DNA of 63,879 bases, filler included, from Reclinomonas americana ATCC 50394 (Eukaryota): the NCBI GenBank assembly GCA_048213135.1. It is 5 parts of 3 records of this genome, joined end to end, with 100 filler letters (N's around TTAATTAATTAA, not from the genome) between each part and the next. Parts side by side here need not be neighbours in the genome. Positions count along the whole stretch, not along the records: positions 1 to 26,746 come from PS015063.1; positions 26,847 to 48,942 come from PS015063.1; positions 49,043 to 57,702 come from PS015063.1; positions 57,803 to 61,644 come from PS015066.1; 1 more part is not named here. One strand, given 5' to 3'. The stretch's first letter is position 1; the number at the start of each line of letters is the position of its first letter. Made by a program: the position numbers and the translations under genes. Positions 1 to 63,879 of this stretch are shown in pieces. The notes beneath the pieces were generated by a model. The model was not told the DNA's origin. It was given only the letters and a program-made list of their open reading frames with translations, and did no database searches.

Positions 1-397
1 GTCAACGCGGCATCGTCCTCCACATACTCGGTCTCCAGCTCGTGCTCGAGTCGCTCGACTTCTGCCTTGCAGCGGTCCCGCGTGGCCGACAGCTCTCTGA
101 TGTCGGCCTGCTGGCGTTGCACGTCGGCGAGCTGTTTGGTGAGTGTCTTGGCCGACTGGCGCAAGGCCTCGATTTGATCCTGCACATTTGCAGTGAGCGT
201 CACTGAAAGGCGTGGGGACTTGGAGTTTTTCGCCGCACGCAACTGCATTGTCTCCGAGCTGCTGCGTAATGGTCTCGACGGTGACTTTTTCGCCCTGTAG
301 CTGGCGCGTCAGTTGCTCCTTGTGCTCGCGGTGTGTGCGCGTGACGGCCAGGTCGGTGTTGGCCACTTTCATCTCCTTGGTCATGTCGTCGGCGTGT
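1..397 (-). CDS. RAD50: RAD50 coiled-coil segment (two exons) in inverted orientation relative to the rest of the gene
   Basis: The minus strand spliced over a GT-AG intron (243..180) reads HADDMTKEMKVANTDLAVTRTHREHKEQL...GDNA|DQIEALRQ...EYVEDDAAL. Its last bases (ttg ac) join position 647 (g agc atc) in frame with the + strand RAD50 exon. Confidence 0.75.
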
Positions 398-646
398 NNN
401 NNNNNNNNNNNNNNNNNNNNNNNNNNNNNNNNNNNNNNNNNNNNNNNNNNNNNNNNNNNNNNNNNNNNNNNNNNNNNNNNNNNNNNNNNNNNNNNNNNNN
501 NNNNNNNNNNNNNNNNNNNNNNNNNNNNNNNNNNNNNNNNNNNNNNNNNNNNNNNNNNNNNNNNNNNNNNNNNNNNNNNNNNNNNNNNNNNNNNNNNNNN
601 NNNNNNNNNNNNNNNNNNNNNNNNNNNNNNNNNNNNNNNNNNNNNN

Positions 647-1151
647 GAGCATCCTCGACACGTTCGCTCAGCGCTGTGAGGCTCTCGAGGAGAGGCTGAT
701 GGCCAGTGAGGCCGAGCTGCCGCGCTTGCAGACCAAAGTCGACAATGCGAATGCACTGATGCAGAAGGCGTTTCTGGATAGCCAGTCACTGGCTCTGTTG
801 AGCAAGCAGGTGGCGGCAAAGGTGTGCGATGTGTGTGAGGTTTCACTTCTGGCAAGTCTTTGTTTCCTGTTCCCCTCAGTTTTTCTTTCACACTCTCTGT
901 AACTCTTTTCTCTCCCTAGTTTCTGTTGCCTTTCTCTTTCTCTGTATCCTTTTTCCTCTTTCTCTCTCTCTCTCTCTTGTTGTGAACTTGGATAAGTTGT
1001 TGCCCGGTGCTGCCTCTCGTTAATCCTTCAATCTCTCGCGGCTTGGATCTCTTCCACCTGCTCTACGATTCGCTGTGCTTGCTCTGTTTTCTCTTCTTTC
1101 CTCTTTGCTTTGCCCTGTATCTTTCTCTACTCTCTCTGTCTCTCTGTCTCT

Positions 1152-1206
<55 letters not shown>

Positions 1207-4035
1207 TCTCTCTCTCTCTCTCTGGTCTTCCCTGCACTCACAGAGTCTCCTCTCAGAACCGATCTCAATCAACCTCTGTTGCTTACTCCCTTCCCCCTTC
1301 CCCCTTTCCCCCCTTCCCTCTCACAGGAGGCCGAGTTCGACAACCACATGCGTGATCTCGCCATGCAACGCCACCTCAGCGACAAGCTCTCCCCGCTGCT
1401 GGAGCGCTCCTCCACCAGGTTGGTTGACTCTTTCTCTCTCGTCTTTTTCTTTGTTGGTAACTTTGACGCCAGTCGTGAGCAACTGCTGGCGGCCGTGCGC
1501 GAGCGCCTGGACGAATTGCGCAGCAAGGGCACCGAGCTGGTGGCCAAGAACCGCACCGACCTGACGCGCCTCAACGAGCAGATTCAACGCTGCGAGGTCG
1601 AGCTCAGCAGTCAGCGCGCCGTGCAGGGCCAGTTGAAGGAGCAGCAGGTTCCGTCATCACTTGTCTTCACCTCGCACTCTTCATCTCTTCCCATTCCCAC
1701 CTCTCTCCCTCTCTCTCTATCTTTCTGTCTCGCTTCCACTCACTCCTCCTTGTCGCAGCGAGTGGTCCGCGACCGTCTCTCTGCGCGCCAGTCCCAGATG
1801 CACTCCATCACCACATCGGAGCGGGCGTTGGAGGAGGCCAAGCGCATTCTCAAAACGCGCACAGAGGCCATTTGCACGGCCGATCAGCACTTGCAGGAGA
1901 GCAAAGTGGCGGAGCGGCGCGAACAGTTGCGCTCCCCGCGTTGCGCATCGCCTGTCACGCTCTCCGCTCACACACACGCACGCAACGCAGAATCACACAG
2001 CGTCAGGTCCAACTGCGCAAAAGCTTGCAGCAGCTGAACGACGAACTGCGAATGCGTGAGGAGGAACAGGAGCAGGGCATTCGCCTGAAGATGGAGCAGG
2101 AGCAAGCGGCCAGCCGGCAGGCACAGTTGCTGGAGCTGGAGCGAGAGTTCCGAGTTGCGTCACAGGGACTGTTTACTGATGCAGTTGCTGGTGTTGACCT
2201 TTCCGTGATCCTGCAGACCAAGGCCGCCACGCGCAATGTCCGAATCCGTGCCGACGACTTTATCACCAGCATCACCGATGCGGTGGCGCTGGCGACGCGG
2301 TCTCTGGGTGATGCGAATGCGGAGCTGACGGAGGTGCGGATTGAGGAGTAATAGGCGTAGACGAGAGTTCCTCTTTCTCTCCTCTCTCACCCCCTCCCCA
2401 CCCCCTTCCCCTCTCCGCAGGCCACCCGCAACTACACGCAAAAGGACATCATGCTCACCCGCGAGCGTGAGCAACTGGCGCGACTGCACGCGGAGCGCGA
2501 ACGCACCGCCGCCGAAATCCGCGAGGTGTGCCCCGATGGCGACGTGGAGTCCGCATGCAAGGCTGCCAGAGACAGCCTGGACAAGGCCAACAAGTTTCGT
2601 GTGCCTCTTTGCCGACGTGCAATGCATAGTACTCTTCCTCATTCTGTTCTGCAGGAAAAAGCTGAAGCTCGACATGCTCGAGTCGCAGAATGCCGCGTGG
2701 CGTGAGTCCGCCGACCACCACAACCGATGTGATGTGTGCCGGCGCGACTTTCATGGCGACGAAGAGAAAAAGGCGTTTGTCAGCAGGGTAAGTTTCCGAG
2801 GACAAGTGAGCGAGAGAGAGAGAGTCTTTGTATTCATCATTTCTCTTCTCTCTCACGCAGTGCACGTCGCGCATCGAAAAAGCGCCAAAGAAGCGAGAGG
2901 CGAACAGGGCTGCCGTGGCGCGAGAGGACGCGCGAGTGACAGCGCTGCAGCGGTTGCTGCCGCAGAGCGCAAGGGTGCGACCGCGCGCAGTATCCTTCTC
3001 CTTTTGCTGTTTCTCACCCTTCTCCTTGCGTCACGCAGCTGCACGAGATTGAGCAGGTCGACATTCCGCGCTGCACGTCGGCGGTCGACACGCTGGAGGA
3101 GGAGGTCGGAACACTGCGCCGTCAAGTCAACCGTCTCACCGACGTGCTGCAGGAATGCAAGGTATGTGGATTTGTTTGTATCGTTCCTCTCATCTCTCAC
3201 TCTCTGTCTCCTCGACAGTCTGTGTTCTCCGCCCCTCGCGCTCCACTTTTCTGATTTGGACCTTATGTATCCACTCCTGTCTTATTTCTTTCACTTTCTT
3301 TCTCTCTTGCCTTGATTCTCTCGCTTGCTTCCTTACTCCTCTCCATGTCCCTCATGCCAAGCTTCCCTCTGCTTTCTTTCTCTCTTGCCTTGCTTCTCTC
3401 GCTTACTTCCTTACTCCTCCCCATTTCCCTCATGTCAAGCTTCCCTCTTCCCCCTCGCTGTTCTCATTCAATGGTGCACAGGACCGCGTGGCCGGCGTTG
3501 AGTCTCTGCGAGCGGATGCAGTGCAACTGGAGGGCCTGCGGGCCGACGTCATTGTCGCCACGGAGAATGCCAGCAAGCTGCAGTCGCAGCTGAGTCGGTC
3601 GAGTGGATCGCGGTCGTATGACGAGCTGCAACGACAGCGCGATGAGTTGCAGGCTGAGAGGTTTGGTCGTGCGCGGTCAGAGCTTTCTCTTCCTCTCTCC
3701 TTCCTTCCTGACTCCTCGCCACAGTGACAAGCTGGCATTCGAGCTGCAGCAACTGCAGCAACGATACGACGGTCTCAACGCTGAGCTGCAGAACGCCACA
3801 CAGGCGGCGAGTGAGCAACGCGAGCGAGTGAATCAGCTGACGGCCGATTTCCAGCGCCTGAAGGAGTTGGAGGTGGAGGTGGAGCGCGATCAGCTGGAGC
3901 TGGACACACTCACGCGCAAATACGAGGAGAGCGAGGCGCGGTGTCAGCCGCTACAAGGAGACGTGCGCAAGCACACTGAGGTGCGGGGTGCTGCTGATGC
4001 TGTGAGGTCACATTTCGATCGTCACCAATCATCGC

Positions 4036-4079
<44 letters not shown>

Positions 4080-5904
4080 GAGCGCGACAGGAAGCAGCGC
4101 GAGAACGTGGCGAGTGAGCGCGAGGTGCAGCAAATGTACTCTGACGTTCAGAAAATGGAGGCCAAGACCAGCGCGCTGCTCGCCGATATTACCAGGTTGC
4201 GTGCCAGCGCCCGTTTCGCATTCTTTTTTCATCCCCTCATGTCTCTCTCTTCTCTCGCCAGTGTGCGAAAGCAATGCACTCCACAGTTGCTGGCCGACTC
4301 GGCGGCTCGTGTCGAGGAGCAGGGCGCCAAGTACGAGGCCTGCAAGGCCGAACTGACCAAGCTGACTGACGACATTGCCAACTGTCGTCAGCAGCTGAAC
4401 AGCAGCCAGTTGAACAAGGTGAGCTGTGGGCAGGAGCCGCCGTGATCCTTGTTTGCTGGTGTACCCTCACATTCTTCGCACAGCGCACCATCCACGACAC
4501 TCTTCTGTTGCGGAAGAAGAAGAGCGAGCAGGCCGAGTGCGAGGAGCGGCTGAAGTTGGCCACTGGCAAACTGCTGGCCACCAATGTCGACCGGCTCAAG
4601 TCGGATGTCGACGATGCGCAGCGGAAGCTGAGGGAGATGGAAAACAATGTTGCGTGTGTACGCCTGTGTTTCAGTACGCGCGACGTGGCCTCTCACTCCT
4701 TCAGTCTCTGTGTGCAGGCCGCTCAACTGGAGGGCATGCGTCTCGCCACGCAGCAGCACATTACGTCGCTTGAGCGCGACCTGATGGTCGAAAAGTACCG
4801 GTACGCCGACCGCAACTTCCGCAACACGCTCATCAAGGTGCGCACCATCGAGGTGGCGGTGCGTGACCTGGAAAAGTACCGCGCTGCGTTGGAGAAGGTA
4901 TGTCGCCTTCCATCTCTACTTTCATTTTTCTCTCATGCTCACTTATCTTTTTCCCCCCAAGGTGATGCGTGCGTACCACGCCAACAAGATGCGTGAGATC
5001 AACCAAATCATCCGCGAGTTGTGGCAAAAGACGTACAAGGGCACCGACATTGAGTACATTGAGATTGTGTCGGACGCCGAGGCCACTGGCGGCAACAAGC
5101 GCAACTCGTTCAATTACCGCGTGGTGATGCACCGCGGTGGCGCAGCACTGGACATGCGCGGTCGATGCAGTGCCGGTCAGAAAGTGCTGGCCAGTTTGAT
5201 CATTCGCCTGGCGCTGGCGCAGGCGTTTTGCATTCAGTGTGGCGTGATTGCGCTGGACGAGCCGACCACGAATTTGGATGCGGACAATGTGGCCAGTTTG
5301 GCCGATGCGCTGCAGGCGTTGCGTGTGAGGGCGAAGAGGAGGGAGAGGGGAGAGAGGAGGGAGAGAAAAGGGGAGAGGGAGAGGGGGGAGAGGGAGAGGG
5401 AGAGGGAGAGGGAGAGGGGAGGAGCAGAGGAGAGAGGAGAGGAAAATAATGAAGAGAGAAAGAGTGAAAGAGTGAAAGAGTGAAAGGGGAAGTGAAGAGA
5501 GGAAAGAGAGAGAGAGAGAAAGAAAGAAAGAAAGCCAAGGATAGCCAGAAGGAGAAAGAGACAGAGCGCTTTATTTCTTTTCTCGGAGCTCATGCATTCT
5601 TCGTGCCTGCAGTATTGTGCGCGACCGGCTTCACCAAGGTGTGTGCTGCGCGCCACGTTCTCGATGTTTCCGCGTACTTATGATACTCGACGCAGCCAAC
5701 TTCCAGCTGATTGTCATTACGCACGACGAGGGCTTTGTGCAGCGTCTCGGCCGATCAGAGTGTTGCGTTTTGGTTGACGTGAGGGATGCACGTCGATGGT
5801 CACCGTCTTACATTCACTGTGCAGTCATCGACTCGTACTATCGCGTGTCGCGTGATCCGGCCACTCAGCACTCGGTGATCGAGAGGCAGAACTTTATGAT
5901 ATAA
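647..5904 (+). CDS. RAD50: DNA repair protein RAD50 (N-terminus missing; about 18 exons here)
   Basis: Long coiled coil with zinc hook CDVC (~2728), signature [12 protein letters not shown], Walker B/D-loop [11 protein letters not shown] and H-loop [10 protein letters not shown]; stop TAA 5902-5904. Approximate exons: 647-821, 1327-1418, 1473-1647, 1759-1925, 1991-2333, 2421-2593, 2655-2787, 2861-2974, 3039-3161, 3482-3660, 3725-3980, 4080-4195, 4262-4418, 4484-4648, 4718-4897, 4962-5317, 5613-5638, 5696-5761, 5825-5904. Confidence 0.97.
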
Positions 5905-6329
5905 TGAGGCTCAGTGTACATTGTTCACCGATGTATCGATGTGGTCGGTGGACAGCAAAAGAGTCCCGTGCTTTGTTGTCCTTTGTATCTCTACAACTGG
6001 AAATGGCGGTGACACGTCATAACATATGTTAGCGATGTTAACGATCTTGACCTGCATGCTCGCTGCTGGTTGACATCGTCCAGCACCTGTTAGCACATGC
6101 CAGTCAACTCCATGGAATGGTGGTCTCCGAAGCCGCGAGCACCCAAGGAGCAGGAGAAGGGCTTTTCAGTGTATGTGACGAGAAGGTGCACATCAACCAT
6201 GTCACGCAAGTGAGTGCATAAGCGTCACAGAGTGGTGGTAGTGGGTGCCCATGACCTCCTGTGTCGGTCTGAGTGTCACACGACCATTCCTCATTGCACA
6301 AAAGAGCGCGCGCTCTCTCTCTCTCTGTC

Positions 6330-7383
6330 ATGTCGATGTCGACCATCTTTGCGTGGTCAAAGGTCAAGAAACAGCAGCCCGTCGCTGAGCGCGACAATGC
6401 GCTCTGGCAGAGCATCCGCCACGCACTAGCAGCGCTGACACCGCCAGTCAACGACCGCGTCGGTGGAAAAATTGGACGTGCATACATTGGCAAGATCAGA
6501 AGGTGCTTGCTGCGGCATGCGCGGCTGCTGGAGTCACCAGTGAGCGGATCAAGATGGAGGTCAACCTCCGCAAGGCGATGCAGAAGAAGTGCGTCGACAT
6601 CTTTTCCAACACCGACTTTTACTTCATCCGGTCGATCGCGACGGCCGTCGACGTTGATCTGTCTCTCTCACACACCACGCACTGTGCTGTTGGTTGCTGC
6701 CTGCGTCTGTACGTGTGTCTGTACGTGTGTGCGTGTGTGTGCATGTTCGTCGTGTTTGTGGGTGTCCGTGCAATGCAGACAGAAAAGCGCAGACCGCGCT
6801 GGTGAACAGAGCGAGTGTGGCAAACGCCGCGTCGTTCATGGCTGTCCAGCAAGTCGTGCTCGGTACTCTACACCGCGCAAATCTCCTGGTACATCTTCTT
6901 TACTTGTGCCACCATTCATTCTCTCGACAGCCAATGTCTCACGCGACGACAGTGACTTCTGGCGCGATGTCTGCGCTTTTGTTGCCAGCCTCTCGGGCGC
7001 AAGAGACGACACCATCGCCGCCACCGCCGCCGCCACCGCCGCCACCGCCACCACCAGTTGCAACACCGACTGCTCTGGCACCACCGACACCAGATGCATC
7101 GTCGGCATGTTCAGCAGTGACATCATCTCGTGCCGTGGAGACACAAGATGCATCAACGCCATCACCGCCGACTGTCTCAAGTGACGCCAGCTGCTTCAAT
7201 GCCAGCACAGCCAGCGGCCCCAGTTTTACAGCCACAGCCACAGCCACCAGGCTGCAGCAGGCTCTGCTGCGGTGGTACCACCTCCACGACCGCCGGCGAC
7301 ACCACTTCAGCGATGACAATGGTGCAGTTGACTACGGTCCTGCTCTTGCAGATGCACAGCAGAAGCAGCATCAGCAGGAATAG
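6330..7383 (+). CDS. Hypothetical, possibly degenerate, protein inside the TIR element
   Basis: Protein-like ORF segments MSTIFAWSKVKKQQPVAERDNALWQSIR..., MEVNLRKAMQKKCVDIF... and a Pro/Thr-rich tail ending at TAG 7383. Splicing not resolved. Confidence 0.35.
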
Positions 7384-7719
7384 CACAGCAGCAACAACCT
7401 CAACAATAGCAGCGCTGCTGTGGCAACAACGACGCCGCCACCACCATCACCACCACCCCCACCCCACCACCACCACCACAACAACAACAACAACGTGTGC
7501 AACAACAGCAACAGCAGCGACAAGTTGCCCTCGTCTCACCCGCTTTCATCTCCTCCTCCTCATCCACCACATGTACCTCACGTCGACCACCACCGACGTA
7601 CTCCGATATACTCGAGAGCAGCGCTACTTCAGCATGTCGCGAGCGTGGAAGTGCGTAATTATAAGCACCAGTGTATGTGTGTGTGCACGCGCGCGTGTGT
7701 GTGTGTGTGTATGCATGTA

Positions 7720-7809
<90 letters not shown>

Positions 7810-8303
7810 GTCGTCNNNNNNNNNNNNNNNNNNNNNNNNNNNNNNNNNNNNNNNNNNNNNNNNNNNNNNNNNNNNNNNNNNNNNNNNNNNNNNNNNNNNN
7901 NNNNNNNNNNNNNNNNNNNNNNNNNNNNNNNNNNNNNNNNNNNNNNNNNNNNNNNNNNNNNNNNNNNNNNNNNNNNNNNNNNNNNNNNNNNNNNNNNNNN
8001 NNNNNNNNNNNNNNNNNNNNNNNNNNNNNNNNNNNNNNNNNNNNNNNNNNNNNNNNNNNNNNNNNNNNNNNNNNNNNNNNNNNNNNNNNNNNNNNNNNNN
8101 NNNNNNNNNNNNNNNNNNNNNNNNNNNNNNNNNNNNNNNNNNNNNNNNNNNNNNNNNNNNNNNNNNNNNNNNNNNNNNNNNNNNNNNNNNNNNNNNNNNN
8201 NNNNNNNNNNNNNNNNNNNNNNNNNNNNNNNNNNNNNNNNNNNNNNNNNNNNNNNNNNNNNNNNNNNNNNNNNNNNNNNNNNNNNNNNNNNNNNNNNNNN
8301 NNN

Positions 8304-9290
8304 GGAGATCGGAGCCGGCGACGAGCGTGATCGAGAACACTACGAGGCGCGACCCTCACGACGACTGCTGTTCGCTGAGTCGCCGATTCGCGCTGCGTTG
8401 AACGTTCGGCCGCCGGCCAAGGTGGCTCTGCAAGGTGCGCGGTTGTTACCGCTCGCCGGAGGAGCCGGCGTCAAGTGAGTTGTCTCCCAGCATGTTTTTT
8501 ATGTGATGCTGAACGACGGCAACTTGCTGTTGTGGTTGCTGAAGTCCTTCATGTTTCTTGCAGCCGTGCGTTCGGCATCACGACTCACTGTTCAGTGGGC
8601 GGGAGGCATCACCGTCGGTGGCGTGGTGGAGTTTGTGCCCGTCGGCGGGCAACCGAGAATGCTGTTGGTCGAGGCCATTGTTGACGACGTTGCTTCGCAG
8701 CAGCAGCACGCGAAGCGAGAGGCCTGGGTGGTGGGCAAGGTGGGCCAAGTGTCCAGCAGTCCGCTGTTTGACGGCAGTCGCTGCACGCTGCGTGTGGTGC
8801 GGTTCAGTCCGGAAGAGCCGTCGATACGAGTGCCATTGTTGCAAATTCTCCGCGCGGTGCACGTCTCTCACCGCTGCAACGAGGCACCCAGTGCATGTTG
8901 CTACCGCGAGGGTGGCGCTGCACCACTGCGTGTGGAGAGCAAGACGATTGGGGCCAAGCTCGGCGTTGTCCTCGACTGCCGGCCTCTGAGTAACATGTCG
9001 TTTGACATCAACGACTTTTGTTACGGCCAGTACCAGGCCACCATGATCGGCGCAGCCGCAGTGTACGCAGTAAATGCATCACCACCGCCTGCGCTCGTCC
9101 ACGTACTTGTGGCCACACACTCCTCCTCGGGCTCCGCAGTGAGACAAGTCGACATTGTGCGTGTGGGTCGACTTTCTTCCGACAGTGCACCACTGAGTGC
9201 GCGTGAGCGCCTGTGTGGCAGTGGTGCTACTGTACATGGCAGACGCACACCAGCGCGTCGTGGTGCGCGACAACTTGATACGAGAGTCGA
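8304..9290 (+). CDS. Hypothetical protein fragment inside the TIR element; possible transposase C-terminal region
   Basis: Open frame ...VPLLQILRAVHVSHRCNEAPSACC...; the His/Cys motif loosely recalls C-termini of EnSpm/Plavaka-like transposon proteins (from memory). Bounded by N gaps. Confidence 0.35.
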
Positions 9291-11029
9291 NNNNNNNNNN
9301 NNNNNNNNNNTGGCTGTGTACAGAAGCAAGCGGCTGCTGTGCTGCGCGTGGGGTGTTTGGCTCGCGAATCGGATGTCAACACATGTCAGCCGCGAGGAGA
9401 TGACGTGTCACTGCACTGGAACGACATGTTCTGAGCACTCCGGAGTACTCGCGGTACAGTTACTAACTGCAAGAAGCACATGTCAAGGGGGTCATGTCAA
9501 CGTGATGTTAGTGGGACATCGCTTGACATATGTCATGACGTGTCAGGTCCATTTGCAGCTGTAGCATTTTCATATCGAATGAGCGAGGAGACAGAGGGCT
9601 TTGGCGAAACAGGCGACTTTGAAGATGGTCCGTGGTGGTTGTTTGCACTCTCTCTCACTCTCTTCTTTCCTGCTGACGATCATGTGTTCTGCAGGCCTGT
9701 TCAACTGCTTTTCCAACTGCAAGGTCTCTCTCCCTCTCTCTCTCTCACGCTCTCTCTGCCTTTCACTCACTCTCCCCATGCAATGTGCAGCTGTGCGCGT
9801 GGGGCACATGCTGCCCGTGTCTCCTGCAGGTGCGCGTACATTATCACCCGCTACATTGTGCGTTCGAATGCGCCGTCATCATCCTGCATTCTTCGCACAC
9901 CTGCAGTGTGAGACTTGCTGGGTGGACCTCGACCACTCCTTGTGTCGAGTGACAGAGTGGTTTGGCCTGTGTCCCGGCGCTCGTGAGACGTGCTGCAGCC
10001 GGCCCTCGTGTTCGTACTGCTGCAGTGTGTTCCCTTCAAAGTGCGCCGCTTTGCTGTATCCTGGATGTGAGCACTGGAGTGATTCGCCCGTTCCCTCTTG
10101 TGTGTGCATGAGCAGAGACCATGGCTGCAGTGTGGGTGGCGATGAGGCGCCGTTGGTGCTGCTGTATGGCGCGGTGAGTTTGCTCGTTATCGGCTCGCGT
10201 TATCGTGAGCACAGGCGACTCATGTGCGCTGCAGTGCTGGATTGCTTGCATCCCGTGCATCGAGTTCTGTGCGATTCGACGGAAAATGCGTCGAAAGCTC
10301 CACTGTTTCGTCGGTGCCAAGGGCCATCTTCGCTGCTGTATCGATTTTTCTCATCGCGATCGGTTTCACGCATACAGATGCCCCGAACAACCTGCGTGCG
10401 TCCCTCTCCTGTGCCCAATCAGCATTCCTCGTCATGCTTACATAGGTAGCACAACGCAGAGGACTGTGCGGCATCCTTTTGCTGCTGGGTACGATTCACA
10501 ACTGTTGCGCATGCTAGCTTTCAGGTGACATCTCACATTAGTTATTGTCGCTTTCGCAGCCATGCAGCGTATGCCAGGTAATGTCACTTCACATAATACT
10601 CCCCCGACTCTCAACTGACACACGCCACGCAGATGGCCCGAGTCGCCGCCGCGAAAATCCCGCCAAAAGTTGCCAAAAATCGGCAATTTCGCGCGCCTCA
10701 TGTGTCTCCATTTGCTCATCCTCTCCACTCCCTGCGCAGACACCCTCGACCACCGCTCAACCACAGAGCGTGGAGATGCAGACAGCATACAAGAGAGCAT
10801 GACACAGTTGGGCCGCCATTTTTGTCACTCATTTATAAAAGCGAACACGCGCGCCCAAGCCAGTTTCTCCGACGCTGCTGGCTCTCTATGAGCGCGGAAC
10901 ATTTGTGGAAGAGCCCAAGTACGATTATCGCTTTTGTTGAGCGCAGGCAACACACTTGCACTGTGCGCTCTTCAACTCAAGCACTCCTTTCTCTCTCTTT
11001 TTTTCTCTTTTGTTTTGCTCCGACACACG

Positions 11030-14000
11030 ATGGCGATAAGACACTTTCTCGTCCCGTTGTTCGTCCTCACTTTGTTTGCTGTGTTTGCCACGGGTGAGTG
11101 CACTGCTGAGCGTGTGAGAGAGTGAGAGAGACAAAGTGTGCTCACTGGTGCTTGTGCTGCAGCTGTGGCCTCGCGATGCTCCTCTGACGATCAGTGCAAT
11201 GCTCCTCATGGTGAGTTTCAGCAGACGCGGGTGGCAGGCAGAGTGATGGAGGAGAGGGAGAGAAGGAGAGAGAAGGAGAGAAGAGAGAGCAGGCTTGGGA
11301 CGAGGTCACTCCTCACCCTTCTCCTCATGTGCTTCTCCTCACACCCTTCTCCTCACACCCTTCTCCTCACACCCTTCTCCTCACACCCTTCTCCCCACAC
11401 CCTTCTCCCCACACCCTTCTCCCCACACCCTTCTCCCCACACCCTTCTCCCCACACCCTTCTCCCCACACCCTTCTCCTCACACCCTTCTCCCCACACCC
11501 TTCTCCTCACACCCTTCTCCTCACACCCTTCTCCTCACACCCTTCTCCTCACACCCTTCTCCTCACGCCCTTCTCCTCATACCCTTCTCCCCACACCCTT
11601 CTCCTCACGCCCTTCTCCTCACGCCCTTCTCCTCATACCCTTCTCCTCATACCCTTCCCCCACCCTCCTTCTCCTTACACCCCCCAGGTCGCTGTGTCGA
11701 CGGCATGTGCATGTGCACCAACCGCCTGGTCGGCGGCGAATCGTGCGAGTGCCACCCCGACATGACACACACGTGCCACTCGTACCCCTCGATCTACGCC
11801 GTGCCGACGGGCGATGGCACGCAAATGTGCGTCGACCTGGCCACCTGCATCAAGGCCAAGGGCGTGCTGATTGTGCCCGGCGAGCAACCGCCACCGCCGG
11901 TGGTGAAGGCTGCTGCGACTCCGACGTGCTCCTCCAACTCGCACTGCAATTACCCGTACGGCTCGTGTGTCGATGGGTGAGTTTCTTCACTCTTCCTCGC
12001 CCTGCTTCACTCTTATTTCTCATCGCCCTTTTCGTTTGCAGTGCATGCCGATGCCTCGGTCACCTTGTCGGTGGTGTGCACTGCCAGTGCCGCCCGACCA
12101 CGGATCCCACGCTGCGTTGCATGCGGCAGCCGGATGTGTACTCGGTGGCCGGCGTGTGCTCTGATCTGGCCGACTGTGTGGCGTGGACGGAGCGTGGTGT
12201 GTTGCCGGCGGCCATTCGTCCGCTTGACCCGTCGCGTGGAGAGGCGTGCTTGATCAACACCGACTGCGGTGCTCATGGTGCGTATGTGTGTGAGTTGCCT
12301 TCACACCCGCTTCCAACTTTCTCTAATCTCTCTTCCCCGACAGGCACGTGCAACAAGGATACTCGGTGAGTCCCCCCACATTACCTTCTCCATTTCGCCC
12401 CTCCCCCTGCTGACTCCTTTTGTGTTGCTGCGCAGCAAATGCATCTGCAACAACGCATCTGTTGGCGGCCGCCAGTGCGGGTGTGTTCCCGACGCGTCGA
12501 CCTGCCCCTCGGCACCGTCGTCGTACTTTGTGGCCGGAGAGTGTGTCTCGCTGCGCGAGTGCATCGCCACCAGGGATCCGCACCTGCATGTGGCCGACAT
12601 GGCGCCGACGCTGCTGCAAGTGCGCGTGACCGGTGTGACCACCACCGAGTTCAATCCGCTCGACGCCGTGGTGGTGTTTGAGTTGACAACGGGTGGCGGG
12701 TTCCGTGTGCCGGCCGCGTTCCCGGCCGGCGGCTACTCGCTCATCAACTACGGCGCCGGTGACTTGAGCATGGAGCCGGTGCACCGCGTGGAGTTGCCCG
12801 ACGCGCTCAGCGAGACCGAGGCCAGTTTCTCGAATGTGCTGGTGTCGGGTCGCAACCTGCTCGTCTTCTCCTACATGGACACGTTTGGTCGCCCGATTGT
12901 GCACCACACCACGGTCTGGGGCGGCACCAACACGGTCACGGTGCAGCTGGTGGTCGGCAGCGACGGCAAGGAGCTGTTTAATGAGTCCGCGCACGTGACG
13001 GTGACCATGTTTGACGAGAGCAGCATCACGGTCGGTCCGCTGCTGGTGACGACCGGCACGGTCACGGTGCACAATGTGCCGTCCACCAACATGTCGATTT
13101 ATGCCGAGTCGGCGACTGGTGGCGGCGTGTCGGGTCACTATGGTGGCGTGCCACGCAGCACCATGCAGGTGCGCATGTTGGGCTACCAGCAGCCGAGCAC
13201 CGAGGACAACAACAACTTGTCGCGCGCCGACATTGCTGGCTGGACGCCTTCGTCGCACGCGGCCGTGGCGGTTGCGGCGCACGTGGAGCTGTCGGACGAG
13301 CTGCCGCCGGACGGCATTGTTCGCCGCCACCCGCACGCCAGTCTGAGTGACATGCGTCGCGAGCGCTCCGAGGCGCACGCGGCGATTGGACCCATGCCTG
13401 CCATGCCGAGCCATCACGCCGACCACTACGACACGCACCTTGACCTGGACCTGATGGCCAACACCAACTACGACGTGCACCTGTCGACCAGCTCGAGCTT
13501 CTCGGAGCAGACGCTCACGCGCGCCTTTGTGACCAAGCCGAAGACCACCTCGGTGCAAGTGCGCTACCGCTTTGTGACGCTCGAGTACACCTCGTTCTTC
13601 GGCACCGCCTTCAACGACTACTATCGCGTCCAGCTGCGCTCGCACCGCAACGACGACGAGGTGGTGGACAGTCGCAGCCTGAACTCGCTCGGCGCCTCGG
13701 CCTTCTCGGTGGCCCGTTTGCGCGACTCGGTCTTTGTCGGCTACACGTCGTGGATGGTGCTGGAGTTGCCGGTGGCTGGTGGCGACGCCGTGCAGCTCGA
13801 CGTGACGGTGTCGAACGTGTCGGACAACCTGTACGATTCGCGGGTGGAGATCGACTATGTGCGCGAAANNNNNNNNNNNNNNNNNNNNNNNNNNNNNNNN
13901 NNNNNNNNNNNNNNNNNNNNNNNNNNNNNNNNNNNNNNNNNNNNNNNNNNNNNNNNNNNNNNNNNNNNNNNNNNNNNNNNNNNNNNNNNNNNNNNNNNNN

Positions 14001-16057
14001 NNNNNNNNNNNNNNNNNNNNNNNNNNNNNNNNNNNNNNNNNNNNNNNNNNNNNNNNNNNNNNNNNNNNNNNNNNNNNNNNNNNNNNNNNNNNNNNNNNNN
14101 NNNNNNNNNNNNNNNNNNNNNNNNNNNNNNNNNNNNNNNNNNNNNNNNNNNNNNNNNNNNNNNNNNNNNNNNNNNNNNNNNNNNNNNNNNNNNNNNNNNN
14201 NNNNNNNNNNNNNNNNNNNNNNNNNNNNNNNNNNNNNNNNNNNNNNNNNNNNNNNNNNNNNNNNNNNNNNNNNNNNNNNNNNNNNNNNNNNNNNNNNNNN
14301 NNNNNNNNNNNNNNNNNNNNNNNNNNNNNNNNNNNNNNNNNNNNNNNNNNNNNNNNNNNNNNNNNNNNNNNNNNNNNNNNNNNNNNNNNNNNNNNNNNNN
14401 NNNNNNNNNNNNNNNNNNNNNNNNNNNNNNNNNNNNNNNNNNNNNNNNNNNNNNNNNNNNNNNNNNNNNNNNNNNNNNNNNNNNNNNNNNNNNNNNNNNN
14501 NNNNNNNNNNNNNNNNNNNNNNNNNNNNNNNGGTCGTACTGCAGCAGCGAAATCATCGTGGCGGCCTCCGTGTTCAGCACATCGTTCGCTCCATTGGCCG
14601 TCACCGACGGTGTGGCGAGCACACGGCGTGCGGTGGCCGCCTGCATGGCGGCCGCACGGAACACGTCAATCACTTGCTGGCCGGCCTCCGAGTACAGCGA
14701 CATTTGCTCGGCAATGTTGCGACCGACGCACGTGAGGTCCTCGCACATGCCGACCAGCGCCATGTACATGACCTCGACCTGCTGCGCCGGCGTGCGGGCC
14801 GTGCTGACCACGGTCGCCATCGGCACACCCACCACACGCAGGGCGTCGCGCACCACATCCAGCGCACTCGGCCACGCATACAGCACGTGCGGATTGGCCG
14901 CCGGTCCCAGCTCCACCGTCACATCGGCAATCGAGTGGCGCAGCGCATGCAGCGAGCCGCAAGCCACGGCAGTGAGACCGACCACTGACGCCGAACCCGG
15001 GGTCACACGCAAGCGGGCGGGGTCGTTGACGGCCAGCACCAGTGGCGTCGACTCGGCGTACGTACCCGCCGGCACCATCAGGGTGGCCAGCGGCGCCGTG
15101 CCTGCCAACTGATCGCGATCCGTGGACCAGAACAAATTAATGTGCTCGTCCTCGTCGAGAATCGTCGGCTCGCCAGGGCGCGTGTACGCCGTCAGTTGCA
15201 GGCCACCAGTCACGGCGTCCCACTTGAGCGTCGACACGGAGATCGGGCAAGAGATNNNNNNNNNNNNNNNNNNNNNNNNNNNNNNNNNNNNNNNNNNNNN
15301 NNNNNNNNNNNNNNNNNNNNNNNNNNNNNNNNNNNNNNNNNNNNNNNNNNNNNNNNNNNNNNNNNNNNNNNNNNNNNNNNNNNNNNNNNNNNNNNNNNNN
15401 NNNNNNNNNNNNNNNNNNNNNNNNNNNNNNNNNNNNNNNNNNNNNNNNNNNNNNNNNNNNNNNNNNNNNNNNNNNNNNNNNNNNNNNNNNNNNNNNNNNN
15501 NNNNNNNNNNNNNNNNNNNNNNNNNNNNNNNNNNNNNNNNNNNNNNNNNNNNNNNNNNNNNNNNNNNNNNNNNNNNNNNNNNNNNNNNNNNNNNNNNNNN
15601 NNNNNNNNNNNNNNNNNNNNNNNNNNNNNNNNNNNNNNNNNNNNNNNNNNNNNNNNNNNNNNNNNNNNNNNNNNNNNNNNNNNNNNNNNNNNNNNNNNNN
15701 NNNNNNNNNNNNNNNNNNNNNNNNNNNNNNNNNNNNNNNNNNNNNNNNNNNNNNNNNNNNNNNNNNNNNNNNNNNNNNNNNNNNNNNNNNNNNNNNNNNN
15801 NNNNNNNNNNNNNNNNNNNNNNNNNNNNNNNNNNNNNNNAGTCGGCGCCGATTCGCGAGGCCATGCTGGCGCGTGTGATGGCCGTCGGCCCGCAGGAGGT
15901 GTCGCGCCAGTGCGCCGACCCGGCCACGACGCTGGTGTTCTCCGTGTCGGACGCGGTCGGCTTGCGCTGGATGCAGGAGGCGCAGCTCGACCTGCGCGTG
16001 TCGTTTGTGTCGGCCGATCGCTTCTCCGGCACCTTTGTGGTTCGCATGGAGCGGTGA
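11030..16057 (+). CDS. Secreted protein: signal peptide, three Cys-rich EGF-like repeats, long intronless beta-rich region, C-terminal peptidase-like region
   Basis: ATG 11030 MAIRHFLVPLFVLTLFAVFA (signal-like). Exons 11030-11093, 11163-11210, 11688-11976, 12042-12277, 12344-12365, 12436-13868, then the inverted piece 15254-14532, then 15840-16057 (stop TGA). Repeats of the type CSSxxxCNxPxGxCVDGxCxCxxxLVGGxxCxC. Confidence 0.8.
11331..11660. repeat. 14-bp minisatellite (cacacccttctcc[t/c])n, intronic
   Basis: Directly visible tandem units inside intron 11211-11687. Confidence 0.95.
14532..15255 (-). CDS. Internal coding segment of the 11030-16057 gene, in inverted orientation
   Basis: Open minus-strand frame ISCPISVSTLKWD...STARTPAQQVEVMY...ISLLQYD joins in frame to 13868 (gaa a + atc, 1-nt overlap) and to 15840 (gac c + ag tcg gcg). 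Confidence 0.8.
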
Positions 16058-16344
16058 GGAAAAGGGAAAGGAGGGGGAAAGGGAGGGGGAAGGAAAGGGG
16101 GGTTGTTTATCGCACACGAATTAAATGCTTGTTAATCGCTGTTTTGATTGAGGGGAGGGTTGAGAGCACCAAGTCGAGGACAACCTGACTCTCCTTATCG
16201 GTGTTCTCTTTGGAGAGTATGGTGATCATCGAAAGTCGAGGAGTTCACCAACAAAGCAGCCACGCACAAGACAAGTTTCTGTTACCCTCAAGACTGGTGT
16301 TTGAGTTGATATATCTCGGATTCGGTTGGGCTAACAGCTGCTGG

Positions 16345-16410
16345 TTTGTTGGTAAAGGTCCTTGTCGGCAAGGGATTTGTGGACGTTTCATACTTGGAAT
16401 GCGGTGAATT
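16345..16410 (+). repeat. Short dispersed intergenic element, copy 1
   Basis: tgttggt...gtcggcaagggatttgtggacgtttcatacttggaatgcggtga closely matches the reverse complement of 30006-30080. Confidence 0.7.
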
Positions 16411-16648
16411 AAGTTTGCTCAAGATCTCAGAGCTTTGGACAAGTCGAGAATTCGAATTGCGAAGTGCATAGGAGCTGCAGCGGATGTGACGCACTTGCAC
16501 AGATGCTTCCAACAGGGATACTTACAGCTAGGTGCAAGACGAACAGGGCTGTTGGAGTCTCTTCGCAGCACAACTTCGCACAGGAACAATTCTCGACGTT
16601 CCTCGGAGGTAATCACTTGTCCTCGCTGCGGTGCGTCGTGTGCGAGAA

Positions 16649-17236
16649 ATGATCAACGAGGAAGATGACGCTCGCCGCTCTCTTCTCGCACACGCCACCT
16701 CCACAGTGTCCACACCCACACACCTTCAGGCACCAGCATCGCCTTCTTCCAACCACTATGGATCCATGACATTCTCTGCTCCTCGACAACAACAGCAAGC
16801 AGCAGCTGGTCCTGTTGATCAGAGCGCGCCTGAGAATGTGTGCTTGGTGCGGAATCCGTTGCATCGAATGTTGATGATTGTGGCGAGGCGAGTGGAGGCA
16901 GATGATGTTGCAGAGGATGATGACGATGAGGAGGAGGAGGAGGGCATTGTGAGAGGGCAGGCTTTGTCGGGATTGATTCTCGAGGGCGAGCTCCCGGTGC
17001 AGTCGGTGCCGCAGTGGACAGTTGAGTGGGGGACAGGGAGGGGAGGGGGCGCAGGGAAANNNNNNNNNNNNNNNNNNNNNNNNNNNNNNNNNNNNNNNNN
17101 NNNNNNNNNNNNNNNNNNNNNNNNNNNNNNNNNNNNNNNNNNNNNNNNNNNNNNNNNNNNNNNNGGGGGGACGAGGAGAAAGTTGTCTTTCTTGTCTTTC
17201 ATGGAGGTATTTGTGAGCAGCAGGCAGCAGCGTGTG

Positions 17237-17276
<40 letters not shown>

Positions 17277-20200
17277 ACAGAGAGAGCGAGTCAAAGCTCT
17301 CCAATACTGCTCAAGATTGGCATCGTTGAAGAGAAGGCAGAGAAATGCAATGAGTATGTTGTCTTCAGAGTCTGTGACAGCGGGAAGCTGTCCAAGTTCT
17401 GTGAACGATTGCCAGCGGCAAGCGATGACAAGAGAGCACAGGGAGAGGCATGAACCGAGAAGGGAGACAGAGACGCAGTAAGTGCGAGTTGTCTTCANNN
17501 NNNNNNNNNNNNNNNNNNNNNNNNNNNNNNNNNNNNNNNNNNNNNNNNNNNNNNNNNNNNNNNNNNNNNNNNNNNNNNNNNNNNNNNNNNNNNNNNNNNN
17601 NNNNNNNNNNNNNNNNNNNNNNNNNNNNNNNNNNNNNNNNNNNNNNNNNNNNNNNNNNNNNNNNNNNNNNNNNNNNNNNNNNNNNNNNNNNNNNNNNNNN
17701 NNNNNNNNNNNNNNNNNNNNNNNNNNNNNNNNNNNNNNNNNNNNNNNNNNNNNNNNNNNNNNNNNNNNNNNNNNNNNNNNNNNNNNNNNNNNNNNNNNNN
17801 NNNNNNNNNNNNNNNNNNNNNNNNNNNNNNNNNNNNNNNNNNNNNNNNNNNNNNNNNNNNNNNNNNNNNNNNNNNNNNNNNNNNNNNNNNNNNNNNNNNN
17901 NNNNNNNNNNNNNNNNNNNNNNNNNNNNNNNNNNNNNNNNNNNNNNNNNNNNNNNNNNNNNNNNNNNNNNNNNNNNNNNNNNNNNNNNNNNNNNNNNNNN
18001 NNNNNNNNNNNNNNNNNNNNNNNNNNNNNNNNNNNNNNNNNNNNNNNNNNNNNNNNNNNNNNNNNNNNNNNNNNNNNNNNNNNNNNNNNNNNNNNNNNNN
18101 NNNNNNNNNNNNNNNNNNNNNNNNNNNNNNNNNNNNNNNNNNNNNNNNNNNNNNNNNNNNNNNNNNNNNNNNNNNNNNNNNNNNNNNNNNNNNNNNNNNN
18201 NNNNNNNNNNNNNNNNNNGAGTGTGAGACAGCCAAGTGCTGTGTTTGTCGTCCCTCCTCCGAGTTCCGAGATTGCAAGTGTTGAGAAGAGAGCACAGAGA
18301 GATTTTCTTCACGACATGTTGATTCCAATGCAATGCGGTGGAGCGAAGGCTACGTGTGCTTCGCCGCGCGTGGGCCGAATAAGCGTCTTTCGTGTCACCA
18401 TGACTTTCCGCGTCAACTCTGCATGAGCAGCTGTCCTTCCGCTGTCTCCCTTCTCATTCCGTCTGCCCTTCTCTTTCTTCTTCGTCTCCAGGAGAGATCC
18501 GCTGCTGTCGGCACCATGCTTTGCGATGAGGAGCCGTCTGCGGAGACTGCCACCGCCGATGAAGGATATCCGCTCGAGTTGCGTCTCGCCGGACTTGTGT
18601 GCCCTTTGTCATGACTGGGACTCACTTCATCGCACAGAACGGTGCAACATCCTGGCTTTCCGTTCGGGTGGGATCTGGAGGTGGAAGAAGGAAGGCGGAG
18701 ACCGCGGCCGCCTCACTTGCGATTCACAGCGACCAATGTCACGCGGATCGTGTACGCGTACGTGGTGATTGGCCTGGTGACGGCGCAGTTTGTGTTTGGC
18801 GTGTGGTCCATTGTGGTGTTGTGGGACTATTCGCGTGCATGGGCCGGTTCGGTGCGTAGCGTGAAGTGCCATCTGTTCGTCATCCTATCGTGAACATTGA
18901 TCCTGGTGGCAGACGCTGGCGCTCTTGCTTTTGTCGCTGCTCTGGGTCTCCACCTTCAACACCATTGTCGTGTCGATGGAGGAGCATAGGAATCGGTGAG
19001 GGCATTGCTGCATTTCTCTCCGTCATCTTCGCTGCTCATCGCCTAGAGGGCAGACCTCCACCGTCGGGTTGCCGACAATGCTGTTCGCGTTTTATCTTGT
19101 ACCTTTGTAGCTGCTGCGGTGCGTTTGTTGTTCACACGCCCGTGTGGTGTATGCTACTACTTATACATTTGCGCTGCAGTGGTGCCTGGAATCATCTATT
19201 CTGTGCTTCGCTTGGATGTGTTTCGCCCGAATCGGCACTTGGATCCGGTGAGGCAACCCGCAGTCGGTCATTCTCGTCTCTCGCTTGAGGCTGACTGCTG
19301 TGCACAGGTCAATCCCGACCGCATCGAAACTCCACTCCTGCTTCCACTGGTGGTGTTGTATTTTGCTTTTCCTTGCGCCATTATGTTGCGTCTGTGAGCC
19401 TCTTCTTCTTCTTCTCATGCATACAGTCTCCCACGTCGCGCCTCTGCAGTTACATGCACGCCGTGATTGTCAGCCAGTACGACGAGCACTGGGTGCCAAG
19501 TGCGTTGCTCATCTGCTCCGTGGTGTTGACTCACTTTGGCTCCATGTCCTGGCAACGCAACATTTATGGAGCGGACTGTTGCGTCCTCACCGTCCCTGTT
19601 TCGTTTTACGCACTTGCGTCTCACCTGATGGGTGCAGTGGGCAAGGAATTGCGCCCGCTTCCGGCCGCCAAGTTTGCCGCAGTTTTCGTTCTGACGTTGT
19701 GCGTTACGTGCTCATGTGTGTACGACAAAGTCGTCAGCTTTCTTCGTCTCACTCTGTGAGTTGCGGAAGGCCGTTGACTGTCTTTGGATTCTTCCATTAC
19801 GGAATCTTCGCCGCTGTGTTTGGCCAGAAGCTGCTATGGGTGCTCATCGGTCTCGAGGTGACTTCGCTTGCTTCTGTTTCCCCGTCCGACTGCCTCCTAC
19901 TGCCGCTCATGATCGAGGGCGCCAACAGGCAGCCACCATCACCATGAGCTACCTTGTTGCAGCGGGCTATGACCGCGGTGCTGCATTCGTCTGTGCAATC
20001 ATCGCAGGCGCACTGCCGACCATGTACCTGATGCTGACCGGTCAAGTGTACCACGGCTACCGCCTGGTTACGGTCAGTGTCCTTGTGGCCTCCCCCCCGG
20101 TCCCATTTCCTTCATCGTTTCGCGACTCATGATACGTGCTATGGCTGCTCAGCAAGAATACTGGAGGACCAGAAAGGGTAGCTTAATTGGATGCACGTTC

Positions 20201-20392
20201 ATCGCAATGTTGGTGTACACTTCGTGGTCCGTGTCGTCGTGGCTGTCGCTCCATCTGTGGAGCTCCTCCGATCGCCACTTGCAATACTATGAGTGGTATC
20301 AGTACGGATGGATCGTGCTGATGGCGCTCGCACCTGTGAGCTTCGTTGTGCAGGCGTTTGGTATCCCTCGAGATGGATACGAAGATGCCTGA
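16649..20392 (+). CDS. Multipass membrane protein of unrecognised family, paralogue A
   Basis: Acidic N-terminus then many hydrophobic segments; motifs WSIVVLWDYSRAWAGS, YMHAVIVSQYDEHW and FGFFHYGIFAAVFGQKL shared with paralogues B and C; stop TGA 20390-20392; internal gaps. Confidence 0.75.
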
Positions 20393-20450
20393 GGAGATTC
20401 ATTCATAAACACCGTAACTGATTTTACATTTCATTAGCTTCCGAGTCACT

Positions 20451-23400
20451 CTAGTATTCATCCATTGTCGTCAGCAGCGGGTACAGCGCCTGCACGCACA
20501 GCGACAGTGGTGCGGCGGCAGTGAGCACAATAGTAATCATGCGGTACAGTTCAAAGTACGGCAGCGAGTCCGGCCATCGTGCAAGGGCGAACCACGAGGC
20601 CCCTAAGAGGAAACCGCAGAGCACGAAGGACAGCACGATGCAAAAGCCGTGCAACAGGCGTTGCGAAGAGCCAAAGTCGCGCTGTATGAACGCGCTCTCA
20701 GATGAAAGAGAAGGATGGAGGAGGAGGAGGAGGAGGATTATGACGCACCAGCAGTCGGCGGAAACCAAACCACAACTGACCGGTGAGAATTGTCGCAAAA
20801 CTCAACACCATACCCACACCAAAGATCGTCAGGCCCTCCCTGCGAGTGAGTCCGGTGTTGCAGAGGCATCCCATCACAAAGAGGGCTATGCAGAACACAG
20901 ATGTCTGTGAACGATGAGCAAGTGAGGGAGGATAGCCAGGGCGGAGGAGCGAATTCGTATCACGACAGCAACCGACCTCAGTGAAAACCAGACCCCACAG
21001 TTTCTGGCCGAACACGGCAGCAAAGATGCCAATGTGGAAGAAGCCGAAGACGGGGAGGGGTCTGTCGGCGGGTGGTGTCAAGGAAAGGGAAGGGAGAGAG
21101 AAGGACGAGGGAGAAGGAGTGAGAAAGGGGCAGGAGGAGAAGAGATGATTGTTGTGTACAACGAAGAAAAAAGCGCAAAAAGGGGACAGGAAACCAAAGG
21201 GCAAGAGACACGGAAGGTGGAACACTGCCGCAGAACAGACCAGGGTGGAGTTGAGGGCAAAGAGACCGAGAGCGAGAATGAGGAAAGGACATGGAACGTG
21301 GACCGTTGAAGAAGCAGAGTTTGCCATGGAGAGAGAGAGAGAGAGAAACGNNNNNNNNNNNNNNNNNNNNAAGGACAAGGTGGAGTAGAGTGCAATGCGA
21401 AGTTGCCGACATGGAAAGGAGAACATCCACGAGTGCATCATGCTGTATAACGCAACAATGTGACGATGAATAATATGGCCCACTTGATGAGTCGTTTGGG
21501 AGTAGCCTCGTTGAACACTGCACGGAAACAGTGAGGCAATGCACAGGGCACTAAGCTATATCGTGCCTTCGAAATGCACGCAACCGCCGCTGGGTGTAAA
21601 GGCAATGGTTGTCGTGGCCATAGAGAAAAACTGAACAAATATGATGCAGACGCAGAACATGGCAAATGGCGCCCAGTGCTCCTGATATTGACTGACAATG
21701 ACCACGTGCATGTACCTGGTGGGTGGAGGAAAGGAGAGGGTAAGAGAGCTGTAATAGAGAGAAAGAGGAGAGCACGTAGGATCGATGAAAATCAAGCAGC
21801 CATGAGTGTGGGGACAGAGAGGAGAGAGGCAAATGTCAAACACAAGGGAGAGAGTGGAAAGGGATAAGATAAGAAATGAGGACAGAAGGAGCGCGAAGCA
21901 AGATGAACGTTACCAGCAACGAATAAAGGGACAGCGGTCAGCAAGAGTGATTGTTGTGTGCGTGTGTGAAGCAGAGATGAAATGAAGCAGGAGCGAGGAA
22001 GTAGAGGAGAAGAAGGAAGAGTGGAACAATAGTCAGCAAGAGGACACTTGACTGTGTGCATTAAACCAAGGTGAACTGAAGCAGAAACGATGAAGTAGAG
22101 GAGACGAAAGACGAGAAAACAGCTAACAGCAAGAGCACATGGGAGCACGTGCGCGCATGCAACAAAGATAATCTGAAGCAGAAACGAGGAAGTAGTGGAG
22201 AAGAAGGAAGCAAAGGACAGCCAACAGCAAGAGCAAAGTGAGCGTGTGCGAACCAAGATGCACGGAGCCAGTAAAGAGGAAGTAGTGGAGAATAGGGACG
22301 AGAGGGACAGCGGTCAGCAAGAGTAGACGTGATAGTGTGTAACCAAGATGAACTGAAGCAGGGACGAAAGACGAGAAAGACAGCTGTCCAGGAGCACATG
22401 CATGCGTGTGTAAATCGAGGAGACAGCCGTTGCAAGAACATAGCGACTATGTTGTGCGCGCGAATGTGTGTGCGCGTGTGTGGGCCACTTACAAGAACGC
22501 TTGCGGGGCAATCAGCATGGTGCCAACCCACATCAGCAACTTGAACGTCACTATTCGTACAGATTGTTCTGTAGTCTGTGCGGACGCATCAACAATTAGT
22601 TGTTAGGCACACTCACCAACGCAGCTCAGCAGTAAGCAGACATACTTTTGCCACCACGATTTGCTTGCTGAAGACCTCAGAGTACAGCAGAGAATAAATG
22701 ATACCGGGAGCGCCTGCAGTAGGCGTCAATAAAAAAAAACTGACCGGAGAACAGCAATGAAACATGCTCACCTGATATAAAACACACAAACATGGCAGGC
22801 TTGCTCATTGGCTTCATCAGCTTGCTGCTCACAGCGATCAGAAACGCGTGGGGCGTGAATTGAGTCGCGACACACGAGTGCGTACCTCGAGCGATCGCCA
22901 ACCGCATAGTTGGACACGGTGACAGTTTCGGAGAGCGGACCCAGGCAAAGGAGTGTGGAGACCAGCAGCAGGGCCAAACTTGAACCCGCCCAAGCCCGAT
23001 TAAAGTTCCACAGCACCACGATGCTCCAGATGCAGAAGATATACAGCGCCAGCATCACATACGACGAGCAGATCGCCATCCAGTACCGCGTGCACCAGTT
23101 TTGCGGGCGGAAAGTCGTAGATTGGGTGGCAGTGGAGCTTGCATCTCGGGTTTCACTCCCGAAAGGCACCGACGAAATGTGGGGGTTGCTGTGCGCAGGA
23201 GAGGAGGGAAAGGATAGGAAAGGGAAGGGGAAGAGAAGGGGAAGGGGAAGGGGAAGGGCCAGGAGAAGAGAGGGAGAGGGGAGGGAAGGAGGAGAAAAAA
23301 GAGAGAGGAGAGAGAAAAATGGGGAGGGAGGGAGAGAGGGAGGGTGATGGAGAGAAGAGTAGACAGGAAGAGGAGAGAAAGAGAAGAAGCAGGAAAGAGG

Positions 23401-24131
23401 GAGAGAGGGGAACAACGGAAAAGTGAGCGGCGCATGACAGTATACGGCAAGCGGAGCAGAGCAACGACGCACTGGAGAGAGTAGTTGCTCATGCGCAATC
23501 GCGATGGCTCGTCGGCATGAGTCATGCGGCCAAGCGCCACATCGCAAGCGACACCCGTCTGTGAGAACGGCAAGGTAAGAGAGAGGGAGAGAGAGAACGA
23601 TAAGGAAGAGAAGCGAGGAGAAAGAGATCACGCGAATGGAGCAAGGACACGACGACCATTCCAATATCAAACGAGGAATGAAACGTGAGAAGACAGCCAA
23701 GAAGACACACAGCAGACGTGGAATGACAGCAAAGAAGCACAGGGAGACAGATGACGAGATTTCAAACGAGGGCATGAAATCACAATCGTTGTGAGAAAGC
23801 ACGCAACAGACGCGGAATGAAGCATAGAAACAGAATACGGAGACAGATTCAAACGAGGGCAATGAAACGTGCACAATACAGAAACAGAGAAACACACGAA
23901 GACAGATGTCGGGATTTCGAACGAGGTCAATGGATCATGAGAAGACTACCTCGAAGACAAGCACCAGACGCGAAATGACAGCACAGAAGTATAGAATCGC
24001 ACAAAGTGAGACCGATGACACATGGAACGAAACTGCATGACAAATGCAAAAATAGCGACAGCGAGGTAAAATAAGCACAAGGCCCTCTCCATCGTCTCTC
24101 TCTCTTTCTCTCTCTCTCACAAGACACACAG

Positions 24132-24164
<33 letters not shown>

Positions 24165-24766
24165 CTTCTCTCTCTCCCGCTCTCTCTCTCTCCCCTCCCC
24201 ACCCCACTCTCTCTCTCCGAAGACGCAACTTCCGCCACCTGCGCAGGCGACGGCAACTCGCCCTGCACGAGCACCACAGGCTGCGCCACCGGCACACTCG
24301 CCCACACTGGTCGCAAACTCACCTCTCCCCCACCCATCGCCTCCTCATGCTCCACGCCCATCAAATGCCAATGCCACCACACAGCGTGCGGCAATAGCGA
24401 CCAGGCGAACTGACGCAGCATGATATCCTCGTCGTTATCCAACATTATCTGTCGCATCGCAGGCGTATCGCGGAACGGATTCGTCGCCAGTGGAATGTAC
24501 TCGTCGCCGCTCGATATGTGCACGATATCTCCCATTTGCACGTGGATATCATCGACTTCTTGTGTCTCCTCCTCCTCCTCCTCCTCCTGCTTGGCATTGG
24601 CGTTTCCATTGTTGCTGCTGTCGCTGGTGGAGGTGTCGTCGGTGTTGATTGAGGGTGAGAGGGTGAGAGTGGCAGTTGCGCGTGCAGGCATCTCGACCAA
24701 GGCGAGTGCGGGTGGTGGTGTCGCAGCGCGAGGGACCATGGTGATGGTGCGCGATCGTCGCGTCAT
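20451..24766 (-). CDS. Multipass membrane protein of unrecognised family, paralogue B
   Basis: Motifs WSIVVLWNFNRAWAGS, YMHVVIVSQYQEHW and FGFFHIGIFAAVFGQKLW; N-terminal GELP motif as in A; convergent with A. Start codon uncertain. Confidence 0.75.
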
Positions 24767-24874
24767 GTGGCGATCGCGCACAGAGGGGGGAAGAGAGACG
24801 AGGCTGGCGACGGGACATCGTGATTGGGACACAATCAATGCGACGTTGTCGTTCTACGCCCATTGGCATCGACA

Positions 24875-26570
24875 TCACCAACCCAGAAACTGAGACATCA
24901 CAGACTTTGCGCAAGAGAAAGTCGACACGGCGATTCTGCAAGAGGAACCACGTCTGGTGACAAGCATGGATCCGGTTTGGTCATCGACGTCGACGCCGAC
25001 TTCCAAACAGCTGCGCAGCTGCATGATGCCAGAGAGAGCTCCAGGAACTGAGATCGCCAAGAAACCGTATGAGGGAAAGTCGAAATACCTCACGCTGGCG
25101 AGCGAAACGACGAGACAGCCCCGAGCGCAGAGAACAGTTGCTCCTCTTCAGAGTTATTACATGTTAGTACCCATTTACAAGCCCGCTGCCGCCTCTACCT
25201 TTGCTTGCCTCTCATACATCAGATACTGATAAAACATAGCGAGCGGTGCCAGCACCGACAGCGTGACGCACAGCACCCAGTACGTGTCATAGTAGTGCAG
25301 TTCTGCTCTCCACCGACTGAGCGCCAGCCAACACGAGCCAATCGTGAAGCCGCAGACGGTCAGTGCCAGGGCGTGCATGCAAGCACGGAGGCGTGTTGCT
25401 TTTACATGCAACTCTTGCTGCGTGATGGAAACATTGGTGAGGACAGCCAGCACAGCGTACACGCGACAAGAGGACTTTGACTCACCACAAAGACACGAGC
25501 ACCAAACCACACTTGCCCGGAAATCATCAACATGCACGCGTAGATGACGCCCCATGGAATCCACCACGTCAAGTCACAACAGCACTTGCAGGGTTCCGCA
25601 CAGCACCACACATACACGCCGAGAAGGAAGGTGAGGGCGCCGAACTGTGTGGGTGGGAGAAGGGTAAGAGCAGTGAAAATAGACGGGGTGGAATGCATTG
25701 GCAACTCACCTCTACGGCTATCAACACCCAGATCATCTTCTGGCCAAACACCAATGCGAAGAGGCCGTAGTGCAAGATGCCAATGACGGGCAGTGGTCTG
25801 CGAAGGAGTCAACGTCGTGCGCACGGATGACAAGGGAGAGAAAGCGAAGGAGGACTACTCAGAAGGCGGCAACAACCAACAAGCAACCATCGACCGATGG
25901 GGCATCAACGAAGTTGACAGGCAACTTTCGAAAGCACTTGATCATAAACACACAGGCGGTCTCTCCTTTCCACGCAACAGCGTTATAAAGTATGAGCTGA
26001 ACCACCAGAAGAAGCCTCGATTCGTGACATCGTTAAACACTGCGTCGTCGGAGCGTGTGAGAATCAGAGCACAACGCGCTTCCGCCCACAACACTTACAA
26101 CTGGTGAGGCGTGATGCGGCCGCGTGCATGCAAACGGACAAGTAATGCGCAGCGAGGATCGACACAATCAGGAGGGCCAGAGGTGCCCAGTGCCTGTCGT
26201 ACTGACTGACGATCACGACGTGCATGTATCTGCGACAGGGCGGCGTAAGTCACCACTACATCACACTCGGGGTGACAACGACACCGACGCAACAATATTA
26301 GGGAGACGCAAGCCGAGATTAGCATAACAAAGGCGACAAACGACGGAGATCGCATTGATTCTAGTCGCTGCTGAGGAGGTGGATGCTGCGGCGATGGCGG
26401 CGATCAGCAAGCTATCGCACCGGCCAACATCAAGCATCCATCACACGCAACTTCCAAGTCATCCCCGCCGCCTGGTTGAATGATATTGTCTTGGGGGCGA
26501 TTAAACAAGTCCGACCGGAGAATGCCATAGATCTGGCCCGGGAGTCCTGCCGCATGCAGATAAGCGTCAG
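24875..26570 (-). CDS. Multipass membrane protein of unrecognised family, paralogue C (5' part cut by scaffold end)
   Basis: Motifs PGQIYGILRSDLF, YMHVVIVSQYDRHW, GILHYGLFALVFGQKMIW and WLALSRW...YYDTY. Last exon uncertain. Confidence 0.7.
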
Positions 26571-26671
26571 AGAGGGATAGAAGAGAAGGAGGACGAAGAA
26601 GAATAAGAAAGAGGGAAGCTTCTCGCAAAGAAGAACGCACACGGCAAGAGGAACTGAGTTGGATGAGGACC

Positions 26672-26734
<63 letters not shown>

Positions 26735-26746
26735 GGTCCTACACAC

Positions 26747-26846
26747 NNNNNNNNNNNNNNNNNNNNNNNNNNNNNNNNNNNNNNNNNNNNTTAATTAATT
26801 AANNNNNNNNNNNNNNNNNNNNNNNNNNNNNNNNNNNNNNNNNNNN
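26747..26846. other. Artificial scaffold linker N44-TTAATTAATTAA-N44
   Basis: All-frame-stop 12-mer at 26791-26802 inside N runs; the same construct occurs four times. Confidence 0.97.
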
Positions 26847-28091
26847 CAGGAGTTAGCAGGTCAAGCGGCTATGGGGTGGGGAATACAGATAGGAGGGCGA
26901 CACGGAGATGCATGCCACCCTCTTCCACTCCACTCTCTCACTCACTGACTGTGTGCGGCAGAACGTGTGCGTGAGAATGAGTGCGTGAGAGAGAAGAACG
27001 AGTAAGAGGACGAGAGAGCGTGAGTGAGAGAGAGAAATTGAGGTGAGTATCACACGTACCTTCCTCTCTCTCTCTCTCTCTCTCTCTCTGCACACACACA
27101 GAGGAATCACGAGTGCAATACAGTGGAACTCGAAAGAAAGGCAGAGTGATTTCTGCGTGTGCGCGCTGCGGCAAGAGGAACAAGACGGGCTCCATTCTCG
27201 TACTATGTATCTGTGCACGCGTATTTGCACGAGTGCGTGCGTGCGTGCGTGTGTGTGCGTGTGTGTGTGTGTGTGTGTGTGCGTGTGTGTGTGAGAGAGA
27301 GTGTGTGTGTTTGAGAAACAAGAAAGACCCCCACTTCTCACGAACCCGGCGAGAGAAGAGGCGGGAGAATAAAAGAATCTGCAGAAAGTAACGAACGACG
27401 AGGGCCGCACCGAAGATGTCGTCATGCAAGAGGCCTCGAGAGCAAATCTGTTATTGTGTCTTTTTGGACAAATCTTGTCACGCGTCGTCGGGTCTGTCAC
27501 GAGTTGTCAAGTTGCAGGATGCGAGCTTGAGCTTCCATTCTGAAGAGACATTCATATGGCTCGTGCTGTCCAATGACGTGCTACAATCAAACATTCACTA
27601 AAAAATGCTGCCATGTCTTCCAAAAGCCAGGTCTACATAACAAACAAGACAAATCCTGTCGACGTACAGTAAAGCCCCCCACCACCATCCCCCCTCCCAC
27701 TTCCGCCACTTCCATCCCCCAGCCCCCCTTCCTCTACCCACCACCACCACCTCCATTATTTTTATCCCGATTTCCGCGCTCAAATCACCAGCGAACGTGG
27801 CAACTGAAAAACGAATTTTAACCGTACGTTTTCTCAATTACAGTTTTCAGCATTTTGCGAGAAAAGACAAGCCGCCATCTCGCTTTTCGTTAGTCGCCGA
27901 CGCAGTCACACGCACAACACATCTCCCCATTCATCACGACGTCGACTCCACGGCGCCAGTCCCCTTGCAAGACTCCGCGACAACAACAACAACAACAACA
28001 GCAGCTGAATCCTTTGCCTCCAGTAACCCCGCGCAAGCCACCAACCGCCAGTCCGCGCAAGCCCGCCAACACAGGCGCATCCCCGCGGCGC

Positions 28092-29741
28092 ATGGTGAGT
28101 CACTGATGAGAGAGAGAGGGAGGGATCCGGAAACGAAGAGTTGACACTGACTTTTTTTTTGTGTGGTTTGATTGGTTGGTTACAGCCGCAAGAAGTTGGC
28201 AATCGACGCCCCTCAGCGTCGCTTTTTCGTGGCGCCGCTGATGTTGCTCGCGGATCGGCGTACTCGCGCGCTGTGGACTCGTCGCCGCCGGACGGACGGC
28301 TCGCGCAGAACCAGCAAACGATTCGCCAGTTGACGACACCGCCGCCTCCGCCTCCGCCGCCTTCCAAGAGCACAGTGGTGCCTTTGCCTGCACTGGGCGG
28401 CGGAAGTGCTGCTGCTGCTGCTCCTCCTCCTCCGCCTCCGCCGGCTGCGCATGATCACCCGCCAGTGCGTCCTTCGTCGCGTTTGGCCGTCGGGAGTGGA
28501 GGACACTTGGGCTCGGCGTCGCTCGACGAGCAGATCCTGCAGCGACTGTTGCAGGAGCCCAAGTATGCGCCTCTGCGTGATGCAGGCAGTGCTTCTGCGA
28601 ATGGCGACAACTCGTTTTCGTCGTCGGCGGCGATGCAGACGTTGCAGAAGCGTATCTCGGCGGCGACATTGTTCCGAGCCATGGACGAGGCGCGCTCTCG
28701 CGAGTCGACTTCAACGACAACGACGACGACGACGACGTCGACAACAGCAGCTGCTGTGAGCAAACTGGTGGCTGGTACACTGGGGGCGGGCGTTGCGCGG
28801 AATCGGGAGGCGCAGTTGGAAGACGGACTGCGCTCGCTGATGGACGCGGGTGTCACACTGGCCCGCAACCCCCTTGTCAACCACTCGCGTGTCGAACCGC
28901 TGCCTATCGGCGGCGGCATTGTCAGCAGCCTCTCGTCGTCTCCCAACCACTCACCCGCGACCTCGCCGAGAAGGAAGAGCGGCGGCGGCGGTGCCGGTGC
29001 TTTGCCTCCTGTTGCGCCTCCCAATCGCCCACACAACGCCAAGGACACGCTGCTGCTGCTGCCGGATGAGAGGTGAGAATTGATTGGGAGAAGACTCTCT
29101 TCTTCCACCACTGCTGCTCACTTCTCTCTCCCAGGAAACCGACTGCCGCACTGCCGACAAAGCGCGATCCATTGTGCTCGATTGGCGCAACTCTGGCCGC
29201 CTGCGAGGGCGTCTCGGCACCGGTGTCGCGCTGCCACTCGCCCGAGTCGGAGGCGGCGGTGACCGACAGCTCGGATGCACCGCACAAGCACGCGGCTTTT
29301 GACGACTTTGATGCGCACACCGCCACCGCGATGGACAATGGCAGTGCACCGCCGACGCACCGCTCGCTGATGCAAGACGCGGACGCCGCGGTTGCCGCGG
29401 CCGTGGCGGCCGCCTCGGCGCTCTTTGATGGACCGAGCGCGGTGCAGAATGCGCTCATTCAGGCGGCGCGCAAGGCCGACGGCGGCGGCGACGACTCGCG
29501 CCGCAAGAGCGTGGTGGCCTCGGACTACTTCAAGCAGCTGGACGAGAAGCGCGAGCAGGAGCGCATGGCCAAGGCACAGCTCAACATGCGGCTGCGTCAG
29601 CGACGCGAGAGCATCACGGCGGACGCGTATGGCGCCATGCCGTCGCCGCGCACGCCGCGCGACAGCAAGCCACCGGTGCCTCTGCTGCAGCGTGCGGCCG
29701 CCGGCACGGGGTCGAAGAGGAGTGTGAAGAGGGAGAGCTGA
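28092..29741 (+). CDS. Hypothetical low-complexity (Ala/Pro/Ser/Thr-rich) protein
   Basis: ATG 28092-28094 immediately followed by a GTGAGT intron (28095-28185); exons 28186-29072 and 29135-~29741; short coiled segment YFKQLDEKREQERMAKAQLNMRLRQRR. Confidence 0.6.
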
Positions 29742-30005
29742 GGGGAGGGAAGAGAAAAGGGAAAGGGAAGGGAGTGGTGTAATGAAGATGTTTTCTTGAC
29801 GGAGGTGGAATGGCTCATAAAAAACAAAACACTTTTGGAGCTCCGATCGCAACCTGCTGCTGCCTCAAGATTGGTGTCTGTGTTGATGTTTTGTATACGG
29901 GAACTTGGTCATCAAGACAACTGTTGTTTGTTGGTGAATGATTTGTTATTGTTGTTCACCACATTCCAATATATAATGCGACAACAACAAACACACTTCA
30001 TTCAT

Positions 30006-30135
30006 GATCACCACATTCCAATAATGCGATAAACGCCCACAAATCCCTTGCCGACGATGACCATTGGCACACCAACAATATACAAACACATAATTACTTC
30101 TCCAACAGTCATCTTCCCATCGCCCACAAATCCCG
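30006..30135 (-). repeat. Short dispersed intergenic element, copy 2, with local partial duplications
   Basis: Inverse match to 16345-16410; caccacattccaat (~29957 and ~30008) and cgcccacaaatccc (30034 and 30121) each occur twice. Confidence 0.65.
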
Positions 30136-30426
30136 ATCAGCGATGTCGACGCGAATCCGAACAAAACTGACTGCGTAGAAATTCGGCAATTCCCCTGTCG
30201 CTGCAAGGCCGGATCAGCTCTCTTTGCATTCAGGCTTCGCGTGATCCATGCGTTTCGCCTTCAAGGAGACAACTTCATTCGAACAGAAAGCCAATGTGTC
30301 CTCCACCACGTGTCCCACAGCATCCTCTCACCCGCGCTCGTTATCCCCGCACATACACACACACATCTCGGCCTTTTCGTGTGTGTTTGTGCCTCTATAT
30401 TCCCGTTTGTGTTATCCGCCACCACC

Positions 30427-32918
<2,492 letters not shown>

Positions 32919-33495
32919 NNNNNNNNNNNNNNNNNNNNNNNNNNNNNNNNNNNNNNNNNNNNNNNNNNNNNNNNNNNNNNNNNNNNNNNNNNNNNNNNNN
33001 NNNNNNNNNNNNNNNNNNNNNNNNNNNNNNNNNNNNNNNNNNNNNNNNNNNNNNNNNNNNNNNNNNNNNNNNNNNNNNNNNNNNNNNNNNNNNNNNNNNN
33101 NNNNNNNNNNNNNNNNNNNNNNNNNNNNNNNNNNNNNNNNNNNNNNNNNNNNNNNNNNNNNNNNNNNNNNNNNNNNNNNNNNNNNNNNNNNNNNNNNNNN
33201 NNNNNNNNNNNNNNNNNNNNNNNNNNNNNNNNNNNNNNNNNNNNNNNNNNNNNNNNNNNNNNNNNNNNNNNNNNNNNNNNNNNNNNNNNNNNNNNNNNNN
33301 NNNNNNNNNNNNNNNNNNNNNNNNNNNNNNNNNNNNNNNNNNNNNNNNNTCTTCTCCCCTTTCCCCTTCTCTCTCCCTTGTCCCCCCTTCTCTCTCCCTT
33401 CTCCTCCCTTCTCCTCCCTTGCCCCCTTCTCCTTTTCCCTTCCCCTTCCCCCTTTCTTCCCTCACATCCCCCTTTTCCTCACTTCCCCCTCTCAG

Positions 33496-34124
33496 CCCCC
33501 CGCGACACCGCCACCCGCCTTCTCGGCGCCCGCGCCCTCGCCGAAGGCAAGAAGCTCTTCCAAATCGTGCTCTACCTGGCCCCCGGCGACTACCACCGCA
33601 TTCACTCACCATCCGACTGGCTGATTGAGAACCGCGTGCACTTCCCCGGCGCCCTGCTTCCCGTCAACCCGCCCTTTGTGGGCCTGGTGCCAAATGTGTT
33701 TTCGGTGAACGAGCGTGTGGCGCTCACTGGCCGCTGGGACCAGGGCTTCTTCTCGCTCACCGCCGTCGGCGCCTACAATGTCGGCTCCATTGTGCTCTCG
33801 TTTGACAAGGTGTGTGTGGGGGAGCATGTGATGAAGCACCACCATCCGTTCCGCTCTCCTTGTTCCTCACTGCCTGCGCACTCACAGGAAGTGGAGACCA
33901 ACAAGAGCTGGCTGCAGCCGGGCAAGAAGGTGATGAATCCGTACGGACCCGGCACCTCGTACGAGCGCAACTTCCCCACCGGTATCTCGGTGGAGAAGGG
34001 CGAGGACATTGCGCACTTCCGCCTGGGCTCGACGGTGGTCCTCGTGTTCGCCGCCGACGCCCGCACCGAGTTCGCCGTCAAGGTCGGCGACAAGGTGCGC
34101 ATGGGCCAGCCGCTGCTGTGCTAA
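33496..34124 (+). CDS. PISD: Phosphatidylserine decarboxylase, C-terminal part
   Basis: YLAPGDYHRIHSP, NERV, GFFSLTAVGAYNVGSI and the FRLGSTVVLVF (LGST self-cleavage) motif. Exons 33496-33809 and 33888-34124. Confidence 0.95.
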
Positions 34125-34443
34125 TCCGTGCTTGTTCATTTGCGTATGTATAAGAGTGTTGTTTGCGTTTGTTCCTTTTATATAATGGCCGAGCTCTGTG
34201 TGTGTGTGTGTGTGTGTTTTCTCTTTCTAAAAAGTTGTTTGCATTAAGTGTTGTGTCAGTCGGCAATGAAAATTTGTGCCGATCTGCCCGCATCGGAAAA
34301 ACTGCCATAGTTGTTCTTTCTTTTTGCAGAATTTTTGCGAGGATCTCGGTCAAGTTGTCTGCGCCAAGCACGCGCACGCACGCTCACTCTTCCACCCTCT
34401 TTCGCTGCTTGGTTTTCTCTCTCCCGTGTCTTTTGTGTGTGGC

Positions 34444-37379
34444 ATGAGTTACTTGCCGAACCCGCTTTATGCTGGCGCCGGCTTTCACGTGGAGGACTCG
34501 GGTGTGTTGCACGAGGTGTTTGGCCTGATTGCCGCAGGTCAGTGTGCACGCTCCCCTCGGTACGAGGGAGGAGAAGCGCTCACTCGCGTGGGCACACAGA
34601 GGGCGCGTCGGAGGAGACGCTGGAATACGTACGACGATTCTCGTTGCTGAAAATCGCCACCGAGTGGCTGTGGCCGGCCATCGACACGCTGTACAGACCA
34701 ACGTCGGCCGTCACCACCACCACTAGTAGCAGTACGACGACAACGACCACGAGTCTGTCCCAGCGCAATCGTGGATCATTGTCGTCGCGTGTTCCTCCGT
34801 CGTCATCCCGCAGTCTGTCGACGCGGCTGGTCGGCTTGTCGCCGCCGACACTGGAGGTGAAGGACTCGCAGCGAGCTGGCGTCGTGGAAAGTGTGGCGGC
34901 CATCTTGCGTGCCTTTTGCGCAGTTGCGTGAGTGTGGGTGACACGGTCGGAAAATGAGTGTGTGGGGAAGAATAATTGCTAACAGCGAACGACGACGACG
35001 TGTGTCGACTTGTCCCTGTTTGTGCAGATTCTGGAAAACCCTTCAGCTGACGACCTTGCCGGCCAAGTGTTGCAGATGTTTACGCCACCCAACACCACCA
35101 TTCCGCGTCTGTGGCCGCTGTTGCACTCGTTGCGTCTTTGTTTCATCCCCCGTTTTTTCTGGGTTTCTGACGAACACGTGACAGACGGCATGCGAGTGTC
35201 GATCGACACGCCGCCTTTCGCCTGCTCGGTCTGCTGTGCATCAAGCACTCGACACTGGCGGCCGAATGCACGCTCGAGGGCCTGCTCGTGCGCTGCGGGC
35301 TGGATGTGCACTTGGCGCGCGCCGAGACTCGCACCGCGGCTTTCACGTTTGCACTGCTGCGGGAACTGATTGACCTCGGCTGTGACCGACTTGTGCACCT
35401 GTTCTTGCCGGCACTGCGGGAGGCCGCAGTGGAGCTCAACACGTGCACCGCCGCCGACGCCGGTCGCGCACAGTCGAACAATTCGCTGGCCAATTTGGAG
35501 CCGGAGTGGAGTTTGCACGTGCGCGAGGCCGCCAAGCTGCTGCTGTTGCATATTGTGGAGCAACGTGATGAGACGAGTGAGGTGGGTAATGGGGGAAAGG
35601 GTAATAGGGAAAGGGATATGAGGGTAGTGAGGGAAAGGGATATGAGGGAAAGGGTAGTGAGGGGACGGATAGTGAGGGAAAGGGAATGAGGGAAAGGGTA
35701 GTGAGGGAAAGGGAATGAGGGAAAGGGTAGTGAGGGAAAGGGTAGTGAGGGAGAAGGGAATGAGGGACAGGAGATCAGGGGAGGGAAATCGAGAAAGAAT
35801 ACGATTGCAGGGGATGGGAAGATGCAGAAATTGGGCTAATAAGTGGGACGATGGAAGAAGAAAAGATTGCAATGAGTGAAGAGCTGGGAAGGATGAATAT
35901 GGGAAGGAAGAGAAGAGGTGCTGAATGGAGACGGAAAGAAGACAGTGAGATAGGGATGGGCTTGAGAAAGGAAACGACGAGAGGAAGATGATGGAACGGG
36001 AATCGAGGAGAGGGGAAGCAAGAAAGATGATTGCAGATCAGAAGAGAAAACCGAGGGCGACAGGAGGGATGGAAGAGGGAAGATTGAGATGCGCTAAGAC
36101 AGGGGATCAGTGAAGAACGAGAAGAGGATGGAGGCGGAAGCAACGGGGCAATGAGTGAAAGAAGAAAATTTGGAGAAGGACTTGTGAGGGAGGGAAGGTT
36201 GAGATGAATGGACAGGAAATCATTGAAGAACGAGAAGAACATGGAGGGGTAAGCAAGGGGACGTGAGAAGAATGAGGCACATGAATGAGAGACATTGCCG
36301 CACATGGATAAGATGAATTCAACGTCTTCTGCTCTTCTGCTCTTCTTACAACCACCGTCATCTCATTCTCAATCCTCTTCCTCTTTCCCCGTTCTACAGT
36401 CCACCCGCAAGGATTTCCTGCTGGAGTTGGCGATGCAGTTCCCGATGGTCGCTGTCGCAGACTCCATGCATGAATTGCGCCTGTCTCTCGGGACTGGTGA
36501 GCGCAGATTGAAGGCGACAGTGCTGTTGCTGGCGACTCACCGTGCGCTCTGCTGCAGGCTCAAGTTCAAATACCACGGAATGGGACGAGTTCATGTCACT
36601 GGTGACGATGGTGAGTCCTCTTTACTGCCCTCACCCTTCCCTCCCTCCTGTCCTCTNNNNNNNNNNNNNNNNNNNNTCGCCCTTCTCTCCCTCCCTGTCC
36701 TTACCCTTCTCTCCTCTCCCTGTCCTCGCCCTTCCTCCTCCCTCCCTGTCCTCGCCCTTCCCTCCCTCCCTGTCTTCGCCCTTCCCTCCCTCCCTGTCCT
36801 CACCCTTCCCACAGGCCCTCCGAAGCACCCCACCTCACCACTACGAAATGTGCTCCATCGAAGACCACTTACCGGGCTTTTACCGCGCACTCGACGCCAT
36901 TTGCCAGGGATACTCGCTCCTTCTCCACGTGAGTGCGAAAAGGCACGAAAAGAGAATTGAGTAGCGACACTGACGTCGTCACCATTCCCGAATAGCGCAT
37001 GGACCTCGTCAGTGCCGACTGCCCGCTGGCCATCTCGGCCGACGCCTACCTCATGCCGCTGCTCACCGAACTGTTCCTGTATCGCGTTTGTGGCAGCACA
37101 AGCGAGTTGCGTCAACGTGTACTGTCGATCTTTGCTTCCTCTCCCATCGCTCACCATCTTCGCAGTGCCCACACGCCCGACGCACTGCAATTTTTCGGCT
37201 TGCACACCTTTATCGCCGTCACCTCTCTCCTCATGCGCGTGTACGGCAACGGAGGCGGGCGGCGTGACATGTCACGACACTTGGAATCACTGTTGCAAAA
37301 GGTCAAGGACAACAAGTTTGGTCGGCGAGGTTCCGACCGGCGAAGCCGGCGACGCGGCTGTCGGTGCGAGATCGTGTAA
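34444..37379 (+). CDS. Hypothetical Leu-rich helical protein ending in a CaaX-like motif (CEIV)
   Basis: Exon chain joinable in frame through GT-AG introns (donors 34538, 34923, 35129, 35582, ~36497, 36611, ~36929); polybasic C-terminus RRSRRRGCRCEIV. Family not recognised. Confidence 0.6.
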
Positions 37380-37599
37380 CCAGGATGGGTTTGCGCGCGC
37401 ACCACTCGCAGCAGCAGCAGTAGCAGTAGTAGTAATACGTATTTGAATAGTAAAAAACATAAACATGCATGTGCAGACAAGAAAGTACACAAAGGGTGGG
37501 AAAATTGGTTATACTACTACTGGCGAAACAGAGATTTGCTTAAACATGGGAGAGTTGTGGAAATAAAGAACACAAACACACACACACACGACATGCGAG

Positions 37600-40500
37600 G
37601 GCCACAACGTCTTCCGTTGCCCTCCATGCGCGTGGTGGCGGTGATGGCGCAAGAAAACAGAGAATAGAGAGGGGCAGCTCAAGGCCAAGGACATTCCCGA
37701 GGCCGTGAAGAAGCCGCTGTTTGAGACAAAAAGAGAGGAGGGGCGAAGTGGAAGAGCATGGATTTGCTGAAGGAGCGCGAGGCCCCATTCACCTCGCATG
37801 GACGGGACGAGACGAGTGCAGACAAGAAAAGCGTGTCACCTGCGACGTGAACGCCGCTGACTTGCAGTCTGTGAGACAGCGAGCGTGAGTGATGCGAGCC
37901 CAATAAAACGAGAAGACACGACAAGACACGACGTACCCGCCGCTTAGAGGGACTGTGCGCGTCAGCATTGTCGACTGCCATTGGGCTGTCGAAGAGATGC
38001 GTCAGACAAATGAAGTGGGCGACGATGCACCATGCACGGTGTACGCAACCTGGCCGACTCAGCAGTCGCCTTTGCGGAAGACGGCGATGGTTCGGTACTG
38101 CGCCTCCGTTTGGGCGGCGGAGAGTTGCTGCGCTTGTCACTGTGGACGCGACAAAAATCAGCAAATGGCCATAAGAGTGTGTGAAGGAGAGTGTTGACGA
38201 AACGAATTCGGGGCTGGACCATCTTTTGAACTGCGCAGCAAGAGAGAAGGATCAGTAATAAAGCATGGAATTGTTGGCGAGGTAATGTTAACGCACTCAG
38301 ACAGCCTCTTGCTGCTGAAATGAGTTGCAGCACCAAGAATGCAAGGTGAGTGGCAAAGTATCGGTGGTCGTGCGCCATGCACCATCACAACAAACCGTCG
38401 GAGGTCAATCTCTGTGAATGGAGCCAGTGCGGCCCTGCAGAAAACAAGAGAGACATGTGAGCCAATAGGGTACGTAGGCAGGCATAGAAACGGCAACACG
38501 AACCAAGTGGCGGGTGACAATTGTCGACGGCGTCGTGGTCGGCTGCGAGATTGAGAAGAGTGAGGACAAAATGAAGCAGAGCGGGGTGAGAATACTCTCA
38601 CTCACCTCTCCACGTCATCAGCAACAGCAGCAGCAGCAGGCGAGTGAGCACTGCAGAGAGAAAGAGAGAGTCAGTGAACGGCACGACAATACTTTGAGGA
38701 ACGAGGGCACGCGGGTAATACCTTGCCGCGGGAAAATTGCTGGTGAGCACAGAACAACAGATAAGACATCAGATAACCGTGGCAAGGAGAACTACACCGC
38801 AATGCGCAAACCTTGCGTCTGCGTCGTCATCCATATTGTCCGCATCGTCACCATCGGCATCGTCGTCTTTGGCTTTCGCTTCGGACAAGGGTGGCGGTTC
38901 ATCGGCACTGGAGAGGCATGGTATAATTAGAGTACGTAAAATGACAACCTCGGGGGCAACAGAAACGCACGTCACACGCTCGTCGACCGCATCGGCATCC
39001 ATCCTGCGAATCGTGTGAGTTAATCGATACCACCAACAAAATGGAAACGAACACACCTCTGATCTGCAGCGACTGTAGTCACAAGAGACCTGCGAACAGC
39101 ACTACTGCATTCAGTACGAGAATCTAGAAGCAAATCTGAATGGATAAAAAGTCAAACCTTGCGAACAACACTTCTTCCGCCGACTCCTCTTCTGCATTGT
39201 CCTCGTCTTCATCGTCGTCAAGCCGAAGTAGAGCTCCCAGCGATGCGGTGGACGCGCTCGCACGAGCACCGTCGCTGCAAACGCAGATCGAATCTTGAGG
39301 GGCGTGCGACAGCTTACTTGTCGCGCGCATCACATGCACTCACCTCGACGGCTGCGACAATCGTCGTCCTCTGCGATGACGCAGCGGCGGTGTCAGAAGT
39401 GGCGCACAAACACAAACTATTTAAATCCCAGGACTCAACTGAGCACGAGTAACAATCCGCGGCCGAGGCGATGGTGGTCTGTGATTTTTGATGAGAAATA
39501 GGTTAAGAACAATACACGTGTGCGAGGTACGCGTACCCAGCCGGCTCTTGCGAATCACTGTGCGCGAGACAAGTCATGAGCGCCACACAGAGGGGACCTG
39601 GAAAGACACATGGGGACGCAACGCCACGAATTCCGGCACCTCGAGCACTACTGCAGTCTCCGGCTGTGCCTCACCACCATCATCCTCGCTGCGCACCGAG
39701 AGTTGGCATCAGCAGATTAATCCAAACTCAGAGTGCACACAACGACTCATACCGTGGAACCTCAGGTGCGCGGTCCTCCTCGGCATCAGCAGAGGGCGGC
39801 ACAACACTGCAGCAGACGTGTACGTGAGAAACCAAACCATGCGTGACGGAGGAGATACAATCGACAAACCGATCGCGAACAGCAGAGGACGAATTTGGGG
39901 AGGAGAGAACATCAAGGCGTATCGGAGCGTTTCTACAAGCAAGAACTGCGTGAGAGCGATGCAGTCGAGTGATCAGCAGGTCGATGACCACTCACCGTGG
40001 TGGCGGTGGCTGTTGTGCCGATTCGCTAGTGCTAGTGCTGCGAGAAACAACAGTGAGTCTCACGTGCATCGACAGCGAACCGTGGATGTGGTTTCCACTC
40101 AACGATGATGGCTCGGCAAGGAAGCTGAAAAACATCACGTCAGTAAACGAAATCAACGATACGCAAACAACTCAAGTATGTATTACCTCAATGCATCTGC
40201 TGTCGTCATGTTACGTCGCACACTGAGGTGGATTGAGCGCGGTGAGCGGAATTGAAATCAAAATGCACCGGTAAGAGACGCGTACCCATGGGAGACGACA
40301 TACGGCTCGTCACTGCGCAACACGTGACCTGCACGGTCCGATGGCAAGCCAGACACTGCACATCAAAGGGCAGTGGAGTGTGAGAAACAAACAAAGGATT
40401 GGGGGACGCTGATCATTGCCTGCTGCAATTCACTCGCTGCATTTACTCGCTGCACTCACTCGCTGCACTCACTCGTTCCACTTCACTCGCTGCACTCACT

Positions 40501-42600
40501 CGTTCCACTTCACTCGCTGCACTCACTCGTTCCACTTCACTCGCTGCACTCACTCGTTCCACTTCNNNNNNNNNNNNNNNNNNNNNNNNNNNNNNNNNNN
40601 NNNNNNNNNNNNNNNNNNNNNNNNNNNNNNNNNNNNNNNNNNNNNNNNNNNNNNNNNNNNNNNNNNNNNNNNNNNNNNNNNNNNNNNNNNNNNNNNNNNN
40701 NNNNNNNNNNNNNNNNNNNNNNNNNNNNNNNNNNNNNNNNNNNNNNNNNNNNNNNNNNNNNNNNNNNNNNNNNNNNNNNNNNNNNNNNNNNNNNNNNNNN
40801 NNNNNNNNNNNNNNNNNNNNNNNNNNNNNNNNNNNNNNNNNNNNNNNNNNNNNNNNNNNNNNNNNNNNNNNNNNNNNNTTCACTCGCTGCGCTCACCTTG
40901 CTCACCGGACACCGCTGGTGATGCAAATGCACTGCACACGAAGCAAGGGGATCATAAGCGACAATGCGAAGCAGAATACCAACACAACGCATGATTCCAC
41001 GCACGAGGCAAGACGACGGACGGGCTTGGCGGCCAGCGCCAGTTCCCCGGAAGATGAAGCGTTCTCTAGTGACAGTGCTGCGTACGAATACGTGAGCGGT
41101 GTTGCTCCTTTTCCGACAGAGCAAAGCACGGCTCATACCTTCCGCAGTCGGCGGGGAGTGCAACAACACGGCTTGAGGCGGATCACTCGCTGCTGTGTAA
41201 GCACAAGTAAATCAGCGCCACAAACGCACAACATCTTTCGAAGGACACCAACGCACATCCACTTTGCGACGGTGACTGCAAGCAAAGCAAAGCAGTCAGC
41301 GACAGCACTCCGCAACAATTGCCTCTCAAAACACACACACACACACCTGATCAACAACATCACCCGACGCGTGGGGAGACACAAAACGATCCTCGGTCTC
41401 GCCGGCGGAGAGCATCACCGAGGCACGTGTGGCCGGTCGCATGGTGCGCAGCGCCGACGAAGCCGATGGCACCTTGTTCCTTGTCTGCCGGCCTCGGAGA
41501 CGCGGCTTCTCCACAACAGCCGCCGCCGCCGACGAATCCACCCCTGTGCCGAGACCCAGCGGCTCTGCTCGTGGAATCGGCGACGTCGTGGACGTCGTCG
41601 TGAGCATGCTCTACGACAAAGGCAAATATGAGTCAGTCGTGCAAACCGCTCCTCTTTGCCACAAAAACATTGCACCCACCGCTCGGCTCAGCGGCGACGG
41701 CTGCACGGGGCTAGAGCCGCGCGACGAGGGCGAGGCAAGTACGGGGCATTGCTCCACGTTCATGTCTTCGCCAGGTCGTTCGTCCGTTCCCGTTTGGTGT
41801 CCCTCCTGATGCCTCTGCGCACCACCGACAGAGTCGCCAACAAACACCTCGTGACTCTCATTGGTCGACACGGCATTTGGTGACGAGCTGCCACCCGCGG
41901 CAGCGTCGGCAGCAGACGCTGTTGCATCGGCCCCCTCTTGCGACTGTTTCACGCATGAGTATCACCGTGCGCAAGACAGAAGAAGAAGAACATGAGACCA
42001 CAAACCATTTCAATCACGCGATCCGTCGCCTTTTTCTGCACGGGTGCGGCCACGACGGCAGGGACGACTCGCAAGGCACCGACAGTGACCACAGTGGGAC
42101 AGAGTTCCTCGGCAAGTGGCTGGAGTGGCACACCGAGTGGTGCAGGCGCCACCACATCGGAACGAAACGGTGGCGACGAGCACAGGGCGGGTGGTGGGAA
42201 CAAGGTGCTTCCCCTGCGCACGCAGACACATAGAATGAGGCCAACACCACCACCATCATCTATCGGTGAGAGGAAGACGCACCCAGTCATTCGTCGTGGC
42301 GGCTCGGGCGAAAACAAAATCTTGGCGCCCGGCACATACGGGCTCTTCCCCAGCTGCTCAAAATCGATATCCTCACTCTGCACCGAACCGACACGCGACG
42401 GCGTGGCCGGAGCCGCCGCCGTCGTATCACGATCCACAGTCGGTGGCGCCGGTAGCGCCGAAGGACTCTTGAAGCTAAAGTCTCTGTCGTCCCTACCAGC
42501 GGCGATTCCCGCGCGATCACCACCAGCCACATCCACATCCATGTGACTGGCCTCCCCCGACTGCTGCATGCTGTCCACATCGTCTGCACTGCCAGCCTCG
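37600..42600 (-). CDS. Low-complexity exons, probably a long C-terminal extension of the Dbf4-like gene, or a separate hypothetical gene
   Basis: Series of minus-strand Ser/Asp/Ala-rich open segments (e.g. 41611-41952, 41326-41607, 39124-39339, 38769-39056). Exon structure and stop not resolved. Confidence 0.4.
40444..40890. repeat. 27-bp minisatellite (cactcgctgcactcactcgttccactt)n spanning an assembly gap
   Basis: About four units before the gap; the unit resumes after it. Confidence 0.9.
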
Positions 42601-45600
42601 TCTTCCTCGTCGCGCTCCTCACCGCCATCCTCCTCCTCCGCCTCATGTGTCACCTGATACACCTCATAGAACGGCAAGTCGCAGTACAGCTGACGCATGC
42701 GGTCGAATTCGCACGCCGCCACAGCCGCGTTCTTCTCGTGCGTGTGCGACATTTTGTGCTGCGTGCGGGGGGTACGAATGAGGGGAGACAAGGGGGAGGA
42801 GAAGGAGCAAGAAGAGAGGCACAGACCTCCAGCAGGGTGGTGGTGAAATTGTCGTGGCAGATCTCGCACCACTTGGGTGTCTGCGCTTGTTCCTTTTTCG
42901 ATGCGCGGGAGGAGATTCGACGGAGGGGTTGTCGGCTCCTGCGGGAGGGGAAAGGGGGGTTAGAGGGGAAGGGAGACGGAAAGGGAGACGGAAAAGGAAA
43001 GGGGGACAGGGGAGGGGAGAGGGAAGAGAGAGGGGAAGGGAGAGGCGAAGGAAGACAGAAAGGGATAGGGAGGGGAAAAGGCCAAGAGGGAAGAGGATGC
43101 GTGACTGGGATAGGAAGAGAAAGGTGGATCAGAGCGACGGAATGATAGACGAGTGACCAAGTGGGAAGGGACAAGGAATGAACAACTGGGAGAGAGGAAG
43201 GAAGGCGAGGTGCAGAAGAACTGGGAAGTGGCCGAGAAGGGGGCGGAGGCGTGACCGAGAAGGAAAGGAAGAAAGAACGATTGAAGAATAGCAACATAAG
43301 AAGAATAATGAGGCAGAAGGACAGGGAAAAAAAGACCGCAAGAGGGGGGGTGGGGGGGGGGGGGGGGATGAGGGAATGGAAGAGGGAATGGAGGAGAACA
43401 GTGGAGATGATGGATGAGGGAACGGAGGAGAGAACGGAGGAGAAGATGGATGAGGGAATGGAAGAGGGAACGGATGAGGAAGTGGAGGAGAGAATGGACG
43501 AGAACGGAAAACAAGATGAACAAGAAAGGAAAAGAGAATGGAAGGAGACAAAGCAGGAGAGAAAAAGAGAGGACAAGCAAATCCTGTCCTCACACCCTCA
43601 TTCTCCAGAGACAAGGACAGGCCCATCCTGTCCTCCCACCCTGCCGCTCCCTGCCATCTCACGCAACTGCAATGGAGTGCTTCCACGAATCTCGCCTCGC
43701 ACAGCAGGAGGCAGCAGCGCACCTGCACCGGCCGCCTGTTGTGCAGCCTACATGTCAGCATGGTAGACAAAAACAACCGATTCACGAACAAAACTCACCC
43801 TCTGCTGACTCGACTTGGCGCTGTACGAGGACGTGGGAAACGCGAACGGAGAGCGGGTGTCACCCGGCAGTGTCAGCGACACGCGCGGTGCAATGCACGG
43901 TTTGTGTTCGAGTGAGGCGTCGGCAGTGGCTGAGGTGCGAGTGGCTGCCAGCATCAACGTGTTGGGCGACGGAAGGAGAGAGAGATGACAGAGTGGGGAG
44001 AACTGACCTGGCGTGGCCTCGCGACCAGTGCGTCGTGAAGCGTCCTGCGGCGACGGTGTGCCGGGAGGAAGCATGCGCGTATCGGCGACGGCCGGTGGCA
44101 GCTGCATTATTGGTGAAAAGATGGCGTGAGTGGCAAGGTGAAACACACCACTTGGCTTACCCACGCCAACATACCATTCGCTGACTCGGTGACGGTGTCA
44201 TGGACTGTGGCTGTACAGCTATGGGCGCCGCAAAGGGCGAATCCGGTTGCGTCTGCTGTCCGGGACTCTGCATCGGCAGCGGTGACGCAGAGGCCGTGGT
44301 GCTTGCGGCGTTTTGATTGTTGCTCGACGTGATCATGCGCGCCGACGGCGAGGCCATGACTCGTGGCGGCAGAAACTCTTTCCACATGGGCTGGTACGTG
44401 CTGGTGGTGTCGCGCACAATGAGGTACGTTTCGCCGAGCTTGATGGGCGGCGGGTTGCCATTGGTGCGTGGTGTGGCCGACAAGGCGGCCGCCGTCTTGG
44501 CCAGCGCGGCCGACGGCACGGGCGGGGCGGGCGGTGGCGGCGGTCGCGTGTTGATGCCGAGATTCACCAGCACCGCGTCGGCGTTCAGACCGAGATACTT
44601 GGCGAGCCACGTTCCCAGCGCTGCACGCCGAGTGAGCATTCACACTCATCGACACGATGAGCCACACACACACACACACACAAACCTGCGGGATTAGGAA
44701 AAACATGCNNNNNNNNNNNNNNNNNNNNNNNNNNNNNNNNNNNNNNNNNNNNNNNNNNNNNNNNNNNNNNNNNNNNNNNNNNNNNNNNNNNNNNNNNNNN
44801 NNNNNNNNNNNNNNNNNNNNNNNNNNNNNNNNNNNNNNNNNNNNNNNNNNNNNNNNNNNNNNNNGTATTGGCACGCGCGATTTGGGTTCCGGCGCTTCCG
44901 CGACGCCTGTTTCGCTCTGCGAGATGGTTGGCGGTTCCGACCTAGCGGAGGGAAAGAAGAATGAGTGGCTGCAGAGATAAGAGGGACGTGCACGACACAC
45001 GCACCCTATCGAGTCGTCGCCCTCTTGTCGCTGCGTTTGTTGCTGTTGCCCCTGCTGGCGCTTCATGTGCAATGCCGCCAACACCATGCGTTGACCACGG
45101 GCCTGTGGGCCGCTGGCGGAGGCTCGCGAGTCGGCGACAATGGATTCCACTTCCTGTGGTGGAAGGCAAGGGTGAGGGGGAAGGAGATGAGGGGGAAGGG
45201 GGAAAGAATAAACGGAGGAGTTCGCACCTCCACGCTGGGATTCCTGCAGAAGGGGGGATATGGTGAGAAGGTGGGGAAGGCGACAAGGGGAGGGGGGAGG
45301 AAAGAAAGAGGGGACAGGACAAGGGAAATGATACAAGGAGAGGGAAGTGAGAAGAGAGAAAGGAGAAGAGGGGATGGGAAAGAATAGGGGAAGGGGACGA
45401 CGGAAAGGGGAAGATGGAGGAGGAGGGAGACAGTAGATGAGAGGAGGGGGAAGCGGAATGGGGTACGGAGGAAGAAGGGGAAGGAGAGAGAGAAGAAGAG
45501 AAAGAGAAGGAGAGCGAGCAAGAGAGGGATTCAGTGAGAACGAGTGAGCAAGAGAGAGAGAAAGAGAAACAAAGAGAGAAAGTGAGTCTGTGAGCGACAG

Positions 45601-47884
45601 AAAGGAAGAGCAGAGAAGAACCAGACAAAGTGGAAGAAGCTGAGCACGTTGACGTGAAAGAAGAACAGAGCAACGAAGCAGACTAAGGTGGACTAAAGAG
45701 GGCACCAGCGGAAATCCAGAAGCTTGCACGAACCTCAGTCCCGGTTTCGTCAGCACCACCTTGCTCTTGTGCGGCGGCACCTCTTTGTCGGCGTCCAGCG
45801 CCACTCGCTGCGTTGACACACCGCGAATGAGTGGGCAACTTCATCACACACAACAACGCAAGCTGCCCGAACCCCTCCATGCTCAGAGACAAAGCCGGCG
45901 AATCGCTCACGCTCGGCGGCGTCGTCAAAGAAGAACACGTATCGTGACAGCGTGTGCTTGCTAGACGACGAACTTCGACCGCTCTCCGCAGCTGCTGTTG
46001 TCGTGGTCGTTGTCGTAGTTGTGGTTGTCTTGGTGGTGGTAGAAGTGGCAACAGCGACGGCGTCGGCGACGGCCATCGAGGCGACAGTGTCACCACCGAG
46101 AGCCGCAGCCACACCCGCCGCAGCGGCAGCTGTTGCTGCGGCGGTGAGCGGTACAGTAAAGGCGCCAAATGGAGCCAGCACCGGCTGGTGGGCGGCGGGA
46201 GGTGGTGGAGGTGGTGGTGGGGGGTTGGTGTGGTACGCCGAGTCCGCCGAGGAGGAGGATATCGAGCGCTGGGAAGGGAGAAGGGAAGGGAGAGGGGAAG
46301 GGAGAGGGGAAGGGAGAAGGGACGGGAGAAGGGAGAAGGGAGAAGGGAAGTGAGTACAAACAAGAGGCAAAGAAATTGAACGAAGAGTGTAGATATCAAG
46401 AAAACAAGGCTCACGAGGGAGAGACGCAGTGCCGTGACAGCGGTGAGCGCAGAGGGCAGACAAGGTGCAAACGAGCGGAGTTACAAACGGGCACAGAGAG
46501 TAACCAGGATAGATATTATAGAGGCTTATGAGTAGAGCGACGCAGAGCACGTGAGAGGGAGAGCCAGAAAGAGAGAGTCACAGCAACCTCACGAATGAAT
46601 TATACAAGGCAATAACGCGTCATCGCTGTGACTCAAATCAAGACAAGGTACGGCAAGGGAGGAAGGCGTGAGAGGCTCCGTCAAGCCCCTCGAGAAGTAC
46701 ACAGGACAGAACGCGAACGCGAGGAAGAAAAGAGAAGCTCATAATGGAACCACGCAAATTACACATGGCAATAACGTTGCTCGTGACAAATGATGTTACG
46801 GCAGCGTAGGAGAAGGAGGAGGTACGAGAGGCTTATGAGCACAATGACGCGCAGAGAGAGTCACAACAGCCTTGCGAATGAAATACGCAAAAGGGGAAAA
46901 TTTCACAAGGCAATAACGTGTCATCGATCGCGACAGCTGAAGTCACGGCAAAGCAAGGACGGAAAGGAAGCCGTGAGAGGCTCTGCAGAGCGTTACGGCA
47001 GAATGCCGCACAGAATGCGAAAGCGCGGATGAAACGCAATTACACAAGGCAATACCGTGTTATTGTTCGTGGCAACACAAATCAAGACAGAGCTGGAGAA
47101 GGAAGGTAAGCATGATGGGCTCTGCCTAGCCTCGTGAGTAGATTGCCGTGCAGAACGTGAAAAGGAGAGGCACAAAGAGACTCATGAATGTAACACACAA
47201 TAAGGGCAAGGTTACACAAGGCAATGGTTCGTGACATCTGATGCCAACGCAGAGGAAGGGAAGGGAGGAAGGCGTGAAGGCCTCTGAATAGCCTTATGAA
47301 CAGAATGACGAAAAGAAAAGAGAGAGGAAGAGGCACAAAGAGAGACTCATGAATTGAACACACAATAAGGGCAAGGTCACACAAGGTTTGTGACAGCGAA
47401 TGCGCGAGTGGCACAGCGGGCGACAGGAGAAGAGCATGATGGACTCTGCAGAGGCTCCTGAGCGGAAAGACGAAAGGAAAAGAGAAGAGGGAAAAGAGAC
47501 TCATGAATGAAACACACAATATGGCAAAGTTACACAAGGCAATCGTTCGCGACAACTAATGCCAAGGCAGAGCGACGGGAGAGAGGAAGGCGTGAGGGGC
47601 TCTGCAGAGGCTCTTGAGCAGAATGGCGAAAGGAAAAGAGAGAGGAAAAGGGAATAGAGTATAAAGTGAGCGAGAGAGAGAGAAAGAGAAACACAGTCAA
47701 GGCTCCACTAAACACAAAGTGCAATTCCCCTCACAAGACCACAGCTACACAAGCTCACCACGTCCCCCACTCAACGACACAGCAACACACAAAGACACCA
47801 CTGACTCCCCAAACATGTCAAACAACCACTCTTCTCTCACTCTTGCATGCCTGTGCGCGTGAGAACGTGCAAGTGAGTGAGTGA

Positions 47885-47950
<66 letters not shown>

Positions 47951-48306
47951 CGTGAGAGAGTGGAAGAGTGAGTGAATGGATACGTGAGAGTAAGTGTTTG
48001 CTTGTTAAGTGTCACCCTTCCCAACCCTCTCTCTCCCCACTCTCCCTCTCCCTCCCCTGTCTCCCCCACCTGCGCCTTCTGCAAGTGCGACTTGAGCGCC
48101 TGCCTATGCGGAGGAGTCGGCCCTCGACTCACAGCAGCAGTTGCTGTTGTTGTCGTTGAAGTCACGCGCGACACTCGCGACGACTGCTGCCTGCGCATCG
48201 ACTGCAACTGATGCTGCTGCTGTTGCTGCATCAGCTGCGCAGGCGGCACGTGCACCAGTGGTGCGTGGCGAGTGGGTGGAGCAGGGGGTTTGCCACTCTC
48301 ATCCAT
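42600..48306 (-). CDS. DBF4: Dbf4/ASK-like regulatory subunit of the Cdc7 kinase
   Basis: BRCT-like motif N (LSRYVFFFD...FVSEHGG|RV), ARGQRMV, motif M (YLIVRDTTSTYQPMWKEF) and zf-DBF WCEICHDNFTTTLLE|HKMSHTHEKNA. Putative ATG 48306; includes a probable 16-nt exon near 45228-45243. Confidence 0.75.
46590..47660. repeat. Degenerate ~150-bp tandem repeat in a long intron
   Basis: Core ttacacaaggcaat...gtgac recurs at ~46600, 46760, 46901, 47040, 47212, 47377 and 47529. Confidence 0.75.
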
Positions 48307-48635
48307 TCGTACTGTCGCGCTTGCTGTGACTGACACACACACACTCGTGCGCGTTGTGTTTAGTGTCGCACACGCACACACACAGAGAGCGCACAGCAGT
48401 GGCGAGTGAGTGAGAAGTGCAAACGTTGTTGGCGGGAAAAAACGAGTGCATGACGCACGTGCGTGTAACTGTCCCATCGTGACGCACTCTCACTTTGCAT
48501 TCATGTCGTTCAGAGGTGAGAAGGCGCATGCGAGGGAGAGGAAGCGTGTGTGAGAGTGAGAGTGTGAGAGAAGAAGAGTGCTGTGTCCGATTTCATGCAA
48601 CTTGACTCTCACTTGCACACGGACGGAGAGAGATG

Positions 48636-48920
48636 CTTTGCACTTAGGCGTCACCTTAGGCGCAGTAGGCGTCGCCTAATGTCACCTGAGTAGCGCAGTC
48701 TGCATTCTCTCACACACAGACACGCAGGGAAGGAGAGACTTGTAAAGTGCACTTAGGCATGATAGGCGTCGCCTTATCTGCAGAAGTTCAGTCTGCAGTC
48801 TATCTCTCTCTCACACACACACTCGCAGGGAAGGAGAGACCTTGTAATGTGCACTTAGGCGTCACCTTAGGCGTGATACGCGTCGCCTAATCTATCACCA
48901 GAGAAGTATAGTCTGCTCTC
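48636..48920. repeat. Three degenerate ~105-bp tandem units containing gcacttaggc and taggcgtcgccta
   Basis: Units begin at ~48640, ~48749 and ~48851; shared cgcagggaaggagagac and agtctgc. Confidence 0.75.
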
Positions 48921-48942
48921 TCTCTCTCTCTCTCTCTCTCTC

Positions 48943-49042
48943 NNNNNNNNNNNNNNNNNNNNNNNNNNNNNNNNNNNNNNNNNNNNTTAATTAATTAANN
49001 NNNNNNNNNNNNNNNNNNNNNNNNNNNNNNNNNNNNNNNNNN
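48943..49042. other. Artificial scaffold linker
   Basis: TTAATTAATTAA at 48987-48998 within N runs. Confidence 0.97.
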
Positions 49043-49087
49043 CGTACGTACGTACGTCGTTCTACGTACGTACGTACGTACGTCGTC

Positions 49088-49205
<118 letters not shown>

Positions 49206-49280
49206 ATTTGTGACACTCGCTGGCACTCTTTCTCACCCACTCCTCTTTTCCCCCCATTCTCCTCGTGTTTTTCTTCGCAG

Positions 49281-49583
49281 GTCGCGGCAGCTCTCCTGGT
49301 CCTGTTGGTGGCCACTCTTCGTCGGCTGGTGGCGCGTCGGCGGCGGCGGCTGCTTCTGCGCCGGCGATTGATCGTGAGAAGACGACGCCGTTCTTGCTCA
49401 GAGTGTTTGTCAAGGATGGTGGACCGCATCGGTGAGTGAGAGAAGAAAGAGGAGGAGGAGAAGAAGAAGAAGAAGAAGAAGAAGAAGAAGAAGAGAGAGG
49501 GATGCAGACGTCAGCGCTTGTGTGCTTTCTCTCTCTCTCTCTCTCTGTGTGTGTGTGAAGAGTGAGTGAGTGAGTGTGTGTGT

Positions 49584-49630
<47 letters not shown>

Positions 49631-49944
49631 ACAAGAGAGATGCAGACGTCAGCGATTGTGTGCTTTCTCTCTCTCTCTGTCTCTCTCTCTCTCTCTCTCT
49701 GTCTCTCTGTCTCTCTGTCTCTCTCTCTTCCTCGGTGTGTGTGTGTGTGTGTGTGTTCGTGTGGACATGTTGCACTTGCTGACTTGTCATGTTGTTGTCG
49801 TGTATTGTTTGTGCAGTGCGGCGGAGTTTTCGGCGACACAGGCGCCTGTGGAGGATGAGGTGCAGATGTACACTTGGTGAGTGTGTGTGTGTGAGAGAGA
49901 AGAGCTTAAGAGATTGCATTGCATGCATAAGAGAAAGAGAGCAA

Positions 49945-50006
<62 letters not shown>

Positions 50007-51069
50007 GAGAGAGAGAGAGAGGAAGGCGATGCTTCTGCAGCGACTATAATGCGACCCAGGCGGCGACGTAGGCAATGTCCCTTCTATGATTGAGATTGTA
50101 TGTGATGGCTTTGCAACACCTTGCACGACTGAGCGACGCATTATCCGTGGGGAACGAGTGAGAAAGGAAGAGACTGAGAGATCGCGTTGCATGTTTGTGT
50201 GTCGGCTAGTCCGAATCAAGTGCTTACGCGATGTGTTAGCCGTGAGAACGAGGGGCTAGTTGACTACGTGGCACTTCACCTGCTTCTCTCTCAACACTCT
50301 TGATTGTTTGCAGGTTGGATGCGACCATGCGCGAGCTGTGCAACCTGGTGAAGGAGGTGAACAAGTCGGCGCGTGCGCGCGATGCACGCGTGGCGTTTTA
50401 CTCGGTGTATCCCGATTTGAGGCGTGGGGCGTTCACTTCGCGACAACTTGGCGAGGTTTGTCGCGTTTCCCAGTTTCTCCCTCTCCCACTCGTTGGTTTT
50501 GCTCTCGCTTGCATCGCGTCTCTTACCCGTTCTCTGTCTGTCAAGCACGTTGCGCTGTGCAGTCCCCTGTCTTCTTGTACAAAGAAACCCCGTGCTTTTC
50601 TTACATGTGCGCTTCGCGCCTCGTTTCACGCTCACAAAGCATTCCCATTCCCTTTCCCTCCCACTATTATCCCTTCTCTCGCTCTACTCGATGCAACGCT
50701 CATCATGCTTGGTCCGTTTCGCTGATCTAGTCTCCTCTTCCATGAACCCATCGCGATCTCTGTCACTGTGAATCTCTTTCCCGCCTTCTCGTTGCCTCTC
50801 GCTCTCTCGCTTCGTTCTTTTCGTTCCCGTTACCCATCGCGATCTCTCTCGATGCATCGTCTTCCTTCCATTGCCTCTCACTCTCACTTTCTTTGTTTTC
50901 TCGCACTCATCACATTTCTCTTTCCTTTCCTCCCTCGTCCCTCACTGCCTTCCCCTTCTCCCCCCGCCAGGTCATCTCCGGCCGCCGCACCTCGGCCGAC
51001 GAGAGAACACTGGCCGAGTGCCGCTTCGAGATTGGCGACTACCTGGACGTGGCGGTGTACGAGCGCTAA
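49281..51069 (+). CDS. SAP18: Sin3-associated polypeptide 18 (first exon missing)
   Basis: IDREKTTPFLLRVF, EVQMYTW|LDATMRELCNLVKEV and RFEIGDYLDVAV. Exons 49281-49431, 49817-49876, 50314-50455, 50971-51069. Confidence 0.95.
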
Positions 51070-51219
51070 TCACCAGCGCGCGCGCACACACCATCCATCC
51101 TCATCCTTTTCCTCTTATCACGCACCCCTCTGCCGTTTTTTTTTGTGAGTCGTGCGCGTGAACCAGCATCTTCTTCGCAATTGTCGCCGCCATGTACTCT
51201 TGCTCGCTTCACTCACTCC

Positions 51220-52650
51220 TCACAATAATGCGCACGCTCGCGATGCGTTCTTGCCGTCGTCGAGTGGTGCGCCATCATCGTCGGGGGCTTCCCACGCCTC
51301 GATCTCGACCTTGAAGTAGGCGAACACGGGTCGGTGGTCCGACGAGCGCATCTCCCGAATCGAGTCGTACATCATTAATTGTATGCCTTGCGGTCGGAAG
51401 AGCACGCGATCGGTCCAGGAGGGGATGCGGCGCTGTTCGTAAGAAAAGAGTGAGATAGTGAGGAGAGGTTTGCACGTCTCCTCGCACTTCTCTCTCCCAC
51501 GAATCTCTTACTCCTCTTGTTCTTCGTCGCATTTATGTCTTCTTCTCCTGCCTCAGAGTGTGCATCGCTATCTTTGTCTACCTCGTATTCTTCCTTTCTC
51601 TTTTCCCTTCCCTTCCCTTCCCTTTCATCTCTTTTCTCTCTCTCCGCCTTGTTCTTTTTTTATCCTTATGTTCTTCTCCTTCTTTTCCCTCAGAGTGTGT
51701 GTATCGCACATTCAATCTGCCTCGCCTCCTTCCCCGCTACTTTTTCTTGTCTTCTTTCTCCCTCATTCTTCTCGCTGCCTCTCAGCTCAGCTTTCCTCTT
51801 TTCTTCTCCTGCTTCTCCTCTCTCCGGCTCTCTAATTTTGTCTCGTCTCCTTCCCATTGTTTTCTTCTCTCTCTCTCTCTCTCGCACACACACGCACACA
51901 ATCTTATCTTCTCTTGACCTTGATAGATTTTCCTCTCTCTCTCTCATGCCATGTCTTGGTCTTCTTCTTCTTTGTTCTCTCAGAGTGTGTGTATCGCTCA
52001 CTCTGTCTGTCATGTCTCCTACTTCCTTCTCATCTCCTGTTTCTCTTCTCCTCTCCTATCTTTTCCTCTCCCACCAGACCCACCTTACTGCTGCTGTCAT
52101 ACACATCGGTCCCTGCATCGAATTTGTACGTGGGCGGAAACGTGATTTGCCCCTCGTCGAATCCGCGAAACACGCGGCGCATTGCGCGCTGTTTCAGCAG
52201 CTGGTCGTTGGCCAGCAGCACGTCGTGCATGTTGCCGGCCAGGCACCGGTCCACGGCCTTGCGCTTGCCCTCGATGCGGTAATTCAAGTCGCCGCACCAA
52301 AACACGCGATCAAATCGCTGCGTCACCGGTAATCTGGCGATGCGCTCCTCGGCGGCCGTCGCCACCGGATCCGGATCGAGGGGGTTGGCGGCAATGTCCA
52401 GCGCCAGGCCCTGGTTGATTTGGTGAAAGTCCTCGTTGCGCTCCTCGACCTTGTGGTCGAAGGCTGCATGGGGGGAAAAGGGAGGTGAGAAAGGAGAAGG
52501 GCGGTGGGAAGACGAGCGAAGATCTAGGTGCACGAGAGAGAAGGAAGACGGAAGAGGGATGAGGAAAGTGTGGGGTAACCAATCACGGACGCATATGGAG
52601 ATGTGTGAATTGAATGCGGACAGGGAGGCAAACGAATATCTCTTAGTCTA

Positions 52651-52683
<33 letters not shown>

Positions 52684-55187
52684 NNNNNNNNNNNNNNNNN
52701 NNNGCGTGCCCACGGCGTAAATGTCGTGCTCGCCAGGCACAATAAACGGGGCCAGCACATCGGGTGGTTGCTGGGGAGTGGAGATGATGAGACAAAGAAT
52801 AGGATGAATGAGAGCAACTTCCACGAACAAACCTTGCCATGCATATTCCACGTCCCCACAAACACAAACACATGGTTCGGAAACACTGGGCCCTCGGCAA
52901 ACGGCTGCACGGCGGCGGCGGCCTCCGGTGTGTCGGCAAACGCGGTAATGTGCAGGGGCAGAGGTCGCGGTGAGTTGGCCACGGCTTCAGCCTCGGCGTC
53001 GAGAAAGGTGCCGGAGACATCCACCGAGGAGCGCTTTTGAGCCAGGATAGAGATGGTGGGGCGTGAACGGGCACTCGTGCTGTGAAGCATGTGGGAGTGA
53101 GGAGAGAAGAGTGAAGAGAGATCAAAGGACAAGGCACTCAAACGCACCTGGTCCCCACAGTTTCCGCAACACCTGGAACATCATCGCCGTCGTCGTCGTC
53201 GCCGTCTCCATCAACAGATGCCACAGCTGCTGCGGCCGCGGATGGGAGGAGGATATCGCTGCCGCTGTCGGTGCTTCGCGAGCCTTCGCGTTGCAGCTGC
53301 GGCGATGGCGGGTCATCATCAGTTTGAGAAGTGATGATTGAGGGAGAGAGAGACGCACAGGCTTTGGTGGAGACATTGCCGAGTCAGTGTCGGAAGAGGC
53401 ACTGTGAGATCCTGAGGGCGCGGGCTGTTGGGAAATTCGGGGTAAGGGCGAGACGACACAGCAGGGATGTTACAGGCAAGACGAAACCGGTGGTGGCAGC
53501 GACGAGTGCAATGGAGGGACAGCCTGCAGGAGGGACACGGAGTCAGCAAAGGACGAGGCAGAGTTGCGCAGCATCGCATGAGACTCACTGCTGGTGATTC
53601 TTCTGTGCGCACTGTGGTCTGCGCAGAGGGAGGAAGCGGTGAGCGGTGACCACACTCAATAGCGAGGGATGACGGCGGAACCTGTGGTGGTGAGCTAGGC
53701 AGCGACTGGCGCGGTTCCGCAGCAGGCTGCATGGTGAATGAGTGAGGGAGGGGAAATACCAAGTGCAGACAACGCATGTGCTCACCGAGTGTGTTTCGAC
53801 GGCGGGGGGAGAGTGGCCCTGAGAGGGAGCACGAAAGTTGAGACAACTTGGCAAGTGACAGGATGCTGCACGTGGAGTGCGCACCGAGGGTGATCCAGCG
53901 GCGGGTGCAGAGTGAACCTGCAAGCGAAAGAGTGAGATATCGCTGCAGGTCAGTGCAACTAAATTTTTTTGCTCACCGAGTGTGTTTCGCCGGCGGGTGG
54001 CGGGTGACCCTGACAGGGAGAATGAAAGATGAGAAACTGCGACGATCGAGAAACAAACCGCAAAAATGGAGAACGCACCGAGGGTGATCCGGCGGCAGCA
54101 GGTGCATGTGTCTGCTGCGGAATGTATGTGTGAGACAGACGCGATGGGGGAACGACATCGCAATCAATGCGCACCGGATGCGATTCGGCAGGTGGCGAGT
54201 GACCCTGAGAGATGGCGAGATGACGTTGAGTGTACAATACAGGGAAGAAGCGAACGCAATACGGTGCACACCGAGTGAGATTCAACGGCGGGTGGCGAGT
54301 GAATCTGCAAAGAGACAAGCGCTGAGATCACGCGGCCGTCAGGGGCCAAACTGCAAGCGACCTCACCGGCAGTGACTCGGCGGCAGGAGGCGCATGAACC
54401 TGAAGGAGAGGACGCTGAGTACACTGAACAGGCAAGAGTTGAATCACAATTGCAGCTCACCGAGTGAGATTCAATGGGTGGCGAGTGACCCTGCAGTGAG
54501 ACATGAATATGAGACTAGGATACCGTCTGGGGCACACAGCAAGTTTCGTCACCGAGTGAGACTCGACAGTGGGTGGCGAATGGCTCTGCGAAAGATGACG
54601 TTGAGCACGCGATGCAAGTGAGCATCGAGTTGCAATCAATTCTCACCGAGTGCGATTCGGCGGCGGGTGGCGTATGTGTCTGCGTGGAGAGAGGGAGAGA
54701 AAGCGATAGAGTGAGACGGATGCTACGGGAGAGCCAAACAGCATGTCGAGCGCACCGGATGCGATTCGGCGGATGGTGAGTGACTCTGCAACAGAACGGC
54801 ACATGAGACTACCTTGCCATATGTGGGAAGAGAGAGAGCAAGCTTCCTCACCGAGTGTGATTTGACGGCAGGTGGCGAGAGACTCTGTGGAGCGCAAGGC
54901 GAGTCAAAACAACAGTTTTCACAAGAACAAGCGCAACGGCGGACAACTCACCGACGGAGCCGCCGCCGCCAACGCGCCAGATGAATCGCTCTGCATCGAA
55001 GCGGGATGAGTAAACACAACGCACTTGCTACCTTCCCGCTGAACGGCGGCATTCGTCTTCACCTGCGGCTGCTGCGCACAGAGAATACAAGTGAGTGCGC
55101 TTGCAGGATCGAACACGAAACGAACGCACGACAACGTACCAGCGGTGCAGTTGCGATAGGCGGCAACGCATTCACAGCGGGCTGCAT
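51220..55187 (-). CDS. INPP5E: Inositol polyphosphate 5-phosphatase, INPP5E-like, with Pro-rich microexon-encoded N-terminus and C-terminal CaaX (CALL)
   Basis: VFVGTWNMHG, VTQRFDRVFWCGDLNYRI, FPPTYKFD, YDSSSK|RRIPSWTDRVLF, SSDHRPV and terminal RACALL*. Middle exons hidden by the gap at 52684-52703; start codon uncertain; subfamily assignment from remembered motifs. Confidence 0.85.
53786..54884 (-). repeat. Array of 12 related phase-0 microexons (30 or 33 nt) separated by 59-76-nt introns
   Basis: Each unit is flanked by CAG| and |GTG on the minus strand: 54852-54884, 54756-54785, 54647-54679, 54553-54585, 54461-54490, 54367-54399, 54272-54304, 54175-54204, 54079-54111, 53977-54009, 53885-53917, 53786-53818. 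Confidence 0.88.
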
Positions 55188-55410
55188 GAGCGAGAAGAGT
55201 GTGAGAAAACGCGGGGACGGCGGACAGCACAAATCAACTGCCAAGTCGACAACGATGCAAGTAAGCTGGCGATAGAGAAAGAGAGGAGTGGAGGTGTGTG
55301 TGAGAGAGAGTGTGCGTATCATGCTATCGGTCGTTGTCACGATCCAGCACCATTCGCCCTCACTCTGAACGACAAGTGACAAGCTCACGACACACACAAA
55401 CACACACACA

Positions 55411-55446
<36 letters not shown>

Positions 55447-56315
55447 NNNNNNNNNNNNNNNNNNNNNNNNNNNNNNNNNNNNNNNNNNNNNNNNNNNNNN
55501 NNNNNNNNNNNNNNNNNNNNNNNNNNNNNNNNNNNNNNNNNNNNNNNNNNNNNNNNNNNNNNNNNNNNNNNNNNNNNNNNNNNNNNNNNNNNNNNNNNNN
55601 NNNNNNNNNNNNNNNNNNNNNNNNNNNNNNNNNNNNNNNNNNNNNNNNNNNNNNNNNNNNNNNNNNNNNNNNNNNNNNNNNNNNNNNNNNNNNNNNNNNN
55701 NNNNNNNNNNNNNNNNNNNNNNNNNNNNNNNNNNNNNNNNNNNNNNNNNNNNNNNNNNNNNNNNNNNNNNNNNNNNNNNNNNNNNNNNNNNNNNNNNNNN
55801 NNNNNNNNNNNNNNNNNNNNNNNNNNNNNNNNNNNNNNNNNNNNNNNNNNNNNNNNNNNNNNNNNNNNNNNNNNNNNNNNNNNNNNNNNNNNNNNNNNNN
55901 NNNNNNNNNNNNNNNNNNNNNNNNNNNNNNNNNNNNNNNNNNNNNNNNNNNNNNNNNNNNNNNNNNNNNNNNNNNNNNNNNNNNNNNNNNNNNNNNNNNN
56001 NNNNNNNNNNNNNNNNNNNNNNNNNNNNNNNNNNNNNNNNNNNNNNNNNNNNNNNNNNNNNNNNNNNNNNNNNNNNNNNNNNNNNNNNNNNNNNNNNTGC
56101 GAGGGTGTGTGCATGGGAGAATCGTCGCTTGTTCCGTGTTCTTGAATTTCAATTTTTGTAAGGCGACTGGAGCACTGGTCATTCTCCCCCCCCTCTCTCT
56201 CACACACTCACACACTCACTCTCTCCCTTCTCTTCTCTTTTCTGCATCACTGTTACTGTTGCTGTTGTGAGTTGCGCGTTGTTGTCCGACTTTCTTGTCT
56301 GCCTCCTCCCCTCAG

Positions 56316-57094
56316 ATCCGCGACGGTGCCGAGCTCGAAACGCCCATGATGTTGGAGGGCGAGCAAATAGAAAACATCTGCCCTCAAGTGTGCTTCCTCA
56401 ACGGTCAGACCACGGTGCCGGGCGACTTTTACATTACCAACTATCGCACGATTTTCCTGCCGCAAGTTTCATTGCCCGTTCTCTGCCTCTCTCTTCCTCC
56501 CCCACGTTGTGCTCACACGCGTCACACAGAGCAAGCACGAGTACACGGGCATCTCTGCGCCGCATCTCAGTGTGTGGAAGGCGGAGAAGATTGGTGGCAA
56601 GAGCACGCGCGGCGCCAACGCCTACCTCGTCGAGCTGCACTGCAAGGATTTTCGTATCCTGCGCTTTGTCTTTGACCCGCTGCAGAAGCGGAGAAAAACG
56701 GTGGGTTGTGAAGTGGGGGAAGGGTGCAGGAGAGGGATGCACTGAAGAAAGAGGAGAGAGAGAGAGAGAGTGAAAGACTCAGAGTGACGGAGAGAGTTAA
56801 AGTCACAGGGGGACAGAGAAGGACAGAGAGAAAGTGAGAGAGATGGAGGGAGAAAGAGAGGGTGCGATAGAGCGAGCGAGAGAGAGAATGCAAGATGGGA
56901 TGGAAAGTGAGAGAGCGAGATGTGGCGGTCTTTTCACTCAAGTTTGTTTGGTGCTGCAGATCTTCCAACACCTTAAGCGCAAGGTGTTTCCCGATTCGAT
57001 CCGACAAACGTTTGCGTTCTCGTACGTGAGGCACTTTGAGGCGCCGGTGAATGGCTGGAAGTTGTACAACATCGAGGCGGAGTTTGCGCGACAG
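56316..57094 (+). CDS. Myotubularin-family phosphoinositide 3-phosphatase, PH-GRAM region (partial)
   Basis: LEGEQI, GDFYITNYR, EKIGGKSTRGANAY, CKDFRILRF and NGWKLYNIEAEFARQ match the MTM1/MTMR2 N-terminus. Exons 56316-56465, 56530-56700, 56960-57094; catalytic domain not in this scaffold. Confidence 0.88.
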
Positions 57095-57530
57095 GTGCGG
57101 GCAGGGAGGAGAAGTGGGGTGAGGACGTTCACAGCCAGTCTGTTGTCATTGGAAACCTGCTGTTTGCGACTCCGTCTGCTGTGTTTCTAGACCGCTGGCG
57201 TTATTCTCACCTCTCCTCATTCTGGCTTTTCACTCACCGCCCTCTCAGTCGCAGTTCATACCCTTTCTCTTTCCCTGCTTCTTTCTCTGCGATCCCCGTA
57301 GCTTTCCTTGTTTGCGCGCAGCATAATCTCGCTCTCGATGCTTCTTCGCTCTCCCCGAATTCCTCGTTTGTGTCTTTCACGAGGGTCGATGTGTCTCAAA
57401 CCAGTGAGTGCACACGCCTCTCTTTCTCTCTCTGTGCACCCTCTCTGCATCCTGTGATTCCTCTCCATGCCGCCTTGTCTTCTCTCCATCTCGGGAATCC
57501 ATGCATTGTACTCTCCCCCTCACTCTCTCT

Positions 57531-57624
<94 letters not shown>

Positions 57625-57659
57625 CTACTACTACTCTCTACTCTCTCTTCCTACTCTTC

Positions 57660-57691
<32 letters not shown>

Positions 57692-57702
57692 GTCTACGTC
57701 TA

Positions 57703-57802
57703 NNNNNNNNNNNNNNNNNNNNNNNNNNNNNNNNNNNNNNNNNNNNTTAATTAATTAANNNNNNNNNNNNNNNNNNNNNNNNNNNNNNNNNNNNNNNNNN
57801 NN
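57703..57802. other. Artificial scaffold linker
   Basis: TTAATTAATTAA at 57747-57758 within N runs. Confidence 0.97.
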
Positions 57803-58177
57803 AAATCGTCGACGGGACGAGTGTGTGGCGGGCATACGCCTGTCTCGTGGCAGTCTCCTTCGTCGGGTGTTGGCGTCGCCGATCCATCTGGCACCAGCTT
57901 CGTGTTCTCGGCATCATGGAGTGGTGCAAAAGCGCGACGCTTTGCCCTGCGAGTCGATAAGAGGCACGTGGCCGTTCTTCACGGCTCTTCATATGGACCT
58001 ACCTTCGGAATCAGCAATCCGGATATACTGTTGTATGACGGCTGCAACCGCATCGACGGCGGCTTCTGCCAACCCTATGCGTACCAGAGCACCGACGGCG
58101 GAGCATATGGCAGCACGACACTGATGGGATCGCAAGGCTTCCAAGTGGCAGACTACGAAGTCTTCCTCGTCGAGTGA
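57803..58177 (+). CDS. TLDc-domain protein, C-terminal fragment
   Basis: KSSTGRVCGGHTPVSW, DPSGTSFVFS, YGPTFG and FQVADYEVF are typical TLDc motifs. Confidence 0.85.
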   Translation, partial: KSSTGRVCGGHTPVSWQSPSSGVGVADPSGTSFVFSASWSGAKARRFALRVDKRHVAVLHGSSYGPTFGISNPDILLYDGCNRIDGGFCQPYAYQSTDGGAYGSTTLMGSQGFQVADYEVFLVE

Positions 58178-58424
58178 AACGTCATGCTCATCGCGCTCTT
58201 CAGCTCCACCGCATCGTGTTCCGAGAGCCACTACATCGCTGCGCGCATCAAACATGCACCCACACATATGGCAGCACGACACTGATGGGATCGCAAAACT
58301 ACCAAGTGGCAGATTACGAAGTCTTCCTCGTCGAGTGAAACCTCTTGCTCATCGCGCTCTTCAGCTCCACCGCATCGTGTTCCGAGAGCCACTACATCGC
58401 TGCGCGCATCAAACATGCACCCAC
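58104..58424 (+). repeat. 161-bp direct tandem duplication of the TLDc 3' end and 3' flank
   Basis: Copies start at 58104 and 58265; six mismatches by manual alignment. Confidence 0.95.
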
Positions 58425-58773
58425 GCACACCTTCGCCGTGTCGACGTCTACTAAATACCTTGCAAGGTCTGCGCGTTAACGTTGACCACAGACCGGAGTC
58501 GGTCTCCGACATGATCTGGACCTTTTTTGCAAGCAGCACTCATGATCAGTGGGCAACATGCACGCACGGCAAGTCGCGATCGGCAATATCGACAATCGCA
58601 ATATCGGCATGGCTAGACGGCGCAGCACGAAGGTGGGGTGTGCACGTAGCTGGCAACATGCACATGCATTCATGTTCCGGCGCACAACTGCGCTCACTTC
58701 AGAGACCGCAACTTCGTTATCCCACACAAATCGTCCTGCTGCATTTCCCGTCCCGCCCTTCCCTCTCCCCACC

Positions 58774-61239
58774 ATGTCGCTCGTCAACGCCCTCCTCCAA
58801 GGCATCTTCATCGACGAGAACTTCCTCATTCTCATGGCCATCAGCGCCTCCGCGCCTCTCATCTGGAACCTCCTCGCGCGCGCACAGTACAGCTTCGACG
58901 CCCTCTCGCGTCTCTGCTGCGGACACCGCACTCTCGCCAATGTCCTCCTCGCCGCCTGGATCTTTGGATACTCGGGATACAGGGACTTGGTGTTGCGCAT
59001 GAGCAGAGAGAGAGAGAGAGTAAGTGCGTCACACCAAAGTGTGTGACATGTCGTCGTGTTGCAGGTTCTTCCGTGATGTGGAACTGTGGCCGCGCTCTGC
59101 GTTGTTGGATAATGATGTGTCGCGTGTGGCGGCTATTGTGTTGTTTGCGCTCGGCAGTCTGTTTGTGTATACCTCCATTGGACAGCTGGGATTTGTTGCG
59201 TGGCGCTGATGCAGTAGTGTGCATGTGCTCCTTTCTCTCTCTCTCATGCACTCCGCGTGTCTCACTGTTGTTGCATATCATCCTCTGCGCTTCTCTCTTT
59301 CTTCTTCCACTCTCCTCCTCACCTTCTTCATCCTACTGATGTCTGCCTGTCTGTCTCTCTTCTCTCTTTCCTCAACTCTTTTCTCTCTCTCTTTTCATCC
59401 TTCTACTTCTCCTCCTCCTCCTCCTCGCCTTCATCCTCTCTCTCTCTCTCACATGCATTCACACTTTTCTTGTGTGTCTCCTTCATGTCTTCCTCTGGGC
59501 TTCACTCTCATTTCTTCTTCTTCCTCCTCCTCTTCATCCTCTCGCTCTCTCCTTGTGTCTTACTGTAGTCTGCCTGCCAATCTCTTCTCTCATGCTCCTT
59601 CCCTTCTACTCTATCCTTCTCTGTCCTCGCTTCTGTTTTCCCTCTCTCTCTCTCACTCACTCTCTCTCGCTCACTCTCTCCTTGTGTCTCACTTCTCTCA
59701 TTCCTTGCTCCTTCTCAGTCTCTCCCCTTGCTCTCTCTCTCTCTTTCACTCACGCACTCTCTCCTTGTGTTTCACTGTTGTCTGCTTGTCTGTCTCTCTT
59801 CTCTCTTTCCCTGCCCCTTCCCTTCTATCCTACCCTTCTCCGTCCTCGCTTCTGCCTTCCCTTTCTCTCTCACTCACTCTCTCCTTGTGCCTTACTGTTA
59901 TCTGCTTGTCTGTCTCACGTCTCTCCTTTCTCAACTCTACACTCTCTCTTTCTCATTTCTTCCTCATCCTCCTCCTCCTCGCCTGCATCCTCTCTCTCCC
60001 TCTCTCACGCACACATTCACTCTCTCCTTGTGTCTCATTGTTGTCTGCCTGCGTGTCTCTCTTCTCTCATTCCTTGCTCCTTCTCCTCCTCTCCTTCTTC
60101 TTCGTCTCCTTCTGCCTCTTCCTCCTTCTCTTCTGTATCATCTCCTCCTCCTCTCCTGTCTCTGTCTTGAGCTCACTGGTGTGTTGGTTGCAGTACGGCA
60201 CGTGGTTGGGCGACTACTTTGGCTTCCTGCAGCCGTCACGCGTGACATCATTCCCGTTCAACGTGCTCGATGTGAGTTACGAGGGAGAAAGAGCTGGGGA
60301 GGGTTACATGACGCCTGCTGCTGTGCATGACGCGGTATTGAGATACTCTGTGGTTCACGTATCATGCATGTCACTGTGAGAGTGAGCGAGCGTGCTTCTC
60401 GAGAGCAGAGCATAATGTTCACACCTCACTTTTGATACTTTGAGAACCTGCGCAATCCCATGTATTTCGTCGGATCGACGCGTGCGTACAGGACGCGTTA
60501 TATCTGTCGCATTCTCGATCCATCGTTCTACTTGTTGTGCACTTTGACAGCTTATGGTTGCGTGAGGGTCAGAGACCGCGACCACAGCATTTCACGAAGA
60601 CCTGCTTTCTCGTCCTCATGTTATCACATGAGAACAGAGCAGAGATAACATCTCAGCCTGCACTGCCGTCAGCCTGCACTGCCGTGGCTACGTTGAGAAC
60701 TTTCACAATTCCTTGTTTGCTCGATGTGCTTGTATTTGTGTGTCAAGCCTAACCAGACAGATGCTTGCTTTCTGGTCTATCGTATGTTTCCGTTTATCAT
60801 CTTTTGTCACTGCGTGGGAGCAGCGCAGAGCGTTACACATCTCGCGCTGCATGCAAAATTTATGATCCTTTCAATCCCAAGTTCGTCAGTTTCTCTACTT
60901 AGATCGCATGAAGCACTCACCCTTCCCCTCCCCTCCCCTCCCCTCCCCTCCCCTCCCCTCCCCTCCCCTTCCCCCTCCCCCTTCCCCTCCCCCCTCCCTC
61001 CCCCCTCCCCCTCCCCTTCCTCTCTCCCGCAGAACCCCATGTACGTCGGCAGCTCCATGTGCTTCCTCGGCCACGCCCTCTGGGAGCGCAGCCTGAACGG
61101 CGTCATGATGTCCGTGTGGATCTTCCTCGTCTACCGCATCGCGCTGCTCTTCGAGGAGCCGTACACGGCGGAGATCTACGCGCGCGTGGAGCGCCTGAAG
61201 CTCGGTGGCCAGCGCAAGAGTGTCAACTCGACCGAGTAG
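58774..61239 (+). CDS. PEMT: Phospholipid N-methyltransferase (PEMT/OPI3 family)
   Basis: PLIWNLLARAQY, LGF|YGTWLGDYFGFL, RVTSFPFNVLD|NPMYVGSS and ALLFEEPYTAEIY. Exons 58774-58991, 59065-59194, 60194-60271, 61033-61239. Confidence 0.96.
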
Positions 61240-61365
61240 AGAGAGGGAGATGTCAAGCGGCGATGCCAAGTGCATCACAAAAAAACGGCATGACCTTTAT
61301 AGAATGAATTTTTTCCCCCCCACCCCTGATGACATGTCTCACTCGATGCTGCGCTGCGCAAGGAG

Positions 61366-61644
61366 CTAGCGACGCGACGCACCACCACCACGGCCACTGG
61401 CGCCGCCACCACCGCCGGCACCACCACCACCTCCGCCACCACCACTGAGATGCGGGAGGCGAGTGTTGCTGTTGCTTCTTGCCGGCGCCCCTCGCGAGCT
61501 GCCGCCACCGCGACCGCCGCCCCTGCTGCTGCCTGCCGACGCCTCCCGTCCTCCGGCCGCCCCCGCAGCGCCGCCTCTTCGGTCGCGGGTGGGTGCGCTG
61601 CGTGCGCCCACTCGTCCGTGCTTCAGTTCGTTGAGTTCTGCAGG
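61366..61644 (-). CDS. C-terminal fragment of an unknown protein with a Gly/Arg-rich tail
   Basis: Open frame ...ELNELKHGRVGARS...GGGRGGG...ASRR*, convergent with PEMT; cut by the linker. Confidence 0.4.
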   Translation of the reverse strand, partial: PAELNELKHGRVGARSAPTRDRRGGAAGAAGGREASAGSSRGGGRGGGSSRGAPARSNSNTRLPHLSGGGGGGGGAGGGGGASGRGGGASRR

Positions 61645-61744
61645 NNNNNNNNNNNNNNNNNNNNNNNNNNNNNNNNNNNNNNNNNNNNTTAATTAATTAA
61701 NNNNNNNNNNNNNNNNNNNNNNNNNNNNNNNNNNNNNNNNNNNN
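61645..61744. other. Artificial scaffold linker
   Basis: TTAATTAATTAA at 61689-61700 within N runs. Confidence 0.97.
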
Positions 61745-62606
61745 CGGCTGCCGCGCCCACTCGCCACCATCCGCGGGCTGATCCACGTTCAAACGCGCCA
61801 GCAACTCGTCGTCATCGTCCACATCGTAGTCCTCGGCCGACAGCAGCGACATGGCGGCCTCCTCGACATTGCCGCCAGTCGCACTCAACGCCGCCCGCAG
61901 CGCCGCCACCGACACTGTCGGAAACGCCTGCTGCAGCTGCTCCACCTGCGCCTGCTCCACCTGCGACGGCGGCAACTCGGGAAACTCGTGCACACAGTCG
62001 TGCTCTGGTGGCGGTGCCGCCGGCCGCCCCAGTGCTGCAGACTCGCGTTGCGCCCAGCGTCTGCACGGGCGCGATGAGCGGAGAATGCAGAGAGGCACAC
62101 GGAGTGCAAAAGGGAGGCAGCAGTACCCGGTTGGTCGTTCACGAGGCACACTCGGCACAGTAGCAGCAGCAGCAGCTGCTGCGTGTCTCGCACGTGCAGC
62201 GGCCTTGACCGGTGATCCCGATGCCTGCATGTGAAGCAACCACTTGGGTGCCTCCTCCGGCTCCTCGTCTGCGAGACTGTGGTGCCCCTCATCGGCCTGC
62301 TGCTGGTCCTCGGCATCCTCTCCGTCCATCTCGTGACATAGAATGTCTGTATGGGCGTGTGTGAGCAAAGCAGTTGTTGCTGTTGTTGTCTGCTCATGCC
62401 ATGTCACCCTCACCAATGACTTGCTGCAGGTTGTTGTTGGTGGCCTCCAGCAGCAGTGCCACCTTGGTCGAGTAAAATATAAGTGTGTGTGAGCACACAC
62501 GTGGGAGCACCCAGTGACTCTCTCCAGTCGGGCCACTTACCACATCGCGTTGCACCTCGGGTGCAAACATGCTGCACAGCAGCTCCACTTGATCGTCGTC
62601 GCCCAT
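61745..62606 (-). CDS. Protein with two CUE-like ubiquitin-binding domains (3' truncated)
   Basis: QVELLCSMFAPEVQRDV|VALLLEATNNNLQQVI|DIL and QVEQLQQAFPTVSVAALRAALSATGGNVEEAAMSLL; introns 62540-62463, 62413-62347, 62126-62061. Confidence 0.75.
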
Positions 62607-62773
62607 CCTCTGTCAATGAAAGCAAAGAGATGAGAGGACGACAGTGCGGCGAAGTTCTTTCTTTTTGTTGTTATTGATTGATATACACTCTTCTCGGCAT
62701 TACACAGGCGGTGGCGAGGCTCTTGTCTATTGTCTTCCTCGCCCACACACACACACACACATACACGCTCCCT

Positions 62774-63827
62774 CTATGAGACTGGCGCGGACGGTGGCGA
62801 AGAAACCGAGGTGCGCTGTGCAATGGGTGGCGACGTCGGACCGCCCAGTTGTGCGCTGGTGGTCACCGCCGCCGGCGAGTTCGTGCCTTCGCCATTCGCC
62901 TGCTGTTGTCCTTCTTCCTGCTGCCGTTGCCGCTCCTTCTCGGCTCGTTCGCGCTCCATCACAGCCGAGCTCTTGTACTCGAATTCGCACGATCCGATAG
63001 GATGCGCCACAGCGGTGCGCGCCATGTACGGAATGTGCACTGCGCCAAACTTGCGGAACAGGCGGTATCGCCACAACAGCTTGCTCAGAATGATCTGCGT
63101 GCCCATCTCTTTGTCAGCGCACAACAACACGCAAAAGCCCCACCCCCGGAGAGTAGTGGCGTACCTTGCTGGCGGCAATGGCAAACTTGCGACCGGGGCA
63201 TGCGTGTGTTCCGTAGCCAAAGATCGATACCGTGTACTTGGCGGGATCGTCCTTGCGGTAGTAGCGCTCCGACAGGAACGTGTCGTCCCACCGAGCCGGC
63301 TCAAACTGCGACATGGCCGGTGCGTCTTCGTAGGCCGCCATGTACGGATTCACCGTGTTCATCTCGTACAGGCGCGTGAGCAGGAAGGTGTCGGTCGGCA
63401 GGTGCCACTCTACTCGCTTGCCGTCTCTGTCCTGATCTTCCATCACCCACGGCCGTACTGTCAGACGCGGCACTGGCGAGTGTTGCGCGATGCGCAGTCC
63501 TTCGCAAATCACCCGCTCCAGGTGCGGCAACTCCACCAACAGCAGATCGTACTGCGACGTAAACTGTGGGCCGTGCCGACGAATCGCATCCTCAATCTCC
63601 GTCATGACGCGCTGGGCGTGCTGTCGGTCCTGAATGGCCAAATGCACCAGCGCCCACGCGATTCCGCCCAGCAGATTCGAGTGCGCCACGAAATACGTCA
63701 CCAACGCCGTCATGGCCACCTTGCGGTGGCGGGCCTCCATCGGCTGAATGTCTGCGTGGTACTCGTACAGACGCGTGAGGTTGTCATTCGGCAGCACGTC
63801 CATCTCCATGCGTTTCCGACCGATTTC
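62774..63827 (-). CDS. Cytochrome P450, C-terminal half
   Basis: ExxR (EGLR), FEPARW and heme motif FGYGTHACPG; intron 63164-63095; acceptor at 63828, so the gene continues beyond the window. Confidence 0.95.
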
Positions 63828-63879
63828 CTGCACACACCGCAGCGCAGTCAGCGCGGGTTACGAAGGCAGCTGCCGCGGG

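Follow-up and report, generated by a model that had tools for sequence, protein, structure and literature searches.

The G at position +5 is among the best-conserved intron positions of eukaryotes. It is strongly conserved because it is paired with both U1 and U6.

For human introns, two departures from the normal pairing register have been described: the shifted register (Roca and Krainer 2009) and the bulge at +2/+3 (Roca et al. 2012), both as cited in PMC4856993. According to the excerpted text of that paper, both registers were proven in human cells. In the shifted register, the +1 G lies opposite C9 of U1 and the exon ends in CA; in the bulge register, exon end and GU pair as usual, one U is bulged out, and normal pairing then resumes. 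All validated non-canonical registers together were given there as 1.5% of 201,541 5' splice sites, and the bulge at +2/+3 as 68 predicted or 54 curated sites (PMC4856993, Tan et al. 2016). For other lineages, the excerpt of bioRxiv 10.1101/2022.06.08.495308 states that the Entamoeba U1 reads AACAAAC, matching GUUUGUU donors, that Mastigamoeba has GUGCGC donors and a U1 with ACGUAC, and that Physarum is said to carry both standard and modified U1 variants. GUGCGY donors, with a preference for C at +4, are described in the same excerpt for Mamiellales, Mastigamoeba and Thecamonas.

The present analysis deals with 63,879 nucleotides of Reclinomonas americana ATCC 50394 (GCA_048213135.1), five parts joined by filler and here called the window, in which an initial annotation had described introns starting with GTTGCG(T), a usual donor plus one extra T. 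Like the human shifted and bulged sites, these donors carry a GU and one extra base before the part pairing with U1, and they are cut at the first GU; as in the human shifted register, the +1 G is proposed to take the place of the exon-end G. In contrast to the 1.5% given for the human non-canonical registers in the excerpted source, GTTGCG alone was found in 9/51 to 15/82 introns, and the motif is a single heptamer that hardly varies and has GC at +4/+5.

With the GUUUGUU donors of Entamoeba, as far as the excerpt describes them, the class has in common a U in position +3, conservation of U in the seventh position and a misfit to the standard U1. However, G and U stand in the normal +5 and +6 places in Entamoeba, whereas here they lie one base further downstream. 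In Entamoeba, 88-90% of the introns have the same consensus, with the U1 change shown, whereas the class shares its genes with ordinary donors in the window. Similar to the lineages with GUGCGY donors, the ordinary class here is often GTGCG(T/G), and GTTGCGT holds the same GCGT core. The extra U is absent from the excerpted descriptions of Mamiellales, Mastigamoeba and Thecamonas. Among the literature matches listed for the motif, no paper named a GTTGCGT or GUUGCGU donor consensus. Like U12-type introns, the GTTGCG introns are a minority; their 5' motif is long, nearly fixed and located on the intron side, and an exon-side consensus is missing. A U12-type reading was rejected, as the donor letters are GTTGCGT and not RTATCCTT; branch and acceptor also resemble those of ordinary introns here.

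Materials and methods

All gene models were made in this analysis, within one 64-kb window. The gene finder combined codon log-odds with a score for the pyrimidine tract and the CAG acceptor; for the donor, only GT or GC was required. An earlier self-trained gene finder without acceptor model ended up calling "genes" in antisense and low-complexity sequence and was discarded. Cuts at the first GT (+1) and at the second GT (+6) were compared by the coding score downstream. Duplexes with the standard U1 5' end were predicted with ViennaRNA, and the window was searched for Rfam families.

Results

Frequency of the donor class

The letters of the initial annotation were present on the given strand at 20/20 positions. 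As intron starts, 16 of these 20 were supported, while 17021, 24229, 26451 and 53487 are candidates only. The pass without donor model resulted in 88 introns, 51 of them ≤150 nt and free of N; the donors of these 51 were 9 GTTGCG, 9 other GTT and 33 GT[ACG]. Among the GT sites in predicted CDS, GTTGCG makes up 11/1348 (0.8%), and with this null the 9/51 introns correspond to a binomial p=3.6e-10. For GTT in general the null is 18.9%, with 18/51 introns observed (p=0.006). Of the listed sites, 14/20 were recovered by this pass; missed were 5318, 19385, 19578, 26451, 53487 and 59195, and the alignment of homologs or paralogs regained four of them (5318, 59195, 19385 and 19578). Over all sets, from 9/51 to 15/82, the share of GTTGCG is ~18% of modelled introns. 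Together with the variants GTTYCGT, GTTTGGT and GTTGGTT it is about a quarter.

The heptamer GTTGCGT occurs 27 times on both strands (7.2 expected under a uniform model) and the hexamer GTTGCG 64 times in the window. Donors in the second-pass models account for 13 of the 27 heptamers, three more (19578, 21456, 26293) are paralog-supported, and only three are antisense to a gene model. Ordinary donors had been reported from the same genes, and GTGCGG, GTAAGT, GTATGT, GTGAGC and GTGTGT were indeed found. The description of +5 as C with a GT at +6/+7 was borne out as well: G at +6 and T at +7 occur in 10/18 donors with +3T vs 1/33 other donors of the pass without donor model (p=3e-5). Removal of the introns restores frame and homology in the spliced alignments of RAD50, PEMT and the paralogs, as for GT-AG introns. 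Judged from gene models and alignments, GTTGCG(T) is confirmed as a genuine, abundant second 5' splice-site class of ordinary GT-AG introns.

Donors in RAD50 and PEMT

In the RAD50 gene, the GTTGCGT donor at 5318-5324 (+) was chosen in 5/6 spliced alignments of RAD50 homologs, for which only GT/GC..AG was required, and the junction is ungapped. Its intron (5318-5612, phase 2) is followed by a 26-nt micro-exon (5613-5638), which was missed by the pass without donor model. The GTTGCGT donor at 5762-5768 (+; intron 5762-5824, 63 nt, phase 1) was chosen in 6/6 of these alignments and yields RLGRSE-FIDSYYRV; this intron was also obtained without donor model. Both gene-model passes contained the donors GTTGCGC at 1926-1932 (+; intron 1926-1990, 65 nt), GTTGCGT at 4196-4202 (+; intron 4196-4261, 66 nt) and GTTGCGT at 4649-4655 (+; intron 4649-4717, 69 nt), the last one in agreement with the coding score. 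With the best acceptor for donor 4196, the downstream coding score was +7.3 for the +1 cut vs -5.6 for the +6 cut.

Three of the variants named in the initial annotation are likewise RAD50 donors on the plus strand, present in both passes and in line with the coding score: GTTCCGT at 1648-1654 (intron 1648-1758), GTTTCGT at 2594-2600 (intron 2594-2654) and GTTTGGT at 3661-3667 (intron 3661-3724). A rival pairing for donor 2594 (2601 with 2661) requires a poor acceptor. Two candidate in-frame introns on the plus strand were read through by the gene models. For GTTGCGT...CCTGCAG at 2154-2216 (63 nt), the reading frame cannot decide, because the length is a multiple of 3 without a stop. The other, GTTGGTT...GCCAG at 1419-1472 (54 nt, RAD50), would leave a hydrophobic peptide within the coiled coil if retained. 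The best match of a RAD50 exon (74%) was a transcriptome record, with an accession prefix that also appears in a paper on deep-branching heteroloboseids.

For the PEMT gene, the GTTGCGT donor at 59195-59201 (+; intron 59195-60193, 999 nt, phase 0) was chosen in 11/12 alignments of PEMT homologs and yields QLGF|YGTWLGDYFG. The GTTGCGC donor at 58992-58998 (+; intron 58992-59064, 73 nt, phase 2) was chosen in 7/12; two of the remaining alignments chose 59028, one a GC donor, and two started downstream. Intron 58992 was also found in the pass without donor model. In a protein-cluster atlas, PEMT fell into broad clusters only. For PS decarboxylase, the matches were 53% or less.

Tandem membrane-protein paralogs

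Three tandem paralogs of a membrane protein (A, CB and E) fix the donors 19385, 19578 and 21584 and provide two further ones, 21456 and 26293, beyond the sites known before. In paralog A, the GTTGCGT donor at 19385-19391 (+; intron 19385-19449, 65 nt, phase 2) belongs to a second-pass model, with a coding score of +6.7 for the +1 cut vs -1.4 for +6; position and phase are matched by donor 26293 of paralog E. The GTTGCGT donor at 19578-19584 (+; intron 19578-19637, 60 nt, phase 1) lies in an open exon chain (19450-19577 / 19638-19698 / 19761-19858) connecting two paralog-conserved blocks, and its phase equals that of donor 21584 of copy CB. The next donor of paralog A, at 19699-19704 (+; intron 19699-19760), is an ordinary GTGCGT. 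A hand attempt on the exon 3/4 junction of this paralog (18996/19110) gave no in-frame join.

Paralog CB has GTTGCGT donors at 21578-21584 (-; intron 21584 to 21518, 67 nt, phase 1) and at 21450-21456 (-; newly added, intron 21456 to 21062, containing a 20-N run). For the three-exon chain with these donors to stay open and connect the two conserved blocks, both donors must be cut at +1. The middle exon has 61 nt in both A and CB. In paralog E, the newly added GTTGCGT donor at 26287-26293 (-; intron 26293 to 26230, 64 nt, phase 2) was picked by spliced alignment of the paralog A protein and joins ...SLI-L-YMHVVIVSQYDRHW. Alignment of the same protein placed a GTTGGTT donor at 25874-25880 (-; intron 25880 to 25798, 83 nt, phase 2). 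One intron position and phase is occupied by GTGCGT in A (19699), GTTGCGT in CB (21456-) and GTTGGTT in E (25880-), which fits the description of the class as a usual donor with one extra T.

Further donors and candidates

Elsewhere in the window, both gene-model passes contained the GTTGCGT donors at 237-243 (-; intron 243 to 180, 64 nt), 34923-34929 (+; intron 34923-34985), 35129-35135 (+; intron 35129-35184, 56 nt, also with coding score) and, newly added, 37106-37112 (+; intron 37106-37165, 60 nt). Another new donor, GTTGCGT at 18578-18584 (+; intron 18578-18729, 152 nt), was found in gene models including the second pass. The coding scores for the +1 and +6 cuts were +5.2 vs -8.2 at 34923, despite GTGAGT at +6, +5.8 vs -7.0 at 37106 and +11.8 vs -2.9 at 18578.

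The four candidates differ in their evidence. GTTGAGT at 17021-17027 (+) entered the gene models solely with a 348-nt intron containing an N run. GTTGCGT at 24223-24229 (-) was modelled only with a 671-nt intron, and the downstream coding scores are negative. GTTGCGT at 26445-26451 (-) lies outside the gene models, and a paralog alignment picked another junction here. GTTTCGT at 53481-53487 (-), the second site listed for this variant, is also outside the models, with one acceptor (+258) giving a positive coding score. For the 538-aa exon of a large Cys-rich protein, the homology search found no match.

Comparison with ordinary donors

In the pass without donor model, G at the exon end (-1) was present in 1/9 GTTGCG donors vs 15/18 ordinary donors (p=0.0006), and in a larger set in 2/15 vs 30/42. 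The -1 bases of these 15 GTTGCG donors are A (6), T (5), G (2) and C (2). GC as the two bases before the G, at +4/+5 of the class, was found in 9/12 vs 3/18 ordinary donors (p=0.002). GTTGAGT, GTTAAGT and GTTATGT are rare or absent, whereas GTGAGT and GTATGT are common. The heptamer GTTGCGT is nearly invariant and the ordinary donors are degenerate.

Intron lengths are similar, with a median of 64 nt (GTTGCG) vs 68 nt (ordinary). The GTTGCG introns show the pyrimidine tract and YAG acceptor of U2-type introns; the pyrimidine fraction at -25..-4 is 0.59-0.62 vs 0.69-0.73 in ordinary introns, values that lean high because the acceptor score itself favoured pyrimidines. Branch motifs similar to CTCAC or CTGAC before the CAG were seen by eye in both classes. 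The interiors of the GTTGCG introns have no sequence in common.

Discussion

We put a probability of about 0.5 on the reading that GTTGCG(T) is a genuine class consisting of the commonest ordinary donor, GTGCGT, plus one U, and that it is read by the standard spliceosome in a register displaced by one base. The cut is at the first GT, and GTGCGT and GTTGCGT interconvert through a one-base indel within the intron. GCGU at +4..+7 would occupy the place normally held by +3..+6, first in pairing with U1 and afterwards with the ACAGA box of U6. The extra U would be left unpaired, and the +1 G would sit at the usual place of the exon-end G. Because the +1 G would fill the place of the exon-end G in such a shift, the class would have no need for a G at -1. 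The missing -1 G is as predicted by a one-base shift and not as predicted by a bulge with normal exon pairing. Loss of the -1 G and preference for GC are at odds with a bulge that the standard U1 simply tolerates.

Predicted pairing speaks against the shift in part. For CA|GUUGCGU and the standard U1 5' end, ViennaRNA returned exactly the shifted pairing, at only -2.4 kcal/mol, although the U1 of this organism may differ. Without an AG exon end, the class ranged from -0.9 to -2.4 kcal/mol, and ordinary donors from -6.4 to -10.7 kcal/mol. For the bulge at +2/+3, an AG exon end before GUUGCGU raises the prediction to -5.9 kcal/mol with the standard U1, but a G at -1 is rare in the class (1/9, 2/15). 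Besides the weak pairing, three observations speak against the shift: GC is strongly favoured at +4/+5, where GA would give better pairing with the standard U1; the predicted CA exon end was found in only 3/15 GTTGCG donors; and the pyrimidine tract is a little weaker, at 0.59 vs 0.69 for ordinary introns.

Some of these observations are also arguments for another reading, in which the class is real and read by a dedicated or co-evolved second U1 or U1-like RNA complementary to GUUGCGU, beside the standard U1 for AG|GURNGU. A near-invariant heptamer among degenerate ordinary donors, GC favoured at +4/+5 (9/12 vs 3/18), the lack of an exon-side consensus (-1G 1/9 vs 15/18) and the poor pairing with the standard U1 would all be accounted for, and the U1 RNAs of Entamoeba, Mastigamoeba and Physarum offer a precedent as excerpted from bioRxiv 10.1101/2022.06.08.495308. 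However, Rfam families gave 0 matches and hence no snRNA gene within the window, the later U6 step would still require a bulge, and a single machinery explains more simply how easily GTGCGT and GTTGCGT replace each other at the same intron position. We regard this reading as possible, though tentative. Its stricter form appears rather unlikely: the major spliceosome would have two parallel readers, the standard U1 for AG|GURNGU and, for GUUGCGU introns with all their information on the intron side, another U1-type snRNA whose 5' end resembles ACGCAAC.

Explanations that dispense with a new donor class were also considered. The junctions could be misplaced, the true donor being the GT at +6 (GTTGC|GTNNNN) or a nearby ordinary donor, with GTTGC as coding sequence. 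At +6, every GTTGCGT indeed contains another GT, in many cases part of a good ordinary donor (GTGAGT at 34928, GTGCGG at 238(-)); at the look-alike GTTCG|GTGCGT (18847/18852), the paralog-conserved AWAGS appears to favour the downstream GTGCGT, and for intron 4649 there is an in-frame alternative, GTGTGT at 4654 with an acceptor 13 nt upstream. Yet the homolog alignments chose the first GT at 5318, 5762, 59195 and 58992, and at 11 sites the downstream coding score is above zero for the +1 cut and below zero for the +6 cut. Moving the cut to +6 adds 5 nt and disrupts the frame, and the CB chain does not stay open with such cuts. Misplacement is thus very improbable.

An assembly artefact, with a spurious T called after the GT of true GTGCGT donors, is hardly credible. 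In favour of it, the assembly has draft status, including 22 N runs and linker joins, and an extra intronic base disturbs no frame. However, random errors would not hit one position in ~1/5 of the donors and leave >3 kb of coding sequence of RAD50 in frame, and the class differs at -1 and +4/+5 too. Common descent from a mobile element (introner) ending in GTTGCGT, which could explain the shared start, was rejected and seems highly improbable. Lengths bunch at 56-73 nt, and intron 1926 contains CGCAAC, the reverse complement of the intron start, 10 nt before its end; this inverted copy was found in only 1/11 GTTGCG introns, ordinary introns are equally long, and the interiors are no more alike than those of ordinary introns (mean pairwise local alignment 7.2 for 11 GTTGCG introns vs 8.2 for 32 ordinary ones).

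With ~1/5 of the introns having C at +5 and the G/U one base downstream, splicing in a non-canonical register would be routine in this organism and not a curiosity of a few dozen sites as in human. It would offer a natural system for asking how such sites pass from U1 to U6 while the cut stays in place, whether an intron sub-class and snRNAs co-evolve, and how a one-base indel switches an intron between two recognition modes. If the model with two readers were true, a third kind of 5' splice-site reader would exist beside U1 and U11. Furthermore, training a gene finder on ordinary donors will lead to wrong annotation of genes with GTTGCG(T) introns.

Two minor observations concern other donor types in the window. 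A few GTTTGT donors of the Entamoeba kind were seen (42005-, 50456+, 52832-), and GTATCCTT at 2990 is a possible true U12-like donor.

Results and discussion

Donors beginning with GTTGCG(T), i.e. the usual GTGCGT donor with one additional T, or with variants of this start had been listed at 20 positions in the initial annotation, and the stated letters were found at all 20. On the two strands GTTGCGT occurs 27 times, compared to 7.2 occurrences expected under a uniform model. Genes were predicted with our own dynamic-programming gene finder, which scored codons against background and rated acceptors on their pyrimidine content and on the nucleotide preceding AG. All GT donors were treated equally and GC was allowed with a penalty. 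A first version without acceptor score drifted and was dropped. Four rounds of training, with the higher-scoring strand per locus, gave 29 genes with 88 introns (model-free pass). For donor counts, the 51 introns of at most 150 nt and free of N were used: nine started with GTTGCG, the commonest single donor hexamer, nine with other GTT and 33 with GT[ACG]. In predicted coding sequence 11 of 1348 GT sites read GTTGCG (binomial p=3.6e-10), and GTT accounts for 18.9% of coding GT sites vs 18/51 donors (p=0.006). The gene finder, given no donor information, regained 14 of the 20 listed sites. The observation of GTTGCG donors is confirmed.

This donor set is unbiased but noisy, and some donors are clearly wrong: GTCAGC at 2779 was taken in place of GTAAGT at 2788, and a RAD50 micro-exon was skipped. 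Genes were then predicted again with a donor matrix of two classes derived from the model-free pass, and the models of this second pass matched the homology-based structures of RAD50 and PEMT. The second pass contained 82 introns, 27 with GTT and 15 with GTTGCG start; in RAD50 8/17 introns start with GTT. As second-pass frequencies are partly circular, the GTTGCG share is given as a range from 9/51 to 15/82. Sorted against the gene models, the 64 GTTGCG of the window lie at modelled donors (15), in sense exons (10), in sense introns (8), antisense to a model (17) or outside models (14). For the heptamer GTTGCGT, 13/27 are modelled donors and only 3/27 are antisense.

Since each GTTGCGT has another GT at +6, the key point was which of the two is cut. 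Use of the +6 GT would lengthen the exon by 5 nt and shift the frame. Paired with their best-scoring acceptors, eleven sites gave a positive coding score downstream for the +1 cut and a negative one for the +6 cut (4196, 5762, 19385, 34923, 35129, 4649, 2594, 1648, 3661, 18578 and 37106); open frames by themselves do not discriminate between the cuts in the GC-rich DNA of the window. Homologs were aligned with our own protein-to-genome aligner, demanding only GT/GC...AG and using no donor matrix. The RAD50 intron 5762-5824 was picked in 6/6 alignments and 5318-5612 in 5/6, the sixth alignment having turned GA-rich sequence into a spurious micro-exon; 42 letters of the joined RAD50 protein align to a homolog without gap. 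For PEMT, intron 59195-60193 was picked in 11/12 alignments and 58992-59064 in 7/12, where two used 59028, one a GC donor and two started downstream. The PEMT introns of 999 and 761 nt (59195-61032, +) are long vs the typical 60-70 nt, and the second contains another GTTGCGT at 60557.

A multi-pass membrane protein is encoded by three tandem paralogs (18.3-26.7 kb; 18300-26746), A on the plus strand and the other two, CB and E, on the minus strand, with the conserved blocks IWSIVVLW..RAWAGS, YMHVVIVSQY.EHW and PLPVFGFFH.GIFAAVFGQK. Pfam gave no match for the open frames scanned. When the A protein is aligned to E, a GTTGCGT intron of E (26293-26230) coincides in position and phase with A's intron at 19385. 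The CB chain YMH...TPSG / VFNEATPKRLIKWAILFIVT / LPLPVFGFFH... is open and links two conserved blocks; it needs the +1 cut at both GTTGCGT sites (21584 and 21456), as +6 cuts put the blocks in different frames. The middle exon measures 61 nt in A and in CB. At a common intron position the donor is GTGCGT in A (19699), GTTGCGT in CB (21456) and GTTGGTT in E (25880), which is the cleanest support for a usual donor plus one T. At 18847 (GTTCG/GTGCGT), conservation of AWAGS among the paralogs favours, in our reading, the downstream ordinary donor. Thus, not all GTTNNGT are cut at the first GT.

The anatomy of the class was counted in the model-free pass unless stated otherwise. The excess of +6G/+7T that the initial annotation expected among GTT donors is present in the window (10/18 vs 1/33 ordinary donors, p=3e-5). 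An exon-end G precedes 1/9 GTTGCG donors vs 15/18 ordinary donors with +5G (p=0.0006; second pass, 2/15 vs 30/42, p=0.00015). GC stands before the G in 9/12 GTT..G donors vs 3/18 ordinary ones (p=0.002). Median intron length is 64 nt vs 68 nt and pyrimidine fraction 0.59 vs 0.69. The GTTGCG introns are not copies of a mobile intron, since the interiors of 11 of them were no more alike than those of ordinary introns and only 1/11 ends with the inverted motif; an introner origin was therefore rejected. Taken together, misplaced junctions, introners and assembly error are improbable, and about as much probability is assigned to none of the explanations considered.

The data establish where the cut lies, how abundant the class is, that it is related to GTGCGT by one base, and that its preferences on the exon side and at +4/+5 are distinct. 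We consider it about an even chance (roughly 0.5) that standard machinery acts on a site shifted by one base. In that case GCGU would be read from a position one base deeper in the intron, leaving the additional U unpaired, and the +1 G would replace the exon-end G, with which the missing -1G fits. Duplex energies were predicted with a standard U1 5' end, which may differ from the organism's own. GUUGCGU reached -0.9 to -2.4 kcal/mol without and -5.9 kcal/mol with an AG exon end, ordinary donors -6.4 to -10.7 kcal/mol; CA/GUUGCGU is predicted to pair in the one-base-shifted register. In human, shifted register and bulge +2/+3 are proven but rare (PMC4856993): of 201,541 sites, 1.5% fall to all validated non-canonical registers combined, and bulge +2/+3 accounts for 68 sites by prediction or 54 after curation. 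The shifted register does not explain the GC preference or the weak pairing, both of which would follow from a variant or second U1 complementary to GUUGCGU. In Entamoeba, Mastigamoeba and Physarum, U1 is reported to have co-evolved or to exist in several forms (bioRxiv 10.1101/2022.06.08.495308); we regard such a U1 here as a possible explanation, less likely than the shifted register. The initial annotation, which had suggested a bulged or shifted register or variant U1/U6, is partly supported: real intron starts, the usual donor plus one T and +6G/+7T hold, its mechanisms only with the likelihoods stated here. A literal-motif search for GTTGCGT/GUUGCGU as splice consensus found no paper among the matches listed; a genome paper with just a logo figure would escape it, and that of the present lineage may already describe the class. 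Donors at 42005(-), 50456(+) and 52832(-) read GTTTGT, with U at +3/+4 and G/U in the normal places. This Entamoeba-type consensus occurs here beside the shifted class.

The RAD50 stretches 1419-1472 (GTTGGTT) and 2154-2216 (GTTGCGT), in-frame, stop-free and read through by the models, look like additional introns of the GTT class and are candidates. In RAD50 intron 2975-3038 (+) a possible start at 2990 reads GTATCCTT, the U12-type consensus; the rival start 15 nt upstream is GTGCGA, an ordinary donor. Either start keeps the frame; the model-free pass used 2990, the second pass 2975.

The window is eukaryotic nuclear DNA (63,879 bases, GC 56% over non-N bases, 22 N runs). Four identical joins (26747-26846, 48943-49042, 57703-57802 and 61645-61744), each 44 N + TTAATTAATTAA + 44 N with a linker stopping all six frames, indicate that no fewer than five contigs or scaffolds were pieced together to form it. 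Genes may be interrupted there, e.g. the TLDc and CUE genes. Microsatellites border most joins. No Rfam family matched within the 63,879 bases. Pfam on long open frames identified RAD50 (about 1300-5900, +), phosphatidylserine decarboxylase (33351-34121, +), SAP18 (+), inositol 5-phosphatase (-), a TLDc protein (+), PEMT (58774-61239, +), a CUE protein (-) and a P450 (-). In the protein collection, identity to any entry was at most 74% for the best-conserved RAD50 exon and at most 53% for the PS decarboxylase. A coiled-coil frame at 3-384 (-), just before the N run 398-646, lies upstream of the RAD50 coiled coil, where no RAD50 ATPase head was seen in the window; this stretch may be a small contig in wrong orientation. 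None of the candidates scored was related at E<=0.001 to the 538-aa exon of a large protein at 11208-15112 (+); the protein contains repeated Cys-rich modules (C.DG.C.C...LVGG..C.C). Over the whole window, the commonest heptamers belong to long (CT)n and (GT)n microsatellites, and the predicted proteins carry long T, P, A and Q runs.

Follow-up and report, generated by a model that had tools for sequence, protein, structure and literature searches.

A candidate tandem array of twelve phase-0 microexons in the INPP5E-like phosphatase gene of Reclinomonas americana

The N-terminal arm of an INPP5E-like 5-phosphatase in Reclinomonas americana ATCC 50394 is probably built from twelve genuine phase-0 microexons, duplicated in tandem, and from five further small exons of the same phase. 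The array was found in a stretch of 63,879 nucleotides from assembly GCA_048213135.1 (filler included; hereafter the window), within the part that comes from PS015063.1. As predicted from the sequence, the arm would comprise ~320 residues, rich in Ser, Pro, Ala and His and presumably disordered, on a protein with a CaaX-like end. Each microexon would contribute one repeat unit of the type x-H-S-P-P-A-x-E-S-H-S.

Organization of the array

The array lies on the minus strand at 53786..54884 and consists of 12 putative phase-0 microexons of 30 or 33 nt and 11 putative introns, recognized by CAG and GTG edges, a CT[CG]A motif and third-position variation. The units, each bounded by CAG on its 5' side and GTG on its 3' side, are given below in transcript order.

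54884-54852, minus strand: microexon unit 1, SLSPPAVKSHS
54785-54756, minus strand: microexon unit 2, SHSPSAESHP
54679-54647, minus strand: microexon unit 3, THTPPAAESHS
54585-54553, minus strand: microexon unit 4, SHSPPTVESHS
54490-54461, minus strand: microexon unit 5, GHSPPIESHS
54399-54367, minus strand: microexon unit 6, VHAPPAAESLP
54304-54272, minus strand: microexon unit 7, IHSPPAVESHS
54204-54175, minus strand: microexon unit 8, GHSPPAESHP
54111-54079, minus strand: microexon unit 9, THAPAAAGSPS, with a tandem CAGCAG acceptor
54009-53977, minus strand: microexon unit 10, GHPPPAGETHS
53917-53885, minus strand: microexon unit 11, VHSAPAAGSPS
53818-53786, minus strand: microexon unit 12, GHSPPAVETHS

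Nine of the 12 units are 33 nt long and three are 30 nt, the differences being of whole codons only. CAG precedes and GTG follows every unit (12/12), with A as the fourth donor base in seven cases, C in four and T in one, and the spacers measure 66, 76, 61, 62, 61, 62, 67, 63, 69, 59 and 66 nt in transcript order. Our analysis thus recovered, at the same coordinates and with the same edges and 59-76-nt spacers, the repeat-spacer pattern reported in an initial annotation of this DNA, and our translation agreed letter for letter with the twelve peptides listed there. A 39-nt unit that had been placed upstream of the array is also present, at 54990-54952, between CAG and GTGAGT. Pairwise identity between units averaged 0.69 (range 0.51-0.87, 66 pairs), and the 129 array residues include nine Ser-Pro sites, one Thr-Pro site and 20 His.

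A search for chains of introns (GT.., 50-95 nt, CT[CG]A, YAG) separated by open exons of 18-69 nt in multiples of 3 yielded 15 consecutive introns at the array locus, as compared with no more than five in the rest of the window and no more than four in 30 shuffles. The pattern is far beyond chance expectation. The array was absent from the output of TRF on the window because the spacers have diverged, and an Rfam scan of the whole window gave no matches. A second candidate array at 59397-60137, made up of CT-rich repeats of ~100-130 nt, was rejected as low-complexity sequence that lacks conserved open units.

Spacers and local introns

Each of the 11 spacers has a GTG donor, a CAG acceptor and a CT[CG]A branch-like motif, the latter at -19 to -26 in ten and at -36 in one. 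The same motif recurs in the 62-nt intron at 52832-52771, which is anchored by homology, and in further introns of the modelled gene. Across the window, 53 motif-defined short introns were counted, against 6.0 +/- 2.6 in 50 shuffles, with lengths clustering at 58-70 nt; the spacers are therefore of the size of local short introns, as had been claimed, and have intron signals in 11/11.

The interiors of the array introns were 0.50 identical among themselves and 0.49 identical to unrelated introns of the same gene, with a null value from shuffling of 0.465 +/- 0.009. Because this likeness is at the level of unrelated introns, common descent of the array introns is not directly visible, and the features that they have in common are length, position and signals only. 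Tandem duplication of exon-intron units, as proposed earlier, would be the simplest origin of the array, as judged from common position, phase and length.

The array may have grown by unequal recombination or slippage of ~95-105-bp units, each of one exon and one intron, after which the introns would have diverged to saturation, with the exons kept at ~69% identity by selection. The 59-76-nt spacers would be removed as ordinary short introns recognized across the intron, in which case exons of 30-33 nt would pose no problem and all units would be included by default. If transcripts confirm the array, it would show very cleanly how a repeat protein can grow when an exon-plus-intron cassette, here with a period of ~96 bp, is duplicated.

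Reading frame of the units

The units had been described as stop-free. This is true of frame 0 but not unique to it, given that frame 1 is also open and only frame 2 contains stops (n=2). As two frames are open, open reading by itself is not enough to settle the frame of an array of this kind, and its annotation needs substitution patterns or RNA. In a compact-intron genome, such arrays escape ORF scans and are easily missed or mis-framed by gene callers.

Substitution patterns across the units favored the frame-0 coding reading of the initial annotation. The pN/pS ratio was 0.43 in frame 0, 1.49 in frame 1 and 2.36 in frame 2, and column diversity was 0.24, 0.18 and 0.38 at first, second and third codon positions, respectively; the third-position excess had a permutation p of 0.012, on 33 columns and 12 related copies only. 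Third positions were variable in 10 of 11 codons, and C was invariant at 6 of 11 second positions, as in Ser, Pro, Ala and Thr codons. At the third position, His codons (CAY, column 6) varied between C and T only and Glu codons (GAR, column 24) between A and G only. Codon usage, tested against the 631 homology-supported codons of the window, lent no support to frame 0: the synonymous-usage score of the array was -23.8 bits in frame 0, +9.7 in frame 1 and +5.8 in frame 2, and GC3 was 0.55 in frame 0 and 0.70 in frame 1, versus 0.78 for the homology-supported codons. Third-position variation, the intron signals and size of the spacers, and the in-frame path to the catalytic exon described below give the units the appearance of genuine phase-0 microexons.

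Gene model and phosphatase domain

A stop-free, in-frame chain of 1005 nt, with 19 exons and 18 introns of 59-76 nt, runs from the ATG at 54996 into ..FVGTWNMHGK, where the catalytic core begins. The start codon chosen and the four small exons 3' of the array belong to a hand-built model. Outside the array, the features are as follows.

54952..54996, minus strand: probable first coding exon, ATG 54996-54994, donor GTGAGT; first ATG of the frame-0 ORF 55233-54919
54952..54990, minus strand: alternative to the above, a 39-nt internal exon entered through the CAG acceptor 54993-54991 and followed by GTGAGT
53682..53726, minus strand: 45-nt phase-0 exon PAAEPRQSLPSSPPQ, between CAG and GTTCCG, with introns of 59 and 63 nt on either side; model only
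53589..53618, minus strand: 30-nt phase-0 exon TTVRTEESPA, between CAG and GTGAGT; model only
53488..53523, minus strand: 36-nt phase-0 exon AVPPLHSSLPPP, between CAG and GTTTCG; model only
53359..53424, minus strand: 66-nt phase-0 exon; model only
53148..53296, minus strand: 149-nt exon, acidic and Ser/Asp-rich, with a phase-2 end that fits the next exon
52833..53079, minus strand: exon with the catalytic-core start at its end (..FVGTWNMHGK), frame anchored by homology (tblastn, P0001 residues 50-69)
52705..52770, minus strand: catalytic exon fragment QPPDVLAPFIVPGEHDIYAVGT, which leads into the N run 52684-52703; its preceding 62-nt intron is homology-anchored on both sides
52084..52463, minus strand: catalytic exon, Exo_endo_phos2 profile positions 137-244
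51220..51432, minus strand: last exon, with the domain end and ..ACALL (CaaX-like), stop 51222-51220

Another in-frame start is provided by the ATG at 55187, through a 9-nt exon (55071-55063). The same ATG with a donor at 55139 and a 40-nt exon was rejected, as the array then falls in frame 2, with seven stops. The acceptor chosen for the 66-nt exon sets the upstream frame, which is 0 with 53425/53424 and 1 with 53402/53401. The intron before the last exon (52083-51433) is 651 nt long and GA-rich. The run of N splits the catalytic domain, of which ~95 residues are absent from the window; profile positions of ~30-136 fall in this run.

The N-terminal motifs of the catalytic core aligned to P0001 by tblastn, and the two downstream exons matched PF22669 (Exo_endo_phos2) with E-values of 1.1e-29 (profile positions 137-244) and 1.4e-10 (242-287). 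A search with the catalytic exon returned 84 proteins, with a best identity of 53% and none of them from the window itself. Its best animal matches were of type IV/INPP5E (E 2.8e-18 to 3.7e-14, over 98-99% of the query), while INPP5K-like proteins matched at E 7.7e-11 over 60% of the query; by this rank order, the enzyme appears to be nearer INPP5E than other animal 5-phosphatase paralogs. A C-x-x-x box was found at the C-terminal end of 46 of the 84 homologs, and the protein predicted here ends in CALL. The species-specific exon 53078-52833 had no match at E<=0.01 among proteins of 145-2000 aa (330 candidates). The linkage of the array to INPP5E-like phosphatase exons, which the initial annotation had put forward, is thus consistent with the in-frame chain, the Exo_endo_phos2 domain and the CaaX-like end. 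The modelled arm of 323 residues contains 54 Pro, 62 Ser and 50 Ala, values which depend on the hand-built exon model. Given this composition it is presumably disordered, and it may serve as a flexible tether or docking region, one that can probably be phosphorylated.

Alternative readings of the array

It is unlikely that the array is non-coding, that is, a ~96-bp tandem repeat in a 5' UTR, promoter or large 5' intron, with incidental edges and a protein that starts downstream. Such a reading could draw on the atypical codon usage of frame 0, on the richness of the window in other short tandem and low-complexity repeats, and on the lack of a homolog with such a repeat (two or more HSPP-like motifs in 0 of 84). 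However, the variation has a period of 3 and falls at fourfold and twofold degenerate sites of frame 0, the conserved cores stop exactly at CAG and GTG in 12/12, unit lengths change by whole codons only, and every spacer has a branch-like motif at an intron-typical distance. Nor would a non-coding satellite be expected to constrain 33 nt while 63 nt saturate.

We similarly doubt that the units are cassette exons, of which subsets are skipped in frame to give isoforms that differ in arm length and in Ser-Pro sites. The 12 units and the five neighboring small exons are all phase 0 and multiples of three, so that any subset of units could be skipped without a frameshift, and the CAGCAG acceptor of unit 9 offers at least one small alternative. 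The splice signals, on the other hand, are uniformly strong and alike across units, with none weak-looking, and recognition across the intron is expected for introns of 59-76 nt. In short-intron genomes, the usual alternative event is intron retention rather than exon skipping. Combinatorial skipping is unlikely at this array because the genome has such short introns, and the selection on the units (pN/pS 0.43) suits constitutive use equally well. Quite improbable is the further idea of a ruler set by splicing, whereby regulated skipping of 12 (up to 17) symmetric microexons in a probably unicellular, short-intron eukaryote would tune the arm length, Ser-Pro number and His content of a prenyl-anchored 5-phosphatase. 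If true, it would amount to length tuning of the titin-PEVK type in a signalling enzyme, and in a non-animal.

A very unlikely reading has the units spliced but translated in frame 1, as a basic Arg/His/Pro-rich repeat (..RVTRHPP..) that begins at ATG 55187 and uses a donor at 55129, a 40-nt exon and the acceptor 53402/53401. Over its 1074 nt this model meets no stop, it too reaches ..FVGTWNMHGK, and its usage score and GC3 are closer to those of the known coding exons of the window. Yet in frame 1 the second codon positions would be the most variable and the third the most conserved, as reflected in the pN/pS of 1.49, and the model needs introns of 41 nt (donor GTAGCA) and 86 nt, both outside the local 58-70-nt cluster. 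Finally, it is scarcely credible that the units are used in a mutually exclusive manner, each transcript taking one or a few: such exons usually derive from tandem duplicates that agree in length and phase, but no exclusion mechanism is visible, the introns are of ordinary spliceable size for the gene (62 nt, homology-anchored), and the units encode a low-complexity repeat rather than versions of a folded segment.

Comparison with other repeated-exon systems

The array, read as constitutively spliced phase-0 microexons, is a case of a known route, namely the tandem duplication of symmetric exons that encode a likely disordered repeat. In the human genome, symmetric exons derived from internal tandem duplication are described as encoding disordered regions (Schad, Kalmar, Tompa 2013, PMC3632108). 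Adjacent phase 0-0 exons of similar length and sequence, and a low-complexity region on a folded domain, are common to the two. The human exons are larger and have long introns, whereas those described here are of 30/33 nt with 59-76-nt introns, and disorder is judged here from composition.

In titin, the Pro-rich, unstructured PEVK segment is described as encoded by many small repeated exons whose number shifts by duplication and loss, with exon skipping, regulated by Rbm20 in animals, setting its length (PMC6469411, PMC3575840). PEVK has ~100 exons and long introns, as opposed to 12 candidate units with tiny introns. Titin PEVK exons are mostly ~75-84 nt long. Fibrillar collagen genes, which are confined to animals, have 54/108-bp exons that arose by exon-plus-intron duplication on codon boundaries, encode a Pro-rich repeat and are separated by long introns. 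The array resembles them in its small duplicated exon-plus-intron unit on codon boundaries and its Pro-rich repeat; the Gly-X-Y triple helix, the 54/108-bp exons and the long introns are collagen's.

The parallel with schistosome micro-exon genes (MEGs) drawn in the initial annotation holds for the short symmetric exons but not for the introns. MEG exons are given as 6-81 bp, most of 15 bp, with introns of 100 to ~5000 bp, and the products as secreted, with a signal peptide (PMC10526429, which also cites Davis et al. 1988, 'Tandemly Repeated Exons Encode...'). In both systems very short exons follow one another in runs, and most have lengths divisible by three. The array differs in its introns, of 59-76 nt, in that its exons are copies of one another, and in its place on the predicted arm of an intracellular lipid phosphatase; by eye, no hydrophobic signal-like stretch was seen in either candidate N-terminus. 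The comparison is loose because of the long MEG introns.

The N-terminal arm among INPP5E-type enzymes

INPP5E (72-kDa, type IV) is stated to have a Pro-rich N-terminus, as the initial annotation had noted, followed by the 5-phosphatase domain and a CaaX box (PMC9444247). The order Pro-rich N-terminal region, 5-phosphatase domain and C-terminal CaaX(-like) box is shared by the protein predicted here, which ends in CALL versus CSVS and whose arm would be a lineage-specific exon array. The ciliary signals LLxPIR and FDRxLYL were absent, by eye, from the modelled arm and the last-exon translation; both are defined in vertebrate INPP5E, so that the lack of them speaks against a conserved ciliary targeting and leaves the assignment to the enzyme class untouched.

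A metagenome scan identified 186 relatives, with a best segment identity of 56% among the best 80 of the 186 and none close enough for unit counts. Matches in a search with a RAD50 fragment, at 61-76% identity, were scattered across red algae, green algae, animals and unnamed records and point to no single lineage. A similarity-chained microexon finder detected no chain of at least five in these best 80 loci, a weak negative because the same finder recovers only five of the known introns in the window. Among the homologs, the length of the N-terminal arm ranged from 9 to 846 residues (50 of 84, those with a locatable core-start motif). The INPP5E-type arm is thus highly variable, and lineage-specific material may replace it in an enzyme that retains its catalytic domain and CaaX end.

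Organization of the repeat array

The 12 units described in the initial annotation were located on the minus strand of 53786-54990, with the coordinates and peptides it had listed, as was a 39-nt unit at 54990-54952 (minus). Nine of the 12 are 33 nt long and three are 30 nt. CAG stands directly before each of them and GTG directly after, with A (7), C (4) or T (1) as the fourth donor base. In transcript order, the spacers measured 66, 76, 61, 62, 61, 62, 67, 63, 69, 59 and 66 nt. Tandem Repeats Finder missed the array, because conservation is limited to the cores. We also used a chain finder. It accepts introns that are 50-95 nt long, start with GT, contain CT[CG]A and finish in YAG, provided that the exons between them are open, 18-69 nt in length and divisible by three. 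At the array it returned 15 introns in a row; no chain longer than five occurred elsewhere in the window of 63.9 kb, and none longer than four in 30 shuffles. At unit 9, a tandem acceptor, CAGCAG, was present (54112-54117, minus); splicing at the first AG of the pair would extend the exon by a Gln codon, to 36 nt.

All 11 spacers start with GTG and end with CAG. Each carries CT[CG]A before the acceptor, ten of them at -19 to -26 and the other at -36. The 62-nt intron at 52832-52771, which is anchored on both sides by homology (..FVGTWNMHGK / QPPDVLAPF..), is built in the same way. A strict motif, i.e., GTG[AC]G ... CT[CG]A[CT] ... YAG spanning roughly 45-90 nt and searched on both strands, occurred 53 times in the window and 6.0 +/- 2.6 times in 50 shuffles (maximum 12); the 48 matches that fall elsewhere than in the array have lengths grouped at 58-70 nt. 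Given that the spacers share the size and signals of these motif-defined introns, they are like the ordinary short introns of the genome, as had been proposed. The strict motif is serviceable as an intron signature in annotating this genome. Introns of about 370 nt (RAD50) and 651 nt also occur, the latter being the last of the phosphatase gene:

51433-52083, minus: phosphatase last intron, 651 nt, GA-rich (CT-rich on the plus strand)

It stands beside upstream introns of about 63 nt, and intron size is therefore not short throughout.

The phosphatase gene and its proposed link to the array

Downstream of the array, the Pfam domain Exo_endo_phos2 was detected in two minus-strand exons (E 1.1e-29 and 1.4e-10), and four catalytic pieces were placed by tblastn with homologs. 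The top named matches were a Rhodelphis protein (53%) and oomycete 5-phosphatases (about 50%). Amongst animal matches, type IV/INPP5E came first (45%, E 2.8e-18), with INPP5K-like proteins behind. The ORF ends in ..ACALL, and 46 of 84 homologs have a C-x-x-x box at their end. Judged by the domain, the order of animal matches and this C-terminus, the earlier label "INPP5E-like" is fair at the level of enzyme class. Neither LLxPIR nor FDRxLYL, which PMC9444247 describes as vertebrate ciliary motifs, was seen in the translation of the last exon or in the N-terminal arm as modelled. The catalytic domain is interrupted as follows:

52684-52703: run of 20 N, hiding about 95 residues (positions 82-178 of P0001, a homolog used in the tblastn search, have no counterpart in the window)

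With catalytic residues absent at this run, one of 22 in the window (4793 N in total), intactness of the gene cannot be demonstrated from the window.

Introns of 59-68 nt, each with GT..CAG ends, were placed by hand in the stretch from the array to the catalytic exons, leaving exons of 45, 30, 36, 66, 149 and 247 nt. The resulting 19-exon chain, which is our model rather than data, runs from ATG 54996 for 1005 nt without a stop and ends in ..FVGTWNMHGK. This ATG precedes any other in its ORF; an alternative start at 55187 with a 9-nt exon is in frame just as well. The proposed link of the array to the phosphatase therefore stands in that an in-frame, stop-free chain can be built, but the chain is modelled, and one in another frame can be built too.

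Reading frame of the units

The joined units contain no stop in frame 0 (the Ser/Pro/His-type reading of the initial annotation), none in frame 1 (Arg/His/Pro-type) and two in frame 2; openness of frame 0 was thus correctly reported but is not unique. A rival reading, held improbable, is that the units are spliced but would be read in frame 1, through a different exon chain that is likewise stop-free. Codon usage speaks for it, with synonymous-usage scores of +9.7 bits for frame 1, -23.8 for frame 0 and +5.8 for frame 2. In frame 0, GC3 was 0.55, compared with 0.78 over 631 homology-supported codons of the window and close to the array-intron GC content of 0.52; Glu is encoded by GAA in 7/9 cases in the array and by GAG in 29/34 elsewhere in the window. 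Codon usage therefore gives frame 0 no support, and counts against it. The frame-1 chain, however, requires two introns, one of 41 nt with GTAGCA as its donor and one of 86 nt, and the substitution pattern is against it. Pooled pN/pS was 0.43 in frame 0, 1.49 in frame 1 and 2.36 in frame 2. With the units aligned codon by codon, frame-0 column diversity was 0.24, 0.18 and 0.38 at codon positions 1, 2 and 3, respectively, a third-position excess matched in 1.2% of 100,000 column permutations. More telling than this p-value is the detail of the columns. Of the 11 third positions, only the G adjoining the donor is invariant, so that ten vary; C is invariant at 6 of 11 second positions, as for the fourfold codon families Ser, Pro, Ala and Thr. 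In column 6, the third position of the His codon, only C and T occur, and in column 24, that of the Glu codon, only A and G. Read in frame 1, the variable columns become second codon positions, the opposite of the pattern of coding sequence. We read the odd codon usage of frame 0 as a sign of weak selection on codons, the region being young and of low complexity.

Origin of the array

The equality of the units in phase and position, and their near-equality in length, points to duplication of cassettes of about 95-105 bp, each an exon plus its intron. The earlier claim of tandem duplication is the simplest account of these shared properties, but the intron interiors are not recognisably related: their mean identity was 0.50 (shuffle null 0.465 +/- 0.009), and array introns were 0.49 identical to unrelated introns of the same gene. 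Neutral sequence would thus appear to have had time to saturate since the duplications, which is consistent with selection keeping the exons at their identity of 0.69. Units 9-10 resemble units 11-12: identity between exons 10 and 12 is 85%, and introns 9 and 11 rank among the most alike. These neighbours suggest that some duplication steps may have involved two units at once.

HSPP-type repeats were found in 0/84 homologs, so the array, on this comparison, is lineage-specific. The length of the N-terminal arm varies widely in the family, from 9 to 846 residues (50/84 homologs, those with the core-start motif located). No close relative was found by protein search or metagenome scan.

Exons of 54 bp in collagen are a well-known case of symmetric exons multiplied in tandem. 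Disordered regions built from symmetric exons born by internal tandem duplication are a class described in PMC3632108, and titin PEVK exons (PMC6469411) and schistosome tandemly repeated exons or micro-exons (PMC10526429) are well-known members. From its sequence, the array would fall within this class, but on a scale (exons of 30/33 nt, introns of about 63 nt) and in a setting (a signalling enzyme) of its own. In contrast to schistosome micro-exon genes, with which it had been compared, the array has neither of two of their defining features, long introns and a secreted product. Overall, the initial observation was sound and its interpretation mostly so.

Proposed role and splice variants

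The modelled arm comprises 323 residues (62 Ser, 54 Pro, 50 Ala, 24 His). Of these residues, the array supplies 129, which include nine Ser-Pro sites, one Thr-Pro site and 20 His. The INPP5E N-terminus, likewise proline-rich, binds partners such as CEP164 (PMC9444247). By this analogy, the arm of this predicted prenyl-anchored lipid phosphatase may be a tether or docking region, flexible and probably phosphorylated.

It had been suggested that different subsets of units are skipped in frame to give isoforms. Any subset is skippable by arithmetic, but splice signals are uniformly good across all units, and in short-intron genomes introns rather than exons are generally held to be recognised, so that intron retention is the usual variant; we consider combinatorial skipping improbable in this gene. 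Of the 11 array introns, four (66, 63, 69 and 66 nt) have lengths divisible by three. Intron 11 (53819-53884, minus; 66 nt) lies in frame within an ORF at 53585-54163 and contains no stop, and its retention would therefore add 22 residues and keep the frame.

Other features of the window

The following neighbouring genes and repeats were recorded:

56271-58177, plus: diverging gene with a TLDc domain (E 3.6e-07) and a weak GRAM match below cutoff (E 0.023)
50264-50722, plus: SAP18-like exon (E 9.1e-10), converging on the phosphatase 3' end
4724-5898, plus: RAD50 C-terminal part with the Walker B region, 58-68% identity to RAD50 proteins
60697-61236, plus: phospholipid methyltransferase (PEMT) exon (E 9e-14)
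63117-63857, minus: cytochrome P450 exon (E 1.1e-11)
59397-60137: CT-rich elements recurring every 97-133 nt
11250-11753: long tandem array, period 14 nt, 24 or more registers
31700-32385: long tandem array, periods 20 nt and 15 nt
35593-35800: long tandem array, period 15 nt

The remainder of RAD50 was not detected in the window by tblastn. The TLDc gene diverges from the phosphatase across a gap at 55447-56097. The CT-rich elements were considered as a second array and rejected, being of low complexity and, on reading, devoid of conserved open units; they probably belong to a long intron that precedes the PEMT exon. Microsatellites of the (CT)n and (GT)n types abound across the whole window.
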